Below are positions 1-64,000 of a stretch of DNA of 64,000 nucleotides, one piece after another. Below the pieces are notes generated by a model that saw nothing but the letters and a program-made list of their open reading frames with translations, made no database searches and had not been told where the DNA came from. Numbering within the stretch: the stretch's first letter is position 1; the number at the start of each line of letters is the position of its first letter. The translations under genes and the position numbers were made by a program. The stretch comes from Candidatus Iainarchaeum sp. (GTDB lineage: Archaea > Iainarchaeota > Iainarchaeia > Iainarchaeales > VGJJ01): contig JAZDJQ010000018.1 in NCBI GenBank assembly GCA_043803765.1, positions 64,001-128,000 on the forward strand. The letters run 5' to 3'.

Positions 1-423
1 CATACTCGCTAATCCGGTAAAAAGGAAATGACTATTTTCGTCCTGTTCAAAAGAAGGTGTATTGATTCGTGTAAACGCGATTGGAACAAACACTTCCTCT
101 TGTGCCGTTGAAACTCTAATTTGTCCAGTGAAAGAATCGCCTAATTGTAAATAGTTGAGAGGAAGGGCATAGACGGTAATAATTTTGTGTGATTTTCCAG
201 GAATAGTAGCATATCCTTCTTCCGTTGAAAAATCCAAAGTAAATGGACCAATAGGAGAAAAGGAAAAGGTTTGGGATTGTGTTTGAGTATTTGTAATAGT
301 GAGAGGAATGGCGGTTGGAATCGTTCCGCTCATTTTAATGATTGAAAGGGGGGCCTCGACTGAGAGTCCACGTACAAACGTGAGGGCCAAGAAGAATGCC
401 AGTACGAGAATGACTAACCGCAT
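1..423 (-). CDS. Secreted/surface protein, 3'-truncated at the window edge
   Basis: Hand-translated open frame from ATG 423 to the edge (MRLVILVLAFFLALTFVRGLSVEAP...), with a signal-peptide-like N-terminus and beta-rich sequence; not in the ORF track. Confidence 0.7.
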   Translation of the reverse strand, partial: MRLVILVLAFFLALTFVRGLSVEAPLSIIKMSGTIPTAIPLTITNTQTQSQTFSFSPIGPFTLDFSTEEGYATIPGKSHKIITVYALPLNYLQLGDSFTGQIRVSTAQEEVFVPIAFTRINTPSFEQDENSHFLFTGLASM

Positions 424-522
424 TTTGTTTGACACACCAACCACCTTTCACTTATTCATGTGAATACACTACATAGTGTGGAGGTTCTATTTAAAGATTG
501 GCAGTATTTTAATAAATCCCCT

Positions 523-969
523 ATGCTCGATGAATTCATCGAAAATACCGAGGGCATAAGTGCCCAAATTCTATCATTTGACGAAGAAGTAGCTACTTGT
601 AAGCAGGCCCAGGCCCTCGAAAAGACCATTCCCATAGTCAAAACAATCGTTTTAACCCACACGGAAGGGCATCTTCTTGCAATTCTCCTATCCAATGATA
701 AAGTGGATTATGGGGCGATTCAGCAATTAACAGGCAAAAAGGAAGTGCGCCTTGCCACGCATGAGGAAGTAGAACCGTGCACCGGATACAAAGTAGGAGG
801 AGTACCCCCTATTAGCATCTATGGAATACCTACTCTTCTTGATGAAAAAGTACTATCCCACCATTGGGTGTTAGCAGGAGGAGGAGACTCGTTTAGTTTA
901 CTCAAAATACAATCCAATGACATCCGCACATATGGATTTGAAGTCAACGTCGCACGCATTACAAAGTAA
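523..969 (+). CDS. YbaK/EbsC (INS superfamily) aminoacyl-tRNA deacylase
   Basis: IVKTIV motif and TGYKVGGVPPI...AGGGD typical of YbaK/ProX; ATG 523 chosen over GTG 460. Confidence 0.85.
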   Translation: MLDEFIENTEGISAQILSFDEEVATCKQAQALEKTIPIVKTIVLTHTEGHLLAILLSNDKVDYGAIQQLTGKKEVRLATHEEVEPCTGYKVGGVPPISIYGIPTLLDEKVLSHHWVLAGGGDSFSLLKIQSNDIRTYGFEVNVARITK

Positions 970-1002
970 AAGAAAAAAAGAAAGAAATGAAAATGGAAAG
1001 AA

Positions 1003-1386
1003 TTAGCAGAAAGAAGTAGTGCAGTAAAAACCAAACCCATTTGAGTGATAATAAAAATCAAGAGTAGTGTGCACAGGAGCAGTCTGAGGATAATAATACC
1101 CGTAATTCCCATAATTTCCATACATGGAATAGGAAGGATACACCCCATAGGAACCGGACAAATACCCCGGAGGATAATATCTTCCACCGCCTAAAACAGG
1201 ATAACCCGAATTAGGATAATACGCATAATACGTCCACCCCTGATTCATTCCAGAAGGTTGGTAAAATGATCCGGCATACAATTGGTTAGACTGATACGTC
1301 TCAGGAACATACGCAGGCCACGCAGAGACCAATGAAGAAAAAGAAAGAAGAATCATCGCCAACCCAAAAAAACGAATAAAACTCAT
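1003..1386 (-). CDS. Secreted Tyr/Gly/Pro-rich low-complexity protein
   Basis: Signal peptide ending VSA-W; Y/G/P-rich mature region; GGAGG upstream. Confidence 0.7.
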   Translation of the reverse strand: MSFIRFFGLAMILLSFSSLVSAWPAYVPETYQSNQLYAGSFYQPSGMNQGWTYYAYYPNSGYPVLGGGRYYPPGYLSGSYGVYPSYSMYGNYGNYGYYYPQTAPVHTTLDFYYHSNGFGFYCTTSFC

Positions 1387-1486
1387 TCACGTTCCTCCGT
1401 TAATAATAGTCCCTTTGAAGTATAAAAGGAAAACCATTTTATGTATACAATTTTCGGTATTGGACGAAAAATGGAGTGAACCAAAA

Positions 1487-1975
1487 TCAATCAAAACAGG
1501 GGCAATCCCCTACATCATCCCAAAAATCATCCCAAGAATCCTCAAATTTATCCCATTCGCCTTTCTTAATAGTCTTTTGAGCCGATTTAGGATTACCCAC
1601 CCCTTTGTATGAAATAATCCCATTCGTCTTAACCGTACCATGCCGATTGAGATAATTACTCTTATTCACGGGTGATTTTTCTTTTTTAATCGTAATACCA
1701 GTTGCAACAGTAGGATTGGAAAAGCAAGGTTGCCCGCAGGGAAGGGAAGGAACCAAATACGCAGGAGCGGAAATGGGGGCAATATAGACATTCGCCACAA
1801 TAGGAGGATACGTTCCCGCATGTACCGGAATCACTCCTGTCGTATACGAAGGATAAACCTTGTGATAATAAGAAGGAGCAGAAGGAACGGAAAAAGAATA
1901 CTCTTCAGCATGGGCGGAAGCATTCACCCCAAGCAGAACAAAGAAGACCAAACCAAAAAAGAAAAAAGGACGCAT
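1487..1975 (-). CDS. Secreted Pro/Tyr-rich protein with acidic Trp/Cys C-terminus
   Basis: Signal peptide (ASA-H); C-terminus WDKFEDSWDDFWDDVGDCPCFD. Confidence 0.65.
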   Translation of the reverse strand: MRPFFFFGLVFFVLLGVNASAHAEEYSFSVPSAPSYYHKVYPSYTTGVIPVHAGTYPPIVANVYIAPISAPAYLVPSLPCGQPCFSNPTVATGITIKKEKSPVNKSNYLNRHGTVKTNGIISYKGVGNPKSAQKTIKKGEWDKFEDSWDDFWDDVGDCPCFD

Positions 1976-2070
1976 ATCAAATAACCAATGGACCCATTCC
2001 CATTATAACAAATACACCTAAAACGAAGAAAAAAAAAGAGAGCAGGGAGTAATACTCCCGCCTGCTACTA

Positions 2071-2250
2071 CTAGAAGTCAAATGGCTTGAGGGTCTTGCG
2101 CCCGCCACCATTACAACGATCCACGGCGCGTTTCATCAGCATCTCAACCTGGTCGTTAAGCGCATCATACGCGTCGGAGGACATCATCATGTTCTTTCCA
2201 CGAATGAAATCCGCTACCTTGGACTTGACAATGAATGTTTCATTTGCCAT
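2071..2250 (-). CDS. Short histone-fold protein (DUF1931/face-to-face or Bd0055-like type)
   Basis: 59 aa MANETFIVKSKV...RKTLKPFDF, with the RKT..D end motif and a truncated alpha3; GGAGG SD upstream. Confidence 0.8.
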   Translation of the reverse strand: MANETFIVKSKVADFIRGKNMMMSSDAYDALNDQVEMLMKRAVDRCNGGGRKTLKPFDF

Positions 2251-2390
2251 AACGTCATTCCTCCCAACCACCCGCTACATTAGGCGAAGCGAGCAATCAC
2301 GAAAGTAGAATGGCTCAAAGTATAAAAGGGTTCACCCCCGCAACACTAAAATTTGGGGGTTATAAGGCAAAGTAAAGGGAAATAGAAAAA

Positions 2391-2453
2391 TACGCCGTCC
2401 GTTCGCCCATCATTCATCATGATTCAGGAAGATGCATCTCGTCATCCGGCGTA
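2391..2453 (-). ncRNA. Box C/D methylation-guide sRNA
   Basis: Minus strand reads TACGCCG-G-ATGACGA(C)-GATGCATCTTC-CTGA(D')-ATC-ATGATGA(C')-ATGATGGGCGAA-CGGA(D)-CGGCGTA; perfect 7-bp terminal stem. Confidence 0.75.
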
Positions 2454-2494
2454 ACACGTTTAACGGGAACAACCCGATAAAAAACCAGCACTCT

Positions 2495-5400
2495 TTACTG
2501 AACGGGTTCAATAGGCTTGAATCCAAACGTATCATAGTATTGAAGAAGCTTGAATAAGTAGGCCGCTCCAACAAAAAACACGACTTCTAAAATAGCAAAA
2601 ACAAAACCATAGGATAAACCAAACTGCCACCCCACCAAGAGGGGAATGGAAAAGAAAACGAGACCCAGCATTGAGCGCAACAACCTCTGCCGCTGCCTCT
2701 CATTATCCGCTACAATTCGAAAGAACACACGACGAAATACCATGTCGGATGCAATCCCGGCTAACGTACAAAGACCCAAGAAAATGGCATTCGCACTTGG
2801 TCCGGTTACTTCAACCAAATCAGACGCGGACAAGATAAGATGATTAGCAATGTTGTTGATTGTTTCAATTATCTGTTCGGGAATCACAATACCCGTTCCC
2901 ACTATTTCCAGTTCACCATTATCATTCGTCTTCACCACACCGCTCAAAGGAGGAACAAGAGGTACAATTGTATTATCCGTTTTGTTATTGGAAGGAATAG
3001 ATTCTGAAACCAACAAGAATGAAAAAGATGATTCGCTGGAATTACCATATTCGTCTTCCGAAATGATAGTTACGTCAACCGGAGTATGCGTTGATTGAAA
3101 TGAAAGAATATCCGCATCCACATTCACCACGCATTCCAAAAAATCGTTTGCGGATTGCGTGCAGACGGGTTCATTCTTGTTCGCTGCCCCATTGATCAGC
3201 ACCTCTGCCTTTGGAGAGGAACCGAATCCAGAATAGTCCTGTAAAACAAAATGAATGCTCTCTGGAAAATAAGAGACAGAACCCGTTGGTTCATAACTTT
3301 CAATGTGGGGCCCATGAAAATCAAGCACCATTCCTGAAATATTTTTTACTGCTGTCGAAAAACCATCCTCATTTCCCTCGAATCGAATAGAGTATTCCCC
3401 TTCAGGCAAATCATCCGGAATGGCAACAGGAGTGTTACAATTGAATGCCAAATCCGCCATCGTACAGATTGACTCTACCCCTTCATAATTCGCCACATCA
3501 ATCGAACCCAAATCAACTACTTTTCCATCAGTGCCCTCCGCCAACATTCTCACATCTAAATCAATAGCAAATGTAGCATGATTCATTACGAATACAGCAT
3601 TCTGTATTGCTTGGTTTTGTGAGTGCCAGACCGCCCCGGGAGAAGGATACGAAACCGTTACATCGAGTTGACTTCCATCCACGGTGATTTTTCCATCCCC
3701 GCTTGTAATCTCTGCCATTTCTCCTGCCGAATCCATGACATTTACTTTCAAATAAAAACTCCCCTCGGGAACGAGGAGCCCTTTCAACGGATTAAAAATG
3801 ACAATATTGATGGTGCAGTTATCTGAATCACCTGAAGCGGTACAGGAAATGTTGAATGCATTATCCACATTCCTCCATTCGTTTATCGTATAGTCTTCTC
3901 CCCCAGGGGTCAATCCAAAATACACTTTAGCATAATGCGCATCTCCAATATCCGGATCCGTAATAGTGAAAGCAACCGCCTTCTTGAACGGAGTATCAGA
4001 TGGATTCGAAAGAGTATTCTGCCACACTGCCGAAACAGGAATCAAATTAGACAACACAGGAGGAGAATTGGAAAAATCAAGAATATTGGAAAGAACAATC
4101 GCTGTTCCCGCAGAATTCCTCCGCATGAATGCAATCGTCTCATTCGTAAGACCTGATGCAGAATACGAACCAAAAAAATCCCCTCCGCCAATCAACTCAT
4201 CATCATAGTTTCCATGAGAGAGCGGACGAAAAGAATAGTGTTCCTGCCCATGAAAATCAATGAATAAACCAAGTATATGACGGTTGCCCGCATCATCTCC
4301 TTCTGCAATCAAAACAGCTTTGTCTTGGTCGGACTGAGAAACAAATGGAATAACTACTTCCCCAATATTTAATCCATCTATTGATGAAACCCACGAGGAA
4401 ATATTCTTCCATCCATCTCCAGAGGAACCATCCCCTGAAGGAGAAATGGAAATACTTCCATCCATGCACGTTCCGGATGGACAACGATACGCCGCTACCT
4501 CATTTCCCATCCGCGATACTACAAGAAGAGAATCATTCCCATACGCGATGGAAGGAAAAGAAAACGCCCCACTCCCAAGAAGGACTGGAGCCAACCATGA
4601 ACCATCCCCTACGTTGAATAAAGAAAAATAAAGGGATGAATCGGGTCCACTCGAATATGCATCCAACCAAACTGCATACACTCTTCCAAGATTATCAACT
4701 GCAATCTCGGGGAAACGAGGATTACCATTATGAACTCCTTGCGTAATATCCGGCCCACTTAATGAAGAAAACCAAGCACTATGCGAAGCACAAGAAGATG
4801 ACACTAAACAATACTTGTGAAATATTCCATCAATGCGCAACGCATCATTGATCTGCATATCATCAAAGAGAATATGCACATACTGTCCGTCCACTGCAAT
4901 CTTGGGACGACCAAATGAATACTTCCAAGTGAAAGAAGGAGCCCCCGTTTCATCCAAAAGTGGATCCAAAATGCGGGTGGGAGTCTGCCATGAGGAAGCA
5001 CTACCACAATTTCCTGATGCGCATTGAGTATAGTAGATGGTGCTCTTCTCATTCGTTTTATCCTTCACCGTAAACGCAAGATGAACGGTTCCATCCGGAT
5101 CAATGGCAAGAGAAGCATCGATAACACTTACTCGGGAAAAAGAGGTGCCCGCGGGAAGAGAAGCAGGAGGAATAATGGATTTCAATGAAAAACCATCCGA
5201 CCAACCCGATATTCCAGAGGAAGACATCGCAATCATAGGACCTGCTGCATTGTAGTAAACCCCAACCCACTTACCAGTAGGAAGACGCACGATCGAGTTG
5301 GAACGAGAATCATTCTCGGCATACATCCCCGATCCAGTAATGGTATCGGACTCGGAAACATCTACCATCCAAACATTGGGATTGAGAAGCGGATCGCAGT

Positions 5401-5779
5401 TACCATTCTCCTCACAGCACCGCCCCCAAATATCCGTAAAACCCCAATTCGAATAGGACGGTTGGGCCGTGCAGAATTTTGAACTCGAAAGATTGAAGGC
5501 GCTCGAACAAATTTTGTTCGACGTCGAAGGAAAACAATCATCTTGTGGACAAATAATAAGATTCCGGTAACCGGAAACTGACTCACAACCCGCAATGAAT
5601 GTGCCCATCCCATGAATCGGAGTGGGATTATCAATGGTTATTTTCCCCCATTCCGCGGAATCACCGGCATCTTCATCCGATCCATTCGTGTCACCCGCGC
5701 CTCCAATCTGACCCGCCACTATTGGAGCAAATGAAACCCACATTATGAAAAGGAGGAGAACCCACTGCGGACGCATCAC
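2495..5779 (-). CDS. Large secreted, membrane-anchored surface protein (Cys-rich N-terminus, propeller-like repeats, Ig-like domains, 3 C-terminal TM helices)
   Basis: 1094-aa ORF with signal peptide; repeated P.IAVD..G.V motifs; hydrophobic C-terminus. Confidence 0.8.
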   Translation of the reverse strand: MMRPQWVLLLFIMWVSFAPIVAGQIGGAGDTNGSDEDAGDSAEWGKITIDNPTPIHGMGTFIAGCESVSGYRNLIICPQDDCFPSTSNKICSSAFNLSSSKFCTAQPSYSNWGFTDIWGRCCEENGNCDPLLNPNVWMVDVSESDTITGSGMYAENDSRSNSIVRLPTGKWVGVYYNAAGPMIAMSSSGISGWSDGFSLKSIIPPASLPAGTSFSRVSVIDASLAIDPDGTVHLAFTVKDKTNEKSTIYYTQCASGNCGSASSWQTPTRILDPLLDETGAPSFTWKYSFGRPKIAVDGQYVHILFDDMQINDALRIDGIFHKYCLVSSSCASHSAWFSSLSGPDITQGVHNGNPRFPEIAVDNLGRVYAVWLDAYSSGPDSSLYFSLFNVGDGSWLAPVLLGSGAFSFPSIAYGNDSLLVVSRMGNEVAAYRCPSGTCMDGSISISPSGDGSSGDGWKNISSWVSSIDGLNIGEVVIPFVSQSDQDKAVLIAEGDDAGNRHILGLFIDFHGQEHYSFRPLSHGNYDDELIGGGDFFGSYSASGLTNETIAFMRRNSAGTAIVLSNILDFSNSPPVLSNLIPVSAVWQNTLSNPSDTPFKKAVAFTITDPDIGDAHYAKVYFGLTPGGEDYTINEWRNVDNAFNISCTASGDSDNCTINIVIFNPLKGLLVPEGSFYLKVNVMDSAGEMAEITSGDGKITVDGSQLDVTVSYPSPGAVWHSQNQAIQNAVFVMNHATFAIDLDVRMLAEGTDGKVVDLGSIDVANYEGVESICTMADLAFNCNTPVAIPDDLPEGEYSIRFEGNEDGFSTAVKNISGMVLDFHGPHIESYEPTGSVSYFPESIHFVLQDYSGFGSSPKAEVLINGAANKNEPVCTQSANDFLECVVNVDADILSFQSTHTPVDVTIISEDEYGNSSESSFSFLLVSESIPSNNKTDNTIVPLVPPLSGVVKTNDNGELEIVGTGIVIPEQIIETINNIANHLILSASDLVEVTGPSANAIFLGLCTLAGIASDMVFRRVFFRIVADNERQRQRLLRSMLGLVFFSIPLLVGWQFGLSYGFVFAILEVVFFVGAAYLFKLLQYYDTFGFKPIEPVQ

Positions 5780-5888
5780 GGGGAGAAGGAAAACCGCATA
5801 AAAAGGTTTTCCATTGGCGGAAGCGAAGAAGGGTTTATAACAGGTTTTTGGGTTATTTTATGCTAGATACTACGCGGAGGAAATACAA

Positions 5889-6281
5889 ATGGAAGAAGAA
5901 AATAAAACGGAAGCTGCCCCTCAGGAAACGACCGGAAACATAGAGGAAGAGGGATCGATTGAAGAGAGTAAACTCCCATTTCCCCGCGCCACTGTAACCA
6001 ACATGATGCGCCAATACCTTGATAGCGGAAAACAAATCAAAGGACAAGTAAAAGACGAAATGAATATTTGGTTAGGAAAAATGGTGGAACGCATCGCCAA
6101 AAAAATGAACGCTCATCCTTACACGTATGTCGATTATGGAATGCTACGAGAAGCGATTGAACCCTATGAAAAAATACAAGACGTGGAACAAGAAAAAGAA
6201 CACATCATCAAACAATTAGAAGCAGTCAAAAGCCAATGCGACGTACTCATACGCGAAGTGGATCGAAAGTTCCAGTTATAG
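5889..6281 (+). CDS. Histone-fold (NF-YB/HMf-like) protein with acidic N-tail and C-terminal coiled coil
   Basis: LPFPRATVTNMMR alpha1 motif followed by a long heptad-like helix; GGAGG SD. Confidence 0.7.
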   Translation: MEEENKTEAAPQETTGNIEEEGSIEESKLPFPRATVTNMMRQYLDSGKQIKGQVKDEMNIWLGKMVERIAKKMNAHPYTYVDYGMLREAIEPYEKIQDVEQEKEHIIKQLEAVKSQCDVLIREVDRKFQL

Positions 6282-6285
6282 TATG

Positions 6286-6774
6286 TTATTCCAACCAAGG
6301 AACGGTCCATTTCTTTGCACGCGGATACAGGTGAAGGAAAAAAGAAAAAACAAGAAAGAACACCCACAATGAAACGTAATCCGTAAGAAAATCACTCACG
6401 GAAAAAAGAATAGTGGGATGGGCAAACGTGAACCAGTATCCTACATTATGCAAAATAACTACCCCGAAAAACAATCCTGCTAATTCACCCCAATCCATTT
6501 TATTCGCATGCTTGGCTAACAAAAACACCCATACGGCGATAAGCACATGCATGATTTGGTGGAAAAAAAATTCCCACACATGAAAAAGATTACCAAACGC
6601 AGGAACGGCAACAAACGGGGCATCCCAAAGCAGTGGTTGAGCATAATACGAAATACCATACCCAAACCAAAAATAAAAAATTCCAACCTTAATCCATATC
6701 AGAATTTGAATGGCTAGATAGAACATGAAATATTTCCAAAAAATACGAGGAGGATTTCCCGCAATATCCTTCAT
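6286..6774 (-). CDS. Hypothetical integral membrane protein
   Basis: About 4 hydrophobic segments with conserved-looking His residues (HQIMH, LHN). Confidence 0.7.
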   Translation of the reverse strand: MKDIAGNPPRIFWKYFMFYLAIQILIWIKVGIFYFWFGYGISYYAQPLLWDAPFVAVPAFGNLFHVWEFFFHQIMHVLIAVWVFLLAKHANKMDWGELAGLFFGVVILHNVGYWFTFAHPTILFSVSDFLTDYVSLWVFFLVFSFFLHLYPRAKKWTVPWLE

Positions 6775-6798
6775 GAGTATGTGAAAAAAGAACCGAGA

Positions 6799-7398
6799 TT
6801 AAAAATCCAGTTCATCCCTCACATTCGGCCAACAAGACAATATTTTTATCGAAAAAGGATTACGCCCGCCCAGCAATACTTCCTTAAGCTTGGAAACATT
6901 ATGCACGTTGCGCACATAGCTGGCTTTTTCAAAATCCAAAATAACAGGCTGATCCGAAGTATCAATCAAAATGTTATGCAATTTTCCCCCTAATTGACCA
7001 TGGTCAATCCCCACACGGTCCAAGCGCCGTGCCTGAAGAAATAACCGAGTAAGTACGCGCTCCATTTTAACACGGGAAACACAAGCATCGATAAATGATG
7101 CTAATGGCATTCCATCCACAAACGACATGACGACGATACCGGCGTCCAAATCCACTTCCATTATCTTAGGACCTACTCCTGCCTCATTGGCCATTCGAAG
7201 CAAACGCACTTCTTTCTCAATCATGGCTTTCCTTGTAGAATGGGAATGCTCCACTTTCGCCGCAAAAAACGACCCCTCTTTTTCTAATTTCCAAATCGCC
7301 CCGCTTTTCCCTTTAGCAATGAGAGAAAGACTCGCGTATCCATGAGAAGAAAACCAATTCCCCACATGAGGAGACAAAACCGGAGAAAACACGCTCAT
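6799..7398 (-). CDS. Atypical Ser/Thr protein kinase (RIO/Bud32-like)
   Basis: IAKGKSG loop, AAK, GVGPK, IDHGQL...NILI and ILDFEKA motifs. Confidence 0.8.
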   Translation of the reverse strand: MSVFSPVLSPHVGNWFSSHGYASLSLIAKGKSGAIWKLEKEGSFFAAKVEHSHSTRKAMIEKEVRLLRMANEAGVGPKIMEVDLDAGIVVMSFVDGMPLASFIDACVSRVKMERVLTRLFLQARRLDRVGIDHGQLGGKLHNILIDTSDQPVILDFEKASYVRNVHNVSKLKEVLLGGRNPFSIKILSCWPNVRDELDF

Positions 7399-7576
7399 GT
7401 AGAAGAAGAGGGTAAACCAGTTCATAAAGCCCCCTATTCAACACCCACATCCATCATGAAAATGGGGGTTTTAAACAGTTACATCCATCTAAATAACTGA
7501 AAACAAGGGCAACTGCCCCAAAAACAAAGAAAATCGTTTTTTGCCAAAATGTTTTCTACCATGGAGGAATACCATC

Positions 7577-9217
7577 ATGTCCGACAACAAGATGAATCGA
7601 CAACTAATGTTTTTACCCGAAGGAAGCCGAAGGGTATTAGGAAGAGACGCTCAACGAATTAACATTCTCATCGCCAAAGCAGTAGCAAACGCAGTAAAAT
7701 CAACACTTGGACCAAAAGGAATGGACAAGATGCTCGTAGACGATCTAGGCGATGTCACCATCTCCAATGACGGAGCCACCATTCTAAGCGAAATGCAAAT
7801 TGACCACCCTGCTGGAAAAATGATTGTAGAAGTAGCCAAAACACAAGACAGTGAAGTAGGAGACGGAACTACAAGTGCAGTAGTATTAGCAGGAGGATTG
7901 CTTGCCAAAGCAGAAAACCTGCTCGACGATGAAATCCACCCTTCCATTATCATTAATGGATATCGACAAGCGGAAAAAAAAGCAAAAGAATTCGCTGCCG
8001 CCATTGCCGACCCGTTATCATTTGATGATACGAAAACGTTAAGGAAAATAGCATTAACTGCCATGACAGGAAAATCGGCTGAAGCCGAAACCCGATTAGC
8101 CGACCTTGTGGTCGATGCGATTCAAACAGTAGCAGAAAAAGAAGACACGCAATACAAAATAGATTTAGAACATATCAAACTGGAAAAGAAAACAGGAGCC
8201 AGCCTGCACGAATCCGAAATGATTAAAGGAATCGTATTGGACAAAGAAGTCGTTCACTCCGGAATGCCTAAATCAGTGGACAACGCCAAAATTGCACTCA
8301 TTGATGCGGCATTGGAAATAAAAGAAACCGAAACCGATGCCAAAATAGAAATAACATCTCCTGACCAATTACAAGCATTCCTAGACCAAGAAGAAGGAAT
8401 GCTCCGAACGATGGTGGAAAACATCCAGAAAAGCGGCGCGAATGTAGTCGTATGCCAAAAAGGAATAGACGATTTAGCCCAACACTTCCTCGCCAAAGCA
8501 GGAATATTAGCCGTACGCCGAGTGAAACAGAGCGATTTGCAAAAACTCGCTAAAAGCACCAATGGAAAAATCGTTTCCCGAATACAAGATATAACAAAAG
8601 AAGACTTAGGTCACGCCAAACTGGTAAGCGAAAAAAGAATCGCAGGAGACCAAATGGTATTCATCGAAGGATGCCGCAACCCCAAAGCAGTCACCATCCT
8701 CATCCGAGGAGGAAGCAATCACGTCGTAGATGAAGCCGAACGCGCCATCCACGACGCATTGGGAGCCGTTACTTCCTCCATTAAAGATGGAAAAGTAGTT
8801 ACGGGCGGAGGAAGCACCGAAATACAAATCGCAATGGACTTACGCGAATTTGCCAAAGACGTTGGGGGAAGAGAACAATTGGCAATCAACGCATTCGCAG
8901 ATGCCATGGAAATCATCCCCAAAACGCTTGCTGAAACAGCAGGAATGGACCCAATTGACACACTGGTAGCATTACGCGCACGCCACAAAGGAAAAGAAGG
9001 AAAATACTTAGGAGTAAATGTCTACGATGCAAAAATTGACGACATGCGAAAATTAAACGTTGTCGAACCATTACGCATTAAGACCCAAGCGATTACGTCC
9101 GCATCCGAAGTCACGCAAATGATATTACGCATCGATGATATCATCGCCGCGTCCTCTTCAGGAAAAGGAATGAGTGGCAAAGGCGGAATGCCCGACATGA
9201 GCGGAATGGAAATGTAA
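7577..9217 (+). CDS. ths: Thermosome (group II chaperonin) subunit
   Basis: [17 protein letters not shown] and LRIDD motifs, GGM tail; GGAGG SD before ATG 7577. Confidence 0.97.
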
Positions 9218-9428
9218 TACATTATCCCAATAAGCAGGGTGAGGGGAAAAAAATCCGCTCACCCCCCTTTTCTTTTTCCCCATTTTTACCCACCTAATAA
9301 AAATCGCCCCCTTGTAAGAATAATACCGTTTACAGGGACTCGTGGCTTATTCCCGCCTTTTTCATACGGTGATACCGAGGGAGTATGCAGTAGGTTTTAA
9401 CAAACCCACGATAAATGAATACATGCAG

Positions 9429-9502
9429 GGACCCGTAGCTCAGCCTGGTAGAGCAGCGTTCTTATACAGCGTCCGTCGGAGGTTCAAATCCTCCCGGGTC
9501 CA
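9429..9502 (+). tRNA. tRNA-Ile(UAU)
   Basis: Cloverleaf: acceptor GGACCCG/CGGGTCC-A, D stem GCTC/GAGC, anticodon arm GCGTT-CTTATAC-AGCGT, T arm GGAGG-TTCAAAT-CCTCC. Confidence 0.85.
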
Positions 9503-9570
9503 CTTTCAATATTGCCCCGCTGAAAAAAAATTCCCTAATTTTAAGAATCCGCCACTCAATGACCTTCGGG

Positions 9571-9895
9571 ATGTCTTTCGGTGTGCTTGAGACAAATACG
9601 TTCTCAGAATTATTTGAGTATCTTGAACCGAACGAGAAGAAATGGATTCGAAAAATAATAAGACAATTGAAAGAAAACCTAACTGTTGGAAAACCACTAG
9701 GGCCTGAATGGTTTAGAGAAAAGAAATGAAGGAAAAAGACTTTATTTTCTCACGTACCCGAACCGAAATAAATCGTTACTGATTGCTTTTGGCGATAAGA
9801 AAAAACAACAAGAGATCATTGATTTAGTACGTAAAAATATGAATGTGTACCAAAAAATAATCAATGAACCGCTTTCCGAATGCGACCATCCCTAA
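9571..9895 (+). pseudogene. RelE/ParE-like toxin, frameshifted at ~9727
   Basis: MSFGVLETNTF...GKPLGPEWFREKK ends at TGA 9727; the +1 frame continues EGKRLYFL...LLIAFGDKKKQQEIID to TAA 9895. Confidence 0.6.
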
Positions 9896-10001
9896 TATCA
9901 TCGAAACTCGCCTTCATCTGCTCTAAAACATCCGACAATTCCGATGCCTTCCTTTTAGTCAATGGTGTGCGGCGCTCTACTGCAGTAATGGTACGGGACA
10001 T
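9861..10001 (-). CDS. Small putative antitoxin (46 aa)
   Basis: MSRTITAVERR...QMKASFDDIRDGRIRKAVH; S.DDI..GRI tail; converges on and overlaps the RelE-like gene. Confidence 0.5.
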   Translation of the reverse strand: MSRTITAVERRTPLTKRKASELSDVLEQMKASFDDIRDGRIRKAVH

Positions 10002-10264
10002 ATGGTAGCAGGGGCGCAACTCCTATTTAAAATAATCTTTAAAAAAAGACCGAAAGCCCACCGCCTGTCTGTGCATGAAATCCACCTATTGCCCAATCCA
10101 ACTTTGTATTTAAGTCTCGTGGAATCAACATGCCCCATTCCGTTGCCCATTAATGCTTTCCATTGCCTTACGTTGCGCGTTTTATTTTTCTAAATTAAGG
10201 ATTGATAAATCGTTCATACTAAGCATGATACCGCCCCGCTCTGCGCGGAGACAGGTGATACATC

Positions 10265-10345
10265 ATGGAAAACAATACCAACATGCAAAAGAAAAACCAG
10301 TCCAATCAACCGCAAATGGGAAACGATAAAAAAAGACGCGTGTAA
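10265..10345 (+). CDS. Putative 26-aa microprotein
   Basis: MENNTNMQKKNQSNQPQMGNDKKRRV preceded by a strong archaeal SD (AGGTGAT, 10253-10259). Confidence 0.35.
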   Translation: MENNTNMQKKNQSNQPQMGNDKKRRV

Positions 10346-10433
10346 GTAAGAATGGGAAAAAAACGGGGGGACGCAAAAAAAAACGGATGAACCCCGCGAA
10401 ATTGTTTCAAAACAAAAACGTTTTCAATCGCAG

Positions 10434-11282
10434 CTAATCCTTCTCTATTATTTCTTTCAATAACTCATTCACAAAATCCATTGAGGCATCGTTCAATAAA
10501 ACCACATCAAACAAACACTTGAATTTTTCTATCTGCTCATCCACTTTGTCATTTAGAAAACCAATTTTTATAACCACCTCGTGGTCAAACCCGCAGAGCA
10601 TCTCGGCATCACCAAGGGAATCACCCAATAACAATACATTCCCACGGCCACGAGCCGATTTTTCATATGGCGTGCCTCGCACAGCGGTTTCATTCTTGTT
10701 TAGCGAATGAATAATAGGATTAGCATAACCCGTCACACAACCTGATGAATCGTATTGATACTTGTTTGAAATCACATGAACGTTTGGAAAAAACAATCCT
10801 TCCTTCTGAAGAAAACCCTCAATTAAATCCGTCACACCGGCAGAGAGAATGAGAATCGGAACATGATGACGGTTCAACGTAGTAATAAAAAAAGGTAATC
10901 CTTTTCGAAGATTAGAGGGTTGTTCCGCGATCATCTTTTCCATTATACTTCGTGATAGGCCATGTTCTGCTATTACTTTCACGTGGGTGGACCACCATTC
11001 CTGCATTTTTTCTTTACGCTCTTCAAGGGAAAGAGAATAATCCGTCTCAAAAGAATGATAGGTATCAAACAACCCGTATGCTTTTTTCACATACTCATCC
11101 GACAAATAATGATATTTTCTAATCAATTCAATCAAGGAGTTGTGTTTTTCTCCATCCCGAAAGGCACACGTAAGCGTCTTGTCATAATCCGCCACCACAT
11201 GCAATTTTCCCAATCCACCCTCTCTCAATGCCTTTTTCTTTTGCTCAAAAACAAGGGGATTTACCACTACTACCGAATCCAT
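10434..11282 (-). CDS. HAD pyrimidine 5'-nucleotidase (cN-III/NT5C3/UMPH-1 family)
   Basis: DYDKTLT motif I, MQEWW, LSAG, IHSLNK, LLGDSLGD, IGFLN. Confidence 0.88.
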   Translation of the reverse strand: MDSVVVVNPLVFEQKKKALREGGLGKLHVVADYDKTLTCAFRDGEKHNSLIELIRKYHYLSDEYVKKAYGLFDTYHSFETDYSLSLEERKEKMQEWWSTHVKVIAEHGLSRSIMEKMIAEQPSNLRKGLPFFITTLNRHHVPILILSAGVTDLIEGFLQKEGLFFPNVHVISNKYQYDSSGCVTGYANPIIHSLNKNETAVRGTPYEKSARGRGNVLLLGDSLGDAEMLCGFDHEVVIKIGFLNDKVDEQIEKFKCLFDVVLLNDASMDFVNELLKEIIEKD

Positions 11283-11341
11283 AGAAAGAAGGAGTGGTAG
11301 TCTATCCCTTAAAAACAGTCATCCCTCCCATAATTCATACT

Positions 11342-14200
11342 ATGTATTCCCCAAAAGAAGAAGAGAAATGGATTGCCTTCTGGAAGACGAACCAATTGTT
11401 CGAAAAAAGCGTCAAAAACCGCAGTGAAAAAAAATCCTATATCTTCTATGATGGACCGCCTTTCGCTACCGGATTACCCCACCACGGACACATTTTAGGA
11501 TTAACCATCAAAGATGTTTTTCCACGCTACTACACCATGAAAGGCTTTCGAGTTGAACGAAAATGGGGATGGGACTGCCACGGATTGCCCATTGAAAATA
11601 TTGTGGAAAAAAAACAGGGATTGAAAAACAAACGACAAATCGATGAAATGGGAATTGAAAAATTCAATCACGCATGCCAAAAACAAGTATTGGAATACGC
11701 CCATGAATGGGGAAAAACAGTAGAACGAATGGGAAAATGGATTGAATTCAATGACGCGTACAAAACAATGGACCAATCCTACATGGAAACAGTATGGTGG
11801 ATATTCAAAAAATTATATGAAGAAGGACACATTTATGAAGGAAAAAAAATACTCATGTATTGCCCCCGATGCCAAACACCTCTTGCCAAAGCAGAAATAC
11901 AAATGGACAACTCCTACCGCGACGTAAAAGAACCTGCAGTTACAGTAAAATTCAAAATAAAAGGAGAAAAAAACACCTATTTTCTTGCATGGACTACAAC
12001 TCCTTGGACACTCATAGGAAATGCGGCACTCGCAGTAAATGAAAAACGATCCTACAGCAAAATAAGAGCAGGAAACGAAACCTATATTCTAGGAAAAGAA
12101 CGATTAAGTGAAATAAAAGAAAAATATGAAATAATTGAACATTTCCGAGGAGAAAAAATACTCGGAATGGAATACGAACCGCTCTATCACTTAGACACGA
12201 ACAAAAAAGGACACTACATTGTAGCAGGAGGAGACGGAGTAACAGCCGAAGACGGAACAGGAATTGTACACGTCGCATCCTATGGAGAATTCGATTTCGA
12301 CTTAATCACAAAATACGATTTGCCATTATTTACTCACATAGGAAGAGATGGAACACTCCATGGAGGACATGAAGAATGGAAAGGAATGTGGTTCAAAAAG
12401 GCCGACCCGCTCATTATCCAAGATTTAGAAAAAAGAAAACTCGTATACAAAAAAGAAGAACACACGCACTCCTATCCTTTTTGCTACCGATGCGAAACAC
12501 CCCTGTTCTACAATCCAATCAATTCATGGTTCGTACGAATCCAAAACGTAAAAGAAAAACTCATCCAGTGCAACAAAGAAATAACATGGATTCCGGAAGG
12601 GGAAGGAAAATTAAGATTCATGAACATTTTAGAAACCGCCCCCGATTGGACCATTTCACGCAACCGGTATTGGGCCACGGCAATTCCTGTATGGAAATGC
12701 ACCCATTGCAGGGAAATGAAAATCATGGGAAGCGTGAGAGAATTACAAGAAAACGCAATCGAAAAAGTCCCAAACACGATTGATTTACATCGCCATGTGA
12801 TCGACAACATTCACCTAAAATGCACATGCGGAAAAACAATGCAACGCATTCCCGAAGTCATCGACTGCTGGTTCGAATCAGGAAGCATGCCCTATGCCGC
12901 CAAACATTATCCATTTGAAAACAAGGAATGGTTCACGCACCATTTTCCAAGCGACTTTGTTTCGGAATACGTTGGACAGGTAAGAGCGTGGTTCTATTAC
13001 ATGCACGTATTAGGAGTATTACTTTTCCAAAAAGCACCATTCAAAAATGTAATCGTATCCGGAAACATTCTTGCAAGCGACGGAAGCAAAATGGCCAAGT
13101 CACGAAACAATTACACCGACCCTGCGTTATTATTCGAAAAATATGGTGCGGATTCCCTACGATACTATCTTATGCAATCACCCGTAACACAAGCGGTTGA
13201 CATTAATTTCAAAGACGAAGGAGTGCAAGAAGTTTATCGAAAAATCATCCTCCTCTTAGCGAATACACTATCATTCTATGAAATGTATGCGCAACAAAAT
13301 AACAACGTAACGAATCCCCATTCCCCCCATGTATTAGACCAATGGATTATCGCACGATTACATGAAACAATTAATCATGCAACAAAAGCAATGAATGCAT
13401 ACGACATGATTAACACTACTCGTGTGATAGGAGAATTAATCAGTGACTTGTCCACGTGGTATTTGCGCCGCTCACGCGAACGACTAAAAGGAAACGATGC
13501 GCAAGACAAACAAAACTCCGTGCGAACATTAGGATACGTGCTTCACTCCCTAAGCAAAATCATGGCACCCATCACCCCATTCATTGCGGAAGAAATACAC
13601 CAATCGCTTAGAAAAAATTGTAATGAGTTGAAAGAAAGTGTACACTTAGAAGATTGGCCTGCATCAAATGAAAAAGAAGTTGACATGAATCTCATTCAAA
13701 AAATGGTATTCGTACGCGAAGCAGTAAGCCTAGCACTCGAACAACGGGAAAGAGAAAAAATACCCGTACGACAGCCCCTTGCAAAGGCAACCATTTATGG
13801 AATAGAATTGAACACGGAATCACACCCATGGATAATTGATATTTTCAAAGAAGAAGTGAACGTCAAAAAAGTAGAATTCATCAAAGAACCTAAAAACGGT
13901 CAAAAAATGGCCGAACTCGACACACGCATAACGGGGGAACTGCTCGCCGAAGGAGCCGCACGGGAATTCACACGCGTTGTACAGGATTTACGAAAAAATG
14001 CCAAACTCAACCCGGAAGACGAAGTACAAGTATTCATCCAAACAGAAAAAACACTGGAAAAAATGCTCACCCCCCACCTAACCGAAATAAAAGAAAAAGT
14101 GCGGGCCAACAACATTACATTCGCCCAGCCCAAAAGTCAAACAAAAAAAGACACTTCAATCAAAATAAAAGAAAACGATGCACACGTGTGGATTGTGTGA
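11342..14200 (+). CDS. ileS: Isoleucine--tRNA ligase (archaeal/eukaryote type)
   Basis: DGPPFATGLPHHGH, GWDCHGLP, AWTTTPWTL, DWTISRNRYW, KMAKS. Confidence 0.97.
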   Translation: MYSPKEEEKWIAFWKTNQLFEKSVKNRSEKKSYIFYDGPPFATGLPHHGHILGLTIKDVFPRYYTMKGFRVERKWGWDCHGLPIENIVEKKQGLKNKRQIDEMGIEKFNHACQKQVLEYAHEWGKTVERMGKWIEFNDAYKTMDQSYMETVWWIFKKLYEEGHIYEGKKILMYCPRCQTPLAKAEIQMDNSYRDVKEPAVTVKFKIKGEKNTYFLAWTTTPWTLIGNAALAVNEKRSYSKIRAGNETYILGKERLSEIKEKYEIIEHFRGEKILGMEYEPLYHLDTNKKGHYIVAGGDGVTAEDGTGIVHVASYGEFDFDLITKYDLPLFTHIGRDGTLHGGHEEWKGMWFKKADPLIIQDLEKRKLVYKKEEHTHSYPFCYRCETPLFYNPINSWFVRIQNVKEKLIQCNKEITWIPEGEGKLRFMNILETAPDWTISRNRYWATAIPVWKCTHCREMKIMGSVRELQENAIEKVPNTIDLHRHVIDNIHLKCTCGKTMQRIPEVIDCWFESGSMPYAAKHYPFENKEWFTHHFPSDFVSEYVGQVRAWFYYMHVLGVLLFQKAPFKNVIVSGNILASDGSKMAKSRNNYTDPALLFEKYGADSLRYYLMQSPVTQAVDINFKDEGVQEVYRKIILLLANTLSFYEMYAQQNNNVTNPHSPHVLDQWIIARLHETINHATKAMNAYDMINTTRVIGELISDLSTWYLRRSRERLKGNDAQDKQNSVRTLGYVLHSLSKIMAPITPFIAEEIHQSLRKNCNELKESVHLEDWPASNEKEVDMNLIQKMVFVREAVSLALEQREREKIPVRQPLAKATIYGIELNTESHPWIIDIFKEEVNVKKVEFIKEPKNGQKMAELDTRITGELLAEGAAREFTRVVQDLRKNAKLNPEDEVQVFIQTEKTLEKMLTPHLTEIKEKVRANNITFAQPKSQTKKDTSIKIKENDAHVWIV

Positions 14201-14386
14201 TACCAATCATTCCAACTATCCTATTCCACTACCCTATTGCATTCAATATTTCAAAACCATTATCAAAAATATGTAAAAAAAAGGGAAAAATGATTAAATA
14301 GCAAAATCAGCATTTTGTGGAAAAAAAGGATAAAAATACTCAAAAATAAGATAAGCATTAAATACAACAAAAAAGAAAGACCAAAC

Positions 14387-14944
14387 ATGCCATACATCCC
14401 AAACAGAAAAGCAATCCGAAGACAACTAGAAAGACTCAGAGCAAAAGGAATCAAACAATCAACCGAACGAAAAGAAATACTACGAGAAAGAATAAAACAA
14501 GCGTGGAAAGAACGATATGGAGACTTAGAAAAATACTTTGAAAGAGAAGGAATAGACCCATCCAGCAAACTCGCACAAAACATCAAAAGACTAAAAGACC
14601 AAGAACCAAACGTACGAAAGAACGCAGCATGGGAACTCGGAGAAATAAAAGACAAAAGAGCAACACCCTACCTGATAAAAGGACTAGAAGACACAGACCC
14701 AGGCGTACGAGGGGTAGCAGCATGGGCAATCAAACAAATACTCGTCAACGAAAACCAAGCACTCAAAAAAATAAACCAACAACTAGAACGAGAACTACCC
14801 AATCAAGAAAAAAAACAAGCAATACTATTACTATACTTCAGCAGACAAGGAAGACTTCCAACCGAAAAAGAAATACACCAATACACAAAAAAAGCAAAAC
14901 GATCAACAATAAAAAGAATAATGAGAATGCTAGGAATAAACTGA
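14387..14944 (+). CDS. Basic HEAT/PBS-lyase repeat protein
   Basis: VRKNAAWELGEI and VRGVAAWAI HEAT repeats; extremely A-rich coding strand. Confidence 0.75.
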   Translation: MPYIPNRKAIRRQLERLRAKGIKQSTERKEILRERIKQAWKERYGDLEKYFEREGIDPSSKLAQNIKRLKDQEPNVRKNAAWELGEIKDKRATPYLIKGLEDTDPGVRGVAAWAIKQILVNENQALKKINQQLERELPNQEKKQAILLLYFSRQGRLPTEKEIHQYTKKAKRSTIKRIMRMLGIN

Positions 14945-15184
14945 ACGTCTTTACCCAAAAACGTTAAACGCCTGCAAGGCAATAAACACAATACACACTA
15001 CTACGGCAACACCCAACACCATTTCGGGGGTTAATTTAGGCCCCCCTTGATCGGTATCAAAAAAACGCTGCACCCCAATCGCGGAACTGGGACCTGCCGC
15101 TTGCGGCTTGTTTTGAGTAAATTTGACCATACTTTCAATTGGACAGCCTTACCCTTATAAATCCGCGCGACGCTCAACAAAACT

Positions 15185-16150
15185 ATGACCCAAATAGAAA
15201 TGCGACCCATTCTCAAGGACACCTACCACATCGTGATCGCGATTGTAATGGTACTTCTCATATTAGGATTAGCCACATGGTCAGGAATCATTCAGTGCCG
15301 GGATATTCCCGGATGGTGCGACGTATACTACACCATAAAAGGACCACCCAAAACACTCATTGTTTTTGGAAATGAAGGATTAGGAGATCCGGACTTGCTT
15401 GCAAGCGCATTACGCGAACCGAATCACGCGGCCGCCACCAACATCTCAAGACAGGATATTGATTTTGTTTCAGCAGGAAACCTAAAACAATTTGACTTAG
15501 TCATTGTTACACGAGCAAGGCAGATATCCACAAGCAAATTAGAAGCATTCATGGAATACGTGGACGCGGGAGGAAGATTAGTATGGACAGGAGACGCAGG
15601 AACGGTATTAGGAGAGAAAGACGAATTTTTGTATTTGGATGACATTGACACAAACAATTCTTTTCTAAACAACAAAATAATCGAAAAGCCTGAAAACATG
15701 CCCCAACATGAATTAATTTCTCCATGGGCAAGAAAAATTACGAGTGAAAAAAGAATCATACGATTTGACCACTATTTGTCCGTGCAATACGAAGGCAACT
15801 GGTGCCAAATACGAGACTGTGAGATTTCACAACAAGTAGGAACGCTTGTTCCTGAATCAGGGGCAGACCACAAACTTATTTACGGAATCAAACAAAACCT
15901 TCAATTATACGGGGACTTTGCCTTAACACAAGATATTGGAATCGGAAGCACGCGAGTGTTAAGCGTGGACACGGAAAGCAACGTGATAGGATTAGACAAA
16001 AAGGAATTAGGAAGAATATTCCCCATCATCGTAACCAGCGGGATAGGAGAACGAATCACCTACTATGCGGTTCCCCCCGAATACTTCATCCAAGAACCGA
16101 TGCAGTATTGGCTATTCATTGAAAACCTATACGATGGGATGCTCCGCTAA
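15185..16150 (+). CDS. Membrane-anchored protein with class I GATase-like/ThuA-like fold (inferred)
   Basis: N-terminal TM; LKQFDLVIV...YVDAGGRLVW motif; paralog of the next gene. Confidence 0.7.
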   Translation: MTQIEMRPILKDTYHIVIAIVMVLLILGLATWSGIIQCRDIPGWCDVYYTIKGPPKTLIVFGNEGLGDPDLLASALREPNHAAATNISRQDIDFVSAGNLKQFDLVIVTRARQISTSKLEAFMEYVDAGGRLVWTGDAGTVLGEKDEFLYLDDIDTNNSFLNNKIIEKPENMPQHELISPWARKITSEKRIIRFDHYLSVQYEGNWCQIRDCEISQQVGTLVPESGADHKLIYGIKQNLQLYGDFALTQDIGIGSTRVLSVDTESNVIGLDKKELGRIFPIIVTSGIGERITYYAVPPEYFIQEPMQYWLFIENLYDGMLR

Positions 16151-16263
16151 TAGTTGCTCAAAAAGGGAATCCAATGGCACAAAACCCCATTCCTTATAAA
16201 CCCCGGAAAACCTTTGAATTGCTATAAGACAACCCCAGTAATTGCGGGTAGGGGACGATAACT

Positions 16264-17118
16264 ATGGCGTACGACGATCAGGCCGGCGGGGATTTACCAC
16301 CATTGGCAGACCACGCGGGTGGAATGCACTTCAACATGGAGGCATTGATTCCAATCATCCTTATCGTGGTTATTGGATTTTTACTTTTAGCACGATTAGG
16401 AGTAGTGGATTCTTCCACTCCACTTGTGGGGCCGATTGTCAGCATCATTTCCCCCAATGCTACTGCTCGTGTACTTGTAATTGGAGCGCCGTCCATTGAA
16501 TTAATGACCGTGTTACAGGCCAACAAGGACATGGTTGGAAATCCTATCATTAAAGCGGCGGAAGCATTCTCACGCAATCCTGAAAATCAGCTAACACAAT
16601 ATGACATTGTGATACTGGACCAAACCGGACAAATATCAAAAGAAATCCCACGACAACTAGGAGACGCATTGCAAGGATATGTGAAGACGGGAGGAAAATT
16701 AATCATTGTGCAAGATTCTGGAATTGAACGACCCGCAGCACTCGACATTTTAGGATGGAAAGCCAATTTTGGAAGTATTGTCCCCGTGAATTGCGACATC
16801 ATCTTAGACGGACAACCTACCTGCAAGCGACCCATTGTCGTAGTAGGAGTCATCTGGCAGCAAGACTACAAACATCCCATCATGCTGGGAATTGAACGCG
16901 TTCCCGCCCAAGCAGAAGCAGGATATTTGGGATTAACCGTATTTGATGTAGGAGTAACAGGAAATGAAATCGCCTACATTGAAGACGCACGAACGGGAAA
17001 AAACTTTCCTGCAATAGTTGAACACGCTCAACTCGGCGGAGGAAAAGTCATCTACTTCAACTACAACCCGGGGATTACCGCAGGAATACTGGAAAACACA
17101 ATCAAGTACCTAAAATAA
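16264..17118 (+). CDS. Membrane-anchored paralog of the upstream protein
   Basis: N-terminal TM; LTQYDIVIL...YVKTGGKLII, HPIM.GI, GKVIYF. Confidence 0.7.
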   Translation: MAYDDQAGGDLPPLADHAGGMHFNMEALIPIILIVVIGFLLLARLGVVDSSTPLVGPIVSIISPNATARVLVIGAPSIELMTVLQANKDMVGNPIIKAAEAFSRNPENQLTQYDIVILDQTGQISKEIPRQLGDALQGYVKTGGKLIIVQDSGIERPAALDILGWKANFGSIVPVNCDIILDGQPTCKRPIVVVGVIWQQDYKHPIMLGIERVPAQAEAGYLGLTVFDVGVTGNEIAYIEDARTGKNFPAIVEHAQLGGGKVIYFNYNPGITAGILENTIKYLK

Positions 17119-17166
17119 AATATACTCTTTCAACGGCCCAATTGAATAATGGGCTATTTTTACTTT

Positions 17167-17841
17167 TTATCTTCTCAACGGAGGCAACCCTAACGCGTCC
17201 CGAACGCGCTGTTTTTTCCTGCCAAGATCAACAAAATGGCTACCCCCACTTTGCTTACCAAAAAAACGGGAATAGAGAGGACCGTATATTTTGGGACTAT
17301 CCAAAAAGAGACGCACATTCATTCCCCCTCGAATAACAACCCGATTTCGGTACAAGAATTCACACAAGAGAAACTCGGCAGGATGACAACCCAGTTGGCG
17401 GGACCACTCCTTATTTTCTCGTGTTTCTATTTCTTTGATCCGGTTCCACACCGAATGATTATCCAGAACACGGGCTAATCGTACCGCTACTTGCCGAGCA
17501 GGGGTAGAATACTCCCGCTGGATGAAAGCAATGTCCAACGTGGCCTTTCCCTCTTTGTTATGCCCCTCTTTAGCATTCAGCACAAACCGCAAATGGTCAT
17601 GGGAATCATACAAGGCATACGTCCGACCGCTAATAGGAAACAGGTCATAGGTATTCCATTTGGTTAATACGCGCAATTCAAAAGAACCGGGTTGCGCTTT
17701 TTTCCTAAACAGGGGAAGAGGGCCCGGCTGGTAGAATGGTAAGGGAACATTGTACCGAGACCTTATTTTCCACCAAGACCATTTCCTTCTCGATGCCCAC
17801 AGCGCCTTTCCCACGCGCACAAAGGATTTTACCCGACCCAT
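17167..17841 (-). CDS. Hypothetical Arg/Lys-rich protein
   Basis: 224-aa ORF filling the gap between + strand genes. Confidence 0.6.
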   Translation of the reverse strand: MGRVKSFVRVGKALWASRRKWSWWKIRSRYNVPLPFYQPGPLPLFRKKAQPGSFELRVLTKWNTYDLFPISGRTYALYDSHDHLRFVLNAKEGHNKEGKATLDIAFIQREYSTPARQVAVRLARVLDNHSVWNRIKEIETRENKEWSRQLGCHPAEFLLCEFLYRNRVVIRGGMNVRLFLDSPKIYGPLYSRFFGKQSGGSHFVDLGRKKQRVRDALGLPPLRR

Positions 17842-17954
17842 ACGAAAAACCGCATCAAGTGATTAAATAAAAGAATGCTCTCAACAGGAGTTCAGAATCC
17901 AAAGTTTTAACCCCTTTCAGTGCAAAGCCCCCCAACCCGAAATCCTTATATAGT

Positions 17955-17990
17955 CATGACGACATCATGACGACGCATGACGACTCATGA
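17955..17990 (+). repeat. CATGACGAC direct repeats (3.5 copies, 10-11 bp period) over the start of the wHTH gene
   Basis: Copies at 17955, 17966, 17976 and a partial copy at 17986, just after the TATA-like CTTATATA. Confidence 0.8.
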
Positions 17991-18462
17991 GGGTGCACAA
18001 CAGAAGGTTCAAGCATTGCTATCTCAGGTTTCCCCCGAGTTTATGGAATTAACCGCCGACATTTCCGAGGTCATAAAGCAGGCTAATAATCCAATGCTCA
18101 TCGCCGCACTGCTCTACAAATTAGCCCAGGAACGCCATCAAACAAACGAACTCATCAAACAGATGGAAAACAAGTATGACGAATTATCCTTCCAATTAAA
18201 GACAAATGGAATGGGCTCCTCCCTCCCAACTCCCAACCAACCGAGCGGAGCTCATTCCATTTCCATTCTACCCGAACAGGACCAAAAAATAATGAAACTC
18301 GTAGAGAGTCATCAAAAAATTGACGCACAACTTGTAAAAGAAAAACTAGGATACAAGAATCCCAATGCCGCATCGCAGCGGTTGAATATTCTCGTTAGAG
18401 CAGGATACTTAGGAAAAATCCAGTCCGGAAAAAAGGTGGTGTTCATTCGAGCGAATGTATGA
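17977..18462 (+). CDS. Coiled-coil plus C-terminal winged-HTH protein
   Basis: DQKIMKLV...LGYKNPNAASQRLNILVRAGYLGKIQSGKKVVF wHTH. Confidence 0.75.
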   Translation: MTTHEGAQQKVQALLSQVSPEFMELTADISEVIKQANNPMLIAALLYKLAQERHQTNELIKQMENKYDELSFQLKTNGMGSSLPTPNQPSGAHSISILPEQDQKIMKLVESHQKIDAQLVKEKLGYKNPNAASQRLNILVRAGYLGKIQSGKKVVFIRANV

Positions 18463-18681
18463 TACTTCAATCATTTAATTTCATCAACCGGCCGCGGGGT
18501 TTTCAACCTCTCTAACTCCCAACCAAATGAGAAAAAAATCCCGCGCCCCGGCTGATACTTCAGGAAATAAAGAACCAACCCAATTTGCCTACCAAATAAA
18601 AACCAACCCAACCCGGAGCGGGACTCTCACAAGGAGTCCCCTCCTTCTCTTTTTATTATTTTTCCATCCTTCAAAACTAAA

Positions 18682-18837
18682 CTACGGCGGGCTGAAGCCC
18701 GCCGGGTTTCACTTCCAATGCGCAGCATTTTTCCGTCAACGCTTTTGCTCGGCAAAAGGGTTGGTGAACGACTTGCCGAGAACTCAACACAAAGCCGATT
18801 CATCCACCCGCTAAAAGCAGGCAGGGTTCTCGGCAAG
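18682..18837. repeat. Cluster of REP-like / IS200-IS605-end-like palindromes
   Basis: CGGCGGGC-TGAA-GCCCGCCG; TCAAC-G-CTTTTGC-TCG-GCAAAAG-G-GTTGG; CTTGCCGAGAAC...GTTCTCGGCAAG enclosing ATTCATCCACCCGCTAAAAGC. Confidence 0.55.
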
Positions 18838-18842
18838 GGGTT

Positions 18843-19439
18843 CTAATACGTTTTCTTAATCCACATTCCAATCGAAATACCCAAAACAACCAAACAAAAA
18901 CCCATCACGAATAATTCCCCCCATGGAATGTAGAACGCACCGTTTGCAATTAATTCTCCCGCATGCAATGCCGTATCCGCCGGAGCGTCCATCACCGTAT
19001 TCTCGAGCACGCCCCCCGCACTTTCAGAAACAACAGAAGCTGATTTAGCTAACATTGTTTCCGCTTCCAATGAATTTGAAAAAAAATCATTCGCATTCCC
19101 AAAAAAACGAACATACGCCAAGTAACTCGTTACGGCAACACCTAACAAACTTGTTCCTAACAACACAAGAATACGATTATCTTGCGGCTGCAACAATGCT
19201 TTCCCTTTCACGGTGAGTTCAATATATTTCCACTTATGACCATCTCCCACCTCCCTCACCAATCCTGCTTTCAGAAGAATATCCACGTGCTCCTTAATCG
19301 TAGGAGGAGATAGATTGAGTTCTTTAGAAAGCTCGGATTGAATTTTTCTCCTTTCCAAAAGGGACTTCAAAACAAGAATGCGCGTCTCGCCCGCTAACGC
19401 TTTGAATACTTCCTGATTAAGGGTAATATCGGGGGACAT
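18843..19439 (-). CDS. ArsR-family wHTH regulator with two C-terminal TM helices
   Basis: FKALAGETRILVL...ELNLSPPTIKEHVDILLKAGLV, followed by hydrophobic segments. Confidence 0.85.
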   Translation of the reverse strand: MSPDITLNQEVFKALAGETRILVLKSLLERRKIQSELSKELNLSPPTIKEHVDILLKAGLVREVGDGHKWKYIELTVKGKALLQPQDNRILVLLGTSLLGVAVTSYLAYVRFFGNANDFFSNSLEAETMLAKSASVVSESAGGVLENTVMDAPADTALHAGELIANGAFYIPWGELFVMGFCLVVLGISIGMWIKKTY

Positions 19440-19589
19440 GAAGATAAATGCGCACCGAGGGACTTTAAAAGAGAATCAATACGCGAAGGGAAAAACCTTC
19501 CAATAAAAGAATACCCTCCGATTACCATTCTCCCGTTGACACATTCCTTATCACCTGCATGGTAATAAAAAAAAGCAAGCCCTGCCAAT

Positions 19590-20069
19590 TTATTCCCCGC
19601 CCAATTCTTGAATTTGAATGCGCAACGCCTCTATTTTCTTTTTACTATCCATCACTTCACTCAACGCAACATCCGCATCCAAATCTTTTACTTGCAGTTC
19701 AATACCCCCTTTCGTATTCCGATTGAATGCAACCCCTTTACCATAAGTAGTACGCAAATGGTCTAACAATTCCTCTTCCTGCAACACCCGCTTTAATTTC
19801 ATACTAATCAAATTTTTGAGCTTATTCAACTCCATAATGTGATTCTCTAATTCCTGCAGCACGTCTGTTTTTTTTGCATTTTCCCCACTAGCAGCAAAAG
19901 AAATAGGAACAGGTTCCAATCCCGCGTCCATCACCGCATCCGTTAACTCATCATGCTTTTTTCTCAACTTTTCAGCACGACGATCAAACAACGCAATATC
20001 GGAATCAATTTTTTTCAACAATGACTGGAGGACTTCCTCTCTACCTTTTAATGAAGTGGAAGGGGACAT
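19590..20069 (-). CDS. Hypothetical coiled-coil protein
   Basis: Heptad-rich ORF divergent from the HerA-like ATPase. Confidence 0.65.
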   Translation of the reverse strand: MSPSTSLKGREEVLQSLLKKIDSDIALFDRRAEKLRKKHDELTDAVMDAGLEPVPISFAASGENAKKTDVLQELENHIMELNKLKNLISMKLKRVLQEEELLDHLRTTYGKGVAFNRNTKGGIELQVKDLDADVALSEVMDSKKKIEALRIQIQELGGE

Positions 20070-20119
20070 GAGCGCACAACCCAACACGGGTTTAAATAGT
20101 TGGGTTTTTTCCTCCCATC

Positions 20120-21430
20120 ATGGCCTCTAACCAAATCAACATGGATTTCGCATCCAAAAATACGGTAGTAGGGCGCGAAGCAGAATACTTGAAAAAGTAT
20201 GGGGAAGAGGGGACTGCGTACATTGGAAAAGTCGTCATGTCGAGCGGGGAAAACCCCGTGTTGGGAAGAAAAGTATTAATGGATGTAGCCAGCCCCCACG
20301 TGGTGTTGATATGCGGCAAGAGGGGTGGGGGAAAAAGCTATAGTCTAGGAGTACTCATTGAAGAATTTGCAAAGTTAGCCCCCGAACTCAAACGAAGAAC
20401 GTCATTAATTGTAGTGGATATGGTGGGAATATTCTGGACATTGAAAGTGCCAGCCAGAGGAAACGAAAAAGAATTATTAGAATGGGGACTCACTCCCGAA
20501 TCATTGCCCGTTCGAATACTGGTTCCAAAGGGAAAAATAGACTTTTACAAAGAAAAACAAATACCGGTTGATGAAGCATTAACACTACGCTGTTCAGAAT
20601 TAGATATCACGGAATGGATGGCATTATTCCGATTCACATGGCATGATGCCGAAGCCATTTTGTTAGGAAGAATAATTGAAAAATTGAAAGAACAACTCGG
20701 AACGCGATTTGGAATGGATGACATTCTCACCGCTATTTCACGCGATGAGGAATCGGACAAACTCACGCAACAATCGCTCAAAAACAGAATCGAGATGGCA
20801 AAAGGATGGGGATTATTAGAAAAAGAAGGAACCAAAATGAAAGACATTGCTGAAGCGGGAAAAATAACCGTGATTGATGTTTCAGCATACCGGCAAGCCA
20901 TTGGAATGGAAGGAACAAAAGATATTATTGTCGCATTATTAGGAAAAAAATTGTTTGAAGAACGCATGTTATATCGAAAAGAGGAAGAAATAAGGTTGAT
21001 GAAAGGACTTGGAAGAGAAAGTGGCATGCCTATTGTGTGGCTGATGATTGATGAAGCCCATATGTTCATGCCAAAAGACGAACCCAATATTGCACTCAAC
21101 GTGTTATTGGAATGGGTGCGCGTAGGAAGACAACCCGGGTTAAGTTTAGTATTAGCCACGCAACGGCCGAACAAATTGCACCCGGATGCCATTTCCCAAT
21201 GCGACTTATTCATTTCCCACCGCATGACCGCACAAGATGATATCATGGCCGTTTCTCAACTACGACCAACGTATATGCACGGGGACTTTGACAAAATATA
21301 TGCCGAAATGCCCCGAGGAAGAGGATACGCATTATTACTCGATGACAACGCCGAAAGCATCTATACCATCCGCATGAGACCGCGCACGACATGGGATGGC
21401 GGGGTAACGGCAAGCGCATTCACGAAATAG
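20120..21430 (+). CDS. HerA/FtsK-superfamily (DUF87-type) ATPase
   Basis: Walker A GKRGGGKS, Walker B LMIDEAH, R.GR and ATQRP motifs. Confidence 0.88.
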   Translation: MASNQINMDFASKNTVVGREAEYLKKYGEEGTAYIGKVVMSSGENPVLGRKVLMDVASPHVVLICGKRGGGKSYSLGVLIEEFAKLAPELKRRTSLIVVDMVGIFWTLKVPARGNEKELLEWGLTPESLPVRILVPKGKIDFYKEKQIPVDEALTLRCSELDITEWMALFRFTWHDAEAILLGRIIEKLKEQLGTRFGMDDILTAISRDEESDKLTQQSLKNRIEMAKGWGLLEKEGTKMKDIAEAGKITVIDVSAYRQAIGMEGTKDIIVALLGKKLFEERMLYRKEEEIRLMKGLGRESGMPIVWLMIDEAHMFMPKDEPNIALNVLLEWVRVGRQPGLSLVLATQRPNKLHPDAISQCDLFISHRMTAQDDIMAVSQLRPTYMHGDFDKIYAEMPRGRGYALLLDDNAESIYTIRMRPRTTWDGGVTASAFTK

Positions 21431-21500
21431 GGAAAAAAAACCATTCTTTCGAGACTCGTTCCAACACCCCTTAAAAGGAAGTTGAGTCCGTTTCTGCCAT

Positions 21501-22820
21501 ATGGTTCATGAGTATACGCAAAAGCGCGCATCCGAGAAGTGGCGCATGATCGGATTACTTGTCTATTTCCTTTTTGTTGGAATAGTCGCATATGGAGTAT
21601 TCACGCTCCCCCTTTTTCACATTATGATTAGTTTTTCCATCCTATTTCTATACCTCGGGTGTTTTTTTCTATTAACGTATATCGAACATGAACGAAAACC
21701 TACTCCCATTCTACAGAAATGGCCCTCGCTCGCCATTGTGATTCCTGCCTACAACAGGGGGGAAAGCCTCCGAACATGCCTCGAGTGTGTGACAAAAATA
21801 CAGTATCCAAAAAAAATGCAGATTTTAGTCGTGGATGACGCTTCCACGGACCACACGCAACAAATATTAGAAGAATTCAAGAAGAAAGGAATTCAATCCA
21901 TCCGACAACCCCAGAATGGGGGAAAATCCCACGCCATCAACACGGGAATAAAAAAAGTAAAAGGAGAAATCATCGTCGTGATGGACGGGGACAGTTATCC
22001 CGCCCCTGACTCGGTAATGAAACTCGTCCCTAATTTTTATTCCCATGAAAACGTAGGAGCAGTTACTACGATTGTACGCGTGCATAATCGAAAAGGATTA
22101 CTGCAACGTATCCAAGAAGTAGAATATTTCCTCGAATTCGGCCTCAAAAATTCCGTGCTGAACACGCTGGACTCGCTTTATGTAACACCCGGGCCATTAT
22201 CCGCGTACAAAAGAGAAGCATTAGAGAAAGCAGGAGGATACGATGAACACAACATCACGGAAGACATGGAAATAACATTCCATTTACACAAATTAGGATA
22301 CCGTATTGTATTAGAACCGGACGCGCAAGTATTCACCGATGTCCCGGATACGATTCCAAAATTATACAAACAAAGACAACGATGGAGCTATGGGGGGTGG
22401 CAAACCATTCACAAATACAGGAAAGACTTATTCTCCAAACAAAAATTCTTTTTTAGAATATTTTTTCCTCTACGCGTATTACTCGATATTTCTGCCGTAT
22501 TTTTCCTCATGCTTGCCACACGAATGGGAATGGGATATTTCCACGACATCCAAGGAACACTCACAGCATATTCCACCATTTCATTCGAAACGATTGTTTT
22601 TCCGCCGTTCTATTTGAACAGCCACGTTCTCCTCTATCTTCTCATTGTAGTACTAACATTACTCATGGCCTATTTTGGAACACGGGCGGCAGGAGCACCC
22701 GCACGGCAACTATCACCACTGGGAATATTCCTATTCCTTTCAATCTATTGGGTATTCATCATCTTCATTCAGGCTACGAGCTTATTACGCATTATTTATG
22801 GAGGAAGACAAAAATGGTGA
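21501..22820 (+). CDS. Processive GT2 glycosyltransferase (PgaC/IcaA/CesA-like)
   Basis: VVDDAS, DGD, TED and QRQRW motifs; N- and C-terminal TMs. Confidence 0.9.
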   Translation: MVHEYTQKRASEKWRMIGLLVYFLFVGIVAYGVFTLPLFHIMISFSILFLYLGCFFLLTYIEHERKPTPILQKWPSLAIVIPAYNRGESLRTCLECVTKIQYPKKMQILVVDDASTDHTQQILEEFKKKGIQSIRQPQNGGKSHAINTGIKKVKGEIIVVMDGDSYPAPDSVMKLVPNFYSHENVGAVTTIVRVHNRKGLLQRIQEVEYFLEFGLKNSVLNTLDSLYVTPGPLSAYKREALEKAGGYDEHNITEDMEITFHLHKLGYRIVLEPDAQVFTDVPDTIPKLYKQRQRWSYGGWQTIHKYRKDLFSKQKFFFRIFFPLRVLLDISAVFFLMLATRMGMGYFHDIQGTLTAYSTISFETIVFPPFYLNSHVLLYLLIVVLTLLMAYFGTRAAGAPARQLSPLGIFLFLSIYWVFIIFIQATSLLRIIYGGRQKW

Positions 22821-23464
22821 CTAATATTTTTGTACGCGCGGGAATATTCACCGTCATCGTTCTTATCGCATGGTTTCTATTATCCACCGCATTGGAAGGA
22901 GAACGCAACACGCTCTTATTAGGAAAAATTGATACGGTGATTGCAGAGGAAAGCGCGGTAGGAGCTTATCTGGATTATTTAGAAAGCACGGGGAATGTAG
23001 AACGATATTGCCATGTGTTAGAGGAACATATCCAAATTCAAAACGAACGATTATTTTCACTTTTAGCATTACTGGATGAAGCAAGACAGAATAGTTTGCA
23101 AAACCAATACCCTGTTGTTAGACAACGATTCCAATCCGCCAACGCCCGGCTCTTTTTCTCATTGCAAACATACAATTACAAGTGCCCGGCAACCGACCAA
23201 TTGAAACAACCCATCCTATATTTCTTCCCCGATAACATGCCCTGCTCCGATTGTTTGTTACAAGCCCAAATATTAGATGAAATACGCGACACGTGCAGCA
23301 CCCCTATCCAAATATTCGCATTCCCGGTAGAAGGAGGAATCGAAACCGTGGAATTACTCGTGAAAGACTATGGGATTGAAACCACCCCTAGCCTAGTTAT
23401 TAACAACGAGGTATTGAAAGGAGTTCAATCAAAAGGTGGGCTTATGCAGCTCCTGAACTGCTAA
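22814..23464 (+). CDS. Membrane-anchored thioredoxin-fold protein
   Basis: N-terminal TM, CSDC, YGIETTPSLVIN; overlaps the GT2 stop. Confidence 0.75.
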   Translation: MVTNIFVRAGIFTVIVLIAWFLLSTALEGERNTLLLGKIDTVIAEESAVGAYLDYLESTGNVERYCHVLEEHIQIQNERLFSLLALLDEARQNSLQNQYPVVRQRFQSANARLFFSLQTYNYKCPATDQLKQPILYFFPDNMPCSDCLLQAQILDEIRDTCSTPIQIFAFPVEGGIETVELLVKDYGIETTPSLVINNEVLKGVQSKGGLMQLLNC

Positions 23465-24733
23465 CTACCCGCGCCAAACCTTCAACACATACGATTCGGG
23501 CTGTGGTTCACAATCAGAGCTAGACAGAACAACATAGAAAGCCGTTTCCTCAACCGCAAAGCGAGTCCTCACTTCGGGAGACACAAGAGATTGATCAAAA
23601 ACCACAAGCTTCGCACCTTGCGAGAGAAATAGTTCAAAATCATTTTTTCCCGGCAAAGGCTCTGCCACGATATTTTGTGAATAGAAATTCACCCATTTAT
23701 CACTCATGACACGGCAGTCATGCAGAGCGGGAAGATCAGGAAGGTGCAGGGGGATGAAAGTGAATGAAACCAATCCGATTCCAGATACGAGCAGTGAAAC
23801 GAACAGGATTCCAAACATCAAACGGGAGTGAGGCGCGCTCGTAGATGAGACCAAAAACGTTTGAGATGGAATAGTCGGAAGCAAAAAACGGGACTCTTTG
23901 ATGCCCGAAAAAAGGACCATTATGAACGAAATGATACCAATGGCAGTCCATTTCCACTCTTTTTGAAAGTGGGCATGCTGGGTCATTAAAATAATGAAGT
24001 AAACGGATAATGGAAAAAGAACCGAAATATCAGGAATAGTAAAGACTCCTTTCTGAATGACATTCAAGTAAAATGATTCATCGACGCTGAAGAATGCGTT
24101 TCCTGTGAGTGAATAATTATACCACAGCCAAGGAACCCAAACAATAATAGATGAAATCGAAAATGAGACAATGGACTTTCGATAATGATAAAATAAAATG
24201 GGTAAAAAGAATAGGTAATTGTAGCGCGAAAGCGTAGCCAAACCAAATAAAGCCCCACCCATCCAAGGGCGAGGAACGAGAAAGGATAAAATCAGAAATG
24301 CCAATGCAAAAATATCTCCCCCCCCATTCGAATGAATTAGAATAGTAGGAAAAAGAAACGCAAAAAGTGAAAATGAAATACTATTTATTTTTTCTTTCTT
24401 GGAAAAATGATAATATAGCCAAACAACGGCAATGAAATAAAGAATCGAAGCCAACATTATCGAAAGGAAGGGAGCCCAACCCCCTGCACCCGCTAAACAA
24501 TGTACCGCACCCGGCAGGGGCGGGCGTAACCACTCAAAATAGTTCCCCACTCCGCAAAACCATTCTCCATGCAATGCATAAACAATAGGATCCCACCACC
24601 CTGAGAACAACCAATAAAGTTGCACCACAAAAAAGATCAAAAAACTCAATAGGAGAACGCGTGGAAGACGAAGTGTTTCATATTCAAACCATAATCGAAT
24701 GCCCCGGAGTATCGACTGAGGGAAAGAATTCAC
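23465..24733 (-). CDS. GT-C (PMT-like) membrane glycosyltransferase
   Basis: WD..Y, RPPL, LATLSRY and KESRFLLP motifs; many TMs. Confidence 0.8.
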   Translation of the reverse strand: MNSFPQSILRGIRLWFEYETLRLPRVLLLSFLIFFVVQLYWLFSGWWDPIVYALHGEWFCGVGNYFEWLRPPLPGAVHCLAGAGGWAPFLSIMLASILYFIAVVWLYYHFSKKEKINSISFSLFAFLFPTILIHSNGGGDIFALAFLILSFLVPRPWMGGALFGLATLSRYNYLFFLPILFYHYRKSIVSFSISSIIVWVPWLWYNYSLTGNAFFSVDESFYLNVIQKGVFTIPDISVLFPLSVYFIILMTQHAHFQKEWKWTAIGIISFIMVLFSGIKESRFLLPTIPSQTFLVSSTSAPHSRLMFGILFVSLLVSGIGLVSFTFIPLHLPDLPALHDCRVMSDKWVNFYSQNIVAEPLPGKNDFELFLSQGAKLVVFDQSLVSPEVRTRFAVEETAFYVVLSSSDCEPQPESYVLKVWRG

Positions 24734-24800
24734 CTATTGAAAAAGAAAGGAACCTACTTATTTCTTTGTATTACAGGCAGTAAATATAACTCTTGTCGAG

Positions 24801-25136
24801 TTAGCATTCGCATGCTAACCCTAACGCGCACGATTCGAGACGCGAGTTAATCCTTTTCTGTTCGGCAAAAGAAGCAGTAGAACACTCCTTCCGTAAACGC
24901 ATAATTTCAGCATTATGACACCGCACCTGCTCCTCGTATTTCCGCGTCATATCATCCAGCCGTGCCTGCATAATCCTCAATCGACGCAGGGTAAGGGCTC
25001 GAAAAAGTTGTGCATCCCTACTCTGCTTTCGAAAAACGTTCTTGCAACACTTCGAGACAAACATGAACGACAACCAATTACAACGCGTGTCACCGATTCT
25101 TTTAATAGCGCTAACGCCGCTCAAAACACTAGACAT
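24801..25136 (-). CDS. Hypothetical basic coiled-coil protein
   Basis: 111-aa ORF in tandem with two similar-sized basic ORFs. Confidence 0.45.
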   Translation of the reverse strand: MSSVLSGVSAIKRIGDTRCNWLSFMFVSKCCKNVFRKQSRDAQLFRALTLRRLRIMQARLDDMTRKYEEQVRCHNAEIMRLRKECSTASFAEQKRINSRLESCALGLACEC

Positions 25137-25293
25137 ATAGGGACTCCCTGTCGACTATAATATAGTGGCCTGCAGGCCGCCACGCCGACAGGAACCCAAA
25201 ACACTCACAAGAACTAAAACGAGACCGGCGACCTTTCATCCGCCGGTCCTAACAGACCAGCGGTATTCCCGGTCGCTTAGAATAAAAAAAAAA

Positions 25294-25590
25294 TCAGCGA
25301 CCCGATAGTTTCTGAATAAGCGTGGAGAGATTCTTTATTTTGGTTTCCAATCCCCTGCAATCGGAACGAGCACGTGCTAATTGTTCTTTCAACAACTCTT
25401 TTCTCGGAGCATGTTCACCAATCTCCCTCTCCAATCGAATAATAGCCAATCTTCTTCGAATCAAATCCCTCGACAAACCACCAATCTTGATGCGATACAC
25501 ACGAACTCTGCGATTGATATCAAACGTTTCACGCCGCTCCTTGGATACCTTCCGCTTGAACCAAGCAGGGGATGATCTACGGGATGGCAT
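25294..25590 (-). CDS. Basic coiled-coil protein (98 aa), paralog 1
   Basis: MPSRRSS...YRIKIGGLSRDL...AIIRL...LLKEQL; aligns with 25690-25986. Confidence 0.7.
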   Translation of the reverse strand: MPSRRSSPAWFKRKVSKERRETFDINRRVRVYRIKIGGLSRDLIRRRLAIIRLEREIGEHAPRKELLKEQLARARSDCRGLETKIKNLSTLIQKLSGR

Positions 25591-25689
25591 GAACGATCCT
25601 AATAATAATGGAGAATAAAAAAACCACCTACGGAACCCTCTCCATAAACCATCAGAGAAAAAGAACACAAAGAAGAATAAAATTCCTCA

Positions 25690-25986
25690 TTACGAAGACA
25701 TCTTACGGATAAGGGCAGTAAGAGTCTCTATCTTCTCCTGTATTCTCGCAAATTCAATACAATCACGACTCAACTGTTCCAGCAGTATCTTACTATCTGG
25801 AGGATTCTCATTCAACTCCCTCCTTAATCGGATAATGGCTCTTTGCCGAACATCCAAATCCCTACTCAATCCAGCAATCTTTACACGATACTCACGAATG
25901 GTTCTTGCTACACTATGCGCCGATGACTGATAACGAGCGGCCTTACTTTTCCTACGACGAAAAGGAGCCGGACCACGCGGAGACAT
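25690..25986 (-). CDS. Basic coiled-coil protein (98 aa), paralog 2
   Basis: MSPRGPAP...YRVKIAGLSRDL...AIIRL...LLEQL. Confidence 0.7.
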   Translation of the reverse strand: MSPRGPAPFRRRKSKAARYQSSAHSVARTIREYRVKIAGLSRDLDVRQRAIIRLRRELNENPPDSKILLEQLSRDCIEFARIQEKIETLTALIRKMSS

Positions 25987-26084
25987 AAAACCGAAAAGAA
26001 ACTTGCTCCATAAAAGGATGACCCTAAAAAAAACATATTCCGGAAGTCCAACCAAAAAAAGAACCCCTGATAGCAAAAACAAAA

Positions 26085-26156
26085 TAGGCCCGGGCAGAGT
26101 CGAACTGCCGTCTCGACCGTGTGAAGGTCGTGTGATAACCGTTACACTACGGGCCT
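26085..26156 (-). tRNA. tRNA-Val(CAC)
   Basis: AGGCCCG/CGGGCCT-A; anticodon arm CGACC-TTCACAC-GGTCG; T arm GGCAG-TTCGACT-CTGCC. Confidence 0.95.
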
Positions 26157-26263
26157 TTCCTCTCAAAGAAAGGAGCAAAAAAGGCTTATAAAACACGGGT
26201 AGGAAACCCATCCCTTTTGAGAAGAGGGCGAACTTATAAATCAAAAAGGAGTGTTTCACTCGC

Positions 26264-27247
26264 ATGACACGGCATACTTTTTGGATACTCGGATTTCTTC
26301 TATTACTTACTCCAGTGTTAGCCCTTGAATTGGACGCCCCTGAACAAGTCCCATCGTATTCCCCCTTCACGTTCAGAGTGATTCTCCCCTCAACCGAGGC
26401 ATTTTCTACCGCCACGATTATGTTCGACAATATCGGGGTTGCCACGATTTACAACTCAGGAACGTGTCTCATTCAACCTGACTGGATTCCTTTTTTGATT
26501 CACTGCAAAACGTACGATACCGACCCAAAAACAAACGAAGGATTAACTGCCATCATTACGCACACGGGATTTGCTAAAGGAATTCATACCATTTCAATTC
26601 AATCACAAGGAATAGAAGGAAGCTTTTCCAGCACCGAAGTGAAAGTGATTACCCCGCTCGAAGACACGTATAAGGATGAGTTAAATAGTGAGATAACAAA
26701 CGTAAAAGGACGCGTGGAAGAGTTAGAAACATTTTCGCAAGGAGCCCAGCAAAAAATAAATGAAACACAATCCCAACTCGAACAAACGATTCATGAAACA
26801 GGAGAAAAAATCAACACGCTCAAAGACTTGTTAAGTGCCCAATTCAAAAATGCAGAAAAAGTAGTCCAACAATCAAGTGAAACGTTTACCATTCCCTTCT
26901 TATCAGGCAATGGCACGGGGCTTGCAACAGGAGTGAACGCACCCGTATTAGGCATTCTCCTGATTGTAGCATTTGCATCATTAATCCTATTTGCAGGAAT
27001 AGGAAGGAAAAAGAAAACAGGTTTTGGAGGAATCATCCCAAAAGACAATACTCCATTCCTCGCAGGAAATTTAGACACACTATTCAAAGGACTACCCGAA
27101 AAAAAGAATATGGAAGAACGAATTTCTCCCCAACCCAAAAAATGGTCGTCGGATGTAGAAGAGGAATTGCGTGATGATATTGAAAACAATCCGCCTGAAA
27201 AAAGCAAAGTGAACTTTGGTGACCTTATTCGGAATGAAAGGGATTGA
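26264..27247 (+). CDS. Secreted Ig-like plus coiled-coil protein with TM anchor
   Basis: Signal peptide (VLA-L), coiled coil, TM and charged cytoplasmic tail. Confidence 0.75.
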   Translation: MTRHTFWILGFLLLLTPVLALELDAPEQVPSYSPFTFRVILPSTEAFSTATIMFDNIGVATIYNSGTCLIQPDWIPFLIHCKTYDTDPKTNEGLTAIITHTGFAKGIHTISIQSQGIEGSFSSTEVKVITPLEDTYKDELNSEITNVKGRVEELETFSQGAQQKINETQSQLEQTIHETGEKINTLKDLLSAQFKNAEKVVQQSSETFTIPFLSGNGTGLATGVNAPVLGILLIVAFASLILFAGIGRKKKTGFGGIIPKDNTPFLAGNLDTLFKGLPEKKNMEERISPQPKKWSSDVEEELRDDIENNPPEKSKVNFGDLIRNERD

Positions 27248-27309
27248 ATTGGTTTTCGCATCCATCTCCTGCTCCTTTAAATGTATTTCAACACCAAGTT
27301 CCTGTATCT

Positions 27310-27393
27310 GCAGGAGTAGCGAAGCGGTCAAACGTGTTGGCCTTAGAAGCCAATGGCTTAGTGCCTTCGGAGGTTCGAATCCTCCCTCCTGCA
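27310..27393 (+). tRNA. tRNA-Leu(UAG)
   Basis: GCAGGAG/CTCCTGC-A; TTGGC-CTTAGAA-GCCAA; long variable arm. Confidence 0.95.
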
Positions 27394-27425
27394 TTAAATT
27401 CGTATCAAAAAAAATGGAAAAAAAA

Positions 27426-27701
27426 GGCTCCGTGGTATAGCTGGATAATTTCAACGGTCGCCACGACGAGCTATTGGGTAGGGTTTTCAATCCTATTGTA
27501 GACCAATCTGCTGCATGCCCGCGTGGTGCAGTCGGCCGATTTCGCACGGCCACCACGAGGGACTACATGGTTGGATTTTCAATCCAACAGTAGGTCAATC
27601 ATTGTACACTGCCTGTGTGGTGTAGTCCGCCGTTTTCGTCCGGCGGCACCGACGGACTAACGCAGGATTTAACAATCCTGCAATAGGCCAAATAAAATAC
27701 G
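27426..27701 (+). repeat. Tandem array of three ~92-bp units, each a tRNA 5'-end copy plus a structured module
   Basis: Units start at 27426, 27517 and 27611 with GGCTCCGTGGTATAGCT / GCCCGCGTGGTGCAGTC / GCCTGTGTGGTGTAGTC, versus tRNA-Arg GCCCGTGTGGTGTAGTC at 27702; shared covarying hairpins. Confidence 0.85.
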
Positions 27702-27775
27702 GCCCGTGTGGTGTAGTCTGGATAGCATAAGGGCTTCCGGAGCCCTTGACCTGGGTTCAAATCCCAGCACGGGTG
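27702..27775 (+). tRNA. tRNA-Arg(CCG)
   Basis: GCCCGTG/CACGGGT-G; AGGGC-TTCCGGA-GCCCT; CTGGG-TTCAAAT-CCCAG. Confidence 0.95.
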
Positions 27776-27856
27776 TCTAGGGGTTGTTTTACAATCCCTT
27801 TACCGTTTTCCCCGGGCTTTTCTGAAAAGGCCGGTTCCGAATTCCAGCACGGGTGT
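27776..27856 (+). mobile_element. tRNA-anchored mini-element with duplicated tRNA-Arg 3' end
   Basis: CCAGCACGGGTGT at 27764 is repeated at 27844, preceded by TTTTCCCCGGGCTTTTCTGAAAAGGCCGGTTCCGAAT. Confidence 0.7.
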
Positions 27857-28269
27857 TATCTTTCTTTCAGAGGAAAGAACGAATACTAGAAACTGGATTG
27901 AGTGATACAATCCAATTTCCAATTAGAAAAAAGAGTTTTCCTCCACTCTTGAGAAGGAAAATTATTCCGATGAGGAATTGAATAAAACATATTATACTTA
28001 GCGCAAGCAACACTCCCGTTATGCGATGACGGGAAAGAAAAGGCCATTTTTCTTCAAGTGAAGCACGAACAAGACCAATGTATACGCTAAGACTGACACG
28101 AAAACAATAGATTTTTTCTTCCACATGAGCGGAAGCTGAATGAAAGAATGCTAGGAACGACATGATGAAACACCTATTTGGAGAGTATTACGCCAAAAAC
28201 TAATTTTTGGACGCACCAGCATGAAAAAAGAAACCCTTTATATGGGTTGATTTGCGAGACTATAACATA

Positions 28270-28863
28270 ATGAAACGAATTTCGTTAGAAAACATTCCCT
28301 TTTCATCCCCGCAAAAAGGATATGCTCCGAGGGAAGACTCATGGCTGCTTGCCCACCACCTCCCCAATGCGAAAGGAAAAAAATGCCTCGATATGGGTTG
28401 CGGAAGCGGAATACAGACAGCCGCACTGTTGGTGAATGAAGCAGAAGAAGTATGGTGCGTTGACATCAATCAGGATGCATTAGAAAAAACAAAAAAAATA
28501 GTCGAGAAGTATTTTCCAGGAAAAAAAACACATTATGTCCAATCCAATTTATTTGAAACGATTCTAAATGAAAAATTTGATATTATTGTATTTAATCCAC
28601 CCTATGTTCCAAGCGAAAAAATAAAATGGATGGAAGTAGACGGAGGAAAAAAAGGAAGGGAAATCATTGACGCATTCATTGAAAAAATTCCTTATCATCT
28701 AAATGAAAAAGGAGAATGCTATCTTCTTCAATCATCCCTCAATGGAATACCTATTACCGAAAAAAAAATACGAAAGCATGGAATGAACGGAGTAATTATT
28801 GCACGGCAGAAAATAGCTTTTGAAGAATTGATTATCTTTCGCATCAGTAAAAACAACCTTTAA
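28270..28863 (+). CDS. HemK2/Mtq2-like N5-glutamine methyltransferase
   Basis: YAPREDS, LDMGCGSG, FNPPY, DGG..GR. Confidence 0.9.
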   Translation: MKRISLENIPFSSPQKGYAPREDSWLLAHHLPNAKGKKCLDMGCGSGIQTAALLVNEAEEVWCVDINQDALEKTKKIVEKYFPGKKTHYVQSNLFETILNEKFDIIVFNPPYVPSEKIKWMEVDGGKKGREIIDAFIEKIPYHLNEKGECYLLQSSLNGIPITEKKIRKHGMNGVIIARQKIAFEELIIFRISKNNL

Positions 28864-28890
28864 ATGTACTTTCACCTGCAAATGCATGAC

Positions 28891-28974
28891 GCATGCGTAC
28901 CCAAGCGGTCTAAGGGGCCAGACTCAGACTCTGGTGGCTTAGTGCCTTCGGAGGTTCGAATCCTCCCGCGTGCA
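28891..28974 (+). tRNA. tRNA-Leu(CAG)
   Basis: GCATGCG/CGCGTGC-A; CCAGA-CTCAGAC-TCTGG; variable arm identical to tRNA-Leu(UAG). Confidence 0.95.
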
Positions 28975-29083
28975 TGTCCAGTTCCGATTGGACCAACCGG
29001 CGTAGCGTGATGGCATGCCATCACTCATCCATTTTTCCCCGGGCTTTTCACAAAAGGCCGGTTCTGAATCCTCCCGCGTGCAT
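28975..29083 (+). mobile_element. tRNA-anchored mini-element with duplicated tRNA-Leu 3' end
   Basis: GAATCCTCCCGCGTGCAT at 28958 is repeated exactly at 29066; 37-nt terminal motif 34/37 identical to the Arg element. Confidence 0.75.
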
Positions 29084-29191
29084 CGCGGGTTTCGCCCGGT
29101 CGAAATGAAGTAGCATTATAACGAACCATAACTCGTTTTCGCTCCTTTTGGGCATTTCATTTAATTACCCCTTTTACTATTCCTTCTTTTA

Positions 29192-29251
29192 GGGAATGAT
29201 GACGTAAACCCCGACTGACGAAAGGATGATGAATTAACTCACGTCTGACCC
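29192..29251 (+). ncRNA. Box C/D methylation-guide sRNA
   Basis: GGG-A-ATGATGA-CGTAAACCCCGA-CTGA-CGAAAGG-ATGATGA-ATTAACTCACGT-CTGA-CCC: four consensus boxes and two 12-nt guides. Confidence 0.9.
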
Positions 29252-29300
29252 GCTTTCTATTTCCATGGGGGTTAAAAACAGGAAAATGGTTTTCTTACGC

Positions 29301-29999
29301 ATGGTTATTACTTTAACGTTAACCCAAGCCGAATCAAAGAAAGTAATAGAAAAATTAAGGGAATACCCTTCTTTACCTATTCCATCCGCGTATGAGAAGG
29401 CACGCCACCAAGTGGGAGATGCACGTGTAACCGTGTATGCGAGCGGAAAAGTGGTTATCCAAGCAAAAAACAACGAAGTGGAAGAAGCCATTCATGAACG
29501 AATAACGAAATGGTTAGGAAATGAATTAGACGAACTAGTGCTTGGAATGGATGAAACAGGAAGAGGAGAACGGCACGGCCCACTCGTGGTAAGCGGAGTG
29601 TTAGGACAGCGCAACCAACTGCGCGCCGTGAGGGACTCTAAAAAAACACACAACATCAAAGGAGCATATCATACTGCAACCCATAAAAGTAAAATGCAAG
29701 TAAGCGTCTCATTCAATGCTGAAACAATTGACGAACTAAGGAGAAAAGGAATCACGCTCAACGAGATGGAAAGCCATGCCATGCAAAAAATACATGAACT
29801 GATTAACGTTTTTTTCCCTGAATCGATCACGATTGCGGATGGAAAACCTCTTAAAAAAGGAATGAAGGGAATTATTTTTCAAGAAAAAGCAGATGACACC
29901 GAACCAAGTGTAGCAGCAGCAAGTATTGTTGCCAAACATACACGAAATGAGAGTGGAGACCAAAATGAACGGAAAACATGGAAGCGAATTGCGGATTAA
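29301..29999 (+). CDS. RNase HII/HIII-family nuclease with N-terminal TBP-like (DUF3378-type) domain
   Basis: VTVYASGKVVIQ N-domain; GMDETGRG, VRDSKK, KAD...VAAASIVAK. Confidence 0.8.
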   Translation: MVITLTLTQAESKKVIEKLREYPSLPIPSAYEKARHQVGDARVTVYASGKVVIQAKNNEVEEAIHERITKWLGNELDELVLGMDETGRGERHGPLVVSGVLGQRNQLRAVRDSKKTHNIKGAYHTATHKSKMQVSVSFNAETIDELRRKGITLNEMESHAMQKIHELINVFFPESITIADGKPLKKGMKGIIFQEKADDTEPSVAAASIVAKHTRNESGDQNERKTWKRIAD

Positions 30000-30531
30000 C
30001 CCGCATTCCAGAATAAAAATGATCAACGCGGCAAAGGCGCCGGATGTTCGATTATGGACAAATGAAAATTTGGCCGAGAAAAAAGAGATTCTTCCTCCAA
30101 AAAGACTAACCCGAGACGAGAGGATAAGATGGTATTCGCAAAGGGATATCAAAATAAGGAGCATTATCAGAAAAGAAAACGAACGAAAAATGAAGATGGA
30201 GGATGAATTCAGGAAAATGGCAAGAAAAGAAGGGCACCTCTCCGAGGAAGCGATCAACAAGATGGAGCCACTGGCCATTAAATTGTTCAGGGTGGAAATG
30301 AGACTGCATCGAATGGAAATATTAGCACTATTGCATCGGACCTATTGGGAAATCGAGGAAAGAAACCCGACACCAGAGGAGTCCAAGCGAATATGGAAAG
30401 AAACCCAAGACGTCATCGAATCCTACCGCAACGTAGAACGGGAAATGATTGAAATGATTAACCATTCCACTGAACGGAAAGGCGGGATAAGAGACATGAT
30501 TATACGATCATTAAGGAAAAAGCGGGATTAG
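29965..30531 (+). CDS. Hypothetical charged helical protein
   Basis: Long E/R/K-rich ORF; start codon uncertain. Confidence 0.55.
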   Translation: MNGKHGSELRINPHSRIKMINAAKAPDVRLWTNENLAEKKEILPPKRLTRDERIRWYSQRDIKIRSIIRKENERKMKMEDEFRKMARKEGHLSEEAINKMEPLAIKLFRVEMRLHRMEILALLHRTYWEIEERNPTPEESKRIWKETQDVIESYRNVEREMIEMINHSTERKGGIRDMIIRSLRKKRD

Positions 30532-31103
30532 AGAACCGCCACCCCTTTTTTCAGGAGAGCAGCCTCCTTCTTAGATAAGGAAAATCGCCGGACGTTTTTT
30601 CCGATCAACGCACTCCCTCCATACGGGTCTAACACCCGCACGGTGAAAGACATTTTTCCTTCTTTGCATTTGGTTAAGTCGCGTATTCTTTCTTTTGCCG
30701 CTTTCGCCTGCTTAGGATTATCACTTTTCATCAGCACGGACAAAACATCCGAAACACGCTCAAGCAGGCCTTCAATATTAGTAAAAAATCCTTCGGCAAA
30801 AGAACCGGGCTCTAATACTACCCCTAATTCTGGAATTTCAACTGTTCCTGAAGAATTGCGAACGATTTTGGTTTCCAAGTCCTTCTCTTTGTGAATACGA
30901 ACATCAAAACCAGTAGGAGAATTGAATTCTAGACTCATCACGTCGGACCATTTCATTCCGCAATGCGAACAAGAAAGAGACTGAAGAAGAATCCTACCAA
31001 AATAAGGAACGTTTTCAACCAATTGAATAATGACGGCCTCCTTCTTACACTGCGGACAAGGAACATGGACAATCGAATGAGGTTCTTCATCTTTTTTCTT
31101 CAT
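30528..31103 (-). CDS. ZPR1 zinc-finger protein
   Basis: CPQC...VPYFG...CSHCG, IPELG, TNIEGLL, DPYGGS. Confidence 0.92.
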   Translation of the reverse strand: MKKKDEEPHSIVHVPCPQCKKEAVIIQLVENVPYFGRILLQSLSCSHCGMKWSDVMSLEFNSPTGFDVRIHKEKDLETKIVRNSSGTVEIPELGVVLEPGSFAEGFFTNIEGLLERVSDVLSVLMKSDNPKQAKAAKERIRDLTKCKEGKMSFTVRVLDPYGGSALIGKNVRRFSLSKKEAALLKKGVAVL

Positions 31104-31444
31104 TATGAAACACTCTTCTTCTTTCGTGCATTCCTCACCGGAATGGATTCCAACCAGTTTTTATTCGAATGAAAAGAACGCTCTAATTCCTGCACCCGCT
31201 TCTCAACATCTTCCAAACGGGAAAAAAGCTGGGTTATTTTTACCTGTATTGGGGTAATAGGAGTTTCACGAGAAGAAAAAATGGAATCATTTTCATTAGG
31301 AATTGAAGGAAGGGGAGGGGAAATAGTAGGAGGAATGAATGCGACTCTTACTTGATTTTTTTTCTTAGGAAAAAAATGAACGAGTGCATTCAATAGTAAT
31401 AGAAAAATAGCCACCACCGCTAATACAAAAGAAGTATCAACCAT
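31103..31444 (-). CDS. Small membrane-anchored coiled-coil protein
   Basis: N-terminal TM, Pro linker and short coiled coil; translationally coupled to ZPR1. Confidence 0.6.
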   Translation of the reverse strand: MVDTSFVLAVVAIFLLLLNALVHFFPKKKNQVRVAFIPPTISPPLPSIPNENDSIFSSRETPITPIQVKITQLFSRLEDVEKRVQELERSFHSNKNWLESIPVRNARKKKSVS

Positions 31445-31451
31445 TTCAGCA

Positions 31452-32216
31452 TCACACCCTCGAACTGTTTATAGTTAACGTTGGAAAAAAACGAGCAAAA
31501 AGATGTTCCTGCGCACGCTCAACTTCTTCAAGAGAAACCCCTTTTATTTCCGCCACACGACGCGCAACGAGTGGAATCCAACTCGGGTCAGAAGGCTTCC
31601 CGCCAAAAGGAATAGGAGAATCCGTTTCCAACCCTATCAACTCAAGGGGCTGATTTTGAATAAAGGTATCCATATGAGAAGAATTCAAAATAGCCGGACC
31701 TACCGTGCATACCCATTTTTTCTCAATAATAAGACGTTGCTGGGTTGGATTGCCTGAAAACCAATGCAAAATTACCTTTTGGGCACCCCCCTCGCTTAAT
31801 CGATCCAAACATTGTTGTTTTGCATGACGAGAGTGAACCACAATGAGTTTATCATATTCTACCGCCCATTCAATAAACTGACGAAAAACATGCATTTGCA
31901 ATGATTGCTTCTCAGTCGTATCCCCATACAAAAAATCAAGACCGGTTTCTCCAAGGTAAGGAGCATCTTCCACATGACCCTTATACCAAGCAAGCGTTTT
32001 TTCTATGAGAGCGGGGGATTTTATCACTTCTTCAGGATGCCAACCCAATCCAATAAGGGTAGGATGCGAAGAAAAACCACCACTAAAAGCATTCCAATTG
32101 GAAGGAGAAATGGTATTTTGACACCACCAAGAAACGTTTGCCTTAACGGAATGCCTTGCTGCTTCCTGGGGAGAAGGAGAATCCAAAATATGGGTATGAA
32201 AATCAATCCAGGGCAT
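31452..32216 (-). CDS. tatD: TatD-family nuclease
   Basis: DFHTH, GWHPE, GETGLD, VHSR, HWF, ETDSP. Confidence 0.92.
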   Translation of the reverse strand: MPWIDFHTHILDSPSPQEAARHSVKANVSWWCQNTISPSNWNAFSGGFSSHPTLIGLGWHPEEVIKSPALIEKTLAWYKGHVEDAPYLGETGLDFLYGDTTEKQSLQMHVFRQFIEWAVEYDKLIVVHSRHAKQQCLDRLSEGGAQKVILHWFSGNPTQQRLIIEKKWVCTVGPAILNSSHMDTFIQNQPLELIGLETDSPIPFGGKPSDPSWIPLVARRVAEIKGVSLEEVERAQEHLFARFFPTLTINSSRV

Positions 32217-32273
32217 GGGTACTACTAGCCGGGATAATGCTCATTTTAAAGGAATTCCATAAAAGAAAGGCAT

Positions 32274-33410
32274 ATGGACCCCACTCTTAACGGGTTATCT
32301 GAAAACGAACCAACATCACGGGCGGCAGCCCATACTCCTCGGGCGCTCGCCATCGCAGGAATAATCATTGTTTTGTTATTCATTGTGGGTTTTCTCATAT
32401 TCTCACGATTAACCACTCCAACACCGGAAGAACCAATTGTTCTGCCCGTGAAGGTAAAACTACTCGCCGACACATCCTGTACACTATGCCCGCAAACGAA
32501 TACCCTGCTTGCAAAACTAGATGAAGGAAACGTCCAGTATGAGTTAGAAACAGTTGACATTTATTCGGAGGAAGGAAAAGAACTTGCAACCGAATTCGAA
32601 ATAAGTTATGCTCCTGCCCTCCTTGTGAGTGTAGCAGGACTAGACCAAAACACGATGATTCAAAGCGCACTCCTTGGAAAATACATCAAGGAACCGCTCA
32701 AAACAAAAAAAGGATGGATTGTTGTTCCAGAAAAATTTTTAGACAAAGAACCTAAACTTCTCACGTTTATCAATCAACCCACTACTTGTGAAGTACCAGA
32801 AGGAAAAATACTTTTAACCGCATTCATGGATTATGGAGACTGCAAGCCCTGCATCGACGCATACAAAAAATTAACAGCCGTTACGGAAAAATACACGAAT
32901 GTAGTAGTGGATTACACCCCTATCATGTACCAACGCACTACCATTACGGCGATTAACAAAGCGTTCACTTCAAACAAAGGAGCCGTGTGCGCTGAAAAAC
33001 TAGGATTTTTGGATGATTACACCGGATGCAATTATTTCAATTCCCAATTCTATGGAAATCTGGATATTAACTTTATGAAATCCTGCATTGCTGAAGCAGG
33101 AGGAAAAAGCAAAGAAAAGCAGACCGAATTCGTTGAATGCGTAAATGATGCAAATTCTACCACCGATGCACAACTTATCCAAAATAGTCAAACAAATGAA
33201 AAATGGAACCCTATTGAGTATACTCCTTCCTTTGTATTGGATTGCACGTATTCATTTGTAGGGCAGAACAGCATTGAACCCTATCTCTGCTATTTCCACC
33301 CTGAACTAGAAGGGTGTATTTCCATCCTCGACGAGGAAGGCATACTGAATACCCCTATTCAAAATACCCCTATTCAGCAAACAGAAACCGAAGACATGAA
33401 TGATGAGTAA
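32274..33410 (+). CDS. Membrane-anchored double thioredoxin/DsbA-like protein
   Basis: TM; CTLC and CKPC motifs; TPSFV. Confidence 0.75.
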   Translation: MDPTLNGLSENEPTSRAAAHTPRALAIAGIIIVLLFIVGFLIFSRLTTPTPEEPIVLPVKVKLLADTSCTLCPQTNTLLAKLDEGNVQYELETVDIYSEEGKELATEFEISYAPALLVSVAGLDQNTMIQSALLGKYIKEPLKTKKGWIVVPEKFLDKEPKLLTFINQPTTCEVPEGKILLTAFMDYGDCKPCIDAYKKLTAVTEKYTNVVVDYTPIMYQRTTITAINKAFTSNKGAVCAEKLGFLDDYTGCNYFNSQFYGNLDINFMKSCIAEAGGKSKEKQTEFVECVNDANSTTDAQLIQNSQTNEKWNPIEYTPSFVLDCTYSFVGQNSIEPYLCYFHPELEGCISILDEEGILNTPIQNTPIQQTETEDMNDE

Positions 33411-33451
33411 ATACGCAAGCCTAAAAACAACTCATTACGTTTATTCTACCT

Positions 33452-34588
33452 ATGACCACGAATGTTTCAATCGAATACGCGAATGCACAAGACAAACTAG
33501 ACCGTGCCAAAACACCCTATGAAAAACTCGCGGCATTAGAAGAAATGAAAAGTTATGCCCCATCCCATAAAGGAGCAGAAAAACTCCGAGCGGAAATCAA
33601 CCACAAAATAGCCCAACTCAAACTCGACATTGAAAAAGACAAAAAACAATCCGCCAAAAGAGGAGGAGGACCCACGCTCGCCGTAAAAAAAGAAGGAGCG
33701 GGACAAATCGTATTAGTAGGACTGCCCAACGCGGGAAAAAGCACATTATTCAATGCCCTCACCGGATTAAACGCACCAGTAGGAGACTATGAATATACTA
33801 CGGTTCAACCCCAAGTAGGAATGGTTGATTTCAAAGGAGCCAAAATACAACTTGTAGACTTGCCCCCCATTTCCGAAGGAAGCGCAGAAGGAAAATTCAA
33901 TGGAAAAGAAATACTCGCCGTGATACGAAATGCCGATGCCATCGTATTAGTTGTGCGTGCGGAGAACCCCGCCCACGAATACTTACTATTACAAAAAGAA
34001 TTAGAAAAAGCAGGCATTTCGCTGAATAGGAAAAAACCAAACGTGAGCATCACCCCCACCCCCTTCCCCGGTTTTTCTCTCACCGGAAAAGAATTTCTCA
34101 AAATTCCACAAGAACAATTAGTCGAGTATCTCAAAAAAATAGGAATGCACAACGTGCACGTGATTCTACGAGAGAATACCACACTGGATGTGGTGGCGGA
34201 AGTACTAAATGAAAAACTAGTGTATCGAAAAGCCATGATTATTGTCATGAAAAGCGTTGAGAAAAAAGAAACAAAACGAGACGAAAAAGGACTCATCGTG
34301 TTCACATGGCAGGATGATAAAGAATCAAAAAAAGAAGCGGTTGATTTATTATTCGAGATTCTGGACAAAGTATTCGTTTACACTAAAAAACCGGGAACGG
34401 CTGCCGCGACACTCCCACTAATCGTACCAAAAGGAGCAACCGTATTAAACGTCGCCGAACTCATACACAAAGATATCGTTCAAACACTCAAATCCGCCAA
34501 AATATGGGGAAGCACCAAATTTGAAGGACAACGAGTAGCAAAAGATTATGTAGTGCAGAATGGGGATATTGTCGAATTCTGCTGGTAA
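33452..34588 (+). CDS. DRG-family (OBG) GTPase with TGS domain
   Basis: GLPNAGKST, YEYTT, DLPP, C-terminal TGS domain. Confidence 0.92.
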   Translation: MTTNVSIEYANAQDKLDRAKTPYEKLAALEEMKSYAPSHKGAEKLRAEINHKIAQLKLDIEKDKKQSAKRGGGPTLAVKKEGAGQIVLVGLPNAGKSTLFNALTGLNAPVGDYEYTTVQPQVGMVDFKGAKIQLVDLPPISEGSAEGKFNGKEILAVIRNADAIVLVVRAENPAHEYLLLQKELEKAGISLNRKKPNVSITPTPFPGFSLTGKEFLKIPQEQLVEYLKKIGMHNVHVILRENTTLDVVAEVLNEKLVYRKAMIIVMKSVEKKETKRDEKGLIVFTWQDDKESKKEAVDLLFEILDKVFVYTKKPGTAAATLPLIVPKGATVLNVAELIHKDIVQTLKSAKIWGSTKFEGQRVAKDYVVQNGDIVEFCW

Positions 34589-34609
34589 AAAAAAATGAAA
34601 AAAATATTT

Positions 34610-35893
34610 TTATTCGTTCCCTTGCCGTGAGGAAGTAAACAATTCTAACGCTTTCCTACCAATAAGAATAAGGGCAATACCCCCCAAAACAAATGCAATA
34701 CCCGTGATAAGCGTATCCGATGCCGATTGAGAAGAATCCGTTCCATCCGCAATCCCCGCACTCTTAATCTGTTTGACTAATACCTTGGCTTTTTCCCCTG
34801 TTTCTTTTGCCGAAGTGTATTGCTTTTTACCAAATGCACTTACTGCATTATTCCACGCCCCCTCAAAATCATTCACGCCTGATTGGTTTTCCCAACGATA
34901 ACGATTTTCCTCCGCTAAAATAACCTGCGCCGCATGAGACAAAGAAGAAAAACCCGTAATATTCAACAGAGAAGAATCATCCCCATACAATACAACGTAG
35001 GCAAGGGAACGGGCAACCCGGTTGTTTCCTTCCGCTTCCAACGCGCTCACTTTTGTCTGAATACTCGCAAATTCGGTTGTAATCCTCTGTTTATTCTCGG
35101 CAGCCAAATCAGCATAATAGGAAAATGAACTCGTAAGCGTTTGATTAGGACCGAGAGGAGACAATAATCCCAACAGTTGGGACTTCGTCTGGGCATCCAA
35201 TGCATTATCTGATGCAATCTGATTTTTTACTTTGGAAATAGACTGGTCATAGGACGCCGCATCTTCTTTCAACGAATCGATTGCATCAAACACCGCACCA
35301 TACTTCGTCGAAATCGTATTCACAACCGAGGTGTTAATCGAAACATTAAGAAAAGATGTTTCATCCTCGCTCAATGATTTGATGCCATTCGCAACACTGC
35401 GAATATCATCCACCATGCTGGCTAATTTTCCCTTAAGTGAAGAAATCTCAACCTGCAATGAAGGATTGGAAACCGTCTCGGAAACAATATCCACATCGAA
35501 CTCTTCATTTTCCACCGCATTCGCCAGTTCTTCCAACTTGTTCACCGTAGGAAGAGAAACAAGCCAAGATGTTTGCTGTTTAAGGAAAGAAATACGCTGC
35601 ACCAAATAGTTAGCCGAGACCAAATTCGTATGCAGTGTTCCAGCAGGAACCACGGCACTGTCCTTATCCGCAATGGGAATCACCGTACGAAGAACATCCC
35701 CTTGCAACAATGAAACCACCCAGTATTTCTGCACCCCATTCGTCTGAGGAAGCGCCTTGAAAACAACCGCCTTTTCCCCCGATTCCAAAAAATTACGCTC
35801 AAGTAATGCATTTTCAGCATCAATCGCCTGCAACCCCCATGCGAGAGGAAGGAAAAGGAATAGCGCTGCGAGAATGACTCTGTAGCTACGCAT
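34610..35893 (-). CDS. Secreted helical/coiled-coil protein with C-terminal TM
   Basis: Signal peptide, long helical body and C-terminal anchor. Confidence 0.75.
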   Translation of the reverse strand: MRSYRVILAALFLFLPLAWGLQAIDAENALLERNFLESGEKAVVFKALPQTNGVQKYWVVSLLQGDVLRTVIPIADKDSAVVPAGTLHTNLVSANYLVQRISFLKQQTSWLVSLPTVNKLEELANAVENEEFDVDIVSETVSNPSLQVEISSLKGKLASMVDDIRSVANGIKSLSEDETSFLNVSINTSVVNTISTKYGAVFDAIDSLKEDAASYDQSISKVKNQIASDNALDAQTKSQLLGLLSPLGPNQTLTSSFSYYADLAAENKQRITTEFASIQTKVSALEAEGNNRVARSLAYVVLYGDDSSLLNITGFSSLSHAAQVILAEENRYRWENQSGVNDFEGAWNNAVSAFGKKQYTSAKETGEKAKVLVKQIKSAGIADGTDSSQSASDTLITGIAFVLGGIALILIGRKALELFTSSRQGNE

Positions 35894-35969
35894 CACAGGG
35901 AGAAAAAAACCCATTATAGGTTATAATCCCTCCCCTACACATAGTGTAGAGAAGGGTCACCTATTTCCC

Positions 35970-36043
35970 GGGGATGTAGTGTAACCTGGTTATCACGGCA
36001 GGCTCCAGACCTGCAAATCGGGGTTCAAATCCCTGCGTCCCCA
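35970..36043 (+). tRNA. tRNA-Trp(CCA), intron-less
   Basis: GGGGATG/CGTCCCC-A; GCAGG-CTCCAGA-CCTGC; CGGGG-TTCAAAT-CCCTG. Confidence 0.95.
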
Positions 36044-36102
36044 CTTTACCATATACAGAAATTCGCCGTAGGAATAAAACGCCTTCCACTACCCCTGAGG
36101 AA

Positions 36103-36513
36103 ATGGCACGGATGTATTTGGATGCGAATGTATTCATCTCCTATTTCCGTGGGGAAATTGGTGCAAATTACAGGGGGTTATTCGTCGAAGCTGAAAAAGT
36201 ATTGGATTTCCTCCATGTAAATGGTCACACGGTGGTCATATCCTCTTTATGCTTAAAAGAAATAGAAACGGTTTCGTACATCCGAAAAACAGAACTGGAA
36301 GACCTTTTCAAACGAAAAAATATCACAACTGAATTCGTCACTAACCCCGAGTATTTGGATTGGAAACCATTTGAAAAAATAGGAATCCATTACCCCGATG
36401 CACTACATGTAGCTCTTGCAATATACTACCAGTGTGAAGCGATTATAACATTCAATGTCCATGACTTTCTTCCAGCAAAAAAAATTAGAATCATTGATCC
36501 GCGAGAACTTTAG
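36103..36513 (+). CDS. PIN-domain (VapC-like) toxin
   Basis: YLDANVF, E, DALHVALA, TFNVHDF acidic tetrad. Confidence 0.88.
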   Translation: MARMYLDANVFISYFRGEIGANYRGLFVEAEKVLDFLHVNGHTVVISSLCLKEIETVSYIRKTELEDLFKRKNITTEFVTNPEYLDWKPFEKIGIHYPDALHVALAIYYQCEAIITFNVHDFLPAKKIRIIDPREL

Positions 36514-36799
36514 TCGTGTTTACGCTTTTCTTTTTAAGAAACTCGTCCGCAATCTTTGCCCGTTGCTCTCGAGTTAATTCTTCCCCACGATAGCCCCTAT
36601 CATAGGCCGTGAGTGCAAGTGTCCTAAGAGCCAACCGAGAGTGCAAACGTTCATCGGACAATGTTTCCAATTCCACTATACACTTACGAATGGCATCCTT
36701 CAAAAACTCGGAACGAGAAGAATAAAGACCCGAACGAGAAACCAGTGCATCGATTTTACTCGCCATCTTGTCTTCCACCTGAACGGAAAGCATTTTCAT
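36491..36799 (-). CDS. Ribbon-helix-helix (CopG-type) putative antitoxin
   Basis: MLSVQV...IDALV...YSSRSEFLKDAIR. Confidence 0.82.
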   Translation of the reverse strand: MKMLSVQVEDKMASKIDALVSRSGLYSSRSEFLKDAIRKCIVELETLSDERLHSRLALRTLALTAYDRGYRGEELTREQRAKIADEFLKKKSVNTTKVLADQ

Positions 36800-36952
36800 T
36801 TTAGTAATGGGCTACTAATGGAATAAAAACCTACTCGGAAAAAAGAGCGAACGGCCACTAAAAGTGCTGGCCGCAGTGCAGGGGATGCAACTCGGTGTTG
36901 CCGCCGACAGGGAAAAACCAATAAATAGGAAACCGCATACTAAGTAATCAGC

Positions 36953-37396
36953 ATGCACCCCACCCCCGCCAAAATAGAAGACACTTCTTCAATCGTTCAA
37001 TTCATCCAACGTTATTTCCCATATACCACTATTGACGAGCAGGAAGTAAAACACCGCATCCAATCAAACGGGTTCATTTTTAACAAAATAATGCAAAACA
37101 AAAAAATAATCGGATACGCCGAATGGGAAATGGTAGAAGAAAAAAAAGAAACCATTCGATTAAATGGAATTGCGGTGCTTCCAGAATATCAACAAAAAGG
37201 AAATGGAACAATGCTTTTACAAGAAGGAGAGAAGGAAGCAAAAAAAAGAGGAATCAAAAAAATCCAATTATATGTAGGAGAAACAAATATGCCGGCAAAG
37301 CAAGCATATGCAAAGAATGGATACGCATATACTCGACCACACCTACGAAAAATAAATGGGGAAAAGGCGGAAGTGTGGGAGAAAAAAATAGTGTGA
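36953..37396 (+). CDS. GNAT N-acetyltransferase (RimI-like)
   Basis: IAVLPEYQQKGNG, N..A...Y.K.GY. Confidence 0.88.
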   Translation: MHPTPAKIEDTSSIVQFIQRYFPYTTIDEQEVKHRIQSNGFIFNKIMQNKKIIGYAEWEMVEEKKETIRLNGIAVLPEYQQKGNGTMLLQEGEKEAKKRGIKKIQLYVGETNMPAKQAYAKNGYAYTRPHLRKINGEKAEVWEKKIV

Positions 37397-38848
37397 TTAA
37401 TACGCTTTAGAAAACAACGTATAATATTCGGCACTTTTCCCGCAATGAACACACAAACCGTTTTTCACAGGCTTTTCATCTAACGGAATGCAGCGAGAAG
37501 AAGCCATTGTCTTATCTTTGATGTCTTTTTCACATTCTTTACTACCGCAAAAAAGCATCCGGATAAGTTTTCGCTGTTCAAGTGCATGCTCAAACTCGCG
37601 CATCGTTTTCACTTCAACCATACTTTCTTTCAAATGCTTCTCTGCTTTTGAAAAAAGAGAATGATGCATCGCATCCAATTCCGACTCAATTATTTTATCA
37701 ATTCCATACAATGAAACGATTTTCTTTTCACCCGTATCACGACGAACAAGAACGCACTGATTCTGCCCCACATCACGAGGACCTAGCTCGATGCGAATAG
37801 GAATACCCTTGAGCTCCCACTCATTAAATTTCCAACCCGCCGAATACTGTTCACGAGCATCCACCCACGCGCCAAATGCACGCAGTTCAGAAGACAATTT
37901 CCGCGCAACATCTAAAACAGTAGTATGGGAATCCGAAAAAAGAATAGGAACGATTACCACTTTGTTCCGAGCCAAGCGTGGAGGAAGAACCAATCCTTTA
38001 TCATCCCCATGCACCATGATTAACGCTCCAATTACCCTCGTTGAAAGACCCCACGAATTCTGCCAAGGAATATGCGGCTGCTCATCCTCTCCAGCGAATG
38101 TAATATTAAATGCTTTAGCAAAATTCTGCCCTAAGTCATGACTCGTACTGCCTTGCAGTGCTTTCCCATCCGGCATCCATGCCTCCAATGTAAACGTATC
38201 TTGAGCACCGGCAAACTTTTCCAACTGGGTCTTTTTCCCTGCAATCACGGGGATAGCAAGCAGCTCATGATAGACTTTCTGATACTCCATAAGAAAACGC
38301 ATGGTCTCATCTAATTCTTCCTCATGAGTCGCATACACGCAATGTCCTTCCTGCCACAAAAACTCGCGCGTGCGAATAAACAATTTAGTCATGGTGATTT
38401 CCCACCGCACAATATTGCACCACTGATTAATACGCAAGGGAAGATCGCGATGCGAACGAATCCACTTGGAATACATATCATACATCAATGTTTCACTTGT
38501 AGGACGAATAGCTAAACGTTCTCCACCATTCTCTTTTTCATCCTGGGCAATCCACGCCACCTCAGGAGCAAAACCTTCCGCATGCTCTTTCTCCTTATTG
38601 AAAAAAGACTCGGGAATAAGAAGAGGAAAATACGCGTTTTCTACACCTAATTTTTTGATATTCTTATCCAAAAAAGATTGAATGCCTTCCCATAATTGCA
38701 TCCCATGAGGACGAATGACCATGAACCCATGCACGGGAGAATAATCCGCCAGCTCTGCTTTCACCACCACTTGATTATACCATTCTGAAAAGTCATCGGA
38801 TTTCTTGACAGTGATTCCAACCAACTTCGGGGTCTTTTCTGCCGGCAT
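37397..38848 (-). CDS. proS: Proline--tRNA ligase (archaeal/eukaryote type)
   Basis: IRPTSET, RTREFLWQEGH, SWGLSTR, C-terminal Zn site and KAY end. Confidence 0.97.
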   Translation of the reverse strand: MPAEKTPKLVGITVKKSDDFSEWYNQVVVKAELADYSPVHGFMVIRPHGMQLWEGIQSFLDKNIKKLGVENAYFPLLIPESFFNKEKEHAEGFAPEVAWIAQDEKENGGERLAIRPTSETLMYDMYSKWIRSHRDLPLRINQWCNIVRWEITMTKLFIRTREFLWQEGHCVYATHEEELDETMRFLMEYQKVYHELLAIPVIAGKKTQLEKFAGAQDTFTLEAWMPDGKALQGSTSHDLGQNFAKAFNITFAGEDEQPHIPWQNSWGLSTRVIGALIMVHGDDKGLVLPPRLARNKVVIVPILFSDSHTTVLDVARKLSSELRAFGAWVDAREQYSAGWKFNEWELKGIPIRIELGPRDVGQNQCVLVRRDTGEKKIVSLYGIDKIIESELDAMHHSLFSKAEKHLKESMVEVKTMREFEHALEQRKLIRMLFCGSKECEKDIKDKTMASSRCIPLDEKPVKNGLCVHCGKSAEYYTLFSKAY

Positions 38849-38946
38849 GGAAAAAGAACAACTCCTAAATGGTTAATAATACGCCCCTGCACCACCCACC
38901 AAAATGATTTATAATGGGTCCCAAACCCCAAGTCATGGAGACAAAT

Positions 38947-39019
38947 GGGGGGGTAGTATAGCCTGGTAGTATACCACCTTGGGGTGGTGGCGACCCCGGT
39001 TCAAATCCGGGCCCTCCCG
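38947..39019 (+). tRNA. tRNA-Pro(GGG)
   Basis: GGGGGGG/CCCTCCC-G; CCACC-TTGGGGT-GGTGG; CCCGG-TTCAAAT-CCGGG. Confidence 0.93.
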
Positions 39020-39061
39020 TTTATTCTTCTTTGCACTAAACGATAAAAAACCATTCAACTA

Positions 39062-39418
39062 TTGTTAGCGCAACGAAAAATAAGTAAGGAAGAACGCCCT
39101 AGAGGAAGAATGCTGGATAGCTATGTAAGGGGCCGATTGCTGAAAACCTCAACGGGAGATGATGACTTCGATGAATATGATATTCGTCGATTTATAAGTG
39201 GACCATCCAGCACTTATGATCGAAAAGTCAAACGCGAACAATATCTAGAAGCCGTGCGAAAAGCATTTGCAGAAAATCCGAAACGTGCGGAAGAAATTCG
39301 AAGAGCCATTTTAGATGCACACGATCGTGGAAAACCAGTAACCATAAACCGAGGGAAACCACCCAACAGATTTGTAACATTACGTCGCGCCATCAAACGC
39401 AGATACCGCGGAAAATAG
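39062..39418 (+). CDS. Hypothetical Arg-rich protein
   Basis: ORF downstream of tRNA-Pro; start uncertain (TTG 39062 or ATG 39110). Confidence 0.5.
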   Translation: MLAQRKISKEERPRGRMLDSYVRGRLLKTSTGDDDFDEYDIRRFISGPSSTYDRKVKREQYLEAVRKAFAENPKRAEEIRRAILDAHDRGKPVTINRGKPPNRFVTLRRAIKRRYRGK

Positions 39419-39486
39419 AACGGGTTTATTTTGAAAAAGAAAAATTCTCCTTAATTATTTAAGGTGATCGAAAAATCGTTCACAGA

Positions 39487-39810
39487 ATGGACCGTGAGTA
39501 TAATGTACAAGAATGGTTAGATGAAAAAAAGGAAAATATGGTTTTCGTCCGCTATGTTTTCCTTCCCAATTTTTCTAATATTGAACAATTTGCGGTCATT
39601 TATCTCACCAAAGAGGGCAAGAATTGGCGTGAAATAATCAAGATTGATGGTAATCCAGCCGAAGCCGTTCATATCCACGTTTCCTACTCTGACAAGGAAA
39701 AGAAGAACCTGCACAAACCCATCACCTGGGAAACAGTGGAGGAGGCGGTAGATCGTATAAAATCACATTGGCGTGAATATCTGCTCCAACACCAACAAGA
39801 AGGTTTATAA
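39487..39810 (+). CDS. Putative TumE-like toxin (inferred)
   Basis: FAVIY...W.EI.KID....HIH...W..Y pattern; sits upstream of an HTH partner. Confidence 0.55.
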   Translation: MDREYNVQEWLDEKKENMVFVRYVFLPNFSNIEQFAVIYLTKEGKNWREIIKIDGNPAEAVHIHVSYSDKEKKNLHKPITWETVEEAVDRIKSHWREYLLQHQQEGL

Positions 39811-39832
39811 CTTTCACCGTTATATTTGATTT

Positions 39833-40201
39833 ATGGCTATTCGAAAAGTGATCATAAAGGTCGGCGGGGACATGATGGGGGATCTCCGACAAAACTTGCA
39901 GAAACCAAATCGGAAATTGGCTGGCACACACACTATCTATATAAAAAATCTTGAAGAATTATTCCATCTGCTCACTCCCGAACGACTAAAATTGACCTGG
40001 GAACTCATAACAAATTCCGAAAAATATACTATTTGCGACCTTGCCGAAAAAACTCGCCGAAAGCAGGCGGCAGTGAGTCGGGATATTGGCATTCTACATC
40101 GGGCTGGGCTGATTGAAAAGAAAAAAGACAAGCAGAAAGTATATCCACGCACCACATTCAAGGAAATACTCATCCAATTCGCGGAACCCAGCCAGACATA
40201 A
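39833..40201 (+). CDS. HVO_A0114-like winged-HTH protein (putative antitoxin)
   Basis: LLTPERLKL...TICDLAEKTRRKQAAVSRDIGILHRAGLI. Confidence 0.75.
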   Translation: MAIRKVIIKVGGDMMGDLRQNLQKPNRKLAGTHTIYIKNLEELFHLLTPERLKLTWELITNSEKYTICDLAEKTRRKQAAVSRDIGILHRAGLIEKKKDKQKVYPRTTFKEILIQFAEPSQT

Positions 40202-40275
40202 TCACAACAATGGATGGGGTTGCTAAAAATATTAAAAAAAGGGCGATTCTACTACCACAAAAAAATATCCGAATA

Positions 40276-40782
40276 TCAATAGGCCCCAGCCAAAATCTTA
40301 TGGGATGACAACCGAATCCTTCCAACACCCGGAATCAACCGAGGCATGTTCGTGCCCGCAATACGACCTTTACGATCCACGTAAACATATTTGTATTTTC
40401 CCAAAAAACGCCTCAATTCAATATTATGCAGGGATTCATCCCCCAAACGCTTCCCTACTTCAAGAGTCGCTTGGCGGATCCCGGGAAAATGATAAGAATG
40501 AACTTTTCCAGCTCCAGATCCCATCACACTCAAGGAAATTGTAACTACTCGAGCTAATCTCTCCCTAAATGAAGGATTGGAAACGAAAGTTACCAGATTC
40601 GATGCCCCCAAACCGACGGACGCCGCAACCTTTGTCATTTGCTCCACGCCCCCCGTACGTCTTTTCTGTTCAAGTAATGCATCATACGTCTCTCTGTCCA
40701 CCCCTACCCCAAATGATAAAGGACCCGAGAACCGCGGACGACGGAAACGGTCAACCATTCGTTTAACGACTTTCCTAACCAT
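40276..40782 (-). CDS. Hypothetical basic protein
   Basis: 168-aa ORF with R/K-rich N-terminus. Confidence 0.6.
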   Translation of the reverse strand: MVRKVVKRMVDRFRRPRFSGPLSFGVGVDRETYDALLEQKRRTGGVEQMTKVAASVGLGASNLVTFVSNPSFRERLARVVTISLSVMGSGAGKVHSYHFPGIRQATLEVGKRLGDESLHNIELRRFLGKYKYVYVDRKGRIAGTNMPRLIPGVGRIRLSSHKILAGAY

Positions 40783-40799
40783 GCTTGGAAAAAGCCGAT

Positions 40800-40820
40800 T
40801 ATATATATATATATATATAT
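40800..40820. repeat. (AT)10 microsatellite
   Basis: TATATATATATATATATATAT, 18 bp upstream of ATG 40782. Confidence 0.95.
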
Positions 40821-41099
40821 CTTCCGTTCTGGCTGGCTTTGCCTGTAAAGTATAGAAAAAATAACTAAAACAATGGCAGGGTGCCCAATATCACGTCTAA
40901 TTTTTTTTATAATCCACTTTATGGGCAAAGCCGTTCCGGCTTTGGTGAAGTTTCAGAAAAGCAATCACCAGCATATCCTTTAACTTGGCAATGGATGAAC
41001 AACCAGTAATCAACCCCAATCCGACAATCAAAAATAAAGATTTTCAACTAGACCGATGGCAGACGTTTCCTTTTTAAAGCCCAAAATTTTGCAGGGAGT

Positions 41100-41549
41100 A
41101 TGACCTCCAAACGAGCCACTAAAACGAAAAAGAGACACGTCAAGAAACGCGCAGGGAAGGACAAACGAACTGAAATACATTCCGTGCATCATCCGGAACA
41201 CCGGGAAAGATATTACCGCGCCAAGCGGGCATTGCGCGCACTAAAGCAAGCAGTATGGAACCCAAAAGCAGTCATTCATTCGTATCGCACCCACATACCC
41301 GAAAAAATGTTGAAAGAAATACCCGAACAAGCACTAATTGAACACTGGGAGGCCATTGGCGAATTAAGAGGAAGAGGAATCGACGTACGCGCAACTAGGT
41401 CACAAAACGCACGACCCCACCTAACAAGAGAAATTGAAATAGACAATCCTGTTTCCTACCATGCGAGAAGCTTCGCCCAAAGACACGGCCTCATCCTGCG
41501 AGAAAGAAGGCACCCCATTCGAACAACGCTGGAACGGATGTTCGGATAA
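41100..41549 (+). CDS. Hypothetical Arg/Lys/His-rich protein
   Basis: 149-aa ORF with GGGAG SD. Confidence 0.6.
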   Translation: MTSKRATKTKKRHVKKRAGKDKRTEIHSVHHPEHRERYYRAKRALRALKQAVWNPKAVIHSYRTHIPEKMLKEIPEQALIEHWEAIGELRGRGIDVRATRSQNARPHLTREIEIDNPVSYHARSFAQRHGLILRERRHPIRTTLERMFG

Positions 41550-41605
41550 AAAAAACAACGTTGAGCGTCCTGCACGATTAAAAGCAATCACGCTCTCCAT
41601 TTCTT

Positions 41606-43450
41606 ATGCGATTTGAACCACTGGCTGAAGCATTCGACCGGATCGAAAAGACGGCAAAAAGACTGGACATGACGGAACAACTGGCAACGCTGTTCGAAAA
41701 AACAACAGTAGAAGACATGCCAAACGTAGTATATTTCCTACAAGGAAGACTTGCTCCTGCCTACGAGAACATCGAAACAGGACTGGGAGAGAAATTCGTT
41801 ATTCAAGCCATAGGAAAAGCAACCGGATACACGAAAGAGGACGTGGAAAAACGATTCAAAAAAACAGGGGATTTGGGAGAAACCGCCGCACAACTGGTAG
41901 AAAAAAAAACACAACAATCACTCATCCGACAAACACTCACCGTGAAAAAAGTACATGATAATTTCATGAAACTTGCCACTCAAACGGGAGAGGGAACACA
42001 GGAAATGAAAATACGATTCCTTGCAGAACTGCTCAATTCCGCATCTCCCAACGAGGGAAAATTTATCGTACGATTCGCACTAGGAGCATTACGATTAGGA
42101 GTAGGGGACCCTACATTAATGGATGCCATGGCACAGGTTCACTTGAACGAATACATAGGAAAAAACCCCAAAATAGTAGAGGAGATTGAAGAAAAAGAAA
42201 GCAAGAAAAAACCAGAGGAAATACAGCGCAAAATAAGACTCAAAATGAGAGAAATGATCGAGGCAAAATACAATATCCACTCCGACTTGGGACATATCGG
42301 AATGCTGCTTGCCGCACACGGATTGAAAGGGATAGACAAAATAGGAATAGAACCCGGCGTCCCCATCCGCCCCACGTTGGCGGAACGCCTTCCGCTATCA
42401 AAAGAAATAATTGAAAAACTAGGAAAATGCATCGTGGAAAGCAAATATGATGGATTTAGACTGCAAGTTCATAAAAAAGGAAAAAAAGTGTGGGTTTTTT
42501 CACGCAACCTAGAAAACATGTCGGATATGTTCCCTGAAATCGTGGAAGCCGCACAAAAACAACTGAAAGCGGATGATTGTATTGTAGAAGGAGAAGCACT
42601 TGCCGTGAACGAGGAAACAGGAGAATTCTTCCCATTCCAGGTTACCATTCAACGAAAAAGAAAATATGATATTGAAATGAAAGCAAAGGAATTACCACTC
42701 AAGTTATTCCTATTCGATATTATGTACAAAGACGGAAAAAATATTATGCCACTCCCATTCCATGAACGGAGAGAAAAACTCAAAAAAATAATTGAGAAAG
42801 GAGACACGATTGAATTAACAAATGCCATTATCACCGATAAAGAAAAAGAAGTGGATGCATTCTTCAATGAAAACGTTTCAGAAGGATTAGAAGGAATCAT
42901 GTGCAAGGACTTGAATGCACCCTACATTGCGGGAGCAAGAAAATTTGCTTGGATTAAACTCAAGAGGTCGTATAAGGGAGAATTGCAGGACTCGGTGGAT
43001 TTGGTGATTATAGGGTATTACAAAGGAAAAGGAAAACGCACCACGTTTGGATTGGGAGGATTGCTTGCCGCCGTATATGATGAAAAGAAGGACGAATTCA
43101 AATCCATCACACGCATCGGAACGGGTTTTTCAGAACAGGCATTGGGAGAATGGTATGAACGCCTCATGAAGCACAAAACCGACCACAAACCAGTACGAGT
43201 CGATAGCGAAGTAATCCCCCACCAGTGGGTAAAACCTGTTTTTGTGGTGGAAGTAAGAGCAGACGAAATAACCCAAAGCCCGATGCATACCGCAGGAAAA
43301 AAAGACAAAGACGACACAGGATACGCACTCCGATTCCCACGAATTATCAAATTACGAAACGATAAAGAACCCGAACAGGCAACAACAGTAAGAGAAATCA
43401 TCCGAATGTATGAAAACCAAAAACGAGTAAAAGTGGAGGAAAACAAATGA
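41606..43450 (+). CDS. lig: ATP-dependent DNA ligase
   Basis: KYDGFR adenylation motif, EGIMCK, WIKLK, LRFPR. Confidence 0.97.
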   Translation: MRFEPLAEAFDRIEKTAKRLDMTEQLATLFEKTTVEDMPNVVYFLQGRLAPAYENIETGLGEKFVIQAIGKATGYTKEDVEKRFKKTGDLGETAAQLVEKKTQQSLIRQTLTVKKVHDNFMKLATQTGEGTQEMKIRFLAELLNSASPNEGKFIVRFALGALRLGVGDPTLMDAMAQVHLNEYIGKNPKIVEEIEEKESKKKPEEIQRKIRLKMREMIEAKYNIHSDLGHIGMLLAAHGLKGIDKIGIEPGVPIRPTLAERLPLSKEIIEKLGKCIVESKYDGFRLQVHKKGKKVWVFSRNLENMSDMFPEIVEAAQKQLKADDCIVEGEALAVNEETGEFFPFQVTIQRKRKYDIEMKAKELPLKLFLFDIMYKDGKNIMPLPFHERREKLKKIIEKGDTIELTNAIITDKEKEVDAFFNENVSEGLEGIMCKDLNAPYIAGARKFAWIKLKRSYKGELQDSVDLVIIGYYKGKGKRTTFGLGGLLAAVYDEKKDEFKSITRIGTGFSEQALGEWYERLMKHKTDHKPVRVDSEVIPHQWVKPVFVVEVRADEITQSPMHTAGKKDKDDTGYALRFPRIIKLRNDKEPEQATTVREIIRMYENQKRVKVEENK

Positions 43451-43689
43451 GAAAACAATTCTTACTCGTGCTCGACCATTTCATACGAATTGCATTGTTC
43501 CTCATCGCAGCCGGACTCGTCATATCCTTCATTGTGGCGATTGACAATTTTTTGATAACACAACGATTGTACTTCCTCCGCACAGGAAACTGGGATGATT
43601 TAATCACGATTAGTGCATTTGGAATTTTGATTGCATATGTACTCAAACGATTACTCATCATGCAATACCGCTGGGGAGTGAAGCAATGA
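43447..43689 (+). CDS. Small two-TM membrane protein
   Basis: ATGA/ATG-coupled between lig and the next gene. Confidence 0.65.
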   Translation: MRKQFLLVLDHFIRIALFLIAAGLVISFIVAIDNFLITQRLYFLRTGNWDDLITISAFGILIAYVLKRLLIMQYRWGVKQ

Positions 43690-44666
43690 ACGTATTCAAA
43701 CTCCTTATTACCGCCATTATTGCCATCGCATTAGTAGGAATCATCTTCTTCGATTTTGCATCTTATTTTACGCAGAATGAAAACCTAAACGCGCACACTC
43801 GGACCGCACTACTCGAAGCTCAAGCCGATTTGGGAACAGCCAAAAACATTACCCTATCCGTAAAAAAAGAACAAACGCTCTACGCACGAAGTTTAGATGA
43901 ACCAACACGCACCGTGGCATTTGCTTGTTCAACCAGCGCATGCTGCTCAACATTCAACGAGTGCACACAACCATTATCCGTTACACCGGAACGAATGAAA
44001 GTAAATCAATCCATTCAAACAACGATTTCCGCGCGCTGTGAGAAAGAATCGGGAATACATATATGCAAAGTATATTTTGGAAAAGCACCCGCGCAGCTGC
44101 AACTCATTGAAACGAGCATTCCCAAAACTATTTCCATAGATGAAGACAACCAGCTTATTAGCACAATCACGGTGCAAAACACGGGAGAAGTAGCCGGCGG
44201 AGAAGGAAACATCGTGTTTGAATTAAAGGAAAACCAAATTTTTGCCGGAAAAGAAGAATGGGTAACAATTCATTCCCAAGAAGCAGCATTAGAGTCTATT
44301 CTCCCTAAAGAAAAAAAAGAATTCACCTTCACGGGAACCATTCCACAAAAAGGAAAATACCAAGTAGTCATTCACGCTACCGCTACTGAAAGCGGAAGCA
44401 TCAACCAAACATTTGATATCACCGCAACAGGAGAGGGAATTTCACTCTGCAAACAAGACTATTCCCAAAAAGAAAACCCAACGTTTGACGGAATATCCAA
44501 CAAATGCCAGCTCAAACGATTCTGCACCGGATGCCACTTTGCATATGAGTGCAAGGACGCATGGAGCAACGTTCCCATGACGGGGGGAGCATACTATGAT
44601 AACGATGGAAGCCAACCCAACTACGTGTATGTGTATTATGACCTTTTACCTAATGGAACATGCTAG
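43686..44666 (+). CDS. Pilin-like N-terminus, CARDB/Ig-like Cys-rich surface protein
   Basis: VFKLLITAIIAIAL N-terminus; TVQNTGE CARDB-like motif. Confidence 0.65.
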   Translation: MNVFKLLITAIIAIALVGIIFFDFASYFTQNENLNAHTRTALLEAQADLGTAKNITLSVKKEQTLYARSLDEPTRTVAFACSTSACCSTFNECTQPLSVTPERMKVNQSIQTTISARCEKESGIHICKVYFGKAPAQLQLIETSIPKTISIDEDNQLISTITVQNTGEVAGGEGNIVFELKENQIFAGKEEWVTIHSQEAALESILPKEKKEFTFTGTIPQKGKYQVVIHATATESGSINQTFDITATGEGISLCKQDYSQKENPTFDGISNKCQLKRFCTGCHFAYECKDAWSNVPMTGGAYYDNDGSQPNYVYVYYDLLPNGTC

Positions 44667-44675
44667 AAAAAAGGC

Positions 44676-45272
44676 CTAAATTTCTCCTCGCCCCCACCGT
44701 ACAAACTCATGAATCAACTCTCCATGAAAAAATTCAGGGTGAAACTGGAAACCCATTATTTTTTTGGTTGAATGAACCATTATTTCGTTTGGGTTTTGAT
44801 CGGAACACCCTATACGATTGAACCCTTTTGGAAGGGACACTTTGCTTTCATTAAGATGATAAAAAGAAAAAACATTACCCTCTTTTTTTCCCCTACCAAA
44901 CCAGGAAAAGGAGTTCTTCACCAAGCGCACGCGCATCATTCCAATCGAAGGCGTTTTGAGAGAAGATAATTTCCCACCGAAAACAAGCGACAACAGCTCA
45001 TGACCGGCACAAATACCCAATAATGGAACATTGGTTTTGTGCAACCAAGATAATTTTTTGGCATATTGTGTAAAATGATTATCGGCAAGCGGGCACCCGG
45101 AGAAAATAATCGCATCCACATTCTTCGCATTGCGCGGTGCTAATTTTGATAGTGAAACAACTTGAGTAGGAAAACCCACACTGCGCTGAATCGGCCAGAC
45201 AAACTCACGACGGGATAAGATGTCATCCCGCGCCGCACAATTCACCACCAATACTACTCCAAAGTTAGTCAT
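44676..45272 (-). CDS. Class I glutamine amidotransferase
   Basis: LGICAGHE nucleophile elbow and QFHPE. Confidence 0.85.
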   Translation of the reverse strand: MTNFGVVLVVNCAARDDILSRREFVWPIQRSVGFPTQVVSLSKLAPRNAKNVDAIIFSGCPLADNHFTQYAKKLSWLHKTNVPLLGICAGHELLSLVFGGKLSSLKTPSIGMMRVRLVKNSFSWFGRGKKEGNVFSFYHLNESKVSLPKGFNRIGCSDQNPNEIMVHSTKKIMGFQFHPEFFHGELIHEFVRWGRGEI

Positions 45273-45991
45273 TTTCTTCCCTTCCTCTTTTTTTCAAGAG
45301 AAGCATCCCTTTTTTCTAGATGCGCCTTCAAAACATGACGCGTTCCCTGCAATCCTTTCCACTCATCTTTCCACTTTTCAATATGCACGCGTTTACTAAA
45401 AAGCGGGGCATCCAAAACAAGAGACTCGAACTCGCCTCCTTCCCCCGAGGGATTAATTCCAATTCGCGGGGAGTCCAACGCAAGGAGCTCCTCCACATTT
45501 TCAAGCGTAATCACTTTTCCCAACCAATTCTTTTCCAATCCCTTTGCCGCAACACGAACGAGCATGACTTCAAATCCTTGTATTACTAATTCGTGCCAAT
45601 GCGCACGAGGAGGAGACAACCAGAGAGGATTGAAACAGGTTAAACCGATTTCATGGCACATTTTTTGAATACGAGAAGACTGATAGGAGGAATGAATAGC
45701 ACCGGTTATGATTCCCTGAATCCCTGCATTTTTCTTCAAATCAAGAAGCGCGTTTTTCAAATCCGCTACCTCGTTTTCTTTTTTCCCTTTCGAATACACG
45801 GTTACGAGGGGAATGTTCATACTCTCTGCTTGCAATGATGTCAGGGAAATGTTGGGCGTGTGATACATATAGGAATTATCATTTTGAGAGGAAACCGAAA
45901 CCAAACACACTATTTGATTTCCAGAACGATGAGCAAGATGGGTTGCGTACACGGAATCCTTTCCACCCGAAAACAAAACAGCAAGACGCAT
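45269..45991 (-). CDS. dph6: Diphthine--ammonia ligase
   Basis: FSGGKDS PP-loop, SYMYHTPN, S.YQ..RI, GEGGEFES. Confidence 0.9.
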   Translation of the reverse strand: MRLAVLFSGGKDSVYATHLAHRSGNQIVCLVSVSSQNDNSYMYHTPNISLTSLQAESMNIPLVTVYSKGKKENEVADLKNALLDLKKNAGIQGIITGAIHSSYQSSRIQKMCHEIGLTCFNPLWLSPPRAHWHELVIQGFEVMLVRVAAKGLEKNWLGKVITLENVEELLALDSPRIGINPSGEGGEFESLVLDAPLFSKRVHIEKWKDEWKGLQGTRHVLKAHLEKRDASLEKKRKGRK

Positions 45992-45992
45992 A

Positions 45993-46943
45993 TTATACTC
46001 CCATTGGGATTTGTTCGAGTATGGTTCGGGCACGCCCTGCCCTTTTCCCTTTTTGCATGGCCGCATCAACAGCAGACAAAAGAATGCCCGGCTTGGGATA
46101 GGACTTATCAAGGGATGCCTTTCCCATTACTGCTGCCGTAAATTGAACGGGATTATTCCATTGTTTAAGGGCAACATGATAAGCGCTTCCCTCTGGGTGA
46201 AACTGCTGAAGATTCTGCCGAAAAACACGTGTAGAAGTAATACGAGCAAATCGCACACGTAAAGAATCCATTATTTCTTTCGCTTTCGTTGGGGAAACGG
46301 GAAGAAAAAACTGATACTCTTCTCCGCCTACACGCCCTGAAAAACCACCATGCCTCGCACACACCTCAGCCAATTTCTCAGAGAAACGCATCAAAACAAA
46401 ATTACCGCTTTCCTGACCAAATTTCTTATTTATCTTTCCAAAATAATCCAAATCAATCATCCCCACTGAGAACGGTTGACGATTAGGCCGATTTAGGCGA
46501 CTATAAAGCAATGCATCAAATGCCTTTCGATTAAACACGGCAGGAGTACGGTCATGAACGAGACGCTCCTTTTTAGCAATTAGACGAATAGCGGATGCCT
46601 CTTTGAGAATATGACGATACTTTTCTACAACCGATTGTTGCACATCAAGTTTGAGTCGTTTAAAATCACGGCGAAAAGAAGGAGAATTAAAAATTCTCTG
46701 CGCATCCCGCGCACGACGCAGGGCGACATTCTCCGCAATATTAAAATCAAAAGGATTCGTAATAGCTGAACGACCCAAACGAGCAACCGAACGATGATGA
46801 GTATATCCCGTTATTGCCTTTCGAATAGGCAACGCTTGAACCGATTGAAAAGGAGACAATTGCTGAATAAGCTGCTGGCCAAGTAAACGCTCTGAATTGG
46901 TAGAAACGGACCTACGATGACGAGCATTTTTAGGAGGCATCAT
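45993..46943 (-). CDS. GGDEF-domain protein with basic N-terminal extension
   Basis: MIDLDYFGKINKKFGQESGN and RVGGEEY. Confidence 0.8.
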   Translation of the reverse strand: MMPPKNARHRRSVSTNSERLLGQQLIQQLSPFQSVQALPIRKAITGYTHHRSVARLGRSAITNPFDFNIAENVALRRARDAQRIFNSPSFRRDFKRLKLDVQQSVVEKYRHILKEASAIRLIAKKERLVHDRTPAVFNRKAFDALLYSRLNRPNRQPFSVGMIDLDYFGKINKKFGQESGNFVLMRFSEKLAEVCARHGGFSGRVGGEEYQFFLPVSPTKAKEIMDSLRVRFARITSTRVFRQNLQQFHPEGSAYHVALKQWNNPVQFTAAVMGKASLDKSYPKPGILLSAVDAAMQKGKRAGRARTILEQIPMGV

Positions 46944-46993
46944 GGAAACGGACGCATTCACCTATATAAATTCCAAACCATTCCCATGGTATA

Positions 46994-47911
46994 ATGAAAC
47001 CCATTATTATCGCATTTGGGGGAAATGCCCTCATCCGGGAGAATGAAATAGGGAATTATGCCCAACAAATACACAACTGCAGGGCGGCCGTAAAAGAACT
47101 CGTTCCCCTCATCAAAAAGGAAATCCCAATCGTAATTGTTCATGGAAACGGACCCCAAGTGGGAAATTTAGAAATACAAATGCATTCCACTAGAAAAATT
47201 CCAAGTATGCCATTAGATGTAGAAGTAGGGATGACACAAGGACAGATTGGCCATTTTCTAACAATGGGATTGAAACACTGGCTTCCAAATGTGGAGGCGG
47301 CTGCTATTTTGACCCATGTGGAAGTGGACAAGAAAGACACGGCATTTCGAGTACCAAGCAAACCCATTGGACCATGGGAAGATGAAAAACAAGCAATGCG
47401 TTGGAAAAAAGAAAGAATACATTACCTGTTTGACCCAAAAAAAGGGTATCGAAAAATGGTTGCCTCCCCGCAACCCAAAAAAATAATAGAAATAGAAACC
47501 ATACAACAATTATTGGATGCGCATTCCGTTGTGATTGCATGCGGAGGAGGAGGCATTCCCATTGTAAGAGAAAAAAAAGGATGGAAGGGAGTAGAAGCGG
47601 TGATTGACAAAGACCGAGCCGCACAAGTAGTAGCTAATACTCTTCACGCTGAAAAACTAGTCATTCTCACAAACGAAGAAAGAGCGTATCGGGATTTTTA
47701 CTCAAAAAAACCCATTCCATTAGAAAAACTCTCTCTTCACGAGGCACAAATACTATGGAAAAAAGGAGAATTTGGAGAAGGAAGCATGGCACCTAAAATA
47801 GAAGCCTGCATCCGATTCATTCAAAAAGGAGGAAAGACTGCCTACATTGGAAAAACAGGGAAAATGGAGAAGGTGATGCGTCATGAAACCGGAACTCGCA
47901 TTATACGATGA
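46994..47911 (+). CDS. arcC: Carbamate kinase
   Basis: AFGGNAL, HGNGPQVG, GGGGIP, VIDKD, GSMAPK. Confidence 0.95.
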   Translation: MKPIIIAFGGNALIRENEIGNYAQQIHNCRAAVKELVPLIKKEIPIVIVHGNGPQVGNLEIQMHSTRKIPSMPLDVEVGMTQGQIGHFLTMGLKHWLPNVEAAAILTHVEVDKKDTAFRVPSKPIGPWEDEKQAMRWKKERIHYLFDPKKGYRKMVASPQPKKIIEIETIQQLLDAHSVVIACGGGGIPIVREKKGWKGVEAVIDKDRAAQVVANTLHAEKLVILTNEERAYRDFYSKKPIPLEKLSLHEAQILWKKGEFGEGSMAPKIEACIRFIQKGGKTAYIGKTGKMEKVMRHETGTRIIR

Positions 47912-48881
47912 AATAGACCGCATACTTGAAACGAAAGAAATGCGCAAACTCAATGGAAAAGATTTTATCCAATTCGATGATGTAAATGCCCACCAAATAT
48001 TCATGCTATTCCAAATCGCCGAGCGAATGAAAACACTGCACGCACAAAAAAAACCATTACCCCCGCTCCTGAAACAAAAAACAATCGCATTATTATTCGA
48101 AAAACCCTCCACACGAACACGAGTATCGTTCGATGTTGGAATCAATTTGCTAGGCGGTCATTCCGTATTCATCGACAAACAATCCACCCAAATGGGAAGA
48201 GGAGAAGACTGGAAAGATACCGCCCACACCCTTTCCCAATACACGGACGCCATCATGGGAAGAGTATTTGAGCATAAAGAATTGGAACTCATGGCCGACT
48301 ATTCCCCTCACCCCGTAATTAATGGACTTACCAATGAAGACCACCCCTGCCAAACACTCTCTGATTTGTATACGATACACGAACACTACAAAGGATATCA
48401 CAACATTACGGTCATGTACGCAGGAGTAGCTAACAATGTAAGCAATTCACTCATGGTAGGGTGCGGAATGGTGGGAATCAACATGGATATTGTCTCACCC
48501 AAACCATTTCCTGTCTCACAGAAATATTACCGACTGGCCAAAAAATATTCCAAAAAAACAAACGTGGAAATACGCACGTTTACCTCGATGCCGGACAAAA
48601 AAACACTCAAAAATGTAAATATTGTATATACCGATGAATGGGAAAGCATGCACATGAAACTGGATAAGAAAAAAATACTCCCACTATTGAAACCACTACA
48701 AGTGAATGACAAACTGCTTAATCAATGCGCCCGCAATGTGAATGCCATGCACTGCCTCCCCGCAAAAAAAGGGGAAGAAATAACCGAAAACGTGATATAT
48801 GGAAAACGCAGCCTCATTTGGAAGCAAGCACAAAATAGAATGTGGACGCAAATGGCATTGATGAGTACCCTACTAAAGTAG
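47883..48881 (+). CDS. argF: Ornithine carbamoyltransferase
   Basis: STRTR, HPCQ, HCLP, QAQNR. Confidence 0.92.
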   Translation: MKPELALYDEIDRILETKEMRKLNGKDFIQFDDVNAHQIFMLFQIAERMKTLHAQKKPLPPLLKQKTIALLFEKPSTRTRVSFDVGINLLGGHSVFIDKQSTQMGRGEDWKDTAHTLSQYTDAIMGRVFEHKELELMADYSPHPVINGLTNEDHPCQTLSDLYTIHEHYKGYHNITVMYAGVANNVSNSLMVGCGMVGINMDIVSPKPFPVSQKYYRLAKKYSKKTNVEIRTFTSMPDKKTLKNVNIVYTDEWESMHMKLDKKKILPLLKPLQVNDKLLNQCARNVNAMHCLPAKKGEEITENVIYGKRSLIWKQAQNRMWTQMALMSTLLK

Positions 48882-48983
48882 ATTCGAATACTCCATATTA
48901 TTCTACTAAGAGATTCTTCATCCCAAAGTTCCCCCCACGTGCTTTTATACCCTTTTCTATTCCTCATAGAAAAGGGAAAAGAG

Positions 48984-49676
48984 ATGACACTGCACCACTT
49001 TATCAACGAGATTCTTGGCCAAGGAAAGAAAGAGAACCAAACCCCCTTGAACGTAGAAAAAACTCCATCCAAACGCACAAGAAAGATCCAAAAAATCCAG
49101 AAAATATGCATCGACATGGCCATCGACATCGTAAAAGCAGGAGAAGGAGGATTATTCGTCATTGGGGAAACGAAAAACTATTCCATTCTTTTCCCAAACC
49201 TTTTCGAAAACACAACAACAACCATTTTCGACAAGGGAATGGACAAAGTATTAGTCAAACTAGGACAAATCGATGGCGCTATCGTCATCGACTCCGGAGG
49301 AAAAATAAAAGCATACGGCGCCCACCTTACACGACAAATAGCCCACCCCGGGCATGGAACACGGCATGCCGCAGCAAAAGGAATTTCCGTACAACCCGGG
49401 GTTACCGCAGTGCTCGCATCACAAGAAGACAAAATGGTACGAATATTCAAGGGAGGCGTGCAAATGGTCGAAATCAACCCCCACACCAAAGGAGTAGAAA
49501 CCCATTTGGACAAAATAGTAAACTTCATCAACAAGCCTGAAGCGGCACTCGTAACAGGAGCAGCAGTAGGAAGCACCGTGCTAGGGGTTGCACTACTTCC
49601 CGGAATAGTAGTATTTGCAGGAGGATACCTACTCGCAAGCAAAATATTCGGATTAGCGAAAGATACGCGGAAATAA
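48984..49676 (+). CDS. DisA_N/DAC diadenylate cyclase-domain protein with C-terminal hydrophobic segment
   Basis: GGLFVIG, IDGA, GTRHAAA, SQE. Confidence 0.85.
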   Translation: MTLHHFINEILGQGKKENQTPLNVEKTPSKRTRKIQKIQKICIDMAIDIVKAGEGGLFVIGETKNYSILFPNLFENTTTTIFDKGMDKVLVKLGQIDGAIVIDSGGKIKAYGAHLTRQIAHPGHGTRHAAAKGISVQPGVTAVLASQEDKMVRIFKGGVQMVEINPHTKGVETHLDKIVNFINKPEAALVTGAAVGSTVLGVALLPGIVVFAGGYLLASKIFGLAKDTRK

Positions 49677-49924
49677 ACCAAATGGCTTTCTCCCCGCCAA
49701 AAGGACAAGGTATCAGCCGTTTTTCCTGACCTTCAGTATAATACAGAGGCATTACGATACCCACAATCCGTTAGAATCGCATGGTTCTCAAAAGGTCAAA
49801 TGACACCATGACAATAGTAAAAAAAAGGCGTTATTGAACAATAGAATAAAATCCAAGCAAATGGAAAGAATTAACAGGGAGAACACATTGTACTTGTTTG
49901 AATTTCCACTCGGAGGCAATCCAT

Positions 49925-50302
49925 ATGACCGGTTACACTACCAACATCGAAAATAAAACAATCCAAAATGAATTCTACCGAAAAGTATTATTTACGGGAA
50001 AAAAAATACAACTCGTAGTCATGTCCATTCGCGTAGGAGAAGACATTCCACTCGAAACACACCCCAAAACAGACCAATTCATCCGCATCGAAAAAGGAAC
50101 GGCGTTCGTTAAAATAGGAGAAGAAGAACACACGCTCAATGAAGACGAAATCGTCATCATTCCAGCCGGAAATCCCCACTACGTAAAAAATGCCTCCCCA
50201 ACTAAAGTATTGAAACTCTATTCATTATACGCCCCACCCGAACACCCGGATGGAACGATTCACAAAACATGCAAAGATGCGGCGAAAGCCGAGCATCATT
50301 GA
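49925..50302 (+). CDS. Cupin domain protein
   Basis: ETH...DQFIRIE.G, IPAG..H, YAPPEH. Confidence 0.88.
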   Translation: MTGYTTNIENKTIQNEFYRKVLFTGKKIQLVVMSIRVGEDIPLETHPKTDQFIRIEKGTAFVKIGEEEHTLNEDEIVIIPAGNPHYVKNASPTKVLKLYSLYAPPEHPDGTIHKTCKDAAKAEHH

Positions 50303-50319
50303 CAACGAAGAAAAACAAT

Positions 50320-50412
50320 ACGGGGCGGGAGAGATTCAGAACGCACCCCTTTTTCTTTAAAAGAAAAAGTCGCGCCCGGTCAAAAAGAACAACCCATTCA
50401 CAAAAAACAAAA
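50320..50412 (-). mobile_element. tRNA-anchored mini-element with duplicated tRNA-Pro 3' end
   Basis: ACGGGGCGGGAGAGATT at 50320 and 50412; minus strand reads ...CCGGGCGCGACTTTTTC...GAAAAAGGGGTGCG-TTCTG-AATCTCTCCCGCCCCG. Confidence 0.7.
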
Positions 50413-50485
50413 CGGGGCGGGAGAGATTTGAACTCTCGCCTGCACCTCCCGAAGGTGCAATCCTACCAGGCTAGACGACCGCCCC
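50413..50485 (-). tRNA. tRNA-Pro(CGG)
   Basis: GGGGCGG/CCGCCCC-G; GCACC-TTCGGGA-GGTGC; GAGAG-TTCAAAT-CTCTC. Confidence 0.93.
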
Positions 50486-50554
50486 AGTAAAAACAGTCGT
50501 ATCTCACACTGTGTGAAATACCCTTAAAAATGGGCTTTCCATTGGTTGGGCAGT

Positions 50555-51769
50555 ATGGAACCCTTTAAGCGCATCACATTCATTTTTGCCGCATACGCTT
50601 TTTGTGTTGTACTCGCGGATCCCATTTTTGGTATTTATTTAACAGGAAAAGGATACGACCCCGCATGGCTGTCCATCATCCTCTCATCGTTTTCATTAAC
50701 CATGATCGCGGCAGCCCCGCTCATCGGAGGAATATCCGACAATTGGGGACGCAGACCACTTGTATTGTTTGGAATTGGAGCAGAAATCATTGCACTCTTA
50801 ACGTATGCGATGTTCACCCACCCGCTCATCATCTTTTTAGCACGAGTATTAGAAGCATGCGCCTATGCAAGCGTTATCTTTGTGGCCATTGCTAAAATGG
50901 AAGACATAGTGGCCGAAAGAAAAGAAACAAAATTAGGAGAAAAAATAGGAAAAAGTCTTTCCATTGGAAAAATAGGATTTGTACTCGGACCAGTAGTAGG
51001 AGCATTCATTGCAACAAAATGGGGACTAACAGCCCCTTTCTATGTTGGTGCAGGATTGCTCGTGATGTTAGGAATATGGTACCTTTTTGAGAAACATCAC
51101 ATTCATCCCAAACCACCACTCGAAAAATTAGAATTCAATCTTATTCCACGCTTCCGCGAATACTTAAAAAATCCCCCACTCAGGGGATTGGCATTCGTAG
51201 AAGTAGCCCACCAAACCAGCATGCCCGTATTGTTCGTATTCTTTCCCCTCTTTTTAGTGCAGGATTTAGGATTATCAATCGAATTAGTAGGAATAGCCAT
51301 TTTAGTAAGAGAAATACCCATGCTACTCCAGTTCTGGACGGGAAAAATAACCGATTCGTGGGGATCACGCAAAAGTATTCTTATTGGAAGCAGCTTGGCA
51401 GGAATCGCCATGATCGGATTATCGCAAGCGCACACATTCGATGCAGTATTAGTCGCATCTTTCCTATTTGGAGCAGGAACCAGTTTGCTTGGAATCAGCA
51501 GCCTATCACTCATCTCGGGCATCGCAGAAAAAACAAAACAAGAAGGAACATTTCTAGGGACACAAGTGGGAATCAGCAAGGGAGGAGCATTCGTTTCCTA
51601 TATTTTAATAGGAGTCCTCGTAGAAATAACCAGTATTCCAACCGCCCTCCTCACCATAGGAGCAATCATCCTATTAGGGGTCATTATTGGAGAAAACGAT
51701 TTAGGATACAAGACTTTCCCACTACCCTCACCCAAACGCCTCGTGAGCGGGCTATTCCATCACCGATAA
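50555..51769 (+). CDS. MFS transporter
   Basis: GGISDNWGRR and GKITDSWGSRK motif A; about 12 TMs. Confidence 0.92.
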   Translation: MEPFKRITFIFAAYAFCVVLADPIFGIYLTGKGYDPAWLSIILSSFSLTMIAAAPLIGGISDNWGRRPLVLFGIGAEIIALLTYAMFTHPLIIFLARVLEACAYASVIFVAIAKMEDIVAERKETKLGEKIGKSLSIGKIGFVLGPVVGAFIATKWGLTAPFYVGAGLLVMLGIWYLFEKHHIHPKPPLEKLEFNLIPRFREYLKNPPLRGLAFVEVAHQTSMPVLFVFFPLFLVQDLGLSIELVGIAILVREIPMLLQFWTGKITDSWGSRKSILIGSSLAGIAMIGLSQAHTFDAVLVASFLFGAGTSLLGISSLSLISGIAEKTKQEGTFLGTQVGISKGGAFVSYILIGVLVEITSIPTALLTIGAIILLGVIIGENDLGYKTFPLPSPKRLVSGLFHHR

Positions 51770-51809
51770 AATATAGGCTTTAAAGGGCATTCAACCCCCA
51801 ATCCAGAGT

Positions 51810-53777
51810 ATGAGTGGAACTGAAAAACCATCTGCCCACCATGAAGTCACATGCGGATTAGAAGTACACCAGCAATTAGACACGGGAAAATTATTCTCAC
51901 GATGCCCCACCGTTATGCATGAAAAAGCACCGGATTTCACATTCAAAAGAAAACTACACGCAGTAGCAAGCGAATTAGGAAAAATGGACATCGCGGCAAT
52001 AGAAGCCGCAGGAAAAGGAAACACCTACATCTACCAAGGAAACTATGACAATACCAGTCTCGTAGAAATGGATGAGGAACCCCCTTCTTCTATGGATGAC
52101 GACGCATTACGCGTGGCAATCGAAGTAGCTCTTTGCTGCCACGCAACCATTGTAGATGATGTTCTAGTCATGCGAAAAAATGTAGTGGATGGAAGCAACA
52201 CATCCGGGTTTCAACGGACAACACAACTCGCAATAGGAGGAGAATTAATCATCGCCAATGGAAAAAAAATCAGACTCCAAGGAGTAGCAATTGAAGAAGA
52301 CTCGGCACGACCCATGGAACGAAAAGGAAGCGAAGTCACATATCGATTAGACCGACTTGGATTCCCACTCATTGAACTTGCCACGCAACCGGACATTCAT
52401 ACACCCGAGGAAGCAAAACTCACCGCACTCAAAATGGGAGAAGTCATGCGCATCACCGGAAAAGTAAAAAGAGGACTAGGAACAATACGACAAGACATTA
52501 ACATTTCCATTCCGGGAGGAGCTAGAGTAGAATTGAAAGGAGTACAGGAATTAGAACTAATTGATGAATACGTACGAAGAGAAATGAACCGGCAAAAAAA
52601 ACTACTCACACTCAAGGAGATGCTCAGCCAAGAAGGACTAACCAAAGAAATGATTGAAAGCCAAAGCGGAGTAGATATAACGCCTATTCTAAAAAATAAC
52701 CAAGCAAAAATGATACGAAACGCATTGGAAAAAAAACACGCGATTCACGCGGTAAGACTACCCCACATGAAAGAAAAATTGAGAATAGAAGTCCAACCAA
52801 ATAGGCGCGTTGGGAGTGAAATCTCATCCTACGTAAAAGTCAAAACAGGACTCATGGGGCTATTACACGGAGACGAATTACCCGGATATGGAATAACACA
52901 AGAAGAAGCACAACACATTTACGAGAACATACACGCGAAACAAGAAGATAGTTTTGCTATCGTCATGGGATCGCTCAACCAAGTGGAACACGCCATTCAT
53001 GTAATAAAAGAACGCACTGCACACCTACTGGAAGGAATACCCGAAGAAACAAGGAATGCAATTGAAGGAGGAAATTCGGAATACTCACGACCACTACCCG
53101 GAGCGTCACGAATGTATCCTGAAACCGACATCAAGCCTATCCATATTGAAGAAGAATGGATAGAAGAAATACGAAAAAATCTGCCAATGTGGGGAGAAGA
53201 GAGAAAAAAATACTACACACAAAAAGGATTATCCGAAAAACTAGCGGAAGAAATGATGCTCGACAACAAAGCACGATTCTTTGAACACTTATTGAAAGAA
53301 GGATACGATCCTACAACCTGCGCAACGCTGCTGCTCTCCACGCTCAACACGATACGAAGAGAAAACCCATTCGTGGATTGCCTCACGAATCAACAATTGG
53401 AAAACCTCCTCGAGAACGAAAGAAAAAAACTAATCATGCGGGAACATTTTCCTACTATTCTACGTGAATGGGTACAGCGCCCAGAAGAATCACTAAGCGA
53501 AATCATGACACATGTTAAAGTGGAAACCGCCCAGGAAGGAGAAGTAGAACGCATCATCAAACAAATAGTAGACAAAAACGAACACTTAGTATTAATCAAA
53601 GGAAAGAATGCCCAATCTGCACTAATGGGAATAGCCATGCAAGCATTAAGAGGAAAAGCACAAGGATATTTCATTGCACAAGCGTTAGAAAAAGAACTCG
53701 AAAAACGCACGGAAAAAAATAACACTTTTCATGGAGAAAACTTTTCCCACAACGATACAAATTCTTTTTCAAACTGA
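51810..53777 (+). CDS. gatE: Glu-tRNA(Gln) amidotransferase subunit E
   Basis: GLEVHQQL, DGSNTSGFQRT, GLGTIRQD, RMYPETD. Confidence 0.95.
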   Translation: MSGTEKPSAHHEVTCGLEVHQQLDTGKLFSRCPTVMHEKAPDFTFKRKLHAVASELGKMDIAAIEAAGKGNTYIYQGNYDNTSLVEMDEEPPSSMDDDALRVAIEVALCCHATIVDDVLVMRKNVVDGSNTSGFQRTTQLAIGGELIIANGKKIRLQGVAIEEDSARPMERKGSEVTYRLDRLGFPLIELATQPDIHTPEEAKLTALKMGEVMRITGKVKRGLGTIRQDINISIPGGARVELKGVQELELIDEYVRREMNRQKKLLTLKEMLSQEGLTKEMIESQSGVDITPILKNNQAKMIRNALEKKHAIHAVRLPHMKEKLRIEVQPNRRVGSEISSYVKVKTGLMGLLHGDELPGYGITQEEAQHIYENIHAKQEDSFAIVMGSLNQVEHAIHVIKERTAHLLEGIPEETRNAIEGGNSEYSRPLPGASRMYPETDIKPIHIEEEWIEEIRKNLPMWGEERKKYYTQKGLSEKLAEEMMLDNKARFFEHLLKEGYDPTTCATLLLSTLNTIRRENPFVDCLTNQQLENLLENERKKLIMREHFPTILREWVQRPEESLSEIMTHVKVETAQEGEVERIIKQIVDKNEHLVLIKGKNAQSALMGIAMQALRGKAQGYFIAQALEKELEKRTEKNNTFHGENFSHNDTNSFSN

Positions 53778-54289
53778 GAGTTTAACTCATTTGAATGAAT
53801 CACGAGAACATTCTCATTATTCCCGCTCACCCCATTTCCCGTCCAATTCATACTGCCCGTAATAACCCCATCATTATCCACCACGGCAAACTTATGATGC
53901 ATTAAATTAGGATTCGTATCAATACGAACCGGAATACCTTTCTCTGCCAGTTCATCATGCAAAGAAAATTGACTACCCGCCTGTTGCTTTTCCACAATCA
54001 CCCGAACGTCTAATCCTCTTTTGTGGGCAGCCATTACCGCATCAGCCAAATTTTGATTCGTAAAAGAATACATGGCAATCCACACACGAGAATGGGCATT
54101 ATTAAGAAATTGAATAGGAATAGACTCGCAACTGAGAGAAGGACAGAACGCAGACTGAATACCCGAAAAGGAAACAGAAGAAGAAGGAGCCGATACAAGC
54201 CCGGTTAAAGGAAGCCACTGGGGAAAAAACAATCCCACCATAAACGATAGCAAAAGCAACCCAAAAAGGAACTTAATAGAAAAATTCAT
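53729..54289 (-). CDS. Secreted PLD-family (Nuc-like) nuclease, single HKD motif
   Basis: MHHKFAVVD...GSMNW...N.EN. Confidence 0.88.
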   Translation of the reverse strand: MNFSIKFLFGLLLLSFMVGLFFPQWLPLTGLVSAPSSSVSFSGIQSAFCPSLSCESIPIQFLNNAHSRVWIAMYSFTNQNLADAVMAAHKRGLDVRVIVEKQQAGSQFSLHDELAEKGIPVRIDTNPNLMHHKFAVVDNDGVITGSMNWTGNGVSGNNENVLVIHSNELNSQFEKEFVSLWEKFSP

Positions 54290-54358
54290 TATCCGAAAAA
54301 GGGCTGGGGGGAATTAAAAGCCTATTTAAGGAAAAGTTCCCTATTAACCACACGGAAA

Positions 54359-54431
54359 AGCCCCGTCGTCTAGTGGTCAAGGATATCGGACTTTGAATCC
54401 GAGGACCGGCGTTCGAATCGCCGCGGGGCTA
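54359..54431 (+). tRNA. tRNA-Gln(UUG)
   Basis: AGCCCCG/CGGGGCT-A (A1-U72); TCGGA-CTTTGAA-TCCGA. Confidence 0.95.
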
Positions 54432-54535
54432 CTTTCTCACCGGCCTACGGCGGGTGAAAAACACCCGCCTCAGTAGTCCATTAGCGCCGGCTGATAATGC
54501 GGCCGGTTCGGTATCGCTACGAGGCTACTTTCTCA
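54432..54535 (+). mobile_element. tRNA-anchored mini-element with diverged duplicate of the tRNA-Gln 3' end
   Basis: 54417-54439 versus 54513-54535 is 20/23 identical; preceded by GGCCGGTTCG. Confidence 0.65.
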
Positions 54536-54632
54536 TGGGTGGGCAAAACGCCCCTATATTAATCCTCCCTTTCAAGATTGGTAAATACCCATGCATTCGA
54601 TATCTTACACACACCAAGGTATCCATTCTAAC

Positions 54633-56033
54633 ATGGAAGAAAACTACCACCCGATGAACACCATCTCTTTTTCTCCATTCGTAAAAAAAGCAGTCGACGA
54701 ATTGGGATATATTCAATGGACCCCTATTCAAGAAAAATCGATTCCCATCATTCTTGAAGGAAAAGACATCATTGGGCAATCTCACACTGGAAGCGGGAAA
54801 ACGGCCGCATTCGGACTACCTATCATTGAACGCATTCAACCCAATGGACGCGTGCAAGTGCTTATTCTCGTTCCCACCCGTGAATTAGCCGAACAAGTCA
54901 TGCAACAAATGAGAAAATTTTCCAAATACAAACGAGTGAGCATTACATCCGTATATGGAGGAGTAGGATTAGGAGCCCAAATCCAACACCTGCGAAAAAC
55001 CGATATTGTAGTAGGAACCCCGGGACGAATACTTGACCATTTATCACGCGGAACATTCAACCCTGAAACAGTAAATGTACTTGTCTTAGACGAAGCGGAC
55101 AGAATGCTGGACATGGGATTCATTCGGGATATGAAAAAAATAATGAGCCAACTACCAAAAAAAAGACAAACCATGCTGTTCTCTGCCACCATCACAACCG
55201 AAGTACAACATATCGCACAACAATTCATGCAACACCCACACATTGTCAAAGCAGAGGAATTCACAGACAAACCAAAATTAGAACAAACATTCTATGATTT
55301 AGGAAGAAAAGGAGACCAAAAATTCGGATTACTACTCCACATACTCAAAACAGAAAAACCAGCCCATGCTATTATTTTCGCCGGAACAAGAAGAATGGTG
55401 GACAAAGTAGAACGAAACCTCAACAAACAAAACATTCACGCACAAGCCATTCACGGAGGTTTGTCACAAAACCAACGCAAACGGACGATTGATGAATTTC
55501 ACCGAGGAACATTTCATGTGCTGGTTGCGAGCGATATTGCCGCAAGGGGACTCGACATACAGGATGTATCCCATATTATTCATTATAACATTGCCCGCAC
55601 GCCAAACGAATACATTCACCGCTCAGGAAGAACAGGAAGAGCAGGAAAAAAAGGAAAAATAATCTCCATTGTAACACCGCCTGACAATGCCTTTTTCAGG
55701 GCAATTTTCAGGGACACAACGCACAACTTGAAAGAGTTGCCCTTGCCCGAATTTGAGAATATTCCATTTGGCAATGCAAAAGGAAACAGGAGAGAAGAAA
55801 ATTATTCTCCTCATACAACATATGGACAACAAGGAAGAGGACAACGATTTTTCCCACGAAAAAGAGAAATAGAAGGAAAACCATTCTGGAGAGAAAAACA
55901 AGGGAAAAAAATAGGAAACAAACCCAATTGGAAAGGGAAAAAAACCTTTGCCAAAAAAAATTACACACAACGAGAGGAAATCAAGATAATAAAACATTTT
56001 GGGTTACAGCACGCACCAAAAGACGATAGATAA
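54633..56033 (+). CDS. DEAD-box RNA helicase
   Basis: TGSGKT, PTRELA, DEAD, SAT, ARGLD, HRSGRTGR; basic tail. Confidence 0.95.
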   Translation: MEENYHPMNTISFSPFVKKAVDELGYIQWTPIQEKSIPIILEGKDIIGQSHTGSGKTAAFGLPIIERIQPNGRVQVLILVPTRELAEQVMQQMRKFSKYKRVSITSVYGGVGLGAQIQHLRKTDIVVGTPGRILDHLSRGTFNPETVNVLVLDEADRMLDMGFIRDMKKIMSQLPKKRQTMLFSATITTEVQHIAQQFMQHPHIVKAEEFTDKPKLEQTFYDLGRKGDQKFGLLLHILKTEKPAHAIIFAGTRRMVDKVERNLNKQNIHAQAIHGGLSQNQRKRTIDEFHRGTFHVLVASDIAARGLDIQDVSHIIHYNIARTPNEYIHRSGRTGRAGKKGKIISIVTPPDNAFFRAIFRDTTHNLKELPLPEFENIPFGNAKGNRREENYSPHTTYGQQGRGQRFFPRKREIEGKPFWREKQGKKIGNKPNWKGKKTFAKKNYTQREEIKIIKHFGLQHAPKDDR

Positions 56034-56047
56034 GGTTGAGTGAAATC

Positions 56048-57555
56048 ATGCATCAACTAGAAAACTTTTTGCAAAAAGCCCGAACGATCGCCGTTGTCTG
56101 CAACCAGTGGGGGGATACGGGAAAAGGAAAACTCGTCGACATGCTCGCCGAAAATTGGGCCGACATTATCGCACGCGGAACGGGAGGAGCAAATGCAGGA
56201 CACACTGTAGTAAACCAAGGAAACGAATACATTTTCCACCTGATTCCATCCGGAATTCTCCACGATCAAAAAGGGAAAATAAACATTTTAGGAGAAGGAA
56301 TGGTCATTGACCCTCACATTCTGATTGAGGAAATAGAAAAACTAGAGAACATGGGATTCACCTGCACACATCTACGCATCTCCCACAACGCCAAATTAGT
56401 AATGCCACACCACATCCTGCTCGACCGAATAAAAGAATCAAAAAAAAAGAAGAAAAAATAGGGACCACCGGCAGAGGAATAGGTCCTGCATATGAAGACC
56501 ATATTGGAAGAAGAGGAATAACCGCAAACGACCTAAACAACACGACTATTTTTAATCAAAAAATAACCCAAGCCTGCACACAGGCAAAAAATCAATTGAA
56601 GGCAATGGAAGCAGAAAAAGAAACGATTGAAACAATCATGAAAAGCCCCGCGCTCCAAAAAGGACGATTTTGGGATGAGGAAAAAATATTCAATATAGAA
56701 GAAATCATCCAAACGTATACTCAAGAGTATGGAAAAAAACTCAAACCATTCATCTCAGATACTGAAACATTCATGCGCCAAAACGTGGGAAGAAAAAATA
56801 TCCTATTAGAAGGAGCACAAGGGCTACTGCTAAGCGTCGACTATGGAACACGGCCCTATGTCACATCCTCCGATCCATCCATCCGAGGACTCGCCAAGGG
56901 AGTGGGGTTGTTAGAAAGCAATGTGGATTTGACAATTGGAATAGCCAAAGCCTACATGACACGAGTTGGAAAAGGACCATTCCCAACTGAAATGGGAGGA
57001 AAACAATCCGAAATACATTGCGATAATCATGCCAACAACCGAGAATACGAAAAAGCCCAATTCACCGAGGCCAACATCAACCATTCCAACCCCCTTCTCC
57101 AAGGAATTGGATTTAGGATTGCAGGAGGAGAATACGGAGCCACCACCAAACGCCCTAGAAGGACAGGATGGCTCGATTTGGTCGCACTCAAATACGCCAT
57201 GCAAGTAAATGGAAAGGCCCTCTTTCTAACCAAAGTAGACGTATTAGACGCATGTACTGAAATCAAACTCTGCAACCAATACCGATACACGGGACCAGAT
57301 TATTTCTTTGGAGGAAAAACATTCCACGAAGGAGATATCATAAACTCATTCCCAAATGACAGCACCATCCTCGCAAATGTGGAACCGCAATATCAAACAC
57401 TCAAAGGATGGAAAAAAGACACATCCAAAATACACCTCGAAAATGAACGACCAACCGAAATGAACGAAATGATTCATATCATCGAAAAAGAAACAGGCGG
57501 AAAAGTCATTGGCCTGTCAAACGGTGCGGAGAGAGAAAAGATATTGTTCTTCTAA
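56048..57555 (+). pseudogene. purA: Adenylosuccinate synthetase split by a -1 frameshift in an A9 run (programmed shift, slippage or error)
   Basis: QWGDTGKGK and GGANAGHT in frame 0 up to TAG 56459; KIGTTGRGIGPAY, EGAQG and GATTKRPRR in the -1 frame. Confidence 0.85.
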
Positions 57556-57617
57556 CCCGAACCGATTTGGGGCAAGATTGGGAATGGTTTATAACCCAAA
57601 ACCACGCTCTCATTGAA

Positions 57618-59369
57618 ATGAAAACCATTCCAACGTGGAACCTTTCTACCTTATTCAAAACAGAAAAAGAGTTACACCAATTAGTAAAAAAAATCGAAGA
57701 AAGAGCAAATCGTTTTACGCACTATCGAAAACAACTCGAAAAACCTTCCCGCATGCTGATAAACACCATCATGGAAGAAAAAGAAAAAATTCACGAAGAA
57801 ATGAACAAAGTTGGAGCGTACGCTCACTTACAATTCTCCCAAAATACACAAGACGAAAAAGCCAAAACACTCGAATCACAAATAGGAAAAACGTTCACAC
57901 GTATAGGAAACAAGATGCTTTTTTTTGACTTATGGTGGAAAAAACAGGATGAAAAAAAAGCACGCTCATTACTCCCGCAAAATAAAGAATACACATTTAT
58001 CCTAACCGAATCACGAAAGCACGCAAAATACGCACTAAGCGAAAAAGAAGAACAATTAGCCAACATCAAAGATGATACAGGAGAGGAAGCACTATTGAAA
58101 GTGTATAACATCCTCACAAACGCCTACACATTCCCATGGAAAAGCGAAGGAAAAACGACTCTTATTTCAGAGGAAGAATTGAAAAAGTATTTCAAGTCAC
58201 CAAACCCAAAAGAACGAGAGGAAGCGTATGATTTGTTATGGGAAAAAAGCAAGAAAGAAAGCCCCGTGTTAGGAGAAATATACCGGAACTTGGTATTGGA
58301 TTACTGGAATGAAGGAATCCACCTGCGAAAATACAAAAGCCCCGTCACCATCCGGAACATGGGAAATGACTTACGTGATGAAATAGTAGATACCTTTCTT
58401 GACGTGTGCGAAAAAAACACAGAAATATTCCAGGATTATTTTGAATGGAAAATGAAAAAAATACGCGTTCCATTATCCCGATACCATGTGTATGCCCCAC
58501 TTCCCCACCCCAGAGGAAAGTGGACGTTTGAAGAAGGATATGAAACCGTGATGCAGGCATACGAAGAATTTTCCCCCCGATTCAAAGAAGAAGCCCATCG
58601 CGTACTGAAAGAAAAAAGAATGGACGCACAACTTAGAAAAGGAAAAAGAGGAGGGGCATTCTGCATGGGCATTATTCCGGGAGAAACAAGTTTTGTTCTC
58701 CTGAATTGGATGGGAAACTACCACGACCTCTCCACGCTAGCACACGAATTAGGACACGCAACGCATAACCATTTGGCGGGAAAACACTCTATTTTTACCC
58801 ATCACGCAGGGCTGCCTCTTGCGGAAACCGCCTCCACTTTTAGTGAAATGCTATTGAATGAAAAAATACTGCGCGAAAGCAAGGATGCACAACTTAAACA
58901 ATACATTTTAGCTCACCAAATCGATGACGCATATGCCTCCATTCAAAGACAATCGTATTTTTGCTTATTTGAAAAAGAAGCATTCAACCTTATCCAAGAA
59001 GGAAAAACAATGGATGACGTTCACCATGCCTATTCTTCCAATCTCCGAAAACAATTTGGAAAAAAAATGCACATTCCAAAAGATGCAATGTATGAATGGC
59101 TAAACATCCCCCATTTATTCGAACAGCCATTTTATGTGTATGCATACGCGTTCGGACAATTACTCGTGTATGCGTTCTACCAACAATATGAGAAGGAAGG
59201 AAACGAATTCGTTAAACGCTATGAAAAATTCCTAACGTATGGAGGGAGCGAGCATCCTGAAAAGATGCTAATAGAGATGGGATTCGACCCAGCCAAAAAA
59301 AGAAGCTGGACAAACGGGTTCGATTTCCTTGAAAAAAAACTACAGCACCTCAAAAAAATGGAAGAATGA
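57618..59369 (+). CDS. pepF: M3B oligoendopeptidase F
   Basis: WNLSTLF, KRGGAF, TLAHELGH, AETAS, FYVYAY. Confidence 0.92.
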   Translation: MKTIPTWNLSTLFKTEKELHQLVKKIEERANRFTHYRKQLEKPSRMLINTIMEEKEKIHEEMNKVGAYAHLQFSQNTQDEKAKTLESQIGKTFTRIGNKMLFFDLWWKKQDEKKARSLLPQNKEYTFILTESRKHAKYALSEKEEQLANIKDDTGEEALLKVYNILTNAYTFPWKSEGKTTLISEEELKKYFKSPNPKEREEAYDLLWEKSKKESPVLGEIYRNLVLDYWNEGIHLRKYKSPVTIRNMGNDLRDEIVDTFLDVCEKNTEIFQDYFEWKMKKIRVPLSRYHVYAPLPHPRGKWTFEEGYETVMQAYEEFSPRFKEEAHRVLKEKRMDAQLRKGKRGGAFCMGIIPGETSFVLLNWMGNYHDLSTLAHELGHATHNHLAGKHSIFTHHAGLPLAETASTFSEMLLNEKILRESKDAQLKQYILAHQIDDAYASIQRQSYFCLFEKEAFNLIQEGKTMDDVHHAYSSNLRKQFGKKMHIPKDAMYEWLNIPHLFEQPFYVYAYAFGQLLVYAFYQQYEKEGNEFVKRYEKFLTYGGSEHPEKMLIEMGFDPAKKRSWTNGFDFLEKKLQHLKKMEE

Positions 59370-59379
59370 AAAAAATAAC

Positions 59380-60000
59380 TTATCGCTTGCGAAGAACATA
59401 GAAAAGAAACTTTTCGTGTCCGGGAAAAGAGGATTCCTTAAAATGAATCACATCAAAAAAAGGAGAAACCGCTCTTCTTACTTCCTCATCCGTAAAAAGA
59501 CTAAACCACCGTTTCACATCAGGAGAATCAACTTTCCACCCCTCTCCTTGACCCCCAAACAAGCCCAAACCCACCACACCATTGGGTTTAAGCATGCGAT
59601 GAATTTTTTCCAAAATAATGGGTATCCTAACTTTTCGCAGATGCAAAATAGACGCATACGCCCACACCCCATCCACGGTAGAATCGGGCATCGAAAATTT
59701 TTCCATATCGATTAAGTGAGTTTTGAACCCCTTCTCTTTACAATAGGTCAACATGCCCTCCGAATAATCAACGCACACCACGTCATAGCCCTTATCCCGA
59801 AAATAGCCCGCATGCACTCCAGGGCCGCTTCCCAAATCCACAATACATTTCCCATGCAATTCCCTCAAGAAAAATTGGATATTGAATCGGACGAACGTGT
59901 CCAAATCCTTTTCATATTGCTCCTTTTTCTTCAAAGCTAATTTATCATAGGCAGCACGCGTCTCCTCTTTATAGGATTCTAATTCACTGGAAAAAGGCAT
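59380..60000 (-). CDS. Class I SAM-dependent methyltransferase
   Basis: VDLGSGPG, DGVWAYASILH. Confidence 0.88.
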   Translation of the reverse strand: MPFSSELESYKEETRAAYDKLALKKKEQYEKDLDTFVRFNIQFFLRELHGKCIVDLGSGPGVHAGYFRDKGYDVVCVDYSEGMLTYCKEKGFKTHLIDMEKFSMPDSTVDGVWAYASILHLRKVRIPIILEKIHRMLKPNGVVGLGLFGGQGEGWKVDSPDVKRWFSLFTDEEVRRAVSPFFDVIHFKESSFPGHEKFLFYVLRKR

Positions 60001-60035
60001 AATGTATAATAAATCAGGGTGGTTTTTATTCCTAC

Positions 60036-60416
60036 ATGGAACCACCCAAGGAAATCAAGCATATTGTGCACCAGCTTTCCATCCTTCCTGGGATTACACG
60101 ATGGTATGTGTTAAACGATAATGAGAAAAAATACATTATGAATAACGAAGACGTGAACAATGAGGGAGTAAAGGAATCCGTGAAACGCCAATACTGCATA
60201 TGCCTTATTCACGATTCCGCGTGGAGAGAGCCCACGCAAACCATCGTAAAAAAAGAAAACGGGGAAATTATTTTTCCGCCGGTTGTCTTCCCCGAGGTTC
60301 CGGCAAAAAATGTCGTATCTTCCTCACCCGGAATTGCCATTCATACATGGTTAGCCCAAAAGGTACGCATCGAAAAAGAAGAAGCCACATTGCTCATCGG
60401 ATTCAATTTGGTTTGA
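60036..60416 (+). CDS. Hypothetical protein
   Basis: 126-aa globular-looking ORF. Confidence 0.65.
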   Translation: MEPPKEIKHIVHQLSILPGITRWYVLNDNEKKYIMNNEDVNNEGVKESVKRQYCICLIHDSAWREPTQTIVKKENGEIIFPPVVFPEVPAKNVVSSSPGIAIHTWLAQKVRIEKEEATLLIGFNLV

Positions 60417-60550
60417 AAAACAAACAATGTTCCACAATAGTGGAAGTCACATTCCACGATTGTCGCTCGTTCACGTAAAAAAATAGTCATGTTTATAACG
60501 ATTTTAGTTTTGGTTCAATCTATCTCTATTATTTTGGAGGAGAAAAAACC

Positions 60551-60769
60551 ATGACTGAAATGTACAAATGCAATGCCTGCGGATACACCCAAGAAATGCC
60601 GGGTGAACACTGCGGAGCACCCATGGTGAAAGTGGAGATGCCACAAGAAGAAGCACCCGCCCAACCTACACCTGTAGAAGAAACACCAACAATAGAAACC
60701 GACACAGCCTCTCCTGATACCGCCAACATGGAATCATCCGAGAACGAAACGAATAAACCCGCACAATAA
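60551..60769 (+). CDS. Small zinc-ribbon protein with acidic tail
   Basis: YKCNACG...HCGAPM; GGAGG SD. Confidence 0.75.
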   Translation: MTEMYKCNACGYTQEMPGEHCGAPMVKVEMPQEEAPAQPTPVEETPTIETDTASPDTANMESSENETNKPAQ

Positions 60770-60821
60770 ATAATGGAAAAACCCGGCCCGCATGAGCCGG
60801 GAAACCCTTTTTCTCTTTATT

Positions 60822-61457
60822 TCAGAAATTACGATACGCAGGAGAATGGAATGGCTTCACACGAAACAAGAAAGCGTGATAATTTTTTCCATCCGGAAGC
60901 GTTTTGGAAGAATAATGCAACTCATCAAAATGCTTCCCCATCATCAATCGAACATCCTCTAACGTGTAATAGGCAACCCACTGCTTGAACCCTTCACGAG
61001 GAGTATCCTCGTATCCTTCACCTTGTCCATCCGGAAGAGTGAGGAATAATATTCCATTCCCCATAAGAAGACGAGAAAAATGCTGAATAACCGCAAATGC
61101 TTTTTCTTTTGGCATATGATGAAGTGCCGTATTACCCCAAATACCATGAAATGAATGAGGATACAGAATAGGATGTTCAATATCCATACGCTTCGCATTC
61201 AATCCTTTCTCATGGCAACGTTGAATGAAAACATCCGACAAATCAATCCCCATTCCGTCTAACCCTTGATTGCGAAATGCTTCCAAAAAAACACCCGGAC
61301 CACACCCCACATCTAAAATGCGCGGTCCTTGAAGAGATGAAACAAATCGTTCCACATCGTCCTGTGCAAACTTTTCAAGGATTTCATGAAGATATGACTC
61401 ATACTCTTTAGCTTGCGACTCAAACGTGATAACCGTTTCTTTCTTGAAGGCTTCCAT
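60822..61457 (-). CDS. Class I SAM-dependent methyltransferase (paralog of 59380-60000)
   Basis: LDVGCGPG, GIWGNTALHH; shared GQGEG motif. Confidence 0.88.
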   Translation of the reverse strand: MEAFKKETVITFESQAKEYESYLHEILEKFAQDDVERFVSSLQGPRILDVGCGPGVFLEAFRNQGLDGMGIDLSDVFIQRCHEKGLNAKRMDIEHPILYPHSFHGIWGNTALHHMPKEKAFAVIQHFSRLLMGNGILFLTLPDGQGEGYEDTPREGFKQWVAYYTLEDVRLMMGKHFDELHYSSKTLPDGKNYHAFLFRVKPFHSPAYRNF

Positions 61458-61460
61458 CCA

Positions 61461-62411
61461 TTATTCCCCCTGCGGATTGCAAAGCGCCTCTAGTGTTACG
61501 TCTTTTATTCCATTTAAATCAAGGGCTTTCATTACCCGAACACGGGTGATTTTAGCACGTTTCATCCCCGAAAGCATCCCAACTACTTGAGTCCTGATAT
61601 CCGTTAAATCCGTCACAGGATAGTGTTCACATAATTCAAAATAGCGAGTAAGCAGCTCTAAACGAGGAAGGGATTTTTTCCCACCCACCTCCGAAAAAAT
61701 ATTTGGATCATGCCATGCTGCCCTGCCAATCATGACCAAATCACAATAGTTCTCCTCTATTTTTTCCAATACTTCTTCTGCAGAATGAATATCCCCATTT
61801 CCAATCAAGGGAATGGAAAGCATGGATTTAATTTTCTTAATATACTCCCAATCCGACTTTCCCGAATACCCTTGCTTTGCCGTACGCGCATGCAAGGCGA
61901 TTCCTTTCACTCCCGCATTCTCTATTTTTTTTACGAACGTATGCAATACGGGAACGTCCCATCCCATTCTCAATTTACACGTAACGGGTTTTGTTGAAAC
62001 TGAAACGGCAGCCTTCACCAATGAAACTATTTTTTCAGGACGCTTCAACAAATACGCACCGCATCCCCCTCCCGCCATTTTAGGAGAAGGACAGCCAAAA
62101 TTAATATCAATAATATCAAAATCACGCTCAACAAATTCAATAGCCGTAATCAAATCTTTTTCCTCAGGAGCAAACAATTGCACTCCAACAGGGTGTTCTT
62201 CCTTCACTGTTTCAATGCGATTGAACACCTTGTTGTTCGAAGCATTCCCACTCATGTTGCGCGCAATCGCAATCGCAGAAGCAAACTCCGTATACGTTAA
62301 ACTAGCACCTAACTCCTTGCACAACAAGCGAAAAGGAAGCGTTGAAATTCCCGACATGGGGGCTAATACCGCAGGAGAATGCAGTTGCAGACCCGCGTAG
62401 GAAAAAGACAT
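61461..62411 (-). CDS. dus: tRNA-dihydrouridine synthase
   Basis: LAPMSG, NFGCP, LHART, IGNGDI, MIGR. Confidence 0.92.
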   Translation of the reverse strand: MSFSYAGLQLHSPAVLAPMSGISTLPFRLLCKELGASLTYTEFASAIAIARNMSGNASNNKVFNRIETVKEEHPVGVQLFAPEEKDLITAIEFVERDFDIIDINFGCPSPKMAGGGCGAYLLKRPEKIVSLVKAAVSVSTKPVTCKLRMGWDVPVLHTFVKKIENAGVKGIALHARTAKQGYSGKSDWEYIKKIKSMLSIPLIGNGDIHSAEEVLEKIEENYCDLVMIGRAAWHDPNIFSEVGGKKSLPRLELLTRYFELCEHYPVTDLTDIRTQVVGMLSGMKRAKITRVRVMKALDLNGIKDVTLEALCNPQGE

Positions 62412-62562
62412 GATGAACTACTCGCGCATATGGGGTTATAGACCCGCCCGCGGGATGCCCTTTAAAAGCATTCGGAGGACGATTTCGTGAGCATGGGTTG
62501 ATGCTGGTCTCTTGGGATTTGAATAGTCCCATTGCCCATTCGCGTCAACGCATAATGTGATT

Positions 62563-62636
62563 GCACCGGTAGCTTAGTCTGGTGGAGCACCCGACTGATA
62601 ATCGGGAGGTCGGAGGTTCAAATCCTCCCCGGTGCA
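62563..62636 (+). tRNA. tRNA-Ile(GAU)
   Basis: GCACCGG/CCGGTGC-A; CCCGA-CTGATAA-TCGGG. Confidence 0.96.
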
Positions 62637-63320
62637 TTGGAGTTGGCGGTAAAGTGCCCCAATAAGAAAATTAGAATGGATTAAGGGGCATCCATGATTA
62701 GTGGTTTGAAATACTTCTGATAGTTTTCTTCCAATGTATTTCCGGTCGGATTAATCACCCATTCTTTTCGAATTATTTCAGCGTGCAGGCATTTGAGTTG
62801 GTGTTGAGCATGCTTGCGCTGTCTGACAATGTTTCCTTGCTCTCGTTTGCGTCCGCGTTTCTTTTGCCGATGGAGCAATTCTTCCACGGTAGGTCTTAGT
62901 ATTCGGGTGATGACGTTTATGCGTTTTTTCTTCAATGCGTTTTGATACCAAATAATGGGTTGGGGTGGATTGTCAAACACCACAAATTCGAATACGACAT
63001 TTTTTCCTTTCCTGATTTGTTGCATAATAGACTTGACGCTTAGGGGCTGGACAATGGCTTGTTCATAGGGGTGTCTATAAGTGTAGGGTTTGTGGTTGAT
63101 TTTCTTCCAAATGTCATCCTCAGAGATATGTGTCCAATTCTTGTATCGAGCAATGCGCTTGCCCATGCTGGATTTACCGCTTCCTGAAGGGCCAATGAGA
63201 AGGATGACGGAAGGCATACCGCTTGCAGGTGAATGGTACTTTTATTCACTTCTACCTACTTTTGCAAATTGTTCATTACAAAAGGCAGTTTCCCGCCATC
63301 TTCGCCCCATCCCCGGTGCA
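62637..63320. mobile_element. Single-gene mini-island at the tRNA-Ile(GAU) 3' end
   Basis: TCCCCGGTGCA at 62626 is repeated at 63310 (15/20 over TTC...GCA); the interval has inverted strand composition. Confidence 0.55.
62681..63217 (-). CDS. P-loop nucleotide/small-molecule kinase-like protein
   Basis: IGPSGSGKS, ISED, R...R lid. Confidence 0.8.
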   Translation of the reverse strand: MPSVILLIGPSGSGKSSMGKRIARYKNWTHISEDDIWKKINHKPYTYRHPYEQAIVQPLSVKSIMQQIRKGKNVVFEFVVFDNPPQPIIWYQNALKKKRINVITRILRPTVEELLHRQKKRGRKREQGNIVRQRKHAQHQLKCLHAEIIRKEWVINPTGNTLEENYQKYFKPLIMDAP

Positions 63321-63361
63321 CTTCATTTTTTTTGAATCTTCCATAAGCGGGAAAAAAACCA

Positions 63362-63997
63362 TTATTCCAAATCCATTAGAAAACGAAGAAAGGAGGAACC
63401 GTGTTTGAGTGTAATTCCCCTCCATCCCATGAGACTGGCGCCCCATGAGTTGAACCACCAATCATCCACGAATACGATATGGTCTTTTCGTGCACGCAAA
63501 CGATGTTCCATTGCTTCATACACTGAAGGAAAAGGCTTCATGAGTCCGGTTTCGCATGAAATGAACGCCTCATCAAATAATTTTACGTGTCCTACATCCC
63601 GATGATAGGCGGCTTGAGCCGTATTCATATCCGACAAAAGAGCAATCTTCCATCCCTTCTTTTTCAAACGCATTAATTGTTCCACAATGCGCGGATCTAT
63701 CACCGCACGACGAATATAACGATGCATAATCCATACAGCAAATTCTTTCTCCGTAAGCTTTCGTTCTAATATGCGCTCATAGAATGATTTTGCCCCTAAT
63801 TTTCCACGCTGTGCATCCGAAAGATTGAGAAACCAACGAAGAACGACAAAAGGAAAAGAAAGATGAAGCCCTTTCGCCACACTCTTCAATATCCACTTTT
63901 CCGAATTTGGAATAAGAACCCCGTGCATATCCAATACAAGCCAATAAGGAGAAGAGACCGGATGAAGGGTTTTTTTATTACTCGATTTCCGTACCAT
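63362..63997 (-). CDS. HAD-superfamily phosphatase (YihX-like)
   Basis: LDMHGVL, LLSD, GLMKP, FVDD. Confidence 0.85.
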   Translation of the reverse strand: MVRKSSNKKTLHPVSSPYWLVLDMHGVLIPNSEKWILKSVAKGLHLSFPFVVLRWFLNLSDAQRGKLGAKSFYERILERKLTEKEFAVWIMHRYIRRAVIDPRIVEQLMRLKKKGWKIALLSDMNTAQAAYHRDVGHVKLFDEAFISCETGLMKPFPSVYEAMEHRLRARKDHIVFVDDWWFNSWGASLMGWRGITLKHGSSFLRFLMDLE

Positions 63998-64000
63998 GGT

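Follow-up and report, generated by a model that had tools for sequence, protein, structure and literature searches.

Three tandem units, U1, U2 and U3, lie between tRNA-Leu(TAG) and tRNA-Arg(CCG) in the window, that is, the whole 64,000-nt stretch of DNA that was analysed. The features of the window are listed in Table 1. The sequence was as the first-pass annotation had described it: the units are 91, 94 and 91 nt long, abut tRNA-Arg(CCG), and each opens with a copy of the 5′ end of this tRNA. The mismatches to the first 17 nt of the tRNA rise outwards from U3 to U1, which marks the outermost unit as the oldest. The structures decay with age as well. U1 has the weak hairpin A that had been noted before, together with a mismatched hairpin B.

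Table 1. Features of the array at tRNA-Arg(CCG) and related modules in the window
Feature	Position	Strand	Parts and remarks
Single decayed unit, U1-U3 family	9335..9427	+	Upstream of tRNA-Ile(TAT) 9429-9503; orthologous locus in six genomes
tRNA-Leu(TAG)	27309..27394	+	ARAGORN, Rfam; locus comparison
U1, oldest unit	27426..27516	+	91 nt; target copy 27426-27442, 7/17 mismatches; degenerate hairpin A; linker 27460-27474; hairpin B 27477-27497; 3′ motif 27498-27506
U2	27517..27610	+	94 nt; target copy 27517-27533, 2/17 mismatches; hairpin A 27534-27551; linker 27552-27566; hairpin B 27570-27588; 3′ motif 27589-27598
U3, youngest unit	27611..27701	+	91 nt; target copy 27611-27627, 1/17 mismatches; hairpin A 27628-27645; linker 27646-27659; hairpin B 27662-27681; 3′ motif 27682-27691; A-rich tail 27692-27701
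U3 hairpin B	27662..27681	.	AT-rich apex centred 30.5 nt before tRNA +1
tRNA-Arg(CCG)	27702..27775	+	Intact, presumed repeatedly hit target; ARAGORN, Rfam
Module 3′ of tRNA-Arg(CCG)	27776..27856	+	Hairpin 27779-27799; T-rich hairpin 27812-27834; tRNA 3′-end copy from T-loop onward 27835-27856; repeat families D5-D7 among evidence
Further hairpin, hairpin-B-like	27889..27919	+	Inverted repeat I2; possibly an older decayed downstream module
Related element directly 3′ of tRNA-Leu(CAG)	28976..29082	+	Hairpin A variant 28976-28993 (TTCCG loop, CGG linker); hairpin B 29007-29024; T-rich hairpin 29037-29061; tRNA 3′-end copy 29062-29082
Related element 3′ of tRNA-Pro(CGG)	50320..50389	-	tRNA 3′-end copy 50320-50341

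The unit-to-unit repeats were recovered by a repeat search as families D1-D6 (73-90% identity, spacing 91-94), and the hairpin arms were recovered too. The pattern formed by the hairpin-B 3′ arm and TAGRYCAA occurred three times in the window, against 0.16 expected, and none of 100 shuffles reached three. Tandem Repeats Finder returned no rows for the array because U1-U3 are only 54-68% alike over the core. An assembly artefact seems an unlikely source of the array, since a repeat that had been collapsed or expanded would not give units so diverged, and the separate genomes G002, G005, G006 and G007 contain similar arrays. In a search of sequencing runs, none contained more than 0.05 of the sampled words, and no RNA run was listed. 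When positions 26000-29500 were scanned against Rfam (E up to 10), only tRNAs scored above threshold. A match to sX4 at 27301-27486 reached 16 bits against a threshold of 70 and was attributed to chance. The core also bears a loose resemblance to the anticodon arm, variable loop and T arm of a tRNA. The reading as a tRNA pseudogene was rejected: hairpin A has a loop of 6 nt on a 6-bp stem, and neither ARAGORN nor Rfam called a tRNA at this position.

The array is not the only such structure in the window. A mirror-image module, missed in the first-pass annotation, lies downstream of tRNA-Arg(CCG), a single unit of the same family lies at tRNA-Ile(TAT), and related elements are found at tRNA-Leu(CAG) and tRNA-Pro(CGG). 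The unit at tRNA-Ile(TAT) is decayed in the present genome. Across the genome, 3′-end copies lie 44-200 nt downstream of 11 of the 46 tRNAs, and several other tRNAs have a 5′-end copy upstream. Five of the six strict hairpin-A motifs of the genome fall within 350 nt of a tRNA, compared with 3.5% of the genome.

These units belong to a repeat family. Its core of about 63 nt consists of hairpin A, whose loop is TTTCG, followed by a conserved linker, by hairpin B and by a TAGGCC-like motif. The apex of hairpin B is AT-rich, a GTAG/CTAC pair flanks this hairpin, and some copies have A-rich tails. The list of open reading frames has only short frames across the units. Homologous modules, sought beyond the array, were present both elsewhere in the genome and in sister genomes. 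A profile of U1-U3 detected three further units in the genome (E = 1.5e-11, 3.2e-10 and 3.6e-5). They are situated directly upstream of tRNA-Arg(TCT), tRNA-Arg(TCG) and tRNA-Ile(TAT), and each starts with the 5′ end of its own tRNA. A covariance model, R1, matched in 21 of 101 related genomes, 17 of 17 in one DPANN genus, with 1-23 matches each; relatives in this genus are titled Candidatus Iainarchaeum. Outside the genus the family is present almost nowhere; G017, G028, G051 and G079 are the further genomes that bear the element. In a collection of 185,579 species, an 18-base core motif was found in 35 stretches by motif match alone, where about 17 would be expected by chance if base frequencies were equal. 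Of these stretches, 32 are in 11 archaeal MAG assemblies (two titled Candidatus Iainarchaeum) and three are bacterial singletons. Among viral contigs, a 16-base motif occurred in six stretches, none of which was confirmed by the model; the best was a partial match with E = 0.059. A literature search found no described element of the same layout.

The expectation that family matches sit at tRNA 5′ ends was correct for the Arg and Ile units, but the matches extend to 3′ ends, 5S rRNA, a protein gene and loci without a tRNA. Relative to the gene next to them, copies point in either direction; both tRNA ends are used, and some copies have no tRNA within their 3-kb locus.

We compared the spacer between tRNA-Leu(TAG) and tRNA-Arg(CCG) at seven loci, and four of them were empty: 14 nt in G003, 16 nt in G010, 17 nt in G013 and 22 nt in G005. 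The occupied spacers measured 95 nt in G011 (a partial unit), 166 nt in G004 (one unit) and 307 nt in the present genome (three units). The tRNA-Arg(CCG) of G005, with its empty upstream site, is 100% identical to that of the present genome. The units are thus insertions relative to the empty sites of sister genomes.

The inserted sequences are flanked by repeats specific to their targets. We searched 46 full-length cores for direct repeats with an upstream copy ending 0-6 nt before hairpin A. Such a repeat, with a score of 9 or more, was present at 21 of them; at 14 of the 21 the score was 12 or more, exceeding all controls (maximum 10.5). The repeats are 41, 31, 27, 22, 20, 18, 17, 17, 15, 15 nt long and so on, about 12-41 nt overall. 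Such widely varying lengths speak against reading the units as insertions, being atypical of most transposases, which to our knowledge do not yield them. The 41-nt repeat (copy L009) lies at the end of an ORF, where the first G of the element rebuilds the stop codon. The 31-nt repeat belongs to an array 3′ of a 5S rRNA gene. By the same criterion, no flanking repeats were found at the other 25 cores. Seven of these 25 are inverted, with hairpin A 0-2 nt from the +1 position of a tRNA on the opposite strand, and G015 has two more inverted copies of this type. In G002, one subfamily occurs at both tRNA-Ile(TAT) and tRNA-Arg(TCT), with local flanking repeats at each. Therefore, the repeat is copied from the target and not carried by the element. 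At L009, the best-bounded copy, inspection revealed no terminal inverted repeats, the two ends sharing at most 4 nt in inverted order. Judged by eye, the junctions of the youngest copies share only 0-1 nt of microhomology, which does not favour template switching as the source of the U-type units. It is possible that template switching produced a perfect duplication of about 85 nt 3′ of tRNA-Met in G015.

The three units of the array have independent origins. Over the core, U1 is nearest to a distal unit at tRNA-Arg(TCT) in G007 (identity 0.71), U2 to a copy of G016 in a 3-kb locus where no tRNA was found (0.81) and U3 to a unit at tRNA-Arg(TCG) on contig C9 (0.84), compared with 0.54-0.68 among the three themselves. 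The first-pass annotation had proposed a serial, polarised insertion into the D-arm part of the tRNA with duplication of its 5′ end. This was supported by the empty sister sites, by the copies upstream of other tRNAs, each with the 5′ end of its own tRNA, and by the fact that U1-U3 are not mutual nearest relatives.

Selection on the structure had also been suggested, and we found that hairpins A and B do covary across the family. On 65 sequences, 87.7% of the cells were paired, versus 74.0% after shuffling. The covariation score was 0.352 versus 0.126 for shuffled alignments; none of 500 shuffles reached 0.352, and slid registers gave at most 0.108. The TTTCG loop of hairpin A probably pairs with CGA of the following linker to form a pseudoknot. 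Between loop and linker, T stood with A 88 times, C with G 13 times, C with A twice and T with G once, so that one compensatory class supports the pairing. The predicted folds of U1-U3, the unit of contig C9 and the bare core were stable (z from -2.2 to -4.0). As read from the alignment, the orthologous Arg(TCG) units of G012 and G005 show paired changes in hairpin B. The distance from the hairpin-B apex to the start of the tRNA or tRNA fragment is 30 nt in U1, 32 nt in U2, 30.5 nt in U3 and 29.5 nt in the Ile unit, and native TATA-like hexamers cluster at -35 to -27. From this positioning we infer that the apex is a candidate TATA box.

The idea that base pairing guides insertion fared less well. 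Segments complementary to the unit's own tRNA piece are present in U1-U3, but they are not general across the family. The z score of the flank-linker duplex was -2.5 for U1, -2.9 for U2 and -0.9 for U3; over the family it averaged -0.25 (median -0.05), with 10 of 64 values below -1.64, so the linker segments do not track the host tRNA. A guidance resembling the EBS/IBS pairing of group II introns was likewise not supported, as the linker is a conserved motif regardless of target. The reverse transcriptase domain RVT_1 was detected in none of the 17 genomes of the genus. HDV-like ribozymes have a nested double pseudoknot with a conserved catalytic C between P1.1/P4 and P2. If P4 is left out, the helix order of the units can be made to resemble a minimal HDV-like fold. 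This mapping was rejected: the P1 and P2 strands would lie in the variable flank, and the catalytic position, here the one nucleotide separating the pseudoknot from the helix that follows, has no conserved C (G 36, A 12, T 10, C 4+1 of 65; pair 27/45). The HDV-like fold that had been considered earlier also found no match among ribozyme families in the above Rfam scan.

We consider it likely that a small, apparently non-coding repeat element with two hairpins inserted three separate times into the 5′ part of tRNA-Arg(CCG), and that the array records these events. Each insertion would enter the D-loop-coding region and duplicate its target, which in this array is tRNA positions 1-17. The former 5′ end would stay on the hairpin-A side, and an intact tRNA would be rebuilt on the hairpin-B side. 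If the intact gene remained the preferred target, later insertions would displace older units upstream, where decay would set in; repeated insertion at the intact copy would thus account for the polarity of 7, 2 and 1 mismatches. The same family would act likewise at the T-loop or 3′ end of tRNAs, the 3′ end of 5S rRNA and the stop codon of a protein gene. The flanking repeats may result from staggered cuts or an equivalent copying step, with an enzyme acting in trans. It seems that the hairpins may be required in single-stranded DNA or RNA for movement, and some copies may have been retained by the host as transcribed pre-tRNA leaders.

None of the enzymes considered (reverse transcriptase, Cas1, Y1 and DDE transposase) tracks the family. 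Cas1 (PF01867) had no match in the present genome, which is 93% complete, and was found in one of the 17 genomes of the genus. The Y1 transposase (PF01797) was limited to three of the 17, and the flanks of its genes have different hairpins with TTTA loops. DDE_Tnp_1 was limited to four of the 17; the sole DDE gene of the present genome is IS5-like, not IS1634-like. TnpB is absent from the present genome. No element copies were seen beside the examined transposase and integrase loci, with one partial exception in G007. There, a partial copy lies about 330 nt from an IS200-like gene and belongs to the 3′ end of the neighbouring gene. The genome has three tyrosine recombinases, one of them directly downstream of tRNA-Met, and their loci are without an element copy. 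With regard to a SINE-like retroposon, the target duplication is variable and some copies have A-rich tails, while reverse transcriptase is found in 0 of the 17 genomes; an external one is conceivable.

A bolder version of the insertion reading can be entertained only tentatively. The pseudoknot-plus-hairpin of about 63 nt might be a new kind of mobile nucleic acid without a known transposase. What it recognises, on either strand, would be the geometry of stable-RNA genes rather than their sequence, and it would enter the loop of the first arm (D-loop or T-loop) or the exact gene end. An undescribed copying step would create the long and variable target duplications, and its copies would then have been adopted by the host as conserved, transcribed pre-tRNA leaders with their own TATA box.

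Alternatively, the units could be primarily functional structured RNAs, with their spread being secondary. They might be pre-tRNA leaders or spacers, small RNAs released by RNase P or RNase Z, or a ribozyme. The strong covariation of both hairpins, the compensatory class in the loop-linker pairing, the stable predicted folds and the paired hairpin-B changes between the Arg(TCG) units all agree with this. In G001 and G010, by our count from the flanking sequence, the 5′ fragment is preceded at the usual distance by a TATA-like motif, which would place the unit within the transcript, and RNase P RNA is present for release. At the syntenic tRNA-Ile(TAT) locus of three species, the unit, including the tRNA 5′ copy, is as conserved as the tRNA itself (identity 0.91-0.94 and 0.89-0.95, respectively), with the flanks at the level of random alignments (0.41-0.62). 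This equality points to a function at the host level, which a purely selfish reading would not predict, and the strong conservation of at least one copy suggests a take-over by the host. However, copies in both orientations, at either end of tRNAs, at 5S rRNA, at the stop codon of a protein gene and in 3-kb loci without a tRNA are not expected of such an RNA. The units are also lacking at the same locus in sister species, old copies decay (U1 and the Ile unit of the present genome), and no Rfam family matched. We therefore regard a primary RNA function as unlikely.

It is very unlikely that the units are att-site remnants of integrative elements with tyrosine integrases, accreted after the bodies of the elements were lost. 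The tyrosine recombinases of the genome, including the one 3′ of tRNA-Met, would fit such an origin, and the 3′ end of tRNA-Tyr shows the classical picture, with five copies over 10 kb. The 3′ copies begin in the T-loop, which we take to be a known sublocation of crossover. As far as the cited source covers them, partial tRNA genes derived from integration are common in archaea (PMC9897764). However, one subfamily has different local target copies at different tRNAs, and the ends of 5S rRNA and of an ORF were duplicated too. The repeat length is variable, only about 63-80 nt with uniform boundaries lie between the repeats in dozens of copies, and no integrase gene accompanies any examined copy. 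A single insertion, amplified locally by unequal crossing-over between the 17-nt repeats and diverging later, would be mechanically easy given the direct repeats, and U2 is the second-nearest relative of U1 (0.68), but this course is most improbable, as the nearest relative of each unit is at another locus or genome and the hairpin-A and hairpin-B stems of U2 and U3 differ, matching different subfamilies.

tRNA genes are classical landing sites for kilobase-sized, integrase-bearing elements. Here, a gene-less module of about 63 nt has colonised many tRNA gene ends in a 1-Mb DPANN genome. No tRNA gene was broken because the end that is hit is duplicated. For annotation this is a trap, as the tRNA fragments could be mistaken for pseudogenes or split tRNA genes. 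Through the candidate promoter in hairpin B, the arrays might influence how tRNAs are transcribed, and the polar arrays preserve a dated history of insertion for an uncultured lineage. Should the mechanism be new, it would add a route to DNA insertion with long target duplications, a problem shared with IS1634/IS1549.

Several known systems resemble the family in part. REPs and REPINs with their RAYTs, and the ends of IS200/IS605, are short multi-copy intergenic hairpin repeats in which structure is conserved above sequence. The present family is likewise made of short multi-copy hairpin repeats with more conservation in structure than in sequence, and it has the GTAG/CTAC pair around hairpin B. 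However, Y1 genes occur in so few genomes of the genus, flanked by other hairpins, and we know of no target duplication or tRNA-end targeting by REPs. MITEs are small, non-coding and multi-copy, and can bring regulatory signals to their neighbours, as the promoter-carrying Correia elements do. The present family is also small (about 63 nt), apparently non-coding and multi-copy, with no gene of its own. Unlike MITEs, it lacks terminal inverted repeats, its target duplications vary in length, and no parent insertion sequence was found.

Integrative elements at tRNA genes, as the cited source presents them, similarly come to lie between a partial copy of the tRNA and the intact gene (PMC9897764). 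Their repeat, however, is the att block of a kilobase-scale element with an integrase, whereas here it is copied from the target that was hit. In the part of the casposon literature cited here, the target duplication is 15 bp, and the minimal target consists of that segment plus 18 bp encoding the T-loop of tRNA-Pro (PMC5137440). Casposons and CRISPR spacer integration, as covered by the same source, resemble our case in targeting the end of a tRNA gene and duplicating a short segment while the tRNA stays intact. For casposons it further describes a T-loop-coding region in the recognised site, and a regenerated target that permits directional tandem insertion (PMC5137440). In contrast, Cas1 is missing from the present genome and from 16 of the 17 genomes of the genus. 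The present elements are without terminal inverted repeats and span about 63-80 nt, not kilobases, and their duplication, of variable length (about 12-41 nt), is often located within the 5′ end of the tRNA. For IS1634/IS1549, the cited source reports variable direct repeats of 8-514 bp, states that no mechanistic model exists and places the family preferentially in Euryarchaeota (PMC2266710). These DDE insertion sequences share with our family the long target duplications of variable length. However, inverted termini are lacking in the present elements, no ends in common were detected, and the DDE gene here is IS5-like. Taken together, the element is best placed beside the small non-autonomous repeats and the transposons that target tRNA ends.

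The three-unit array at tRNA-Arg(CCG), which the first-pass annotation had described with a copy of the tRNA 5′ end in each unit, was confirmed; a repeat search recovered the unit-to-unit repeats and both hairpins. Between tRNA-Leu(TAG) and tRNA-Arg(CCG), a 31-nt spacer is followed by three units in head-to-tail order (U1, U2 and U3; 91, 94 and 91 nt). Their starts copy positions 1-17 of tRNA-Arg(CCG), with 7, 2 and 1 mismatches towards the gene. The hairpin-B arm with its 3′ motif occurred three times, against 0.16 expected. A mirror-image layout, absent from that annotation, lies 3′ of the same tRNA.

Positions of the features discussed (G, genomes, with G000 the genome under study; C, contigs; L, extracted loci)
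Feature	Position	Strand	Content
tRNA-Leu(TAG)	window 27309-27394		
U1	window 27426-27516		outermost unit
U2	window 27517-27610		
U3	window 27611-27701		adjoins the tRNA
tRNA-Arg(CCG)	window 27702-27775		
Downstream module of tRNA-Arg(CCG)	window 27776-27856		hairpin, T-rich hairpin, copy of the tRNA 3′ end from the T-loop onward
Ile unit	window 9335-9427		single unit
tRNA-Ile(TAT)	window 9429-9503	+	
C/D box sRNA matches	window 29192-29251	+	below threshold
tRNA-Tyr(GTA) and five 3′-end copies	G000 C12:125764-135874 (outside window)		
5′-end copies near tRNA-Ser(TGA), tRNA-Ser(GCT)	G000:C7:19295-19310, G000:C18:15855-15870 (outside window)		
Tyrosine recombinase gene	L035 (G000:C14:30991-34488) 1177-2601	-	429 aa
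Y1 transposase gene	L036 (G000:C4:1-2091) 202-693	-	IS200-like, single
5S rRNA gene and array	L025 (G005:C8:8626-11715) 1274-1700		
Inverted modules 5′ of tRNA-Met	L138 5000-5060 (G015), L032 1519-1582 (G008)		
Tandem repeat 3′ of tRNA-Met	L138 (G015:C1:351500-368500) 5140-5330	+	~85 nt, perfect

A profile of U1-U3 revealed three further units in the same 1.02-Mb genome. They lie directly 5′ of tRNA-Arg(TCT), tRNA-Arg(TCG) and tRNA-Ile(TAT), and each begins with the 5′ end of its own tRNA. In a search with the covariance model of the family (R1), matches were found in 21 of 101 related genomes, including all 17 of the genus, at 1-23 matches per genome; outside the genus, four genomes from other families of the same order matched weakly. 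An 18-base exact core motif was present in only 35 stretches of a 185,579-species collection. Of these, 32 came from 11 MAG assemblies of archaea, two bearing the name Candidatus Iainarchaeum, and the other three were bacterial singletons, about the chance level. The motif search gave no confirmed occurrence in viral contigs. The units thus form a real family of miniature structured insertion elements, restricted to the genus, whose members pile up at the ends of tRNA genes by way of target duplication. A literature search at title and abstract level found no account of such elements, and the family has apparently not been described before.

The anatomy of the core was derived from an alignment of 65 copies. 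Hairpin A has a 5-6 bp stem of freely variable sequence and a nearly invariant TTTCG loop, the linker carries CGA and a GGAC-TAC motif, hairpin B has a variable 7-8 bp stem with an AT-rich apex, and a TAGGCC-like motif forms the 3′ end. The tRNA-like 5′ piece is outside the core; it differs by neighbour and is missing at loci without a detected tRNA. Covariation in the core hairpins is strong. Paired cells amounted to 87.7%, against 74.0% in shuffles, and the covariation score was 0.352 against 0.126 (reached by 0 of 500 shuffles; at most 0.108 in slid registers), with an alignment fitted to part of the tested structure and copies related to each other. The hairpin-A loop can also pair with the linker: a TTCCG loop goes with a CGG linker, and the loop-linker combinations counted were T-A (88), C-G (13), C-A (2) and T-G (1). 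There is at least one compensatory event, which may represent one old subfamily split. The inverted modules 5′ of tRNA-Met in G015 and G008 are orthologous; they have hairpin A, linker and outer flank in common and entirely different hairpin-B stems. In this case the modules appear mosaic through exchange between copies.

We surveyed direct repeats around the 46 full-length cores in the loci examined. A repeat scoring at least 9, with its upstream copy ending 0-6 nt before hairpin A, was found for 21 cores; 14 of these scored at least 12, and all controls were lower (maximum 10.5). Repeat lengths included 41, 31, 27, 22, 20, 18 and 17 nt. The 41-nt repeat corresponds to the last part of a protein-coding frame, whose stop codon is rebuilt by the first base of the element. 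The 31-nt repeat comes from an array that follows a 5S rRNA gene; repeated ~19-nt copies of the 5S 3′ end stand between its modules, and the 5S array of G005 consists of three different modules separated in this way. The 3′ ends of tRNA genes carry the same modules or relatives of them, in either orientation, followed by a tRNA copy from the T-loop to the end; 11 of the 46 tRNAs of this genome have a 3′-end copy 44-200 nt downstream. The flanking repeat is therefore a copy of the target, and this copy keeps the hit gene intact. The picture is not a simple one, however: by the scoring criterion used, 25 of the 46 cores had no flanking repeat. Seven of these are inverted, with hairpin A 0-2 nt from the +1 position of an opposite-strand tRNA, and the closed genome G015 has two further such copies. 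In G015 we also observed a perfect ~85-nt tandem repeat of a tRNA end with its downstream module, with a short hairpin-forming junction between the copies; it arose either very recently or by a different route to such duplications.

The units at tRNA-Arg(CCG) are insertions. Among seven genomes compared, the Leu(TAG)-Arg(CCG) spacer is empty in four (14 nt in G003, 16 nt in G010, 17 nt in G013 and 22 nt in G005, whose tRNA-Arg is 100% identical to that of this genome). It contains a partial unit in G011 (95 nt), one unit in G004 (166 nt) and three units here (307 nt). The original spacer precedes U1, so U1 carries the oldest displaced 5′ end, and each later insertion entered the intact gene. 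The three cores are 0.54-0.68 identical, and the nearest relatives of U1, U2 and U3 (0.71, 0.81 and 0.84) are from other loci or genomes. The units are not copies of each other. One subfamily in G002 occupies both tRNA-Ile(TAT) and tRNA-Arg(TCT), flanked each time by a repeat of the local tRNA 5′ end, which is hard to explain without movement. The serial, polarised insertion with 5′-end duplication proposed in the first-pass annotation was upheld; its mechanistic suggestions were not.

A rival explanation is that the family is by nature a functional RNA. U1 and the Ile unit of this genome are degraded, in keeping with hairpins that serve movement and are dispensable to the host. At the tRNA-Ile(TAT) locus of G001, G006 and G010, whose synteny was established from flanking proteins, the unit with its tRNA 5′ copy is 0.90-0.94 identical, which is as conserved as the tRNA (0.89-0.95), and the flanks are at 0.41-0.62. 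In G001 and G010 a TATA-like motif precedes the tRNA-Ile(TAT) fragment at the usual distance (counted by hand from the flank), and RNase P RNA is present. From these observations, the conserved Ile(TAT) unit, at least, is likely to be expressed as a leader and maintained by selection, and RNA function is likely the fate of some copies. The tRNA-Ile with its TAT anticodon is itself an uncommon way of reading AUA. In the native tRNA genes of this genome, an AT-rich TATA-like motif peaks at -34 to -29, and TATA-like hexamers, from a list that took in both hairpin-B apex variants, cluster at -35 to -27 (16 of 40 module-free tRNAs). In U1, U2 and U3 the hairpin-B apex lies 30, 32 and 30.5 nt before the start of the fragment or tRNA that follows, and in the Ile unit the distance is 29.5 nt. 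A promoter role of the apex is plausible, but it leaves unexplained why the hairpin-B stem must pair.

Insertion guided by base pairing to the target had also been suggested. U1 and U2 do show genuine complementarity between tRNA piece and linker (z = -2.5 and -2.9), as do the G006 and G001 Ile units, where a linker variant matches tRNA positions 7-12. Such complementarity is not a property of the family (mean z -0.25, median -0.05; 10 of 64 below -1.64 against about 3 expected). The linker motif is kept whatever the target, and its pairing with the motif that follows hairpin B is about equally good. The mild excess may be a chance fit of common tRNA 5′ sequences to the conserved linker. The HDV-like reading fails on two counts: Rfam gives it no support, and the conserved C is missing.

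Other features were observed in this genome, most of them at tRNA genes. Five 3′-end copies follow tRNA-Tyr(GTA) at 2.2 to 10 kb downstream, several of them followed by the same ~50-nt arm, and one further copy is on contig C9; this is the classical picture of tandemly piled integrative elements. The tyrosine recombinase gene, starting 61 nt downstream of tRNA-Met(CAT), probably marks an integrated element. The Y1 gene downstream of tRNA-Arg(CCT) is flanked by small GC-rich hairpins with TTTA loops, unrelated to the two-hairpin family. The 5′-end copies ~60 nt upstream of tRNA-Ser(TGA) and tRNA-Ser(GCT) are followed by a different hairpin module, and therefore belong to another type of element that behaves in the same way. 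The matches to archaeal C/D box sRNA families (best 25 bits, threshold 39, E 0.06-0.1) may indicate a true C/D box sRNA gene.

No candidate moving enzyme was found among the families searched across the 17 genomes of the genus: reverse transcriptase (RVT_1) matched in none, Cas1 in one, Y1 (IS200-like) transposase in three and DDE_Tnp_1 in four. In this genome TnpB had no match and the DDE gene is IS5-like. None of the transposase or integrase loci examined carried a copy of the element. These negatives are weakened by incomplete MAGs, but G002 (96% complete, 20 copies) also lacks reverse transcriptase, Cas1 and Y1. From two precedents, we infer that insertion would proceed by cuts with a wide stagger, or by some equivalent copying step, carried out by an enzyme acting in trans. 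For long direct repeats of variable length, the precedent is IS1549 and IS1634, whose repeats span 8-514 bp and for which there is no model (PMC2266710). For tRNA-end duplication that permits tandem insertion, it is the casposons, which make a 15 bp duplication at a tRNA end and require the T-loop region (PMC5137440).

What the first reader, a model, noticed from the sequence alone, without database searches (positions are those of the whole stretch)
27702..63320. Synthesis: a candidate tRNA-targeted mini-element/cassette system
Seen: 5 of the 10 tRNA genes are followed by a duplicate of their own 3' end, at offsets of 80 (Arg-CCG), 108 (Leu-CAG), 92 (Pro-CGG), 96 (Gln-UUG) and 684 bp (Ile-GAU). 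In the four short cases the junction is the same: the element ends in a hairpin, then G-TTC-N-G, and tRNA identity resumes at the end of the T loop (TTCCGAAT, TTCTGAAT, TTCTGAAT, TTCGGTAT; an 8-nt version of the 7-nt loop). Established: tyrosine-integrase islands duplicate tRNA 3' ends with T-loop crossovers, but they are kb-sized and usually specific to one tRNA. Inference: one non-autonomous family recognises the T arm of many unrelated tRNAs, is mobilised in trans (tyrosine recombinase, HUH/RAYT nuclease or retro-mechanism), and can sometimes carry a gene, like an integron cassette.
Basis: partly seen in the sequence, partly recalled or inferred. Interest (0 to 1): 0.88.

Follow-up and report, generated by a model that had tools for sequence, protein, structure and literature searches.

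The report
Hairpin mini-inserts that duplicate tRNA ends
In this small archaeal genome about a quarter of the tRNA genes are followed by a short, non-coding, hairpin-containing insert that ends in a second copy of the tRNA's last 16-17 bases, which looks like the footprint of a family of tiny mobile cassettes aimed at the T-loop of tRNA genes, although no enzyme that moves them could be found.

Summary
All five duplications sit at the stated offsets. Genome-wide, 11 of 46 tRNA genes carry a copy of their own positions 58-73 within 300 nt downstream; the controls gave 1 of 2070, 0 of 46, 0 of 46 and 0 of 46.

The far copy is always preceded by a palindromic hairpin, then (G)GTTC-N-G, so identity resumes exactly at tRNA position 58. 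The hairpins form repeat families with compensatory changes. They differ between congeners at the same tRNA, form arrays, and recur in other families of the order and in 14 of 14 metagenome contigs.

The 684-bp tRNA-Ile(GAU) case is different. It shares an arm with a classical integrase island at tRNA-Met. A counterpart at 5' ends exists at 5 of 46 tRNAs.

Best reading (0.42): attL/attR-like footprints of T-loop-targeting integrative cassettes, mostly empty. Kb-sized islands at tRNA-Tyr show the same altered T-loop junction. Rivals are a target-duplicating mini-transposon and host recombination or template switching.

No Cas1, TnpB-type domain or reverse transcriptase was found. A Y1 transposase occurs in only 3 of 17 congeners. 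One complete congener with 10 elements has a single Xer-like recombinase.

The parts
27702..27775 (+). tRNA-Arg(CCG), complete gene; A58 at 27760
27776..27839 (+). 64-nt insert after tRNA-Arg(CCG): first hairpin, T-run, palindromic hairpin 27812-27834, then GTTC-N-G junction (27835-27839)
27840..27855 (+). far copy of tRNA-Arg(CCG) positions 58-73 (1 mismatch in 16)
28891..28974 (+). tRNA-Leu(CAG), complete gene; A58 at 28959
28975..29066 (+). 92-nt insert: two other hairpins, T-run, palindromic hairpin 29039-29061 (near-identical to the Arg-CCG one), GTTC-N-G junction
29067..29082 (+). far copy of tRNA-Leu(CAG) positions 58-73 (0 mismatches). It is followed by a hairpin trailer of the kind that directly follows this tRNA in relatives
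50412..50486 (-). tRNA-Pro(CGG), complete gene; A58 at 50428
50337..50411 (-). insert with T-runs and a long A/T-rich palindrome (paired region 50339-50377), second hairpin family, ending in GTTC-N-G
50321..50336 (-). far copy of tRNA-Pro(CGG) positions 58-73 (0 mismatches)
54359..54432 (+). tRNA-Gln(UUG), complete gene; A58 at 54416
54433..54511 (+). insert with two hairpins (second: 54484-54509) and GTTC-G-G junction; older, more diverged member
54512..54527 (+). far copy of tRNA-Gln(UUG) positions 58-73 (4 mismatches); similarity continues about 11 nt past the tRNA end
62562..62637 (+). tRNA-Ile(GAU), complete gene
62638..63320 (+). NOT the same family: 684-bp remnant of an integrase-type island, with a P-loop kinase-like ORF (62690-63217, minus strand, Pfam AAA_33) and a 12-nt copy of the tRNA end at 63309-63320. 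Its right arm matches the arms of the tRNA-Met islands on contig C14
27426..27701 (+). three tandem ~90-nt units upstream of tRNA-Arg(CCG). Each starts with a copy of the tRNA's first 16-17 nt (copies start at 27517 and 27611; a weaker one at about 27426, by eye) followed by hairpin modules: the 5'-end counterpart of the inserts
9335..9428 (+). similar upstream unit before tRNA-Ile(UAU); the 5' copy is too diverged for the 16-mer test and was recognised by eye and by a 17-nt BLAST match to the Arg-UCG unit

Best explanation
The short inserts are footprints of DNA insertion into tRNA genes, not chance repeats and probably not RNA genes. A non-coding cassette sits between the intact tRNA and a displaced copy of tRNA positions 58 to 73/74. 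Reading outward from the tRNA, the cassette has a variable part (often a stable hairpin), a T-run, a palindromic A/T-cored hairpin and the constant junction (G)GTTC-N-G. This is the layout of attL/attR sites made when a circular element carrying a tRNA 3'-end look-alike recombines with the T-loop side of a tRNA gene. The tRNA stays whole and its old 3' end is pushed downstream. I infer that a tyrosine-recombinase-type, T-loop-targeting family of integrative elements made them, that repeated integration at the live tRNA gives arrays whose outer copies decay, and that most members are now (or always were) 'empty' cassettes of 50-200 bp, with a few carrying a gene. The hairpins are T-run palindromes of an order-wide repeat family and would act as terminators on both strands. 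Shown: the anatomy, the fixed junction, the family relationships, the polymorphism and the arrays. Inferred: the recombinase type, the direction of events and the terminator role.
For: Fixed junction: 13 of 13 G000 far copies are preceded by ..GTT(C)(N)G. In 7 of the 11 strict cases the tRNA has A at position 57 yet the far copy has G, so the junction is insert-borne and not copied from the target.

Kb-sized, gene-carrying islands in the same genome show the same signature: tRNA-Tyr has 4 serial copies at 2.2-10 kb, and 2 of them are preceded by a T-arm with a changed loop in which position 57 reads G (one of the two loops is 1 nt longer), with identity from position 58.

Leu-CAG: the far copy, not the tRNA, is followed by the trailer hairpin seen directly after this tRNA in relatives.

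G004 Arg-CCG: the far copy pairs perfectly with the T-stem while the tRNA's own 3' strand has a C-A mismatch, as if the 3' end had been replaced.

Arrays with outward decay: mismatches of 1, 3 and 4 in G007 Ser-GGA; three units at G002 Ser-UGA.

A 1-kb version with a 184-aa ORF ends in the same hairpin and junction.

In 5 of 33 young pairs the duplicated stretch runs on 14-70 nt past the tRNA end, which an att-borne copy allows.

Tyrosine recombinases of about 430-450 aa exist in G000 (2, plus a Xer-like one) and in 12 of 17 congeners. One sits directly after tRNA-Met with three far copies.
Against: No recombinase is linked to any short insert. The complete congener G015 has 10 inserts whose ~110-nt units are 88-92% identical at different tRNAs, but only one Xer-like recombinase and no Y1.

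The same hairpin variant serves 6-8 different tRNAs within one genome, and the variants are genome-specific. An att-borne copy of the tRNA end would have to be re-tailored for each tRNA.

Periods of 59-80 bp are too short to recombine as double-stranded circles (established knowledge of Cre/Int systems, recalled).

In 28 of 33 young pairs identity stops within 7 nt of position 72, which also fits a fixed ~17-bp target duplication.

Far copies pair worse than the tRNA's own end in 21 cases and better in only 1, of 35 differing pairs, so the 'replaced 3' end' signature rests on one case.

No free attP-like element was found in IMG/VR (0 true hits among 20 pattern matches) or on tRNA-less contigs of G000.
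Confidence: 0.42

Rival explanations
1. A non-autonomous mini-transposon (MITE-like) is moved in trans by an unidentified enzyme. The enzyme cuts tRNA genes at position 57/58 and at the gene's 3' boundary. Fill-in of the ~17-nt stagger duplicates positions 58-74, so the tRNA survives. The same enzyme would act in mirror image at the 5' end (cut at about 16/17).
For: Any tRNA can be colonised because the copy is made from the target. The same hairpin variant sits at many different tRNAs within one genome. The duplicated length is about 16-18 nt in 28 of 33 young pairs. A counterpart at 5' ends exists in 5 of 46 tRNAs against 1 of 2070 in the control. Internal modules occur in both orientations between tRNA and copy in G015. 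Precedent: the A. boonei casposase makes a 15-bp duplication next to the T-loop-coding part of tRNA-Pro (PMC5137440; abstract and passages read).
Against: The tRNA-proximal end of the inserts is not constant (0-70 nt of different hairpins) and there are no terminal inverted repeats. Five of 33 pairs have duplications of 14-70 nt beyond the core. Cas1 was not found. A Y1 transposase occurs in only 3 of 17 congeners. No DDE-type candidate was looked for systematically. The reading that the Ser-type upstream hairpin is the reverse complement of the downstream one is by eye; the covariance model gave only 6.9 bits there.
Confidence: 0.2
2. No dedicated mobile element is involved. Host recombination or replication template switching between tRNA loci uses the near-universal T-loop sequence and the T-run/hairpin trailers as microhomology. 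It copies trailer modules from one tRNA locus to another and re-enters at the T-loop, creating the partial duplication. Unequal crossing-over then amplifies the units.
For: G015 has many recently copied units (88-92% identity) but only a Xer-like recombinase. Perfect tandem arrays exist in which the whole unit, including the trailer, is repeated (L281, at least 3 units with period 94; L293, 2 units). In G015 tRNA-Met, 67 nt of trailer are duplicated and part of the hairpin's 5' arm is native sequence. Far copies belonging to a different tRNA than the neighbour occur in 3 loci (G002 Leu-CAA, G004 Leu-CAG, G015 Leu-UAG), as expected from ectopic copying or rearrangement. Hairpins next to highly transcribed genes are classic template-switch sites (established knowledge, recalled).
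Against: This does not explain why the junction is always the 8-nt form with G at position 57 rather than the recipient's own loop. It does not explain the origin of the first copy, nor gene-carrying versions. Microhomology of about 10 nt is short for frequent, precise events at more than 20 different tRNAs.
Confidence: 0.18
3. The hairpin-junction-core unit is a functional RNA. One option is a guide-like small RNA (a hairpin handle plus 16-17 nt identical to the tRNA 3' end, as in the short homing guides of CRISPR-associated transposons or TnpB guide RNAs). Another is a processing or termination signal or decoy for tRNA-binding factors.
For: The layout of hairpin, short linker, 16-17 nt match and T-run resembles a guide RNA with its terminator. 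Compensatory changes keep the hairpin (91% of cells paired, 2 pairs with GC<->AU swaps, 0 of 500 shuffles reach the score). Other hairpins in the inserts carry UUCG/GNRA-type loops typical of RNA (by eye).
Against: The 16-nt match decays freely: up to 4 mismatches in the window, and far copies pair worse in 21 of 35 differing pairs. The unit is absent or of another type at the same tRNA in congeners. No TnpB/Cas12-type domain or Cas1 was found. No Rfam family matches. Covariation is equally expected for a DNA hairpin.
Confidence: 0.07
4. The far copies are exons or halves of split, permuted or T-loop-intron tRNA genes, as in Nanoarchaeum or Thermoproteales.
For: The junctions lie at positions (57/58 and about 16/17) where non-canonical archaeal introns are known (recalled). 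Hairpins of the same family lie inside canonical introns of tRNA-Glu in two other genomes of the order.
Against: Each adjacent tRNA is complete, and 45 distinct anticodons are present without using the fragments. An archaeal RNase P RNA is present. My hand check found no bulge-helix-bulge pairing between the two boundaries, which are direct repeats and not complementary. The far copies decay.
Confidence: 0.03

Closest known systems
tRNA-gene-targeting integrative elements with tyrosine integrases (attL/attR carrying a partial tRNA copy; 'gene capture' in archaeal chromosomes)
   Same: The tRNA stays intact and a partial 3' copy marks the far end. The junction lies on the T-loop side. Serial arrays occur at one tRNA. 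Real kb-sized examples are present in this very genome at tRNA-Tyr, tRNA-Met, tRNA-Phe and tRNA-Ile(GAU). The literature describes 9-23-kb insertions with 44-bp repeats in Thermococcaceae (PMC9897764; passages read).
   Different: The inserts are 42-195 nt, non-coding and without an integrase. One hairpin family is shared by many different tRNAs. The repeat is only 16-17 nt. A counterpart exists at 5' ends.
Casposons (Cas1-dependent transposons)
   Same: Integration occurs next to the T-loop-coding part of a tRNA gene with a ~15-bp target duplication that overlaps the tRNA 3' end, and with a directional, 'leader-repeat'-like target (PMC5137440; abstract and passages read).
   Different: There is no Cas1 in G000, no terminal inverted repeats and no polymerase. 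The duplication lies wholly inside the tRNA (positions 58-74), and the insert is tiny.
REP/BIME palindromic repeats with RAYT, and MITEs
   Same: Short, multi-copy, palindromic and non-coding, with mosaic combinations in both orientations and genome-specific variants.
   Different: They are almost confined to tRNA flanks (14 of 20 BLAST matches in G015 lie within 150 nt of a tRNA) and are tied to a copy of the tRNA end. A Y1 (HUH) gene occurs in only 3 of 17 congeners and is flanked by other hairpins.
Integron gene cassettes (attC hairpins)
   Same: Arrays of units each closed by an imperfect hairpin followed by a conserved G-TT... junction. Some units are empty and some carry one gene. New units appear to be added next to the fixed site.
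   Different: There is no integron integrase: the two long recombinases score 44-46 bits against a 265-bit cut-off for the integron-integrase model. The boundary includes 16 nt of tRNA, the anchor is a tRNA gene rather than attI, and the host is an archaeon.
Short homing guides of type V-K CRISPR-associated transposons / TnpB guide RNAs (recalled, not tested against sequences)
   Same: A hairpin followed by about 17 nt identical to the 3' part of the neighbouring tRNA gene, located just downstream of that tRNA.
   Different: No Cas12/TnpB-type domain, Tn7-like genes or CRISPR repeats were found, and the matches decay.

Membership tests
Integrase-type integrative element at a tRNA (att sites) | Direct repeat made of a tRNA 3' segment at both ends, with the tRNA intact | tested here: met
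   11 of 46 tRNAs against 1 of 2070 in the control; window coordinates
Integrase-type integrative element at a tRNA (att sites) | Integrase gene within or next to the element | tested here: not met
   The short inserts are 42-195 nt and non-coding. The three PF00589 genes of G000 lie elsewhere. G015 has 10 inserts and one Xer-like gene
Integrase-type integrative element at a tRNA (att sites) | Excision to a circle / empty site in the population | not testable with these tools
   No sequencing run was listed, so no reads could be laid
MITE / DDE-type non-autonomous transposon | Terminal inverted repeats at both ends | tested here: not met
   The tRNA-side end varies in sequence and length; the palindrome is internal, next to the far copy only
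MITE / DDE-type non-autonomous transposon | Target-site duplication of fixed length | tested here: inconclusive
   Identity ends within 7 nt of position 72 in 28 of 33 young pairs, but runs 14-70 nt further in 5
REP elements with RAYT (Y1 HUH) | Single conserved RAYT gene flanked by the same palindromes | tested here: not met
   PF01797 in 3 of 17 congeners. In G000 it is an IS200-like gene flanked by different hairpins
Integron cassette array | Integron integrase (IntI) and attI next to the array | tested here: not met
   TIGR02249 scores 44.4 and 45.7 bits against a cut-off of 265; the arrays start at tRNA genes
Casposon | Cas1 (casposase), family B polymerase, TIRs | tested here: not met
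   PF01867: 0 matches in G000 while the control rang in 7 genomes; no TIRs; the polymerase was not searched for
IS200/IS605-TnpB or Cas12 guide RNA | TnpB/Cas12-type nuclease gene nearby or in the genome | tested here: not met
   PF07282: 0 matches in G000 while the control rang in 8 genomes
Retro-element | Reverse transcriptase | tested here: not met
   PF00078: 0 matches in G000; the genome is 93% complete, so absence is not proven
Split / intron-containing tRNA gene | Fragment needed to complete a tRNA; bulge-helix-bulge at the boundaries | tested here: not met
   All adjacent tRNAs are complete. The boundaries are direct repeats; the hand check found no bulge-helix-bulge
Known RNA family (Rfam 15) | Match above gathering score | tested here: not met
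   Only tRNA matches in the window. Nothing credible at E<=10 in 27250-29150

The most novel reading that the evidence does not exclude
A previously undescribed, trans-mobilised mini-cassette system specific for the ends of tRNA genes. A roughly 35-120-nt hairpin element inserts at the 'elbow' loop positions (57/58 at the 3' side, about 16/17 at the 5' side, in mirror image). The tRNA is regenerated by a ruler-like ~17-bp target duplication anchored at the gene boundary, so any tRNA can be colonised without harm. Successive insertions build outward-decaying arrays that can also hold genes. This would be an archaeal, tRNA-anchored analogue of casposon/CRISPR-type or integron-type integration, with an unknown enzyme (possibly the universal Xer-like recombinase or a host factor).
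Probability: 0.2. Interest if true: 0.85.

Novelty: new variant of a known kind. Interest (0 to 1): 0.6.

Why it matters
Partial tRNA copies are the standard marker for large integrated elements. Here the same marker bounds inserts of 50-200 bp, at roughly a quarter of all tRNA genes, in a 1-Mb genome and across an archaeal order.

If these are integrative cassettes, they record a very active, so far unseen mobile-element traffic in small-genome archaea, and they give the attachment-site signature needed to find the free elements.

If instead they insert by target duplication, they define a new tRNA-end-specific integration mechanism close to the casposon/CRISPR-adaptation theme.

There is also a practical point. 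The fragments and the tRNA-like upstream units can mislead tRNA and small-RNA annotation, and the hairpin modules look like a reusable bidirectional terminator family.

Tried and rejected
Chance: rejected by the controls.

Known RNA families: none.

Split or intron tRNA: rejected (see membership test).

RAYT/REP: the single Y1 gene of G000 is an IS200-like gene with other hairpins and is absent from 14 of 17 congeners.

Cas1, TnpB-type domain, RT: no match in G000. For the Y2 (IS91) family the control rang nowhere, so one search is uninformative.

Free attP-bearing element:
- No tRNA core on tRNA-less contigs beyond chance level (about 4 chance hits expected by my estimate, 2-3 seen).
- Nothing on contig C17, which carries an integrase 92% identical to one in G004.
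- IMG/VR pattern scans gave 0 matches, then 20 matches, none with the 5' hairpin arm or a tRNA core.

Genome-contig scan with a 17-mer: 120 loci, 0 of 120 with the hairpin's 5' arm, so chance matches only.

Metagenome search with the neighbouring methyltransferase protein: no relative found.

Sequencing runs: none was listed for window 27000-29300, and no RNA holder was listed, so read laying was not used and no empty/filled alleles, circles or transcripts could be examined.

Close pair G010/G013 (92-95% identical flanks). I hoped for a clean empty versus filled site. Instead the segments downstream of tRNA-Arg(CCU) and tRNA-Val(CAC) are replaced by different 0.4-0.7-kb stretches. That shows a hot spot but gives no exact boundaries.

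'Replaced 3' end' test: only 1 of 35 differing pairs favours the far copy.

Covariance model R1 on the upstream Ser-type units: 6.9 bits only, so their relation to the downstream hairpin rests on my reading of the sequence.

Supplementary files of papers were not consulted; the supplementary tables of PMC9897764 list further tRNA fragments and might include short cases.

Full report
**Setting.** The window is G000:C18:64001-128000 of a 1,022,810-bp, 19-contig assembly (93% complete). It has an archaeal RNase P RNA, 46 ARAGORN tRNA genes covering 45 distinct anticodons and about 42% G+C. I infer a small-genome, DPANN-like archaeon; no name was available to me. Sixteen genomes of the same genus and many of the same order could be searched.

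From the tRNA coordinates alone, one search places position 58 and its downstream copy at:
- 27760/27840 (Arg-CCG)
- 28959/29067 (Leu-CAG)
- 50428/50336 (Pro-CGG, minus strand)
- 54416/54512 (Gln-UUG)
- 62621/63305 (Ile-GAU)

In the four short cases a predicted hairpin is followed by GTTC-N-G, and identity restarts at A58. The exact CCGG-G-CTTTT...AAAAG-G-CCGG hairpin is present in two of the four. Pro-CGG has a longer A/T-cored palindrome and Gln-UUG another one.

**It is genome-wide and far from chance.** With the 16-nt core (positions 58-73, <=3 mismatches, 300 nt downstream), 11 of 46 tRNAs are positive. The controls were:
- cores of other tRNAs at other places: 1 of 2070
- own core upstream: 0 of 46
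- reversed core: 0 of 46
- reverse-complement core: 0 of 46

Gln-UUG (4 mismatches) is a twelfth case. Val-GAC and Thr-GGU look like older, degenerate ones by eye. Scanning the genome for the junction motif found the hairpin-bearing form only next to tRNAs.

**Anatomy.** Reading outward from the tRNA there are five parts:
1. 0-70 nt of variable sequence, often a stable hairpin.
2. A T-run.
3. A palindrome with a GC clamp and an A/T core.
4. (G)GTTC-N-G.
5. Positions 58-73/74 of the tRNA, again followed by T-rich sequence.

All 13 G000 far copies listed are preceded by ..GTT(C)(N)G. In 7 of the 11 strict cases the tRNA's own loop has A at position 57, so the G is not copied from the target. Among 33 pairs with at most one core mismatch, drawn from all the genomes I had, identity stops within 7 nt of position 72 in 28 and runs on 14-70 nt in 5.

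**The hairpins are repeat families.**
- Twenty-two copies of the first type, from 9 genomes, align with a conserved T-run and junction.
- On that alignment 91% of cells pair, two pairs switch GC<->AU in 9-10 of 21 distinct rows, and 0 of 500 shuffles reach the covariation score.
- Variants are genome-specific but shared by different tRNAs within a genome.
- In the complete congener G015, 10 of 47 ARAGORN calls have a far copy at 84-219 nt. There the spacer is a ~110-nt block of three hairpin modules, found in either orientation. Copies at different tRNAs are 88-92% identical, and 14 of 20 BLAST matches lie within 150 nt of a tRNA. The rest lie at gene ends.
- A covariance model of the first hairpin type hit 17 of 61 genomes sampled across the order.
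- Of the 26 non-G000 loci inspected, at least 5, from 5 families, are a tRNA plus a copy of its own core. Others are the bare palindrome after a tRNA, between genes, or inside tRNA-Glu introns.
- A stricter pattern found 14 metagenome contigs, and 14 of 14 have the full architecture at G+C of 33-50%.
- A genome of another family (G019, 25% G+C) had 0 of 20 tRNAs with a copy in the 400 kb examined.

**Turnover.**
- At tRNA-Arg(CCG) the congeners have no insert (G003), the second hairpin type (G004), the first type (G011), or the first type followed by the second with two far copies (G005).
- Leu-CAG carries an insert in G000 and G004 but not in G002, G003, G009 or G012.
- Arrays occur: three units at G002 Ser-UGA; three far copies with 1, 3 and 4 mismatches in G007; perfect tandem units in metagenome contigs L281 and L293.
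- The close pair G010/G013 has different 0.4-0.7-kb segments after tRNA-Arg(CCU) and tRNA-Val(CAC), inside 92-95% identical flanks.
- Far copies generally decay. Of 35 differing pairs they pair worse with the tRNA's 5' strands in 21, equally in 13 and better in 1. Those rows include a few neighbouring-gene and chance rows.

**The fifth case is another family.** The tRNA-Ile(GAU) element has no hairpin/GTTC-N-G junction and only a 12-nt copy. Its right arm matches contig C14 at 16060-16137 (78% over 78 nt) and at 7254-7296 (91% over 43 nt). Those are the arms just before two of the three far copies of tRNA-Met. A 429-aa tyrosine recombinase starts about 60 nt after that tRNA-Met. The sequence right after the two tRNAs is also alike by eye. 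The element carries an AAA_33 P-loop ORF.

Classical islands also sit at tRNA-Tyr (four copies at 2.2-10 kb, with small genes between them) and at tRNA-Phe (753 bp, 31-nt repeat).

**Which mechanism?** The layout is that of attL/attR.

Points for an integrase-type origin:
- The junction is insert-borne and constant.
- Two of the four tRNA-Tyr island junctions show the same altered T-loop with G at position 57 and identity from position 58.
- The Leu-CAG far copy keeps the native-type trailer.
- In G004 the far copy fits the T-stem better than the tRNA's own end.
- Gene-carrying versions end in the same hairpin.
- Some duplications extend beyond the tRNA.

Points against:
- No recombinase is linked to any short insert.
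- G015 has one Xer-like recombinase only, and no Y1 or long integrase.
- One hairpin variant serves many tRNAs.
- The shortest periods are too small to recombine as duplex circles.

A target-duplicating mini-transposon would explain easy spread to any tRNA, the ~17-nt modal repeat and the 5'-end counterpart. The closest precedent is the casposase, whose target includes the T-loop-coding part of tRNA-Pro and which makes a 15-bp duplication (PMC5137440). However, the tRNA-side ends of the inserts are not constant, there are no terminal repeats and there is no Cas1.

Host recombination or template switching would fit G015, the perfect tandem arrays and three loci whose far copy belongs to another tRNA. 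It does not explain the constant junction.

A guide-like or other functional RNA is unlikely because the match decays and no effector is present.

I therefore rank the explanations as follows:

| Explanation | Probability |
|---|---|
| Integrative-cassette footprints | 0.42 |
| Target-duplicating mini-element | 0.20 |
| Recombination / template switching | 0.18 |
| Functional RNA | 0.07 |
| Split or intron gene | 0.03 |
| Something else | remainder |

**The 5'-end counterpart.** Five of 46 tRNAs (Arg-UCU, Arg-UCG, Arg-CCG twice, Ser-UGA, Ser-GCU) have a copy of their first 16 nt 72-185 nt upstream. The controls were 1 of 2070, 0 and 0. Each copy is followed by hairpin modules and then the real tRNA. 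The TATA-like box lies upstream of the copy (by eye), so the real tRNA would be made with a structured leader and need RNase P. Window 27426-27701 holds three such units in tandem.

By eye the Ser-type unit contains the reverse complement of the downstream hairpin type, and the Arg-type unit has the module order of the G015 block. The covariance model did not confirm the former.

**Literature.** Two full-text searches (DPANN/tRNA/repeat/hairpin/intergenic; MITE/tRNA gene/archaea/target site duplication/hairpin) listed nothing describing short hairpin inserts bounded by tRNA-end copies. Searches listed work on integrase islands and archaeal tyrosine recombinases; I read only the listings. I read passages of PMC9897764, where tRNA fragments arise from 9-23-kb integrations, and of PMC5137440. 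Statements about Williams-type sublocation classes, type V-K homing guides, minimal circle sizes and intron positions are recalled, not checked.

**Verdict.** This is a real, statistically overwhelming and phylogenetically broad feature. Its kind, tRNA-end duplication by insertion, is known. Its miniature, hairpin-bounded, many-tRNA form, with arrays and a 5'-end counterpart, does not appear in the papers I searched, and its mechanism is open.

Noticed in passing
window 27426-27701 and 9335-9428: Tandem ~90-nt units upstream of tRNA-Arg(CCG), and one upstream of tRNA-Ile(UAU). Each starts like the tRNA's 5' end and continues with two hairpins; the stems differ between units in a compensatory way (by eye). 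They would be transcribed as a long structured leader.
   Followed up: partly
window 9429-9503: A tRNA-Ile gene with anticodon UAU, alongside only two CAU tRNAs in the genome. This suggests AUA is read by a UAU tRNA rather than by a modified CAU tRNA.
   Followed up: no
G000:C18:54700-54950 (outside the window): A tandem array of at least five ~46-nt units, each consisting of a T-run plus the palindromic hairpin, separated by ~12-nt related spacers and not next to a tRNA.
   Followed up: no
G000:C12:125700-135874: tRNA-Tyr followed by four serial segments (2.2, 3.4, 0.8 and 3.6 kb), each closed by a 15-nt copy of the tRNA end. They carry small genes, including what look by eye like HicA/HicB-type pairs, and a 580-aa ORF.
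   Followed up: partly
G000:C14:4800-33591: tRNA-Met with a 429-aa tyrosine recombinase starting about 60 nt downstream and three 11-12-nt copies of the tRNA end at 17.4, 26.3 and 28.7 kb. This is the same arm family as the Ile-GAU remnant in the window, with a further copy at C18:145-211.
   Followed up: partly
G000:C17:13581-14936 and G004:C19:13395-14747: A 451-aa Zn-ribbon tyrosine recombinase that is 92% identical between two species whose shared genes are only about 70% identical in DNA. This points to a recently exchanged mobile element.
   Followed up: no
G000:C4:1-930: An IS200-type Y1 transposase gene about 260 nt downstream of tRNA-Arg(CCU), flanked by hairpins with a shared loop motif. 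A solo copy of its upstream hairpin region lies before tRNA-Ala(CGC) on contig C2.
   Followed up: partly
L234 (G039) and L250 (G048): The same palindromic hairpin family lies inside the canonical intron of tRNA-Glu(UUC) in two other genomes of the order.
   Followed up: no
G015, G019 and several loci: Many tRNAs are followed directly by a short hairpin with a UUCG-like loop, then a conserved GC-rich linker and a second hairpin plus T-run. This occurs even in the 25%-G+C genome G019 and may be an order-wide tRNA trailer or terminator signal.
   Followed up: no
L307 (G010 tRNA-Ser-UGA) and L310 (G013 tRNA-Leu-GAG): The palindromic hairpin also sits immediately upstream of a tRNA, its last bases abutting tRNA position 1 and leaving no room for a separate promoter.
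   Followed up: no
window 62690-63217 (minus strand): A 176-aa P-loop protein (Pfam AAA_33, E 5e-10; weak chloramphenicol-phosphotransferase-like and zeta-toxin-like matches) is the only cargo of the Ile-GAU remnant.
   Followed up: partly

Follow-up and report, generated by a model that had tools for sequence, protein, structure and literature searches.

What is the short stretch of DNA that directly follows an intact tRNA-Leu(CAG) gene in this archaeal genome, and how did it come to lie there? The gene (28891..28974, plus strand, called by ARAGORN and scoring 56.2 bits against the Rfam tRNA model) is followed directly on its 3' side by a non-coding insertion of about 90 nt, which is made of three hairpins and bracketed by 18-nt copies of the tRNA end. 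The window, that is, the whole stretch of 64,000 nt that was analysed, contains a sister case behind tRNA-Arg(CCG) (27702-27775, plus strand, ARAGORN). Our best reading is that positions 28976-29065 are a full-length (~90 nt) copy of a non-coding, non-autonomous mobile element family of this archaeal genus rather than what is left of a virus or plasmid.

Anatomy of the element behind tRNA-Leu(CAG)

The repeat search placed the proximal copy of the tRNA end, GAATCCTCCCGCGTGCAT, at 28958..28975, where it covers tRNA-Leu positions 57-73 plus one base, and the distal copy, which is the displaced or duplicated tRNA-Leu end, at 29066..29083. Both lie on the plus strand and are 100% identical over 18 nt, with a spacing of 108. 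At tRNA-Arg the same search aligned 27760-27776 with 27840-27856 (17 nt, 94% identity, spacing 80). The sequence-only reading had reported a 37-mer that is 34/37 identical at these two unrelated tRNAs and is followed each time by the 3' end of its own tRNA. The present analysis agrees on both counts: the 37-mer pattern has two matches in the window, 27806-27842 after tRNA-Arg and 29033-29069 after tRNA-Leu, the copies differ solely at the three degenerate positions, and each runs into the repeat just described. The same pattern gave 0 matches in 100 dinucleotide-preserving shuffles.

All parts of the Leu element are read on the plus strand. Hairpin 1 (28976..28993, GTCCAGT-TCCG-ATTGGAC, with one G-T pair) appears in both the MFE and the centroid folds and is followed by the tail CAACCGG. 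After a linker read from the sequence (CAACCGGCGTAGC, 28994..29006) comes hairpin 2 (29007..29024), a perfect 9+9 palindrome whose arms, GTGATGGCA and TGCCATCAC, form a 100% complementary inverted repeat and pair in the predicted folds. A T-run, TTTTT (29032..29036, also read from the sequence), lies 5' of the terminal hairpin, h3 (CCCCGGGCTTTTC-AC-AAAAGGCCGG, 29037..29061). This hairpin is the constant end, recognised from the 37-mer match and the folds, and holds one G-G mismatch. Sequence comparison assigns TTCT (29062..29065) to a tail; together with the preceding GG and the following G, it gives GGTTCTG, which is like a T-loop apart from one additional base. All three palindromes named earlier were recovered, the first two as hairpins 1 and 2 and the third, AACCGGC...GCCGGTT, within a larger inverted pair (28995-29010/29048-29063, 16 nt, 75% complementary).

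The element is 90 bp long and has no ORF. In the repeat search no terminal inverted repeats were found at the Leu element, as the hairpins are all internal and the two ends unpaired. The predicted fold energies of the Leu and Arg elements are unexceptional (z = -1.17 and -0.91, respectively). An Rfam search of 26000-30500 with E up to 1 returned solely four tRNAs above the gathering score and left the element without a family. Below that score lay C/D-box models at 29192-29251 and, inside tRNA-Arg, two models at chance level. The idea of tRNA splitting or an intron was dropped after inspection by eye: none of the three units upstream of tRNA-Arg looks like a tRNA half bearing an anticodon, and the element borders showed no 3-4-3 bulge-helix-bulge. 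On the 3' side of the Leu distal copy, comparison of the trailer with relatives points to a probable old trailer hairpin, TCGCGGGTTTCGCCCGG.

The sister element behind tRNA-Arg(CCG) occupies 27760..27856, as judged from the 37-mer, the folds and the repeat search. It has a T-arm-like hairpin predicted by folding (27779-27799), a T-run (27806-27809), the same hairpin as the Leu h3, recovered by the inverted-repeat search (27810-27834), and the tail TTCCG (27835-27839), all on the plus strand. A third window member lies on the minus strand behind tRNA-Pro(CGG) (50412-50486), at 50320..50428 (C18:114320-114428); it belongs to a second hairpin subfamily (TTTTGACCGGGCG...) and has a repeat period of 92.

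Modules of the Leu element recur elsewhere. The hairpin-1 motif was found in relatives with 93-96% identity, where it stands downstream of SRP RNA and of protein genes as well as within 5' units of tRNA-Ile, and a strict scan found a single occurrence in the genome under study. The string GCGTAGCGTGA of the linker is common to an element behind a 16S rRNA gene in a metagenome locus (L180). A loose scan for CAACCGA plus a hairpin was discarded, its 384 hits being mostly meaningless.

Family members in this genome and in relatives

How general is this layout? In the 1.02-Mb genome, 11 of the 46 tRNAs have a 3' copy (last 14 nt of the tRNA, at most 2 mismatches, at most 400 nt downstream) and 5 of the 46 have a 5' copy. 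Overall, tRNA 3' copies occurred in 26 of 158 unique tRNA contexts, a sample biased by the fact that some loci were fetched because of their hairpin; the reversed query and the wrong-side search both gave 0. The right end is common to all 26: a hairpin with a T/A inner stem, usually preceded by a T-run (at least 4 T in 24 of the 26 members, by reading), then the tail, often GGTTCYG, and then the repeat. The left part takes minimal, medium or three-hairpin full-length forms, and the copies fall into three size classes (repeat periods 56-61, 69-86 and 92-130) that have solely the right end in common. The order of a full element is one base, hairpin 1, linker, hairpin 2, T-run, h3 and short tail, and the left part is often absent. 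None of the 26 cases reaches 220 bp, and all keep an ordered hairpin architecture. The earlier notion of a constant end with variable cargo generalises as far as the constant end and the variable interior are concerned; "cargo" does not fit, as the interior consists of hairpin modules of the same family or, in minimal copies, of nothing.

The right joint is fixed and the left joint is variable. In nearly all of the 26 cases the repeat starts at T-loop A58 or A59. Its length, measured by an extension rule, is 15-19 nt in 20 of the 26 (17 nt in eight cases, 16 nt in six, 15 nt in three and 18 nt in two), and the other six lengths are 14, 13, 13, 6, 5 and 0, the last three being places where the rule halted at mismatches. 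Outlier repeats measure 28-30 nt at Leu(GAG) of the relative G012, about 21 nt at a 16S rRNA end, and 55 nt. In full-length copies (the Leu element, and cassettes 2 and 3 of the relative G005) the left joint falls exactly after position 73 or 74. Position 57 of the copy is G in all 7 of the 7 tRNAs of this genome that have A57 in the real T-loop, and an extra Y is usual. GGTTCYG therefore came with the element rather than from the target.

Besides tRNA 3' ends, the family has targeted the start of a protein gene, the end of a 16S rRNA gene and, with the element inverted, tRNA 5' ends. At the protein gene (L015, the sole one examined), the target GGCCGACTTCA|AAACC is similar to the element junction GGCCGGTTCTG|AATCC. 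Where elements sit inverted at tRNA-Ser 5' ends, and at locus L013, the element tail shows little similarity to the target flank. The family is also asymmetric between strands: in 23 of the 26 copies the sense strand is the better folder of the two, G-U pairs number 32 versus 10, and Wilcoxon p is 0.0003, for copies that are non-independent. Family comparison showed that h3 pairing is kept through changed stems. The two most similar h3 pairs in the genome, Arg CCG/Leu CAG and Lys CTT/Lys TTT, lie 1.2-1.3 kb apart, and tandem arrays of h3 with 12-13-nt spacers occur at C18:54740-55015, C6:12340-12500 and C11:56210-56290. No larger relative with the h3 junction was found in this genome; the hairpin-preceded GTTCYGAAT sites all lie within about 210 nt of a tRNA.

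The genomes compared are metagenome assemblies of 71-96% completeness (93% for the genome under study), and they reveal presence/absence polymorphism. The sites behind tRNA-Leu(CAG) and Leu(GAG) hold an element in G012 and none in G017, although the flank is the same in both genomes. At Arg(CCT) the repeat is present in G017 only; G012 has the hairpin without the copy, and its flank is different. No repeat copies or hairpin elements follow Leu(TAG), Arg(CCG) and Leu(CAG) of G008. In G005, an array behind tRNA-Ser consists of three tandem cassettes with identical h3, each of which runs from A58 to GGTTCTG; the outermost repeat of the array has degenerated. The same h3 and tail stand at Ser(TGA), Leu(CAA) and Leu(TAG) of that genome. 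Outermost repeats are the most diverged (L012 and G005), so we take the distal copy to be a by-product.

The association with tRNA 3' fragments extends beyond the window. A hairpin-arm-plus-tail signature, AAAGRYYGGTTCYGWAT, gave 22 distinct hits in 8 genomes and its reversed control 0, among 215 genomes of the phylum. In 16 of the 22, the 12-mer after the hit has a second copy (at most 1 mismatch) no more than 330 nt upstream, and the upstream copy is the 3' end of an ARAGORN tRNA in 14 of those 16. By reading, the remaining 6 are also followed by tRNA-3'-like strings, some of them decayed copies. Most hits thus carry such a repeat, and the outcome that would have refuted the sequence-only reading, most hits lacking a tRNA 3' fragment behind them, did not arise. 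The hairpin alone, without the tail, is not always tied to a repeat: a clear repeat accompanies it at 5 of 14 such places in relatives, another has a decayed repeat, 1 is ambiguous, and the remaining 7 show none within the fetched locus.

Near-identical h3 hairpins sit in loci (~0.5-1 kb) of 30%, 57% and 66% G+C. A metagenome scan returned 36 stretches, with many gut-bacterial look-alikes; those judged family members by reading are L173, L180 (the copy behind the 16S rRNA gene), L181, L193, L195 and L196. An exact-h3 scan of genome contigs returned 20 stretches, seven of them archaeal and the rest bacterial without the T-run context. Two junction-pattern hits in viral contigs were chance matches with no hairpin there.

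Possible routes of insertion

Which enzyme could mobilise such an element? Nine protein families were searched, and among them no transposase candidate co-occurred with the elements. RVT_1 (PF00078) was found in 0 of the 18 family genomes (control matched in 3/14 genomes), with no reverse transcriptase in the genome under study, and Cas1 (PF01867) gave 0 hits in this genome and was found in 1 of the 18 (control matched in 7/14 genomes). TnpB, IS110 and GIY-YIG gave 0 hits in this genome, which is 93% complete. Y1_Tnp (PF01797) is present in 4 of the 18 family genomes and absent from the element-carrying G012, G017, G002 and G005. The single Y1 transposase gene of this genome (C4:232-591), pursued as an IS200 lead, has different hairpins with CTAAAG loops and is absent from most relatives. 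The search for Y2_Tnp (IS91-type) gave no hit, but its control was also silent. Three tyrosine recombinases are encoded in this genome (C1:34509-34997, C17:14070-14615 and C14:32491-32988), with no link to the elements.

Judging from sequence comparison, the mechanism that we favour, with a probability of roughly 40-45%, is a one-ended copy-in anchored by homology. On this reading the landing site is the last part of an RNA gene. The joint of the constant right end falls within a T-loop-like motif, where tRNA position 57 meets position 58, and that of the variable left end lies at the gene end or a few bases past it. The stretch between the joints (positions 58-73, sometimes more) comes to be present on both sides, so that the tRNA stays whole and a useless second end decays downstream. 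In the proposed priming step, a DNA 3' end in the T-loop region would pair with the element junction GGTTCYG|AATCC, and the template would be a single-stranded, sense-strand copy of a donor element. Extension would then proceed leftward over a variable distance, with rejoining just past the gene end, for instance in the T-rich trailer. Host replication and repair enzymes may be the actors, with no element-encoded transposase.

The most similar h3 pairs, 1.2-1.3 kb apart, and the G005 cassettes with identical h3 indicate local spread, which we count in favour of the copy-in. We also count in its favour the frequency of the elements, their presence/absence polymorphism, the fixed right joint, the variable left joint and repeat length, the strand asymmetry, the decay of the distal copy and the lack of the enzymes searched for. 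Several observations count against it. The narrow 15-19-nt range also fits a fixed staggered cut by an enzyme, and the exact 73/74 left joint is poorly explained by a purely homology-driven return. The little similarity between tail and flank at the inverted tRNA-Ser 5' insertions and at L013 speaks against it as well. The occurrence of nearly the same h3 in loci of 30%, 57% and 66% G+C is a sign that the family has spread horizontally and is actively mobilised. An enzyme from outside the nine families searched, or one carried by a phage, may also be at work.

A second route, which we consider unlikely, is Campbell-type integration of a tiny circular cassette (58-73, hairpins, h3, GGTTCYG) that would bring its own replacement tRNA end. 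A tyrosine recombinase, an integron-like single-strand recombinase recognising the imperfect h3, or homologous recombination over the 16-nt identity could perform it; newcomers would enter beside the tRNA body, and older ones would be pushed outward. The layout is that left by tRNA-targeting integrases, for which the literature describes a regenerated gene with a displaced 3' fragment (Islander, PMC4383910) and, for Ms6, an attP core within the T-loop of tRNA-Ala (PMC1762012). Partial similarity left of the joint (GGTTC) and identity right of it are expected of a core site, the three A58-to-GGTTCTG cassettes of the G005 tRNA-Ser array with their degenerate outermost repeat fit this route, and variable repeat lengths are natural if a variable old flank is carried. 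The conserved h3 mismatch and the sense-strand bias recall integron attC sites, which combine a hairpin mismatch with strand bias, and the three tyrosine recombinases of this genome would be at hand. However, one tRNA per cassette is expected, yet near-identical h3 hairpins stand at unrelated tRNAs (Arg/Leu here; Ser/Leu(CAA)/Leu(TAG) in G005). The gain of a new 16-nt gene end is left without explanation, and double-stranded DNA circles of 60-110 bp lack the flexibility that ordinary site-specific recombination needs. No larger h3-junction relative turned up in this genome or in the viral contigs, and the classical integrase arrays of this genome look different.

Less probable again is a two-ended, MITE-like derivative of a DNA transposon, for which staggered cuts of ~16-18 bp at T-loop-like targets, followed by gap repair, would produce a true target-site duplication. 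Such cuts would account for the tight cluster of repeat lengths around 15-18 nt, and the varied targets (tRNA 3', inverted tRNA 5', protein start, 16S end) need no further assumption. The casposase duplication of 15 bp next to a tRNA-Pro T-loop segment, as given in PMC5137440, is a precedent for target rules of this kind. Nevertheless, terminal inverted repeats are absent, the left ends are unconserved, the three size classes have the right end alone in common, and repeats of 21, 28-30 and 55 nt fall outside the cluster. There is also no candidate transposase co-occurring with the elements, and the resemblance of the tail to the left flank of the target is unneeded for simple cut-and-paste.

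We regard it as improbable that the module is an immobile functional trailer or terminator of tRNA transcripts, with a repeat that arose by local tandem duplication or by slippage at the hairpin. Its T-run and hairpin do stand at the expected end point of an archaeal tRNA transcript, folding favours the sense strand, and pairing is kept through changed stems. Hairpin 1 also occurs behind SRP RNA and protein genes, h3 forms tandem arrays, and locus L173 is a plain 85-nt tandem duplication. But orthologous tRNAs of close relatives work without the module, the distal copies decay, and the fold z-scores are weak. The Leu interior is unrelated to the old trailer after the distal copy and is therefore inserted DNA, not duplicated local DNA. 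Nor is h3 a general terminator, because one strict structural definition finds just 22 such hairpins in a genome of an estimated ~1,100 genes.

Deletion remnants of large integrated viruses or plasmids, that is, attL/attR scars with the interior lost, are very improbable: stacked integrase-type elements with repeated tRNA-end cores do exist at tRNA-Met and tRNA-Tyr of this genome, but all 26 cases are short and hairpin-ordered, no full-length h3-junction element was found in this genome, and independent deletions would not recur at the same 35-nt end.

Comparison with known elements

Our literature search found no open-access paper on archaeal hairpin mini-elements with tRNA-end duplication. 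Like tRNA-targeting integrative elements and CIMEs, as portrayed in PMC4383910 and PMC1762012, the hairpin elements have the 3' part of the gene split off at the T-loop, the gene regenerated, a displaced fragment at the far end and tandem accretion at one tRNA. Unlike them, they are 40-115 bp long and gene-less, with an identity block of only 15-19 nt. The same hairpin end recurs at numerous unrelated tRNAs and also marks tRNA 5' ends, the end of a 16S rRNA gene and the start of a protein gene, and no cognate integrase or autonomous partner was found in this genome or in viral contigs.

Casposons make a duplication of ~15 bp beside a tRNA T-loop segment (PMC5137440), which is similar in size and neighbourhood to the repeat of the hairpin elements. 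The latter, however, is shifted into the tRNA, starting inside the T-loop (58-73), and varies in length, whereas the overlap with the tRNA end in A. boonei is only 5 bp. Casposon or Cas1 integration is further set apart by the absence of Cas1 from this genome and from 17 of the 18 family genomes and by the lack of terminal inverted repeats. The likeness to CRISPR arrays, which grow beside a leader, is seen at tRNA-Ser of G005, with the tRNA body as leader, 58-73 as repeat, the element as spacer and a degenerate outermost repeat.

SINE and non-LTR retroposons have a constant 3' end, lose their 5' part, fix the duplication at the element-3' side and target RNA genes. The hairpin elements resemble them in their constant 3' end, frequent 5' loss, duplication variable on one side and RNA-gene hits. 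They differ in having no reverse transcriptase (0/18) and no A-tail, and the internal T-run would be expected to hinder an archaeal transcript spanning the element. IS200/IS605 elements and PATEs are similar in their asymmetric ends, subterminal imperfect hairpins, lack of inverted repeats, strand bias and insertion at short motifs, and the left hairpin lies ~17-18 nt from the left joint, as it does in IS608. By contrast, they make no duplication, whereas the hairpin element has one, and Y1_Tnp, present in 4 of the 18 genomes, is absent where insertions are polymorphic.

In being small, non-coding, hairpin-forming, intergenic, arrayed and strain-polymorphic, with no known enzyme, the elements are like REP/BIME, MITEs, GC clusters and double-hairpin elements. 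REP/BIME in particular are intergenic imperfect hairpin repeats in arrays, and for yeast mitochondrial GC clusters a hairpin constraint and the merging and shuffling of modules are described in PMC4478555 and PMC3184786. However, all these known elements have flanking repeats of 2-3 nt or none, do not target gene ends and do not regenerate 16-18 nt of a gene. Unlike REP/BIME, the hairpin elements have a gene-end duplication and no RAYT-type Y1 partner gene; unlike MITEs, they are without terminal inverted repeats.

About a quarter of the tRNA genes (11/46) in a 1-Mb genome carry an insertion that would otherwise presumably be lethal, and the insertion does no harm, since each event rebuilds the gene end. 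This illustrates how selfish DNA persists in genomes with almost no spare room. Tentatively, the family may represent an undescribed class of mobile DNA for very small genomes: gene-less hairpin elements that enter loop parts of RNA genes (T-loop or D-loop) or land beside gene starts and always regenerate the gene end, so that essential single-copy genes become safe sites. They would build leader-proximal, proto-CRISPR-like arrays without Cas1, integrase or reverse transcriptase, relying on host replication or repair enzymes and on the universally conserved T-loop as portable homology. Natural arrays that grow beside a tRNA "leader" with a short repeat per step and no Cas1 bear on the origins of CRISPR-type integration. 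Should a host enzyme that works on T-loop DNA prove to be what mobilises the elements, this would amount to a novel mode of site-directed insertion.

For annotation, short tRNA-end repeats in DPANN genomes are not necessarily marks of genomic islands. The integrase-type arrays of this genome, at tRNA-Tyr, Met, Phe and His, have no h3 hairpin, and the Tyr and Phe array copies run ~25-31 nt, well past the 13-nt query.

Two elements behind tRNA-Arg(CCG) and tRNA-Leu(CAG)

ARAGORN placed tRNA-Arg(CCG) at 27702–27775 and tRNA-Leu(CAG) at 28891–28974, and Rfam agreed. The sequence-only reading had described a nearly identical 37-mer behind both genes, each time followed by the 3' end of its own tRNA, and both points held. 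The pattern was found at 27806–27842 and 29033–29069, its sole two sites in the window, and none of 100 shuffled windows had a match. At tRNA-Leu the direct repeat is exact over 18 nt (28958–28975 and 29066–29083, spacing 108), and at tRNA-Arg it spans 17 nt with 94% identity (27760–27776 and 27840–27856). Between its repeat copies the Leu element contains, in order, hairpin 1 (28976–28993), a linker, a perfect 9+9 palindrome (29007–29024), a run of five T (29032–29036), the constant terminal hairpin h3 (29037–29061) and the tail TTCT. The predicted folds of both elements include these hairpins, with energies ordinary for their composition (z = -1.17 and -0.91). A repeat search of the element region returned no terminal inverted repeats. 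The Leu copy is of the full-length class; the Arg copy is of the middle size class, and its additional hairpin is T-arm-like.

The relative G008 has the order tRNA-Leu(TAG), 14 nt, tRNA-Arg(CCG), a methyltransferase gene and tRNA-Leu(CAG). Neither a repeat copy nor a hairpin element follows any of the three tRNAs. Compared with G008, the window has about 300 nt of extra units in the Leu(TAG)–Arg(CCG) spacer and elements at both later tRNAs.

The extra units in that spacer are three in tandem (27426–27701). Units two and three open with 17 nt copied from the tRNA-Arg 5' end (27517–27533 and 27611–27627), and unit one with a weaker tRNA-5'-like string. In each unit there follow a hairpin of the UUCG type, a segment antisense to that copy (GGACTA versus TAGTCC), a hairpin resembling a T-arm (GGRTT...AAYCC) that shows compensatory changes, and the string ATAGGYC. 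Units of this type also stand upstream of tRNA-Arg TCT and TCG elsewhere in the genome, and of tRNA-Ile(TAT) in relatives. It looks like either a second element class inserting at D-loop position 17 or a tRNA-like leader RNA. Downstream of tRNA-Leu(CAG), a candidate C/D-box sRNA at 29192–29251 (below threshold in Rfam; the sR11 model scores 25 bits, its cut-off being 39) has 98% identity behind the same tRNA in G012, G017 and G006.

Frequency and anatomy of the family

To count copies in the window's own assembly (1.02 Mb, 19 contigs, 93% complete), we searched for the last 14 nt of each of 46 ARAGORN tRNAs, with at most two mismatches, within 400 nt downstream. A 3' copy was present at 11 tRNAs: Lys CTT, Lys TTT, Gln CTG, Val TAC, Ala GGC, Arg TCT, Arg GCG, Leu CAA, Arg CCG, Leu CAG and Pro CGG. 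An upstream copy of the first 14 nt was present at five of the 46 (Arg TCT, Ser TGA, Arg TCG, Ser GCT and Arg CCG). Pooling this genome with all archaeal loci taken from relatives gave 158 unique tRNA contexts, 26 of them with a 3' copy (none with a reversed query, none on the wrong side) and eight with a 5' copy (controls 1 and 0), in a sample that is biased because part of its loci had been chosen for the hairpin. The near-complete tRNA sets of two relatives had 3' copies at 5 of 43 tRNAs (G012) and 3 of 41 (G017).

A hairpin stood immediately before the distal repeat in all 26 copies. Its outer stem is G+C, mostly with one mismatch, and its inner stem pairs T's with A's; at least four T's, read by eye, lay just upstream in 24. 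There are two main subfamilies: CCCCGGGS...GGCCGG and variants, in which pairing is kept through stem changes, and a longer TTTTGACYGGGCG... type at Ala GGC, Pro CGG and Arg GCG. The repeat starts at T-loop A58 or A59 in nearly all copies. By an extension rule that ended early at mismatches in 3 of the 26 cases, repeat lengths were 17 (n = 8), 16 (6), 15 (3), 18 (2), 13 (2), 19 (1) and 14 (1). The distal repeat is immediately preceded by GGTTCYG or a variant of it. At this genome's tRNAs with the T-loop TTCAAAT, the copy has G against the tRNA's A57 in 7 of 7, mostly with an extra pyrimidine; the T-loop-like string therefore moves with the element. The left part is variable. Minimal copies, consisting of the T-run and h3, have a repeat period of 56–61, those with one additional hairpin 69–86, and those with three hairpins 92–130. 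Of the 26 copies, 23 folded better on the sense than on the antisense strand, with 32 versus 10 G-U pairs (Wilcoxon p = 0.0003, which is no true probability because the copies are related).

Hairpin 1 with its tail (GTCCAGTTYCGATTGGAC CAACCGR; 28976–29000 in the window) shows 93–96% identity across species at five loci (L037, L040, L042–L044), with only about 70% for the neighbouring genes. It is found directly behind SRP RNA, protein-gene stop codons and tRNAs. This degree of conservation suggests a protein-binding or RNA-processing signal.

Behind tRNA-Gln(CTG) (contig C2, 10421–10560), the distal copy retains the 3' end of the orthologue in G005, which is near-identical to that of tRNA-Gln(TTG). 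In the working tRNA-Gln(CTG), two stem pairs (5-68 and 49-65) carry compensated changes, and the distal copy is therefore a fossil of the earlier tRNA sequence.

Distribution, filled sites and other targets

With up to three mismatches, the hairpin occurred in 10 of 18 family genomes (control 0). The stricter signature AAAGRYYGGTTCYGWAT occurred in 8 of 215 phylum genomes, namely 7 of 17 of the genus and one in another family (control 0). The expectation that matches would be accompanied by tRNA 3' fragments was borne out with this signature: 16 of 22 distinct matches had a strict repeat upstream, and in 14 of the 22 the upstream copy was the end of a called tRNA. At 7 of 14 places in relatives where the hairpin lacks that tail, no repeat was detected within the locus compared. 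A strict structural definition gave only 22 such hairpins in the window's genome, so the hairpin is not its general terminator.

Outside the window, the same genome has tandem h3-type arrays (C18:54740–55015, C6:12340–12500 and C11:56210–56290), in which two to six hairpins recur about every 46 nt; their 12–13-nt spacers are mutually similar, with a consensus near TTGCGANAGCAA. At three loci of relatives (L003, L008, L010), h3 lies amid many GGGTTGG repeats, the region ends near GGAGTTAAGGAGGTTAAC, and no tRNA-end copy was found.

Comparison of G012 and G017 revealed filled and empty sites. At tRNA-Leu(CAG), G017 is empty, and the same flank in G012 has 58 additional bases, among them a 15-nt repeat. 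A filled site in G012 and an empty one in G017 are also seen at tRNA-Leu(GAG), where the repeat has 28–30 nt and extends about 12 nt beyond the tRNA end. At tRNA-Arg(CCT) the repeat is in G017 only; G012 has a hairpin without a copy, in a different flank. In G005, three tandem cassettes follow tRNA-Ser(TGA). Each starts at A58, with a hairpin 1 and a hairpin 2 of its own; h3 is identical in all three, with the tail TTCTG, and the most diverged repeat is the outermost. Hairpins 1 and 2 of the second cassette reappear in the same genome as the trailer of tRNA-Leu(CAG).

Other targets were also found. Inverted elements of the same type lie at tRNA-Ser 5' ends (this genome; L013), and one lies at a protein-gene start with a 16-nt repeat (L015). 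Another element, on a metagenome contig, follows an archaeal 16S rRNA gene; its repeat measures about 21 nt from GATCACCTCC, and it shares GCGTAGCGTGA and h3 with the Leu(CAG) element. At all of these targets, as at the tRNA 3' ends, the T-run side is turned towards the intact gene and the h3 side towards the partial copy.

Possible routes of insertion

We regard two points as secure: the element is a mobile, non-coding insertion, and the distal tRNA end arises as a by-product. As for the mechanism, a one-ended copy-in, in which priming would occur in the T-loop region on a single-stranded donor copy, best fits five features together, and we give it a probability of roughly 40–45%. These features are a constant right end joined to a fixed T-loop-like site, an element junction that resembles the target to either side of the joint (at tRNAs and at L015), variable left ends, repeat lengths that cluster at the gene-preserving minimum yet reach 21–30 nt, and the failure to find a dedicated enzyme. 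Reverse transcriptase (RVT_1) was found in none of the 18 family genomes, and TnpB, IS110 transposase and GIY-YIG were not found in the window's genome. Cas1 was present in one of the 18 and Y1 transposase in four, G012 and G017, the pair differing by insertions, not being among them. Y2 transposase gave no matches, in a search whose control was likewise unmatched. Three tyrosine recombinases are encoded in the window's genome, one of which we judge to be short and XerA-like.

T-loop recombination of a cassette that supplies its own gene end would account for the arrays equally well, but this leaves unexplained how one end serves many tRNAs, and we consider it rather unlikely. A hypothetical transposase with a 16–18-bp stagger seems improbable. 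Close relatives manage without the module, which makes a purely functional trailer unlikely.

A full-text search of open-access literature found no published description of the element. It partly resembles T-loop-targeting integrases (PMC4383910, PMC1762012), casposon or CRISPR integration (PMC5137440), retroposons and small-genome hairpin repeats (PMC4478555). Each of the four likenesses breaks down at a defining feature.

Elsewhere in the window's genome, in the region C4:202–693, a lone IS200-like Y1 transposase gene flanked by small hairpins with CTAAAG loops adjoins tRNA-Arg(CCT). The tRNA-Tyr, Met, Phe and His genes of this genome have classical integrase arrays; h3 is absent from these, and the copies at Tyr and Phe are much longer. 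These two are classical integrase-type stacked elements, separate from the mini-elements. Five more copies of the tRNA-Tyr 3' end are spread over 10 kb downstream of that gene (C12:125764–135874), while tRNA-Phe is followed 0.8 kb further on by 31 nt copied from its own end (C1:55758–56601).
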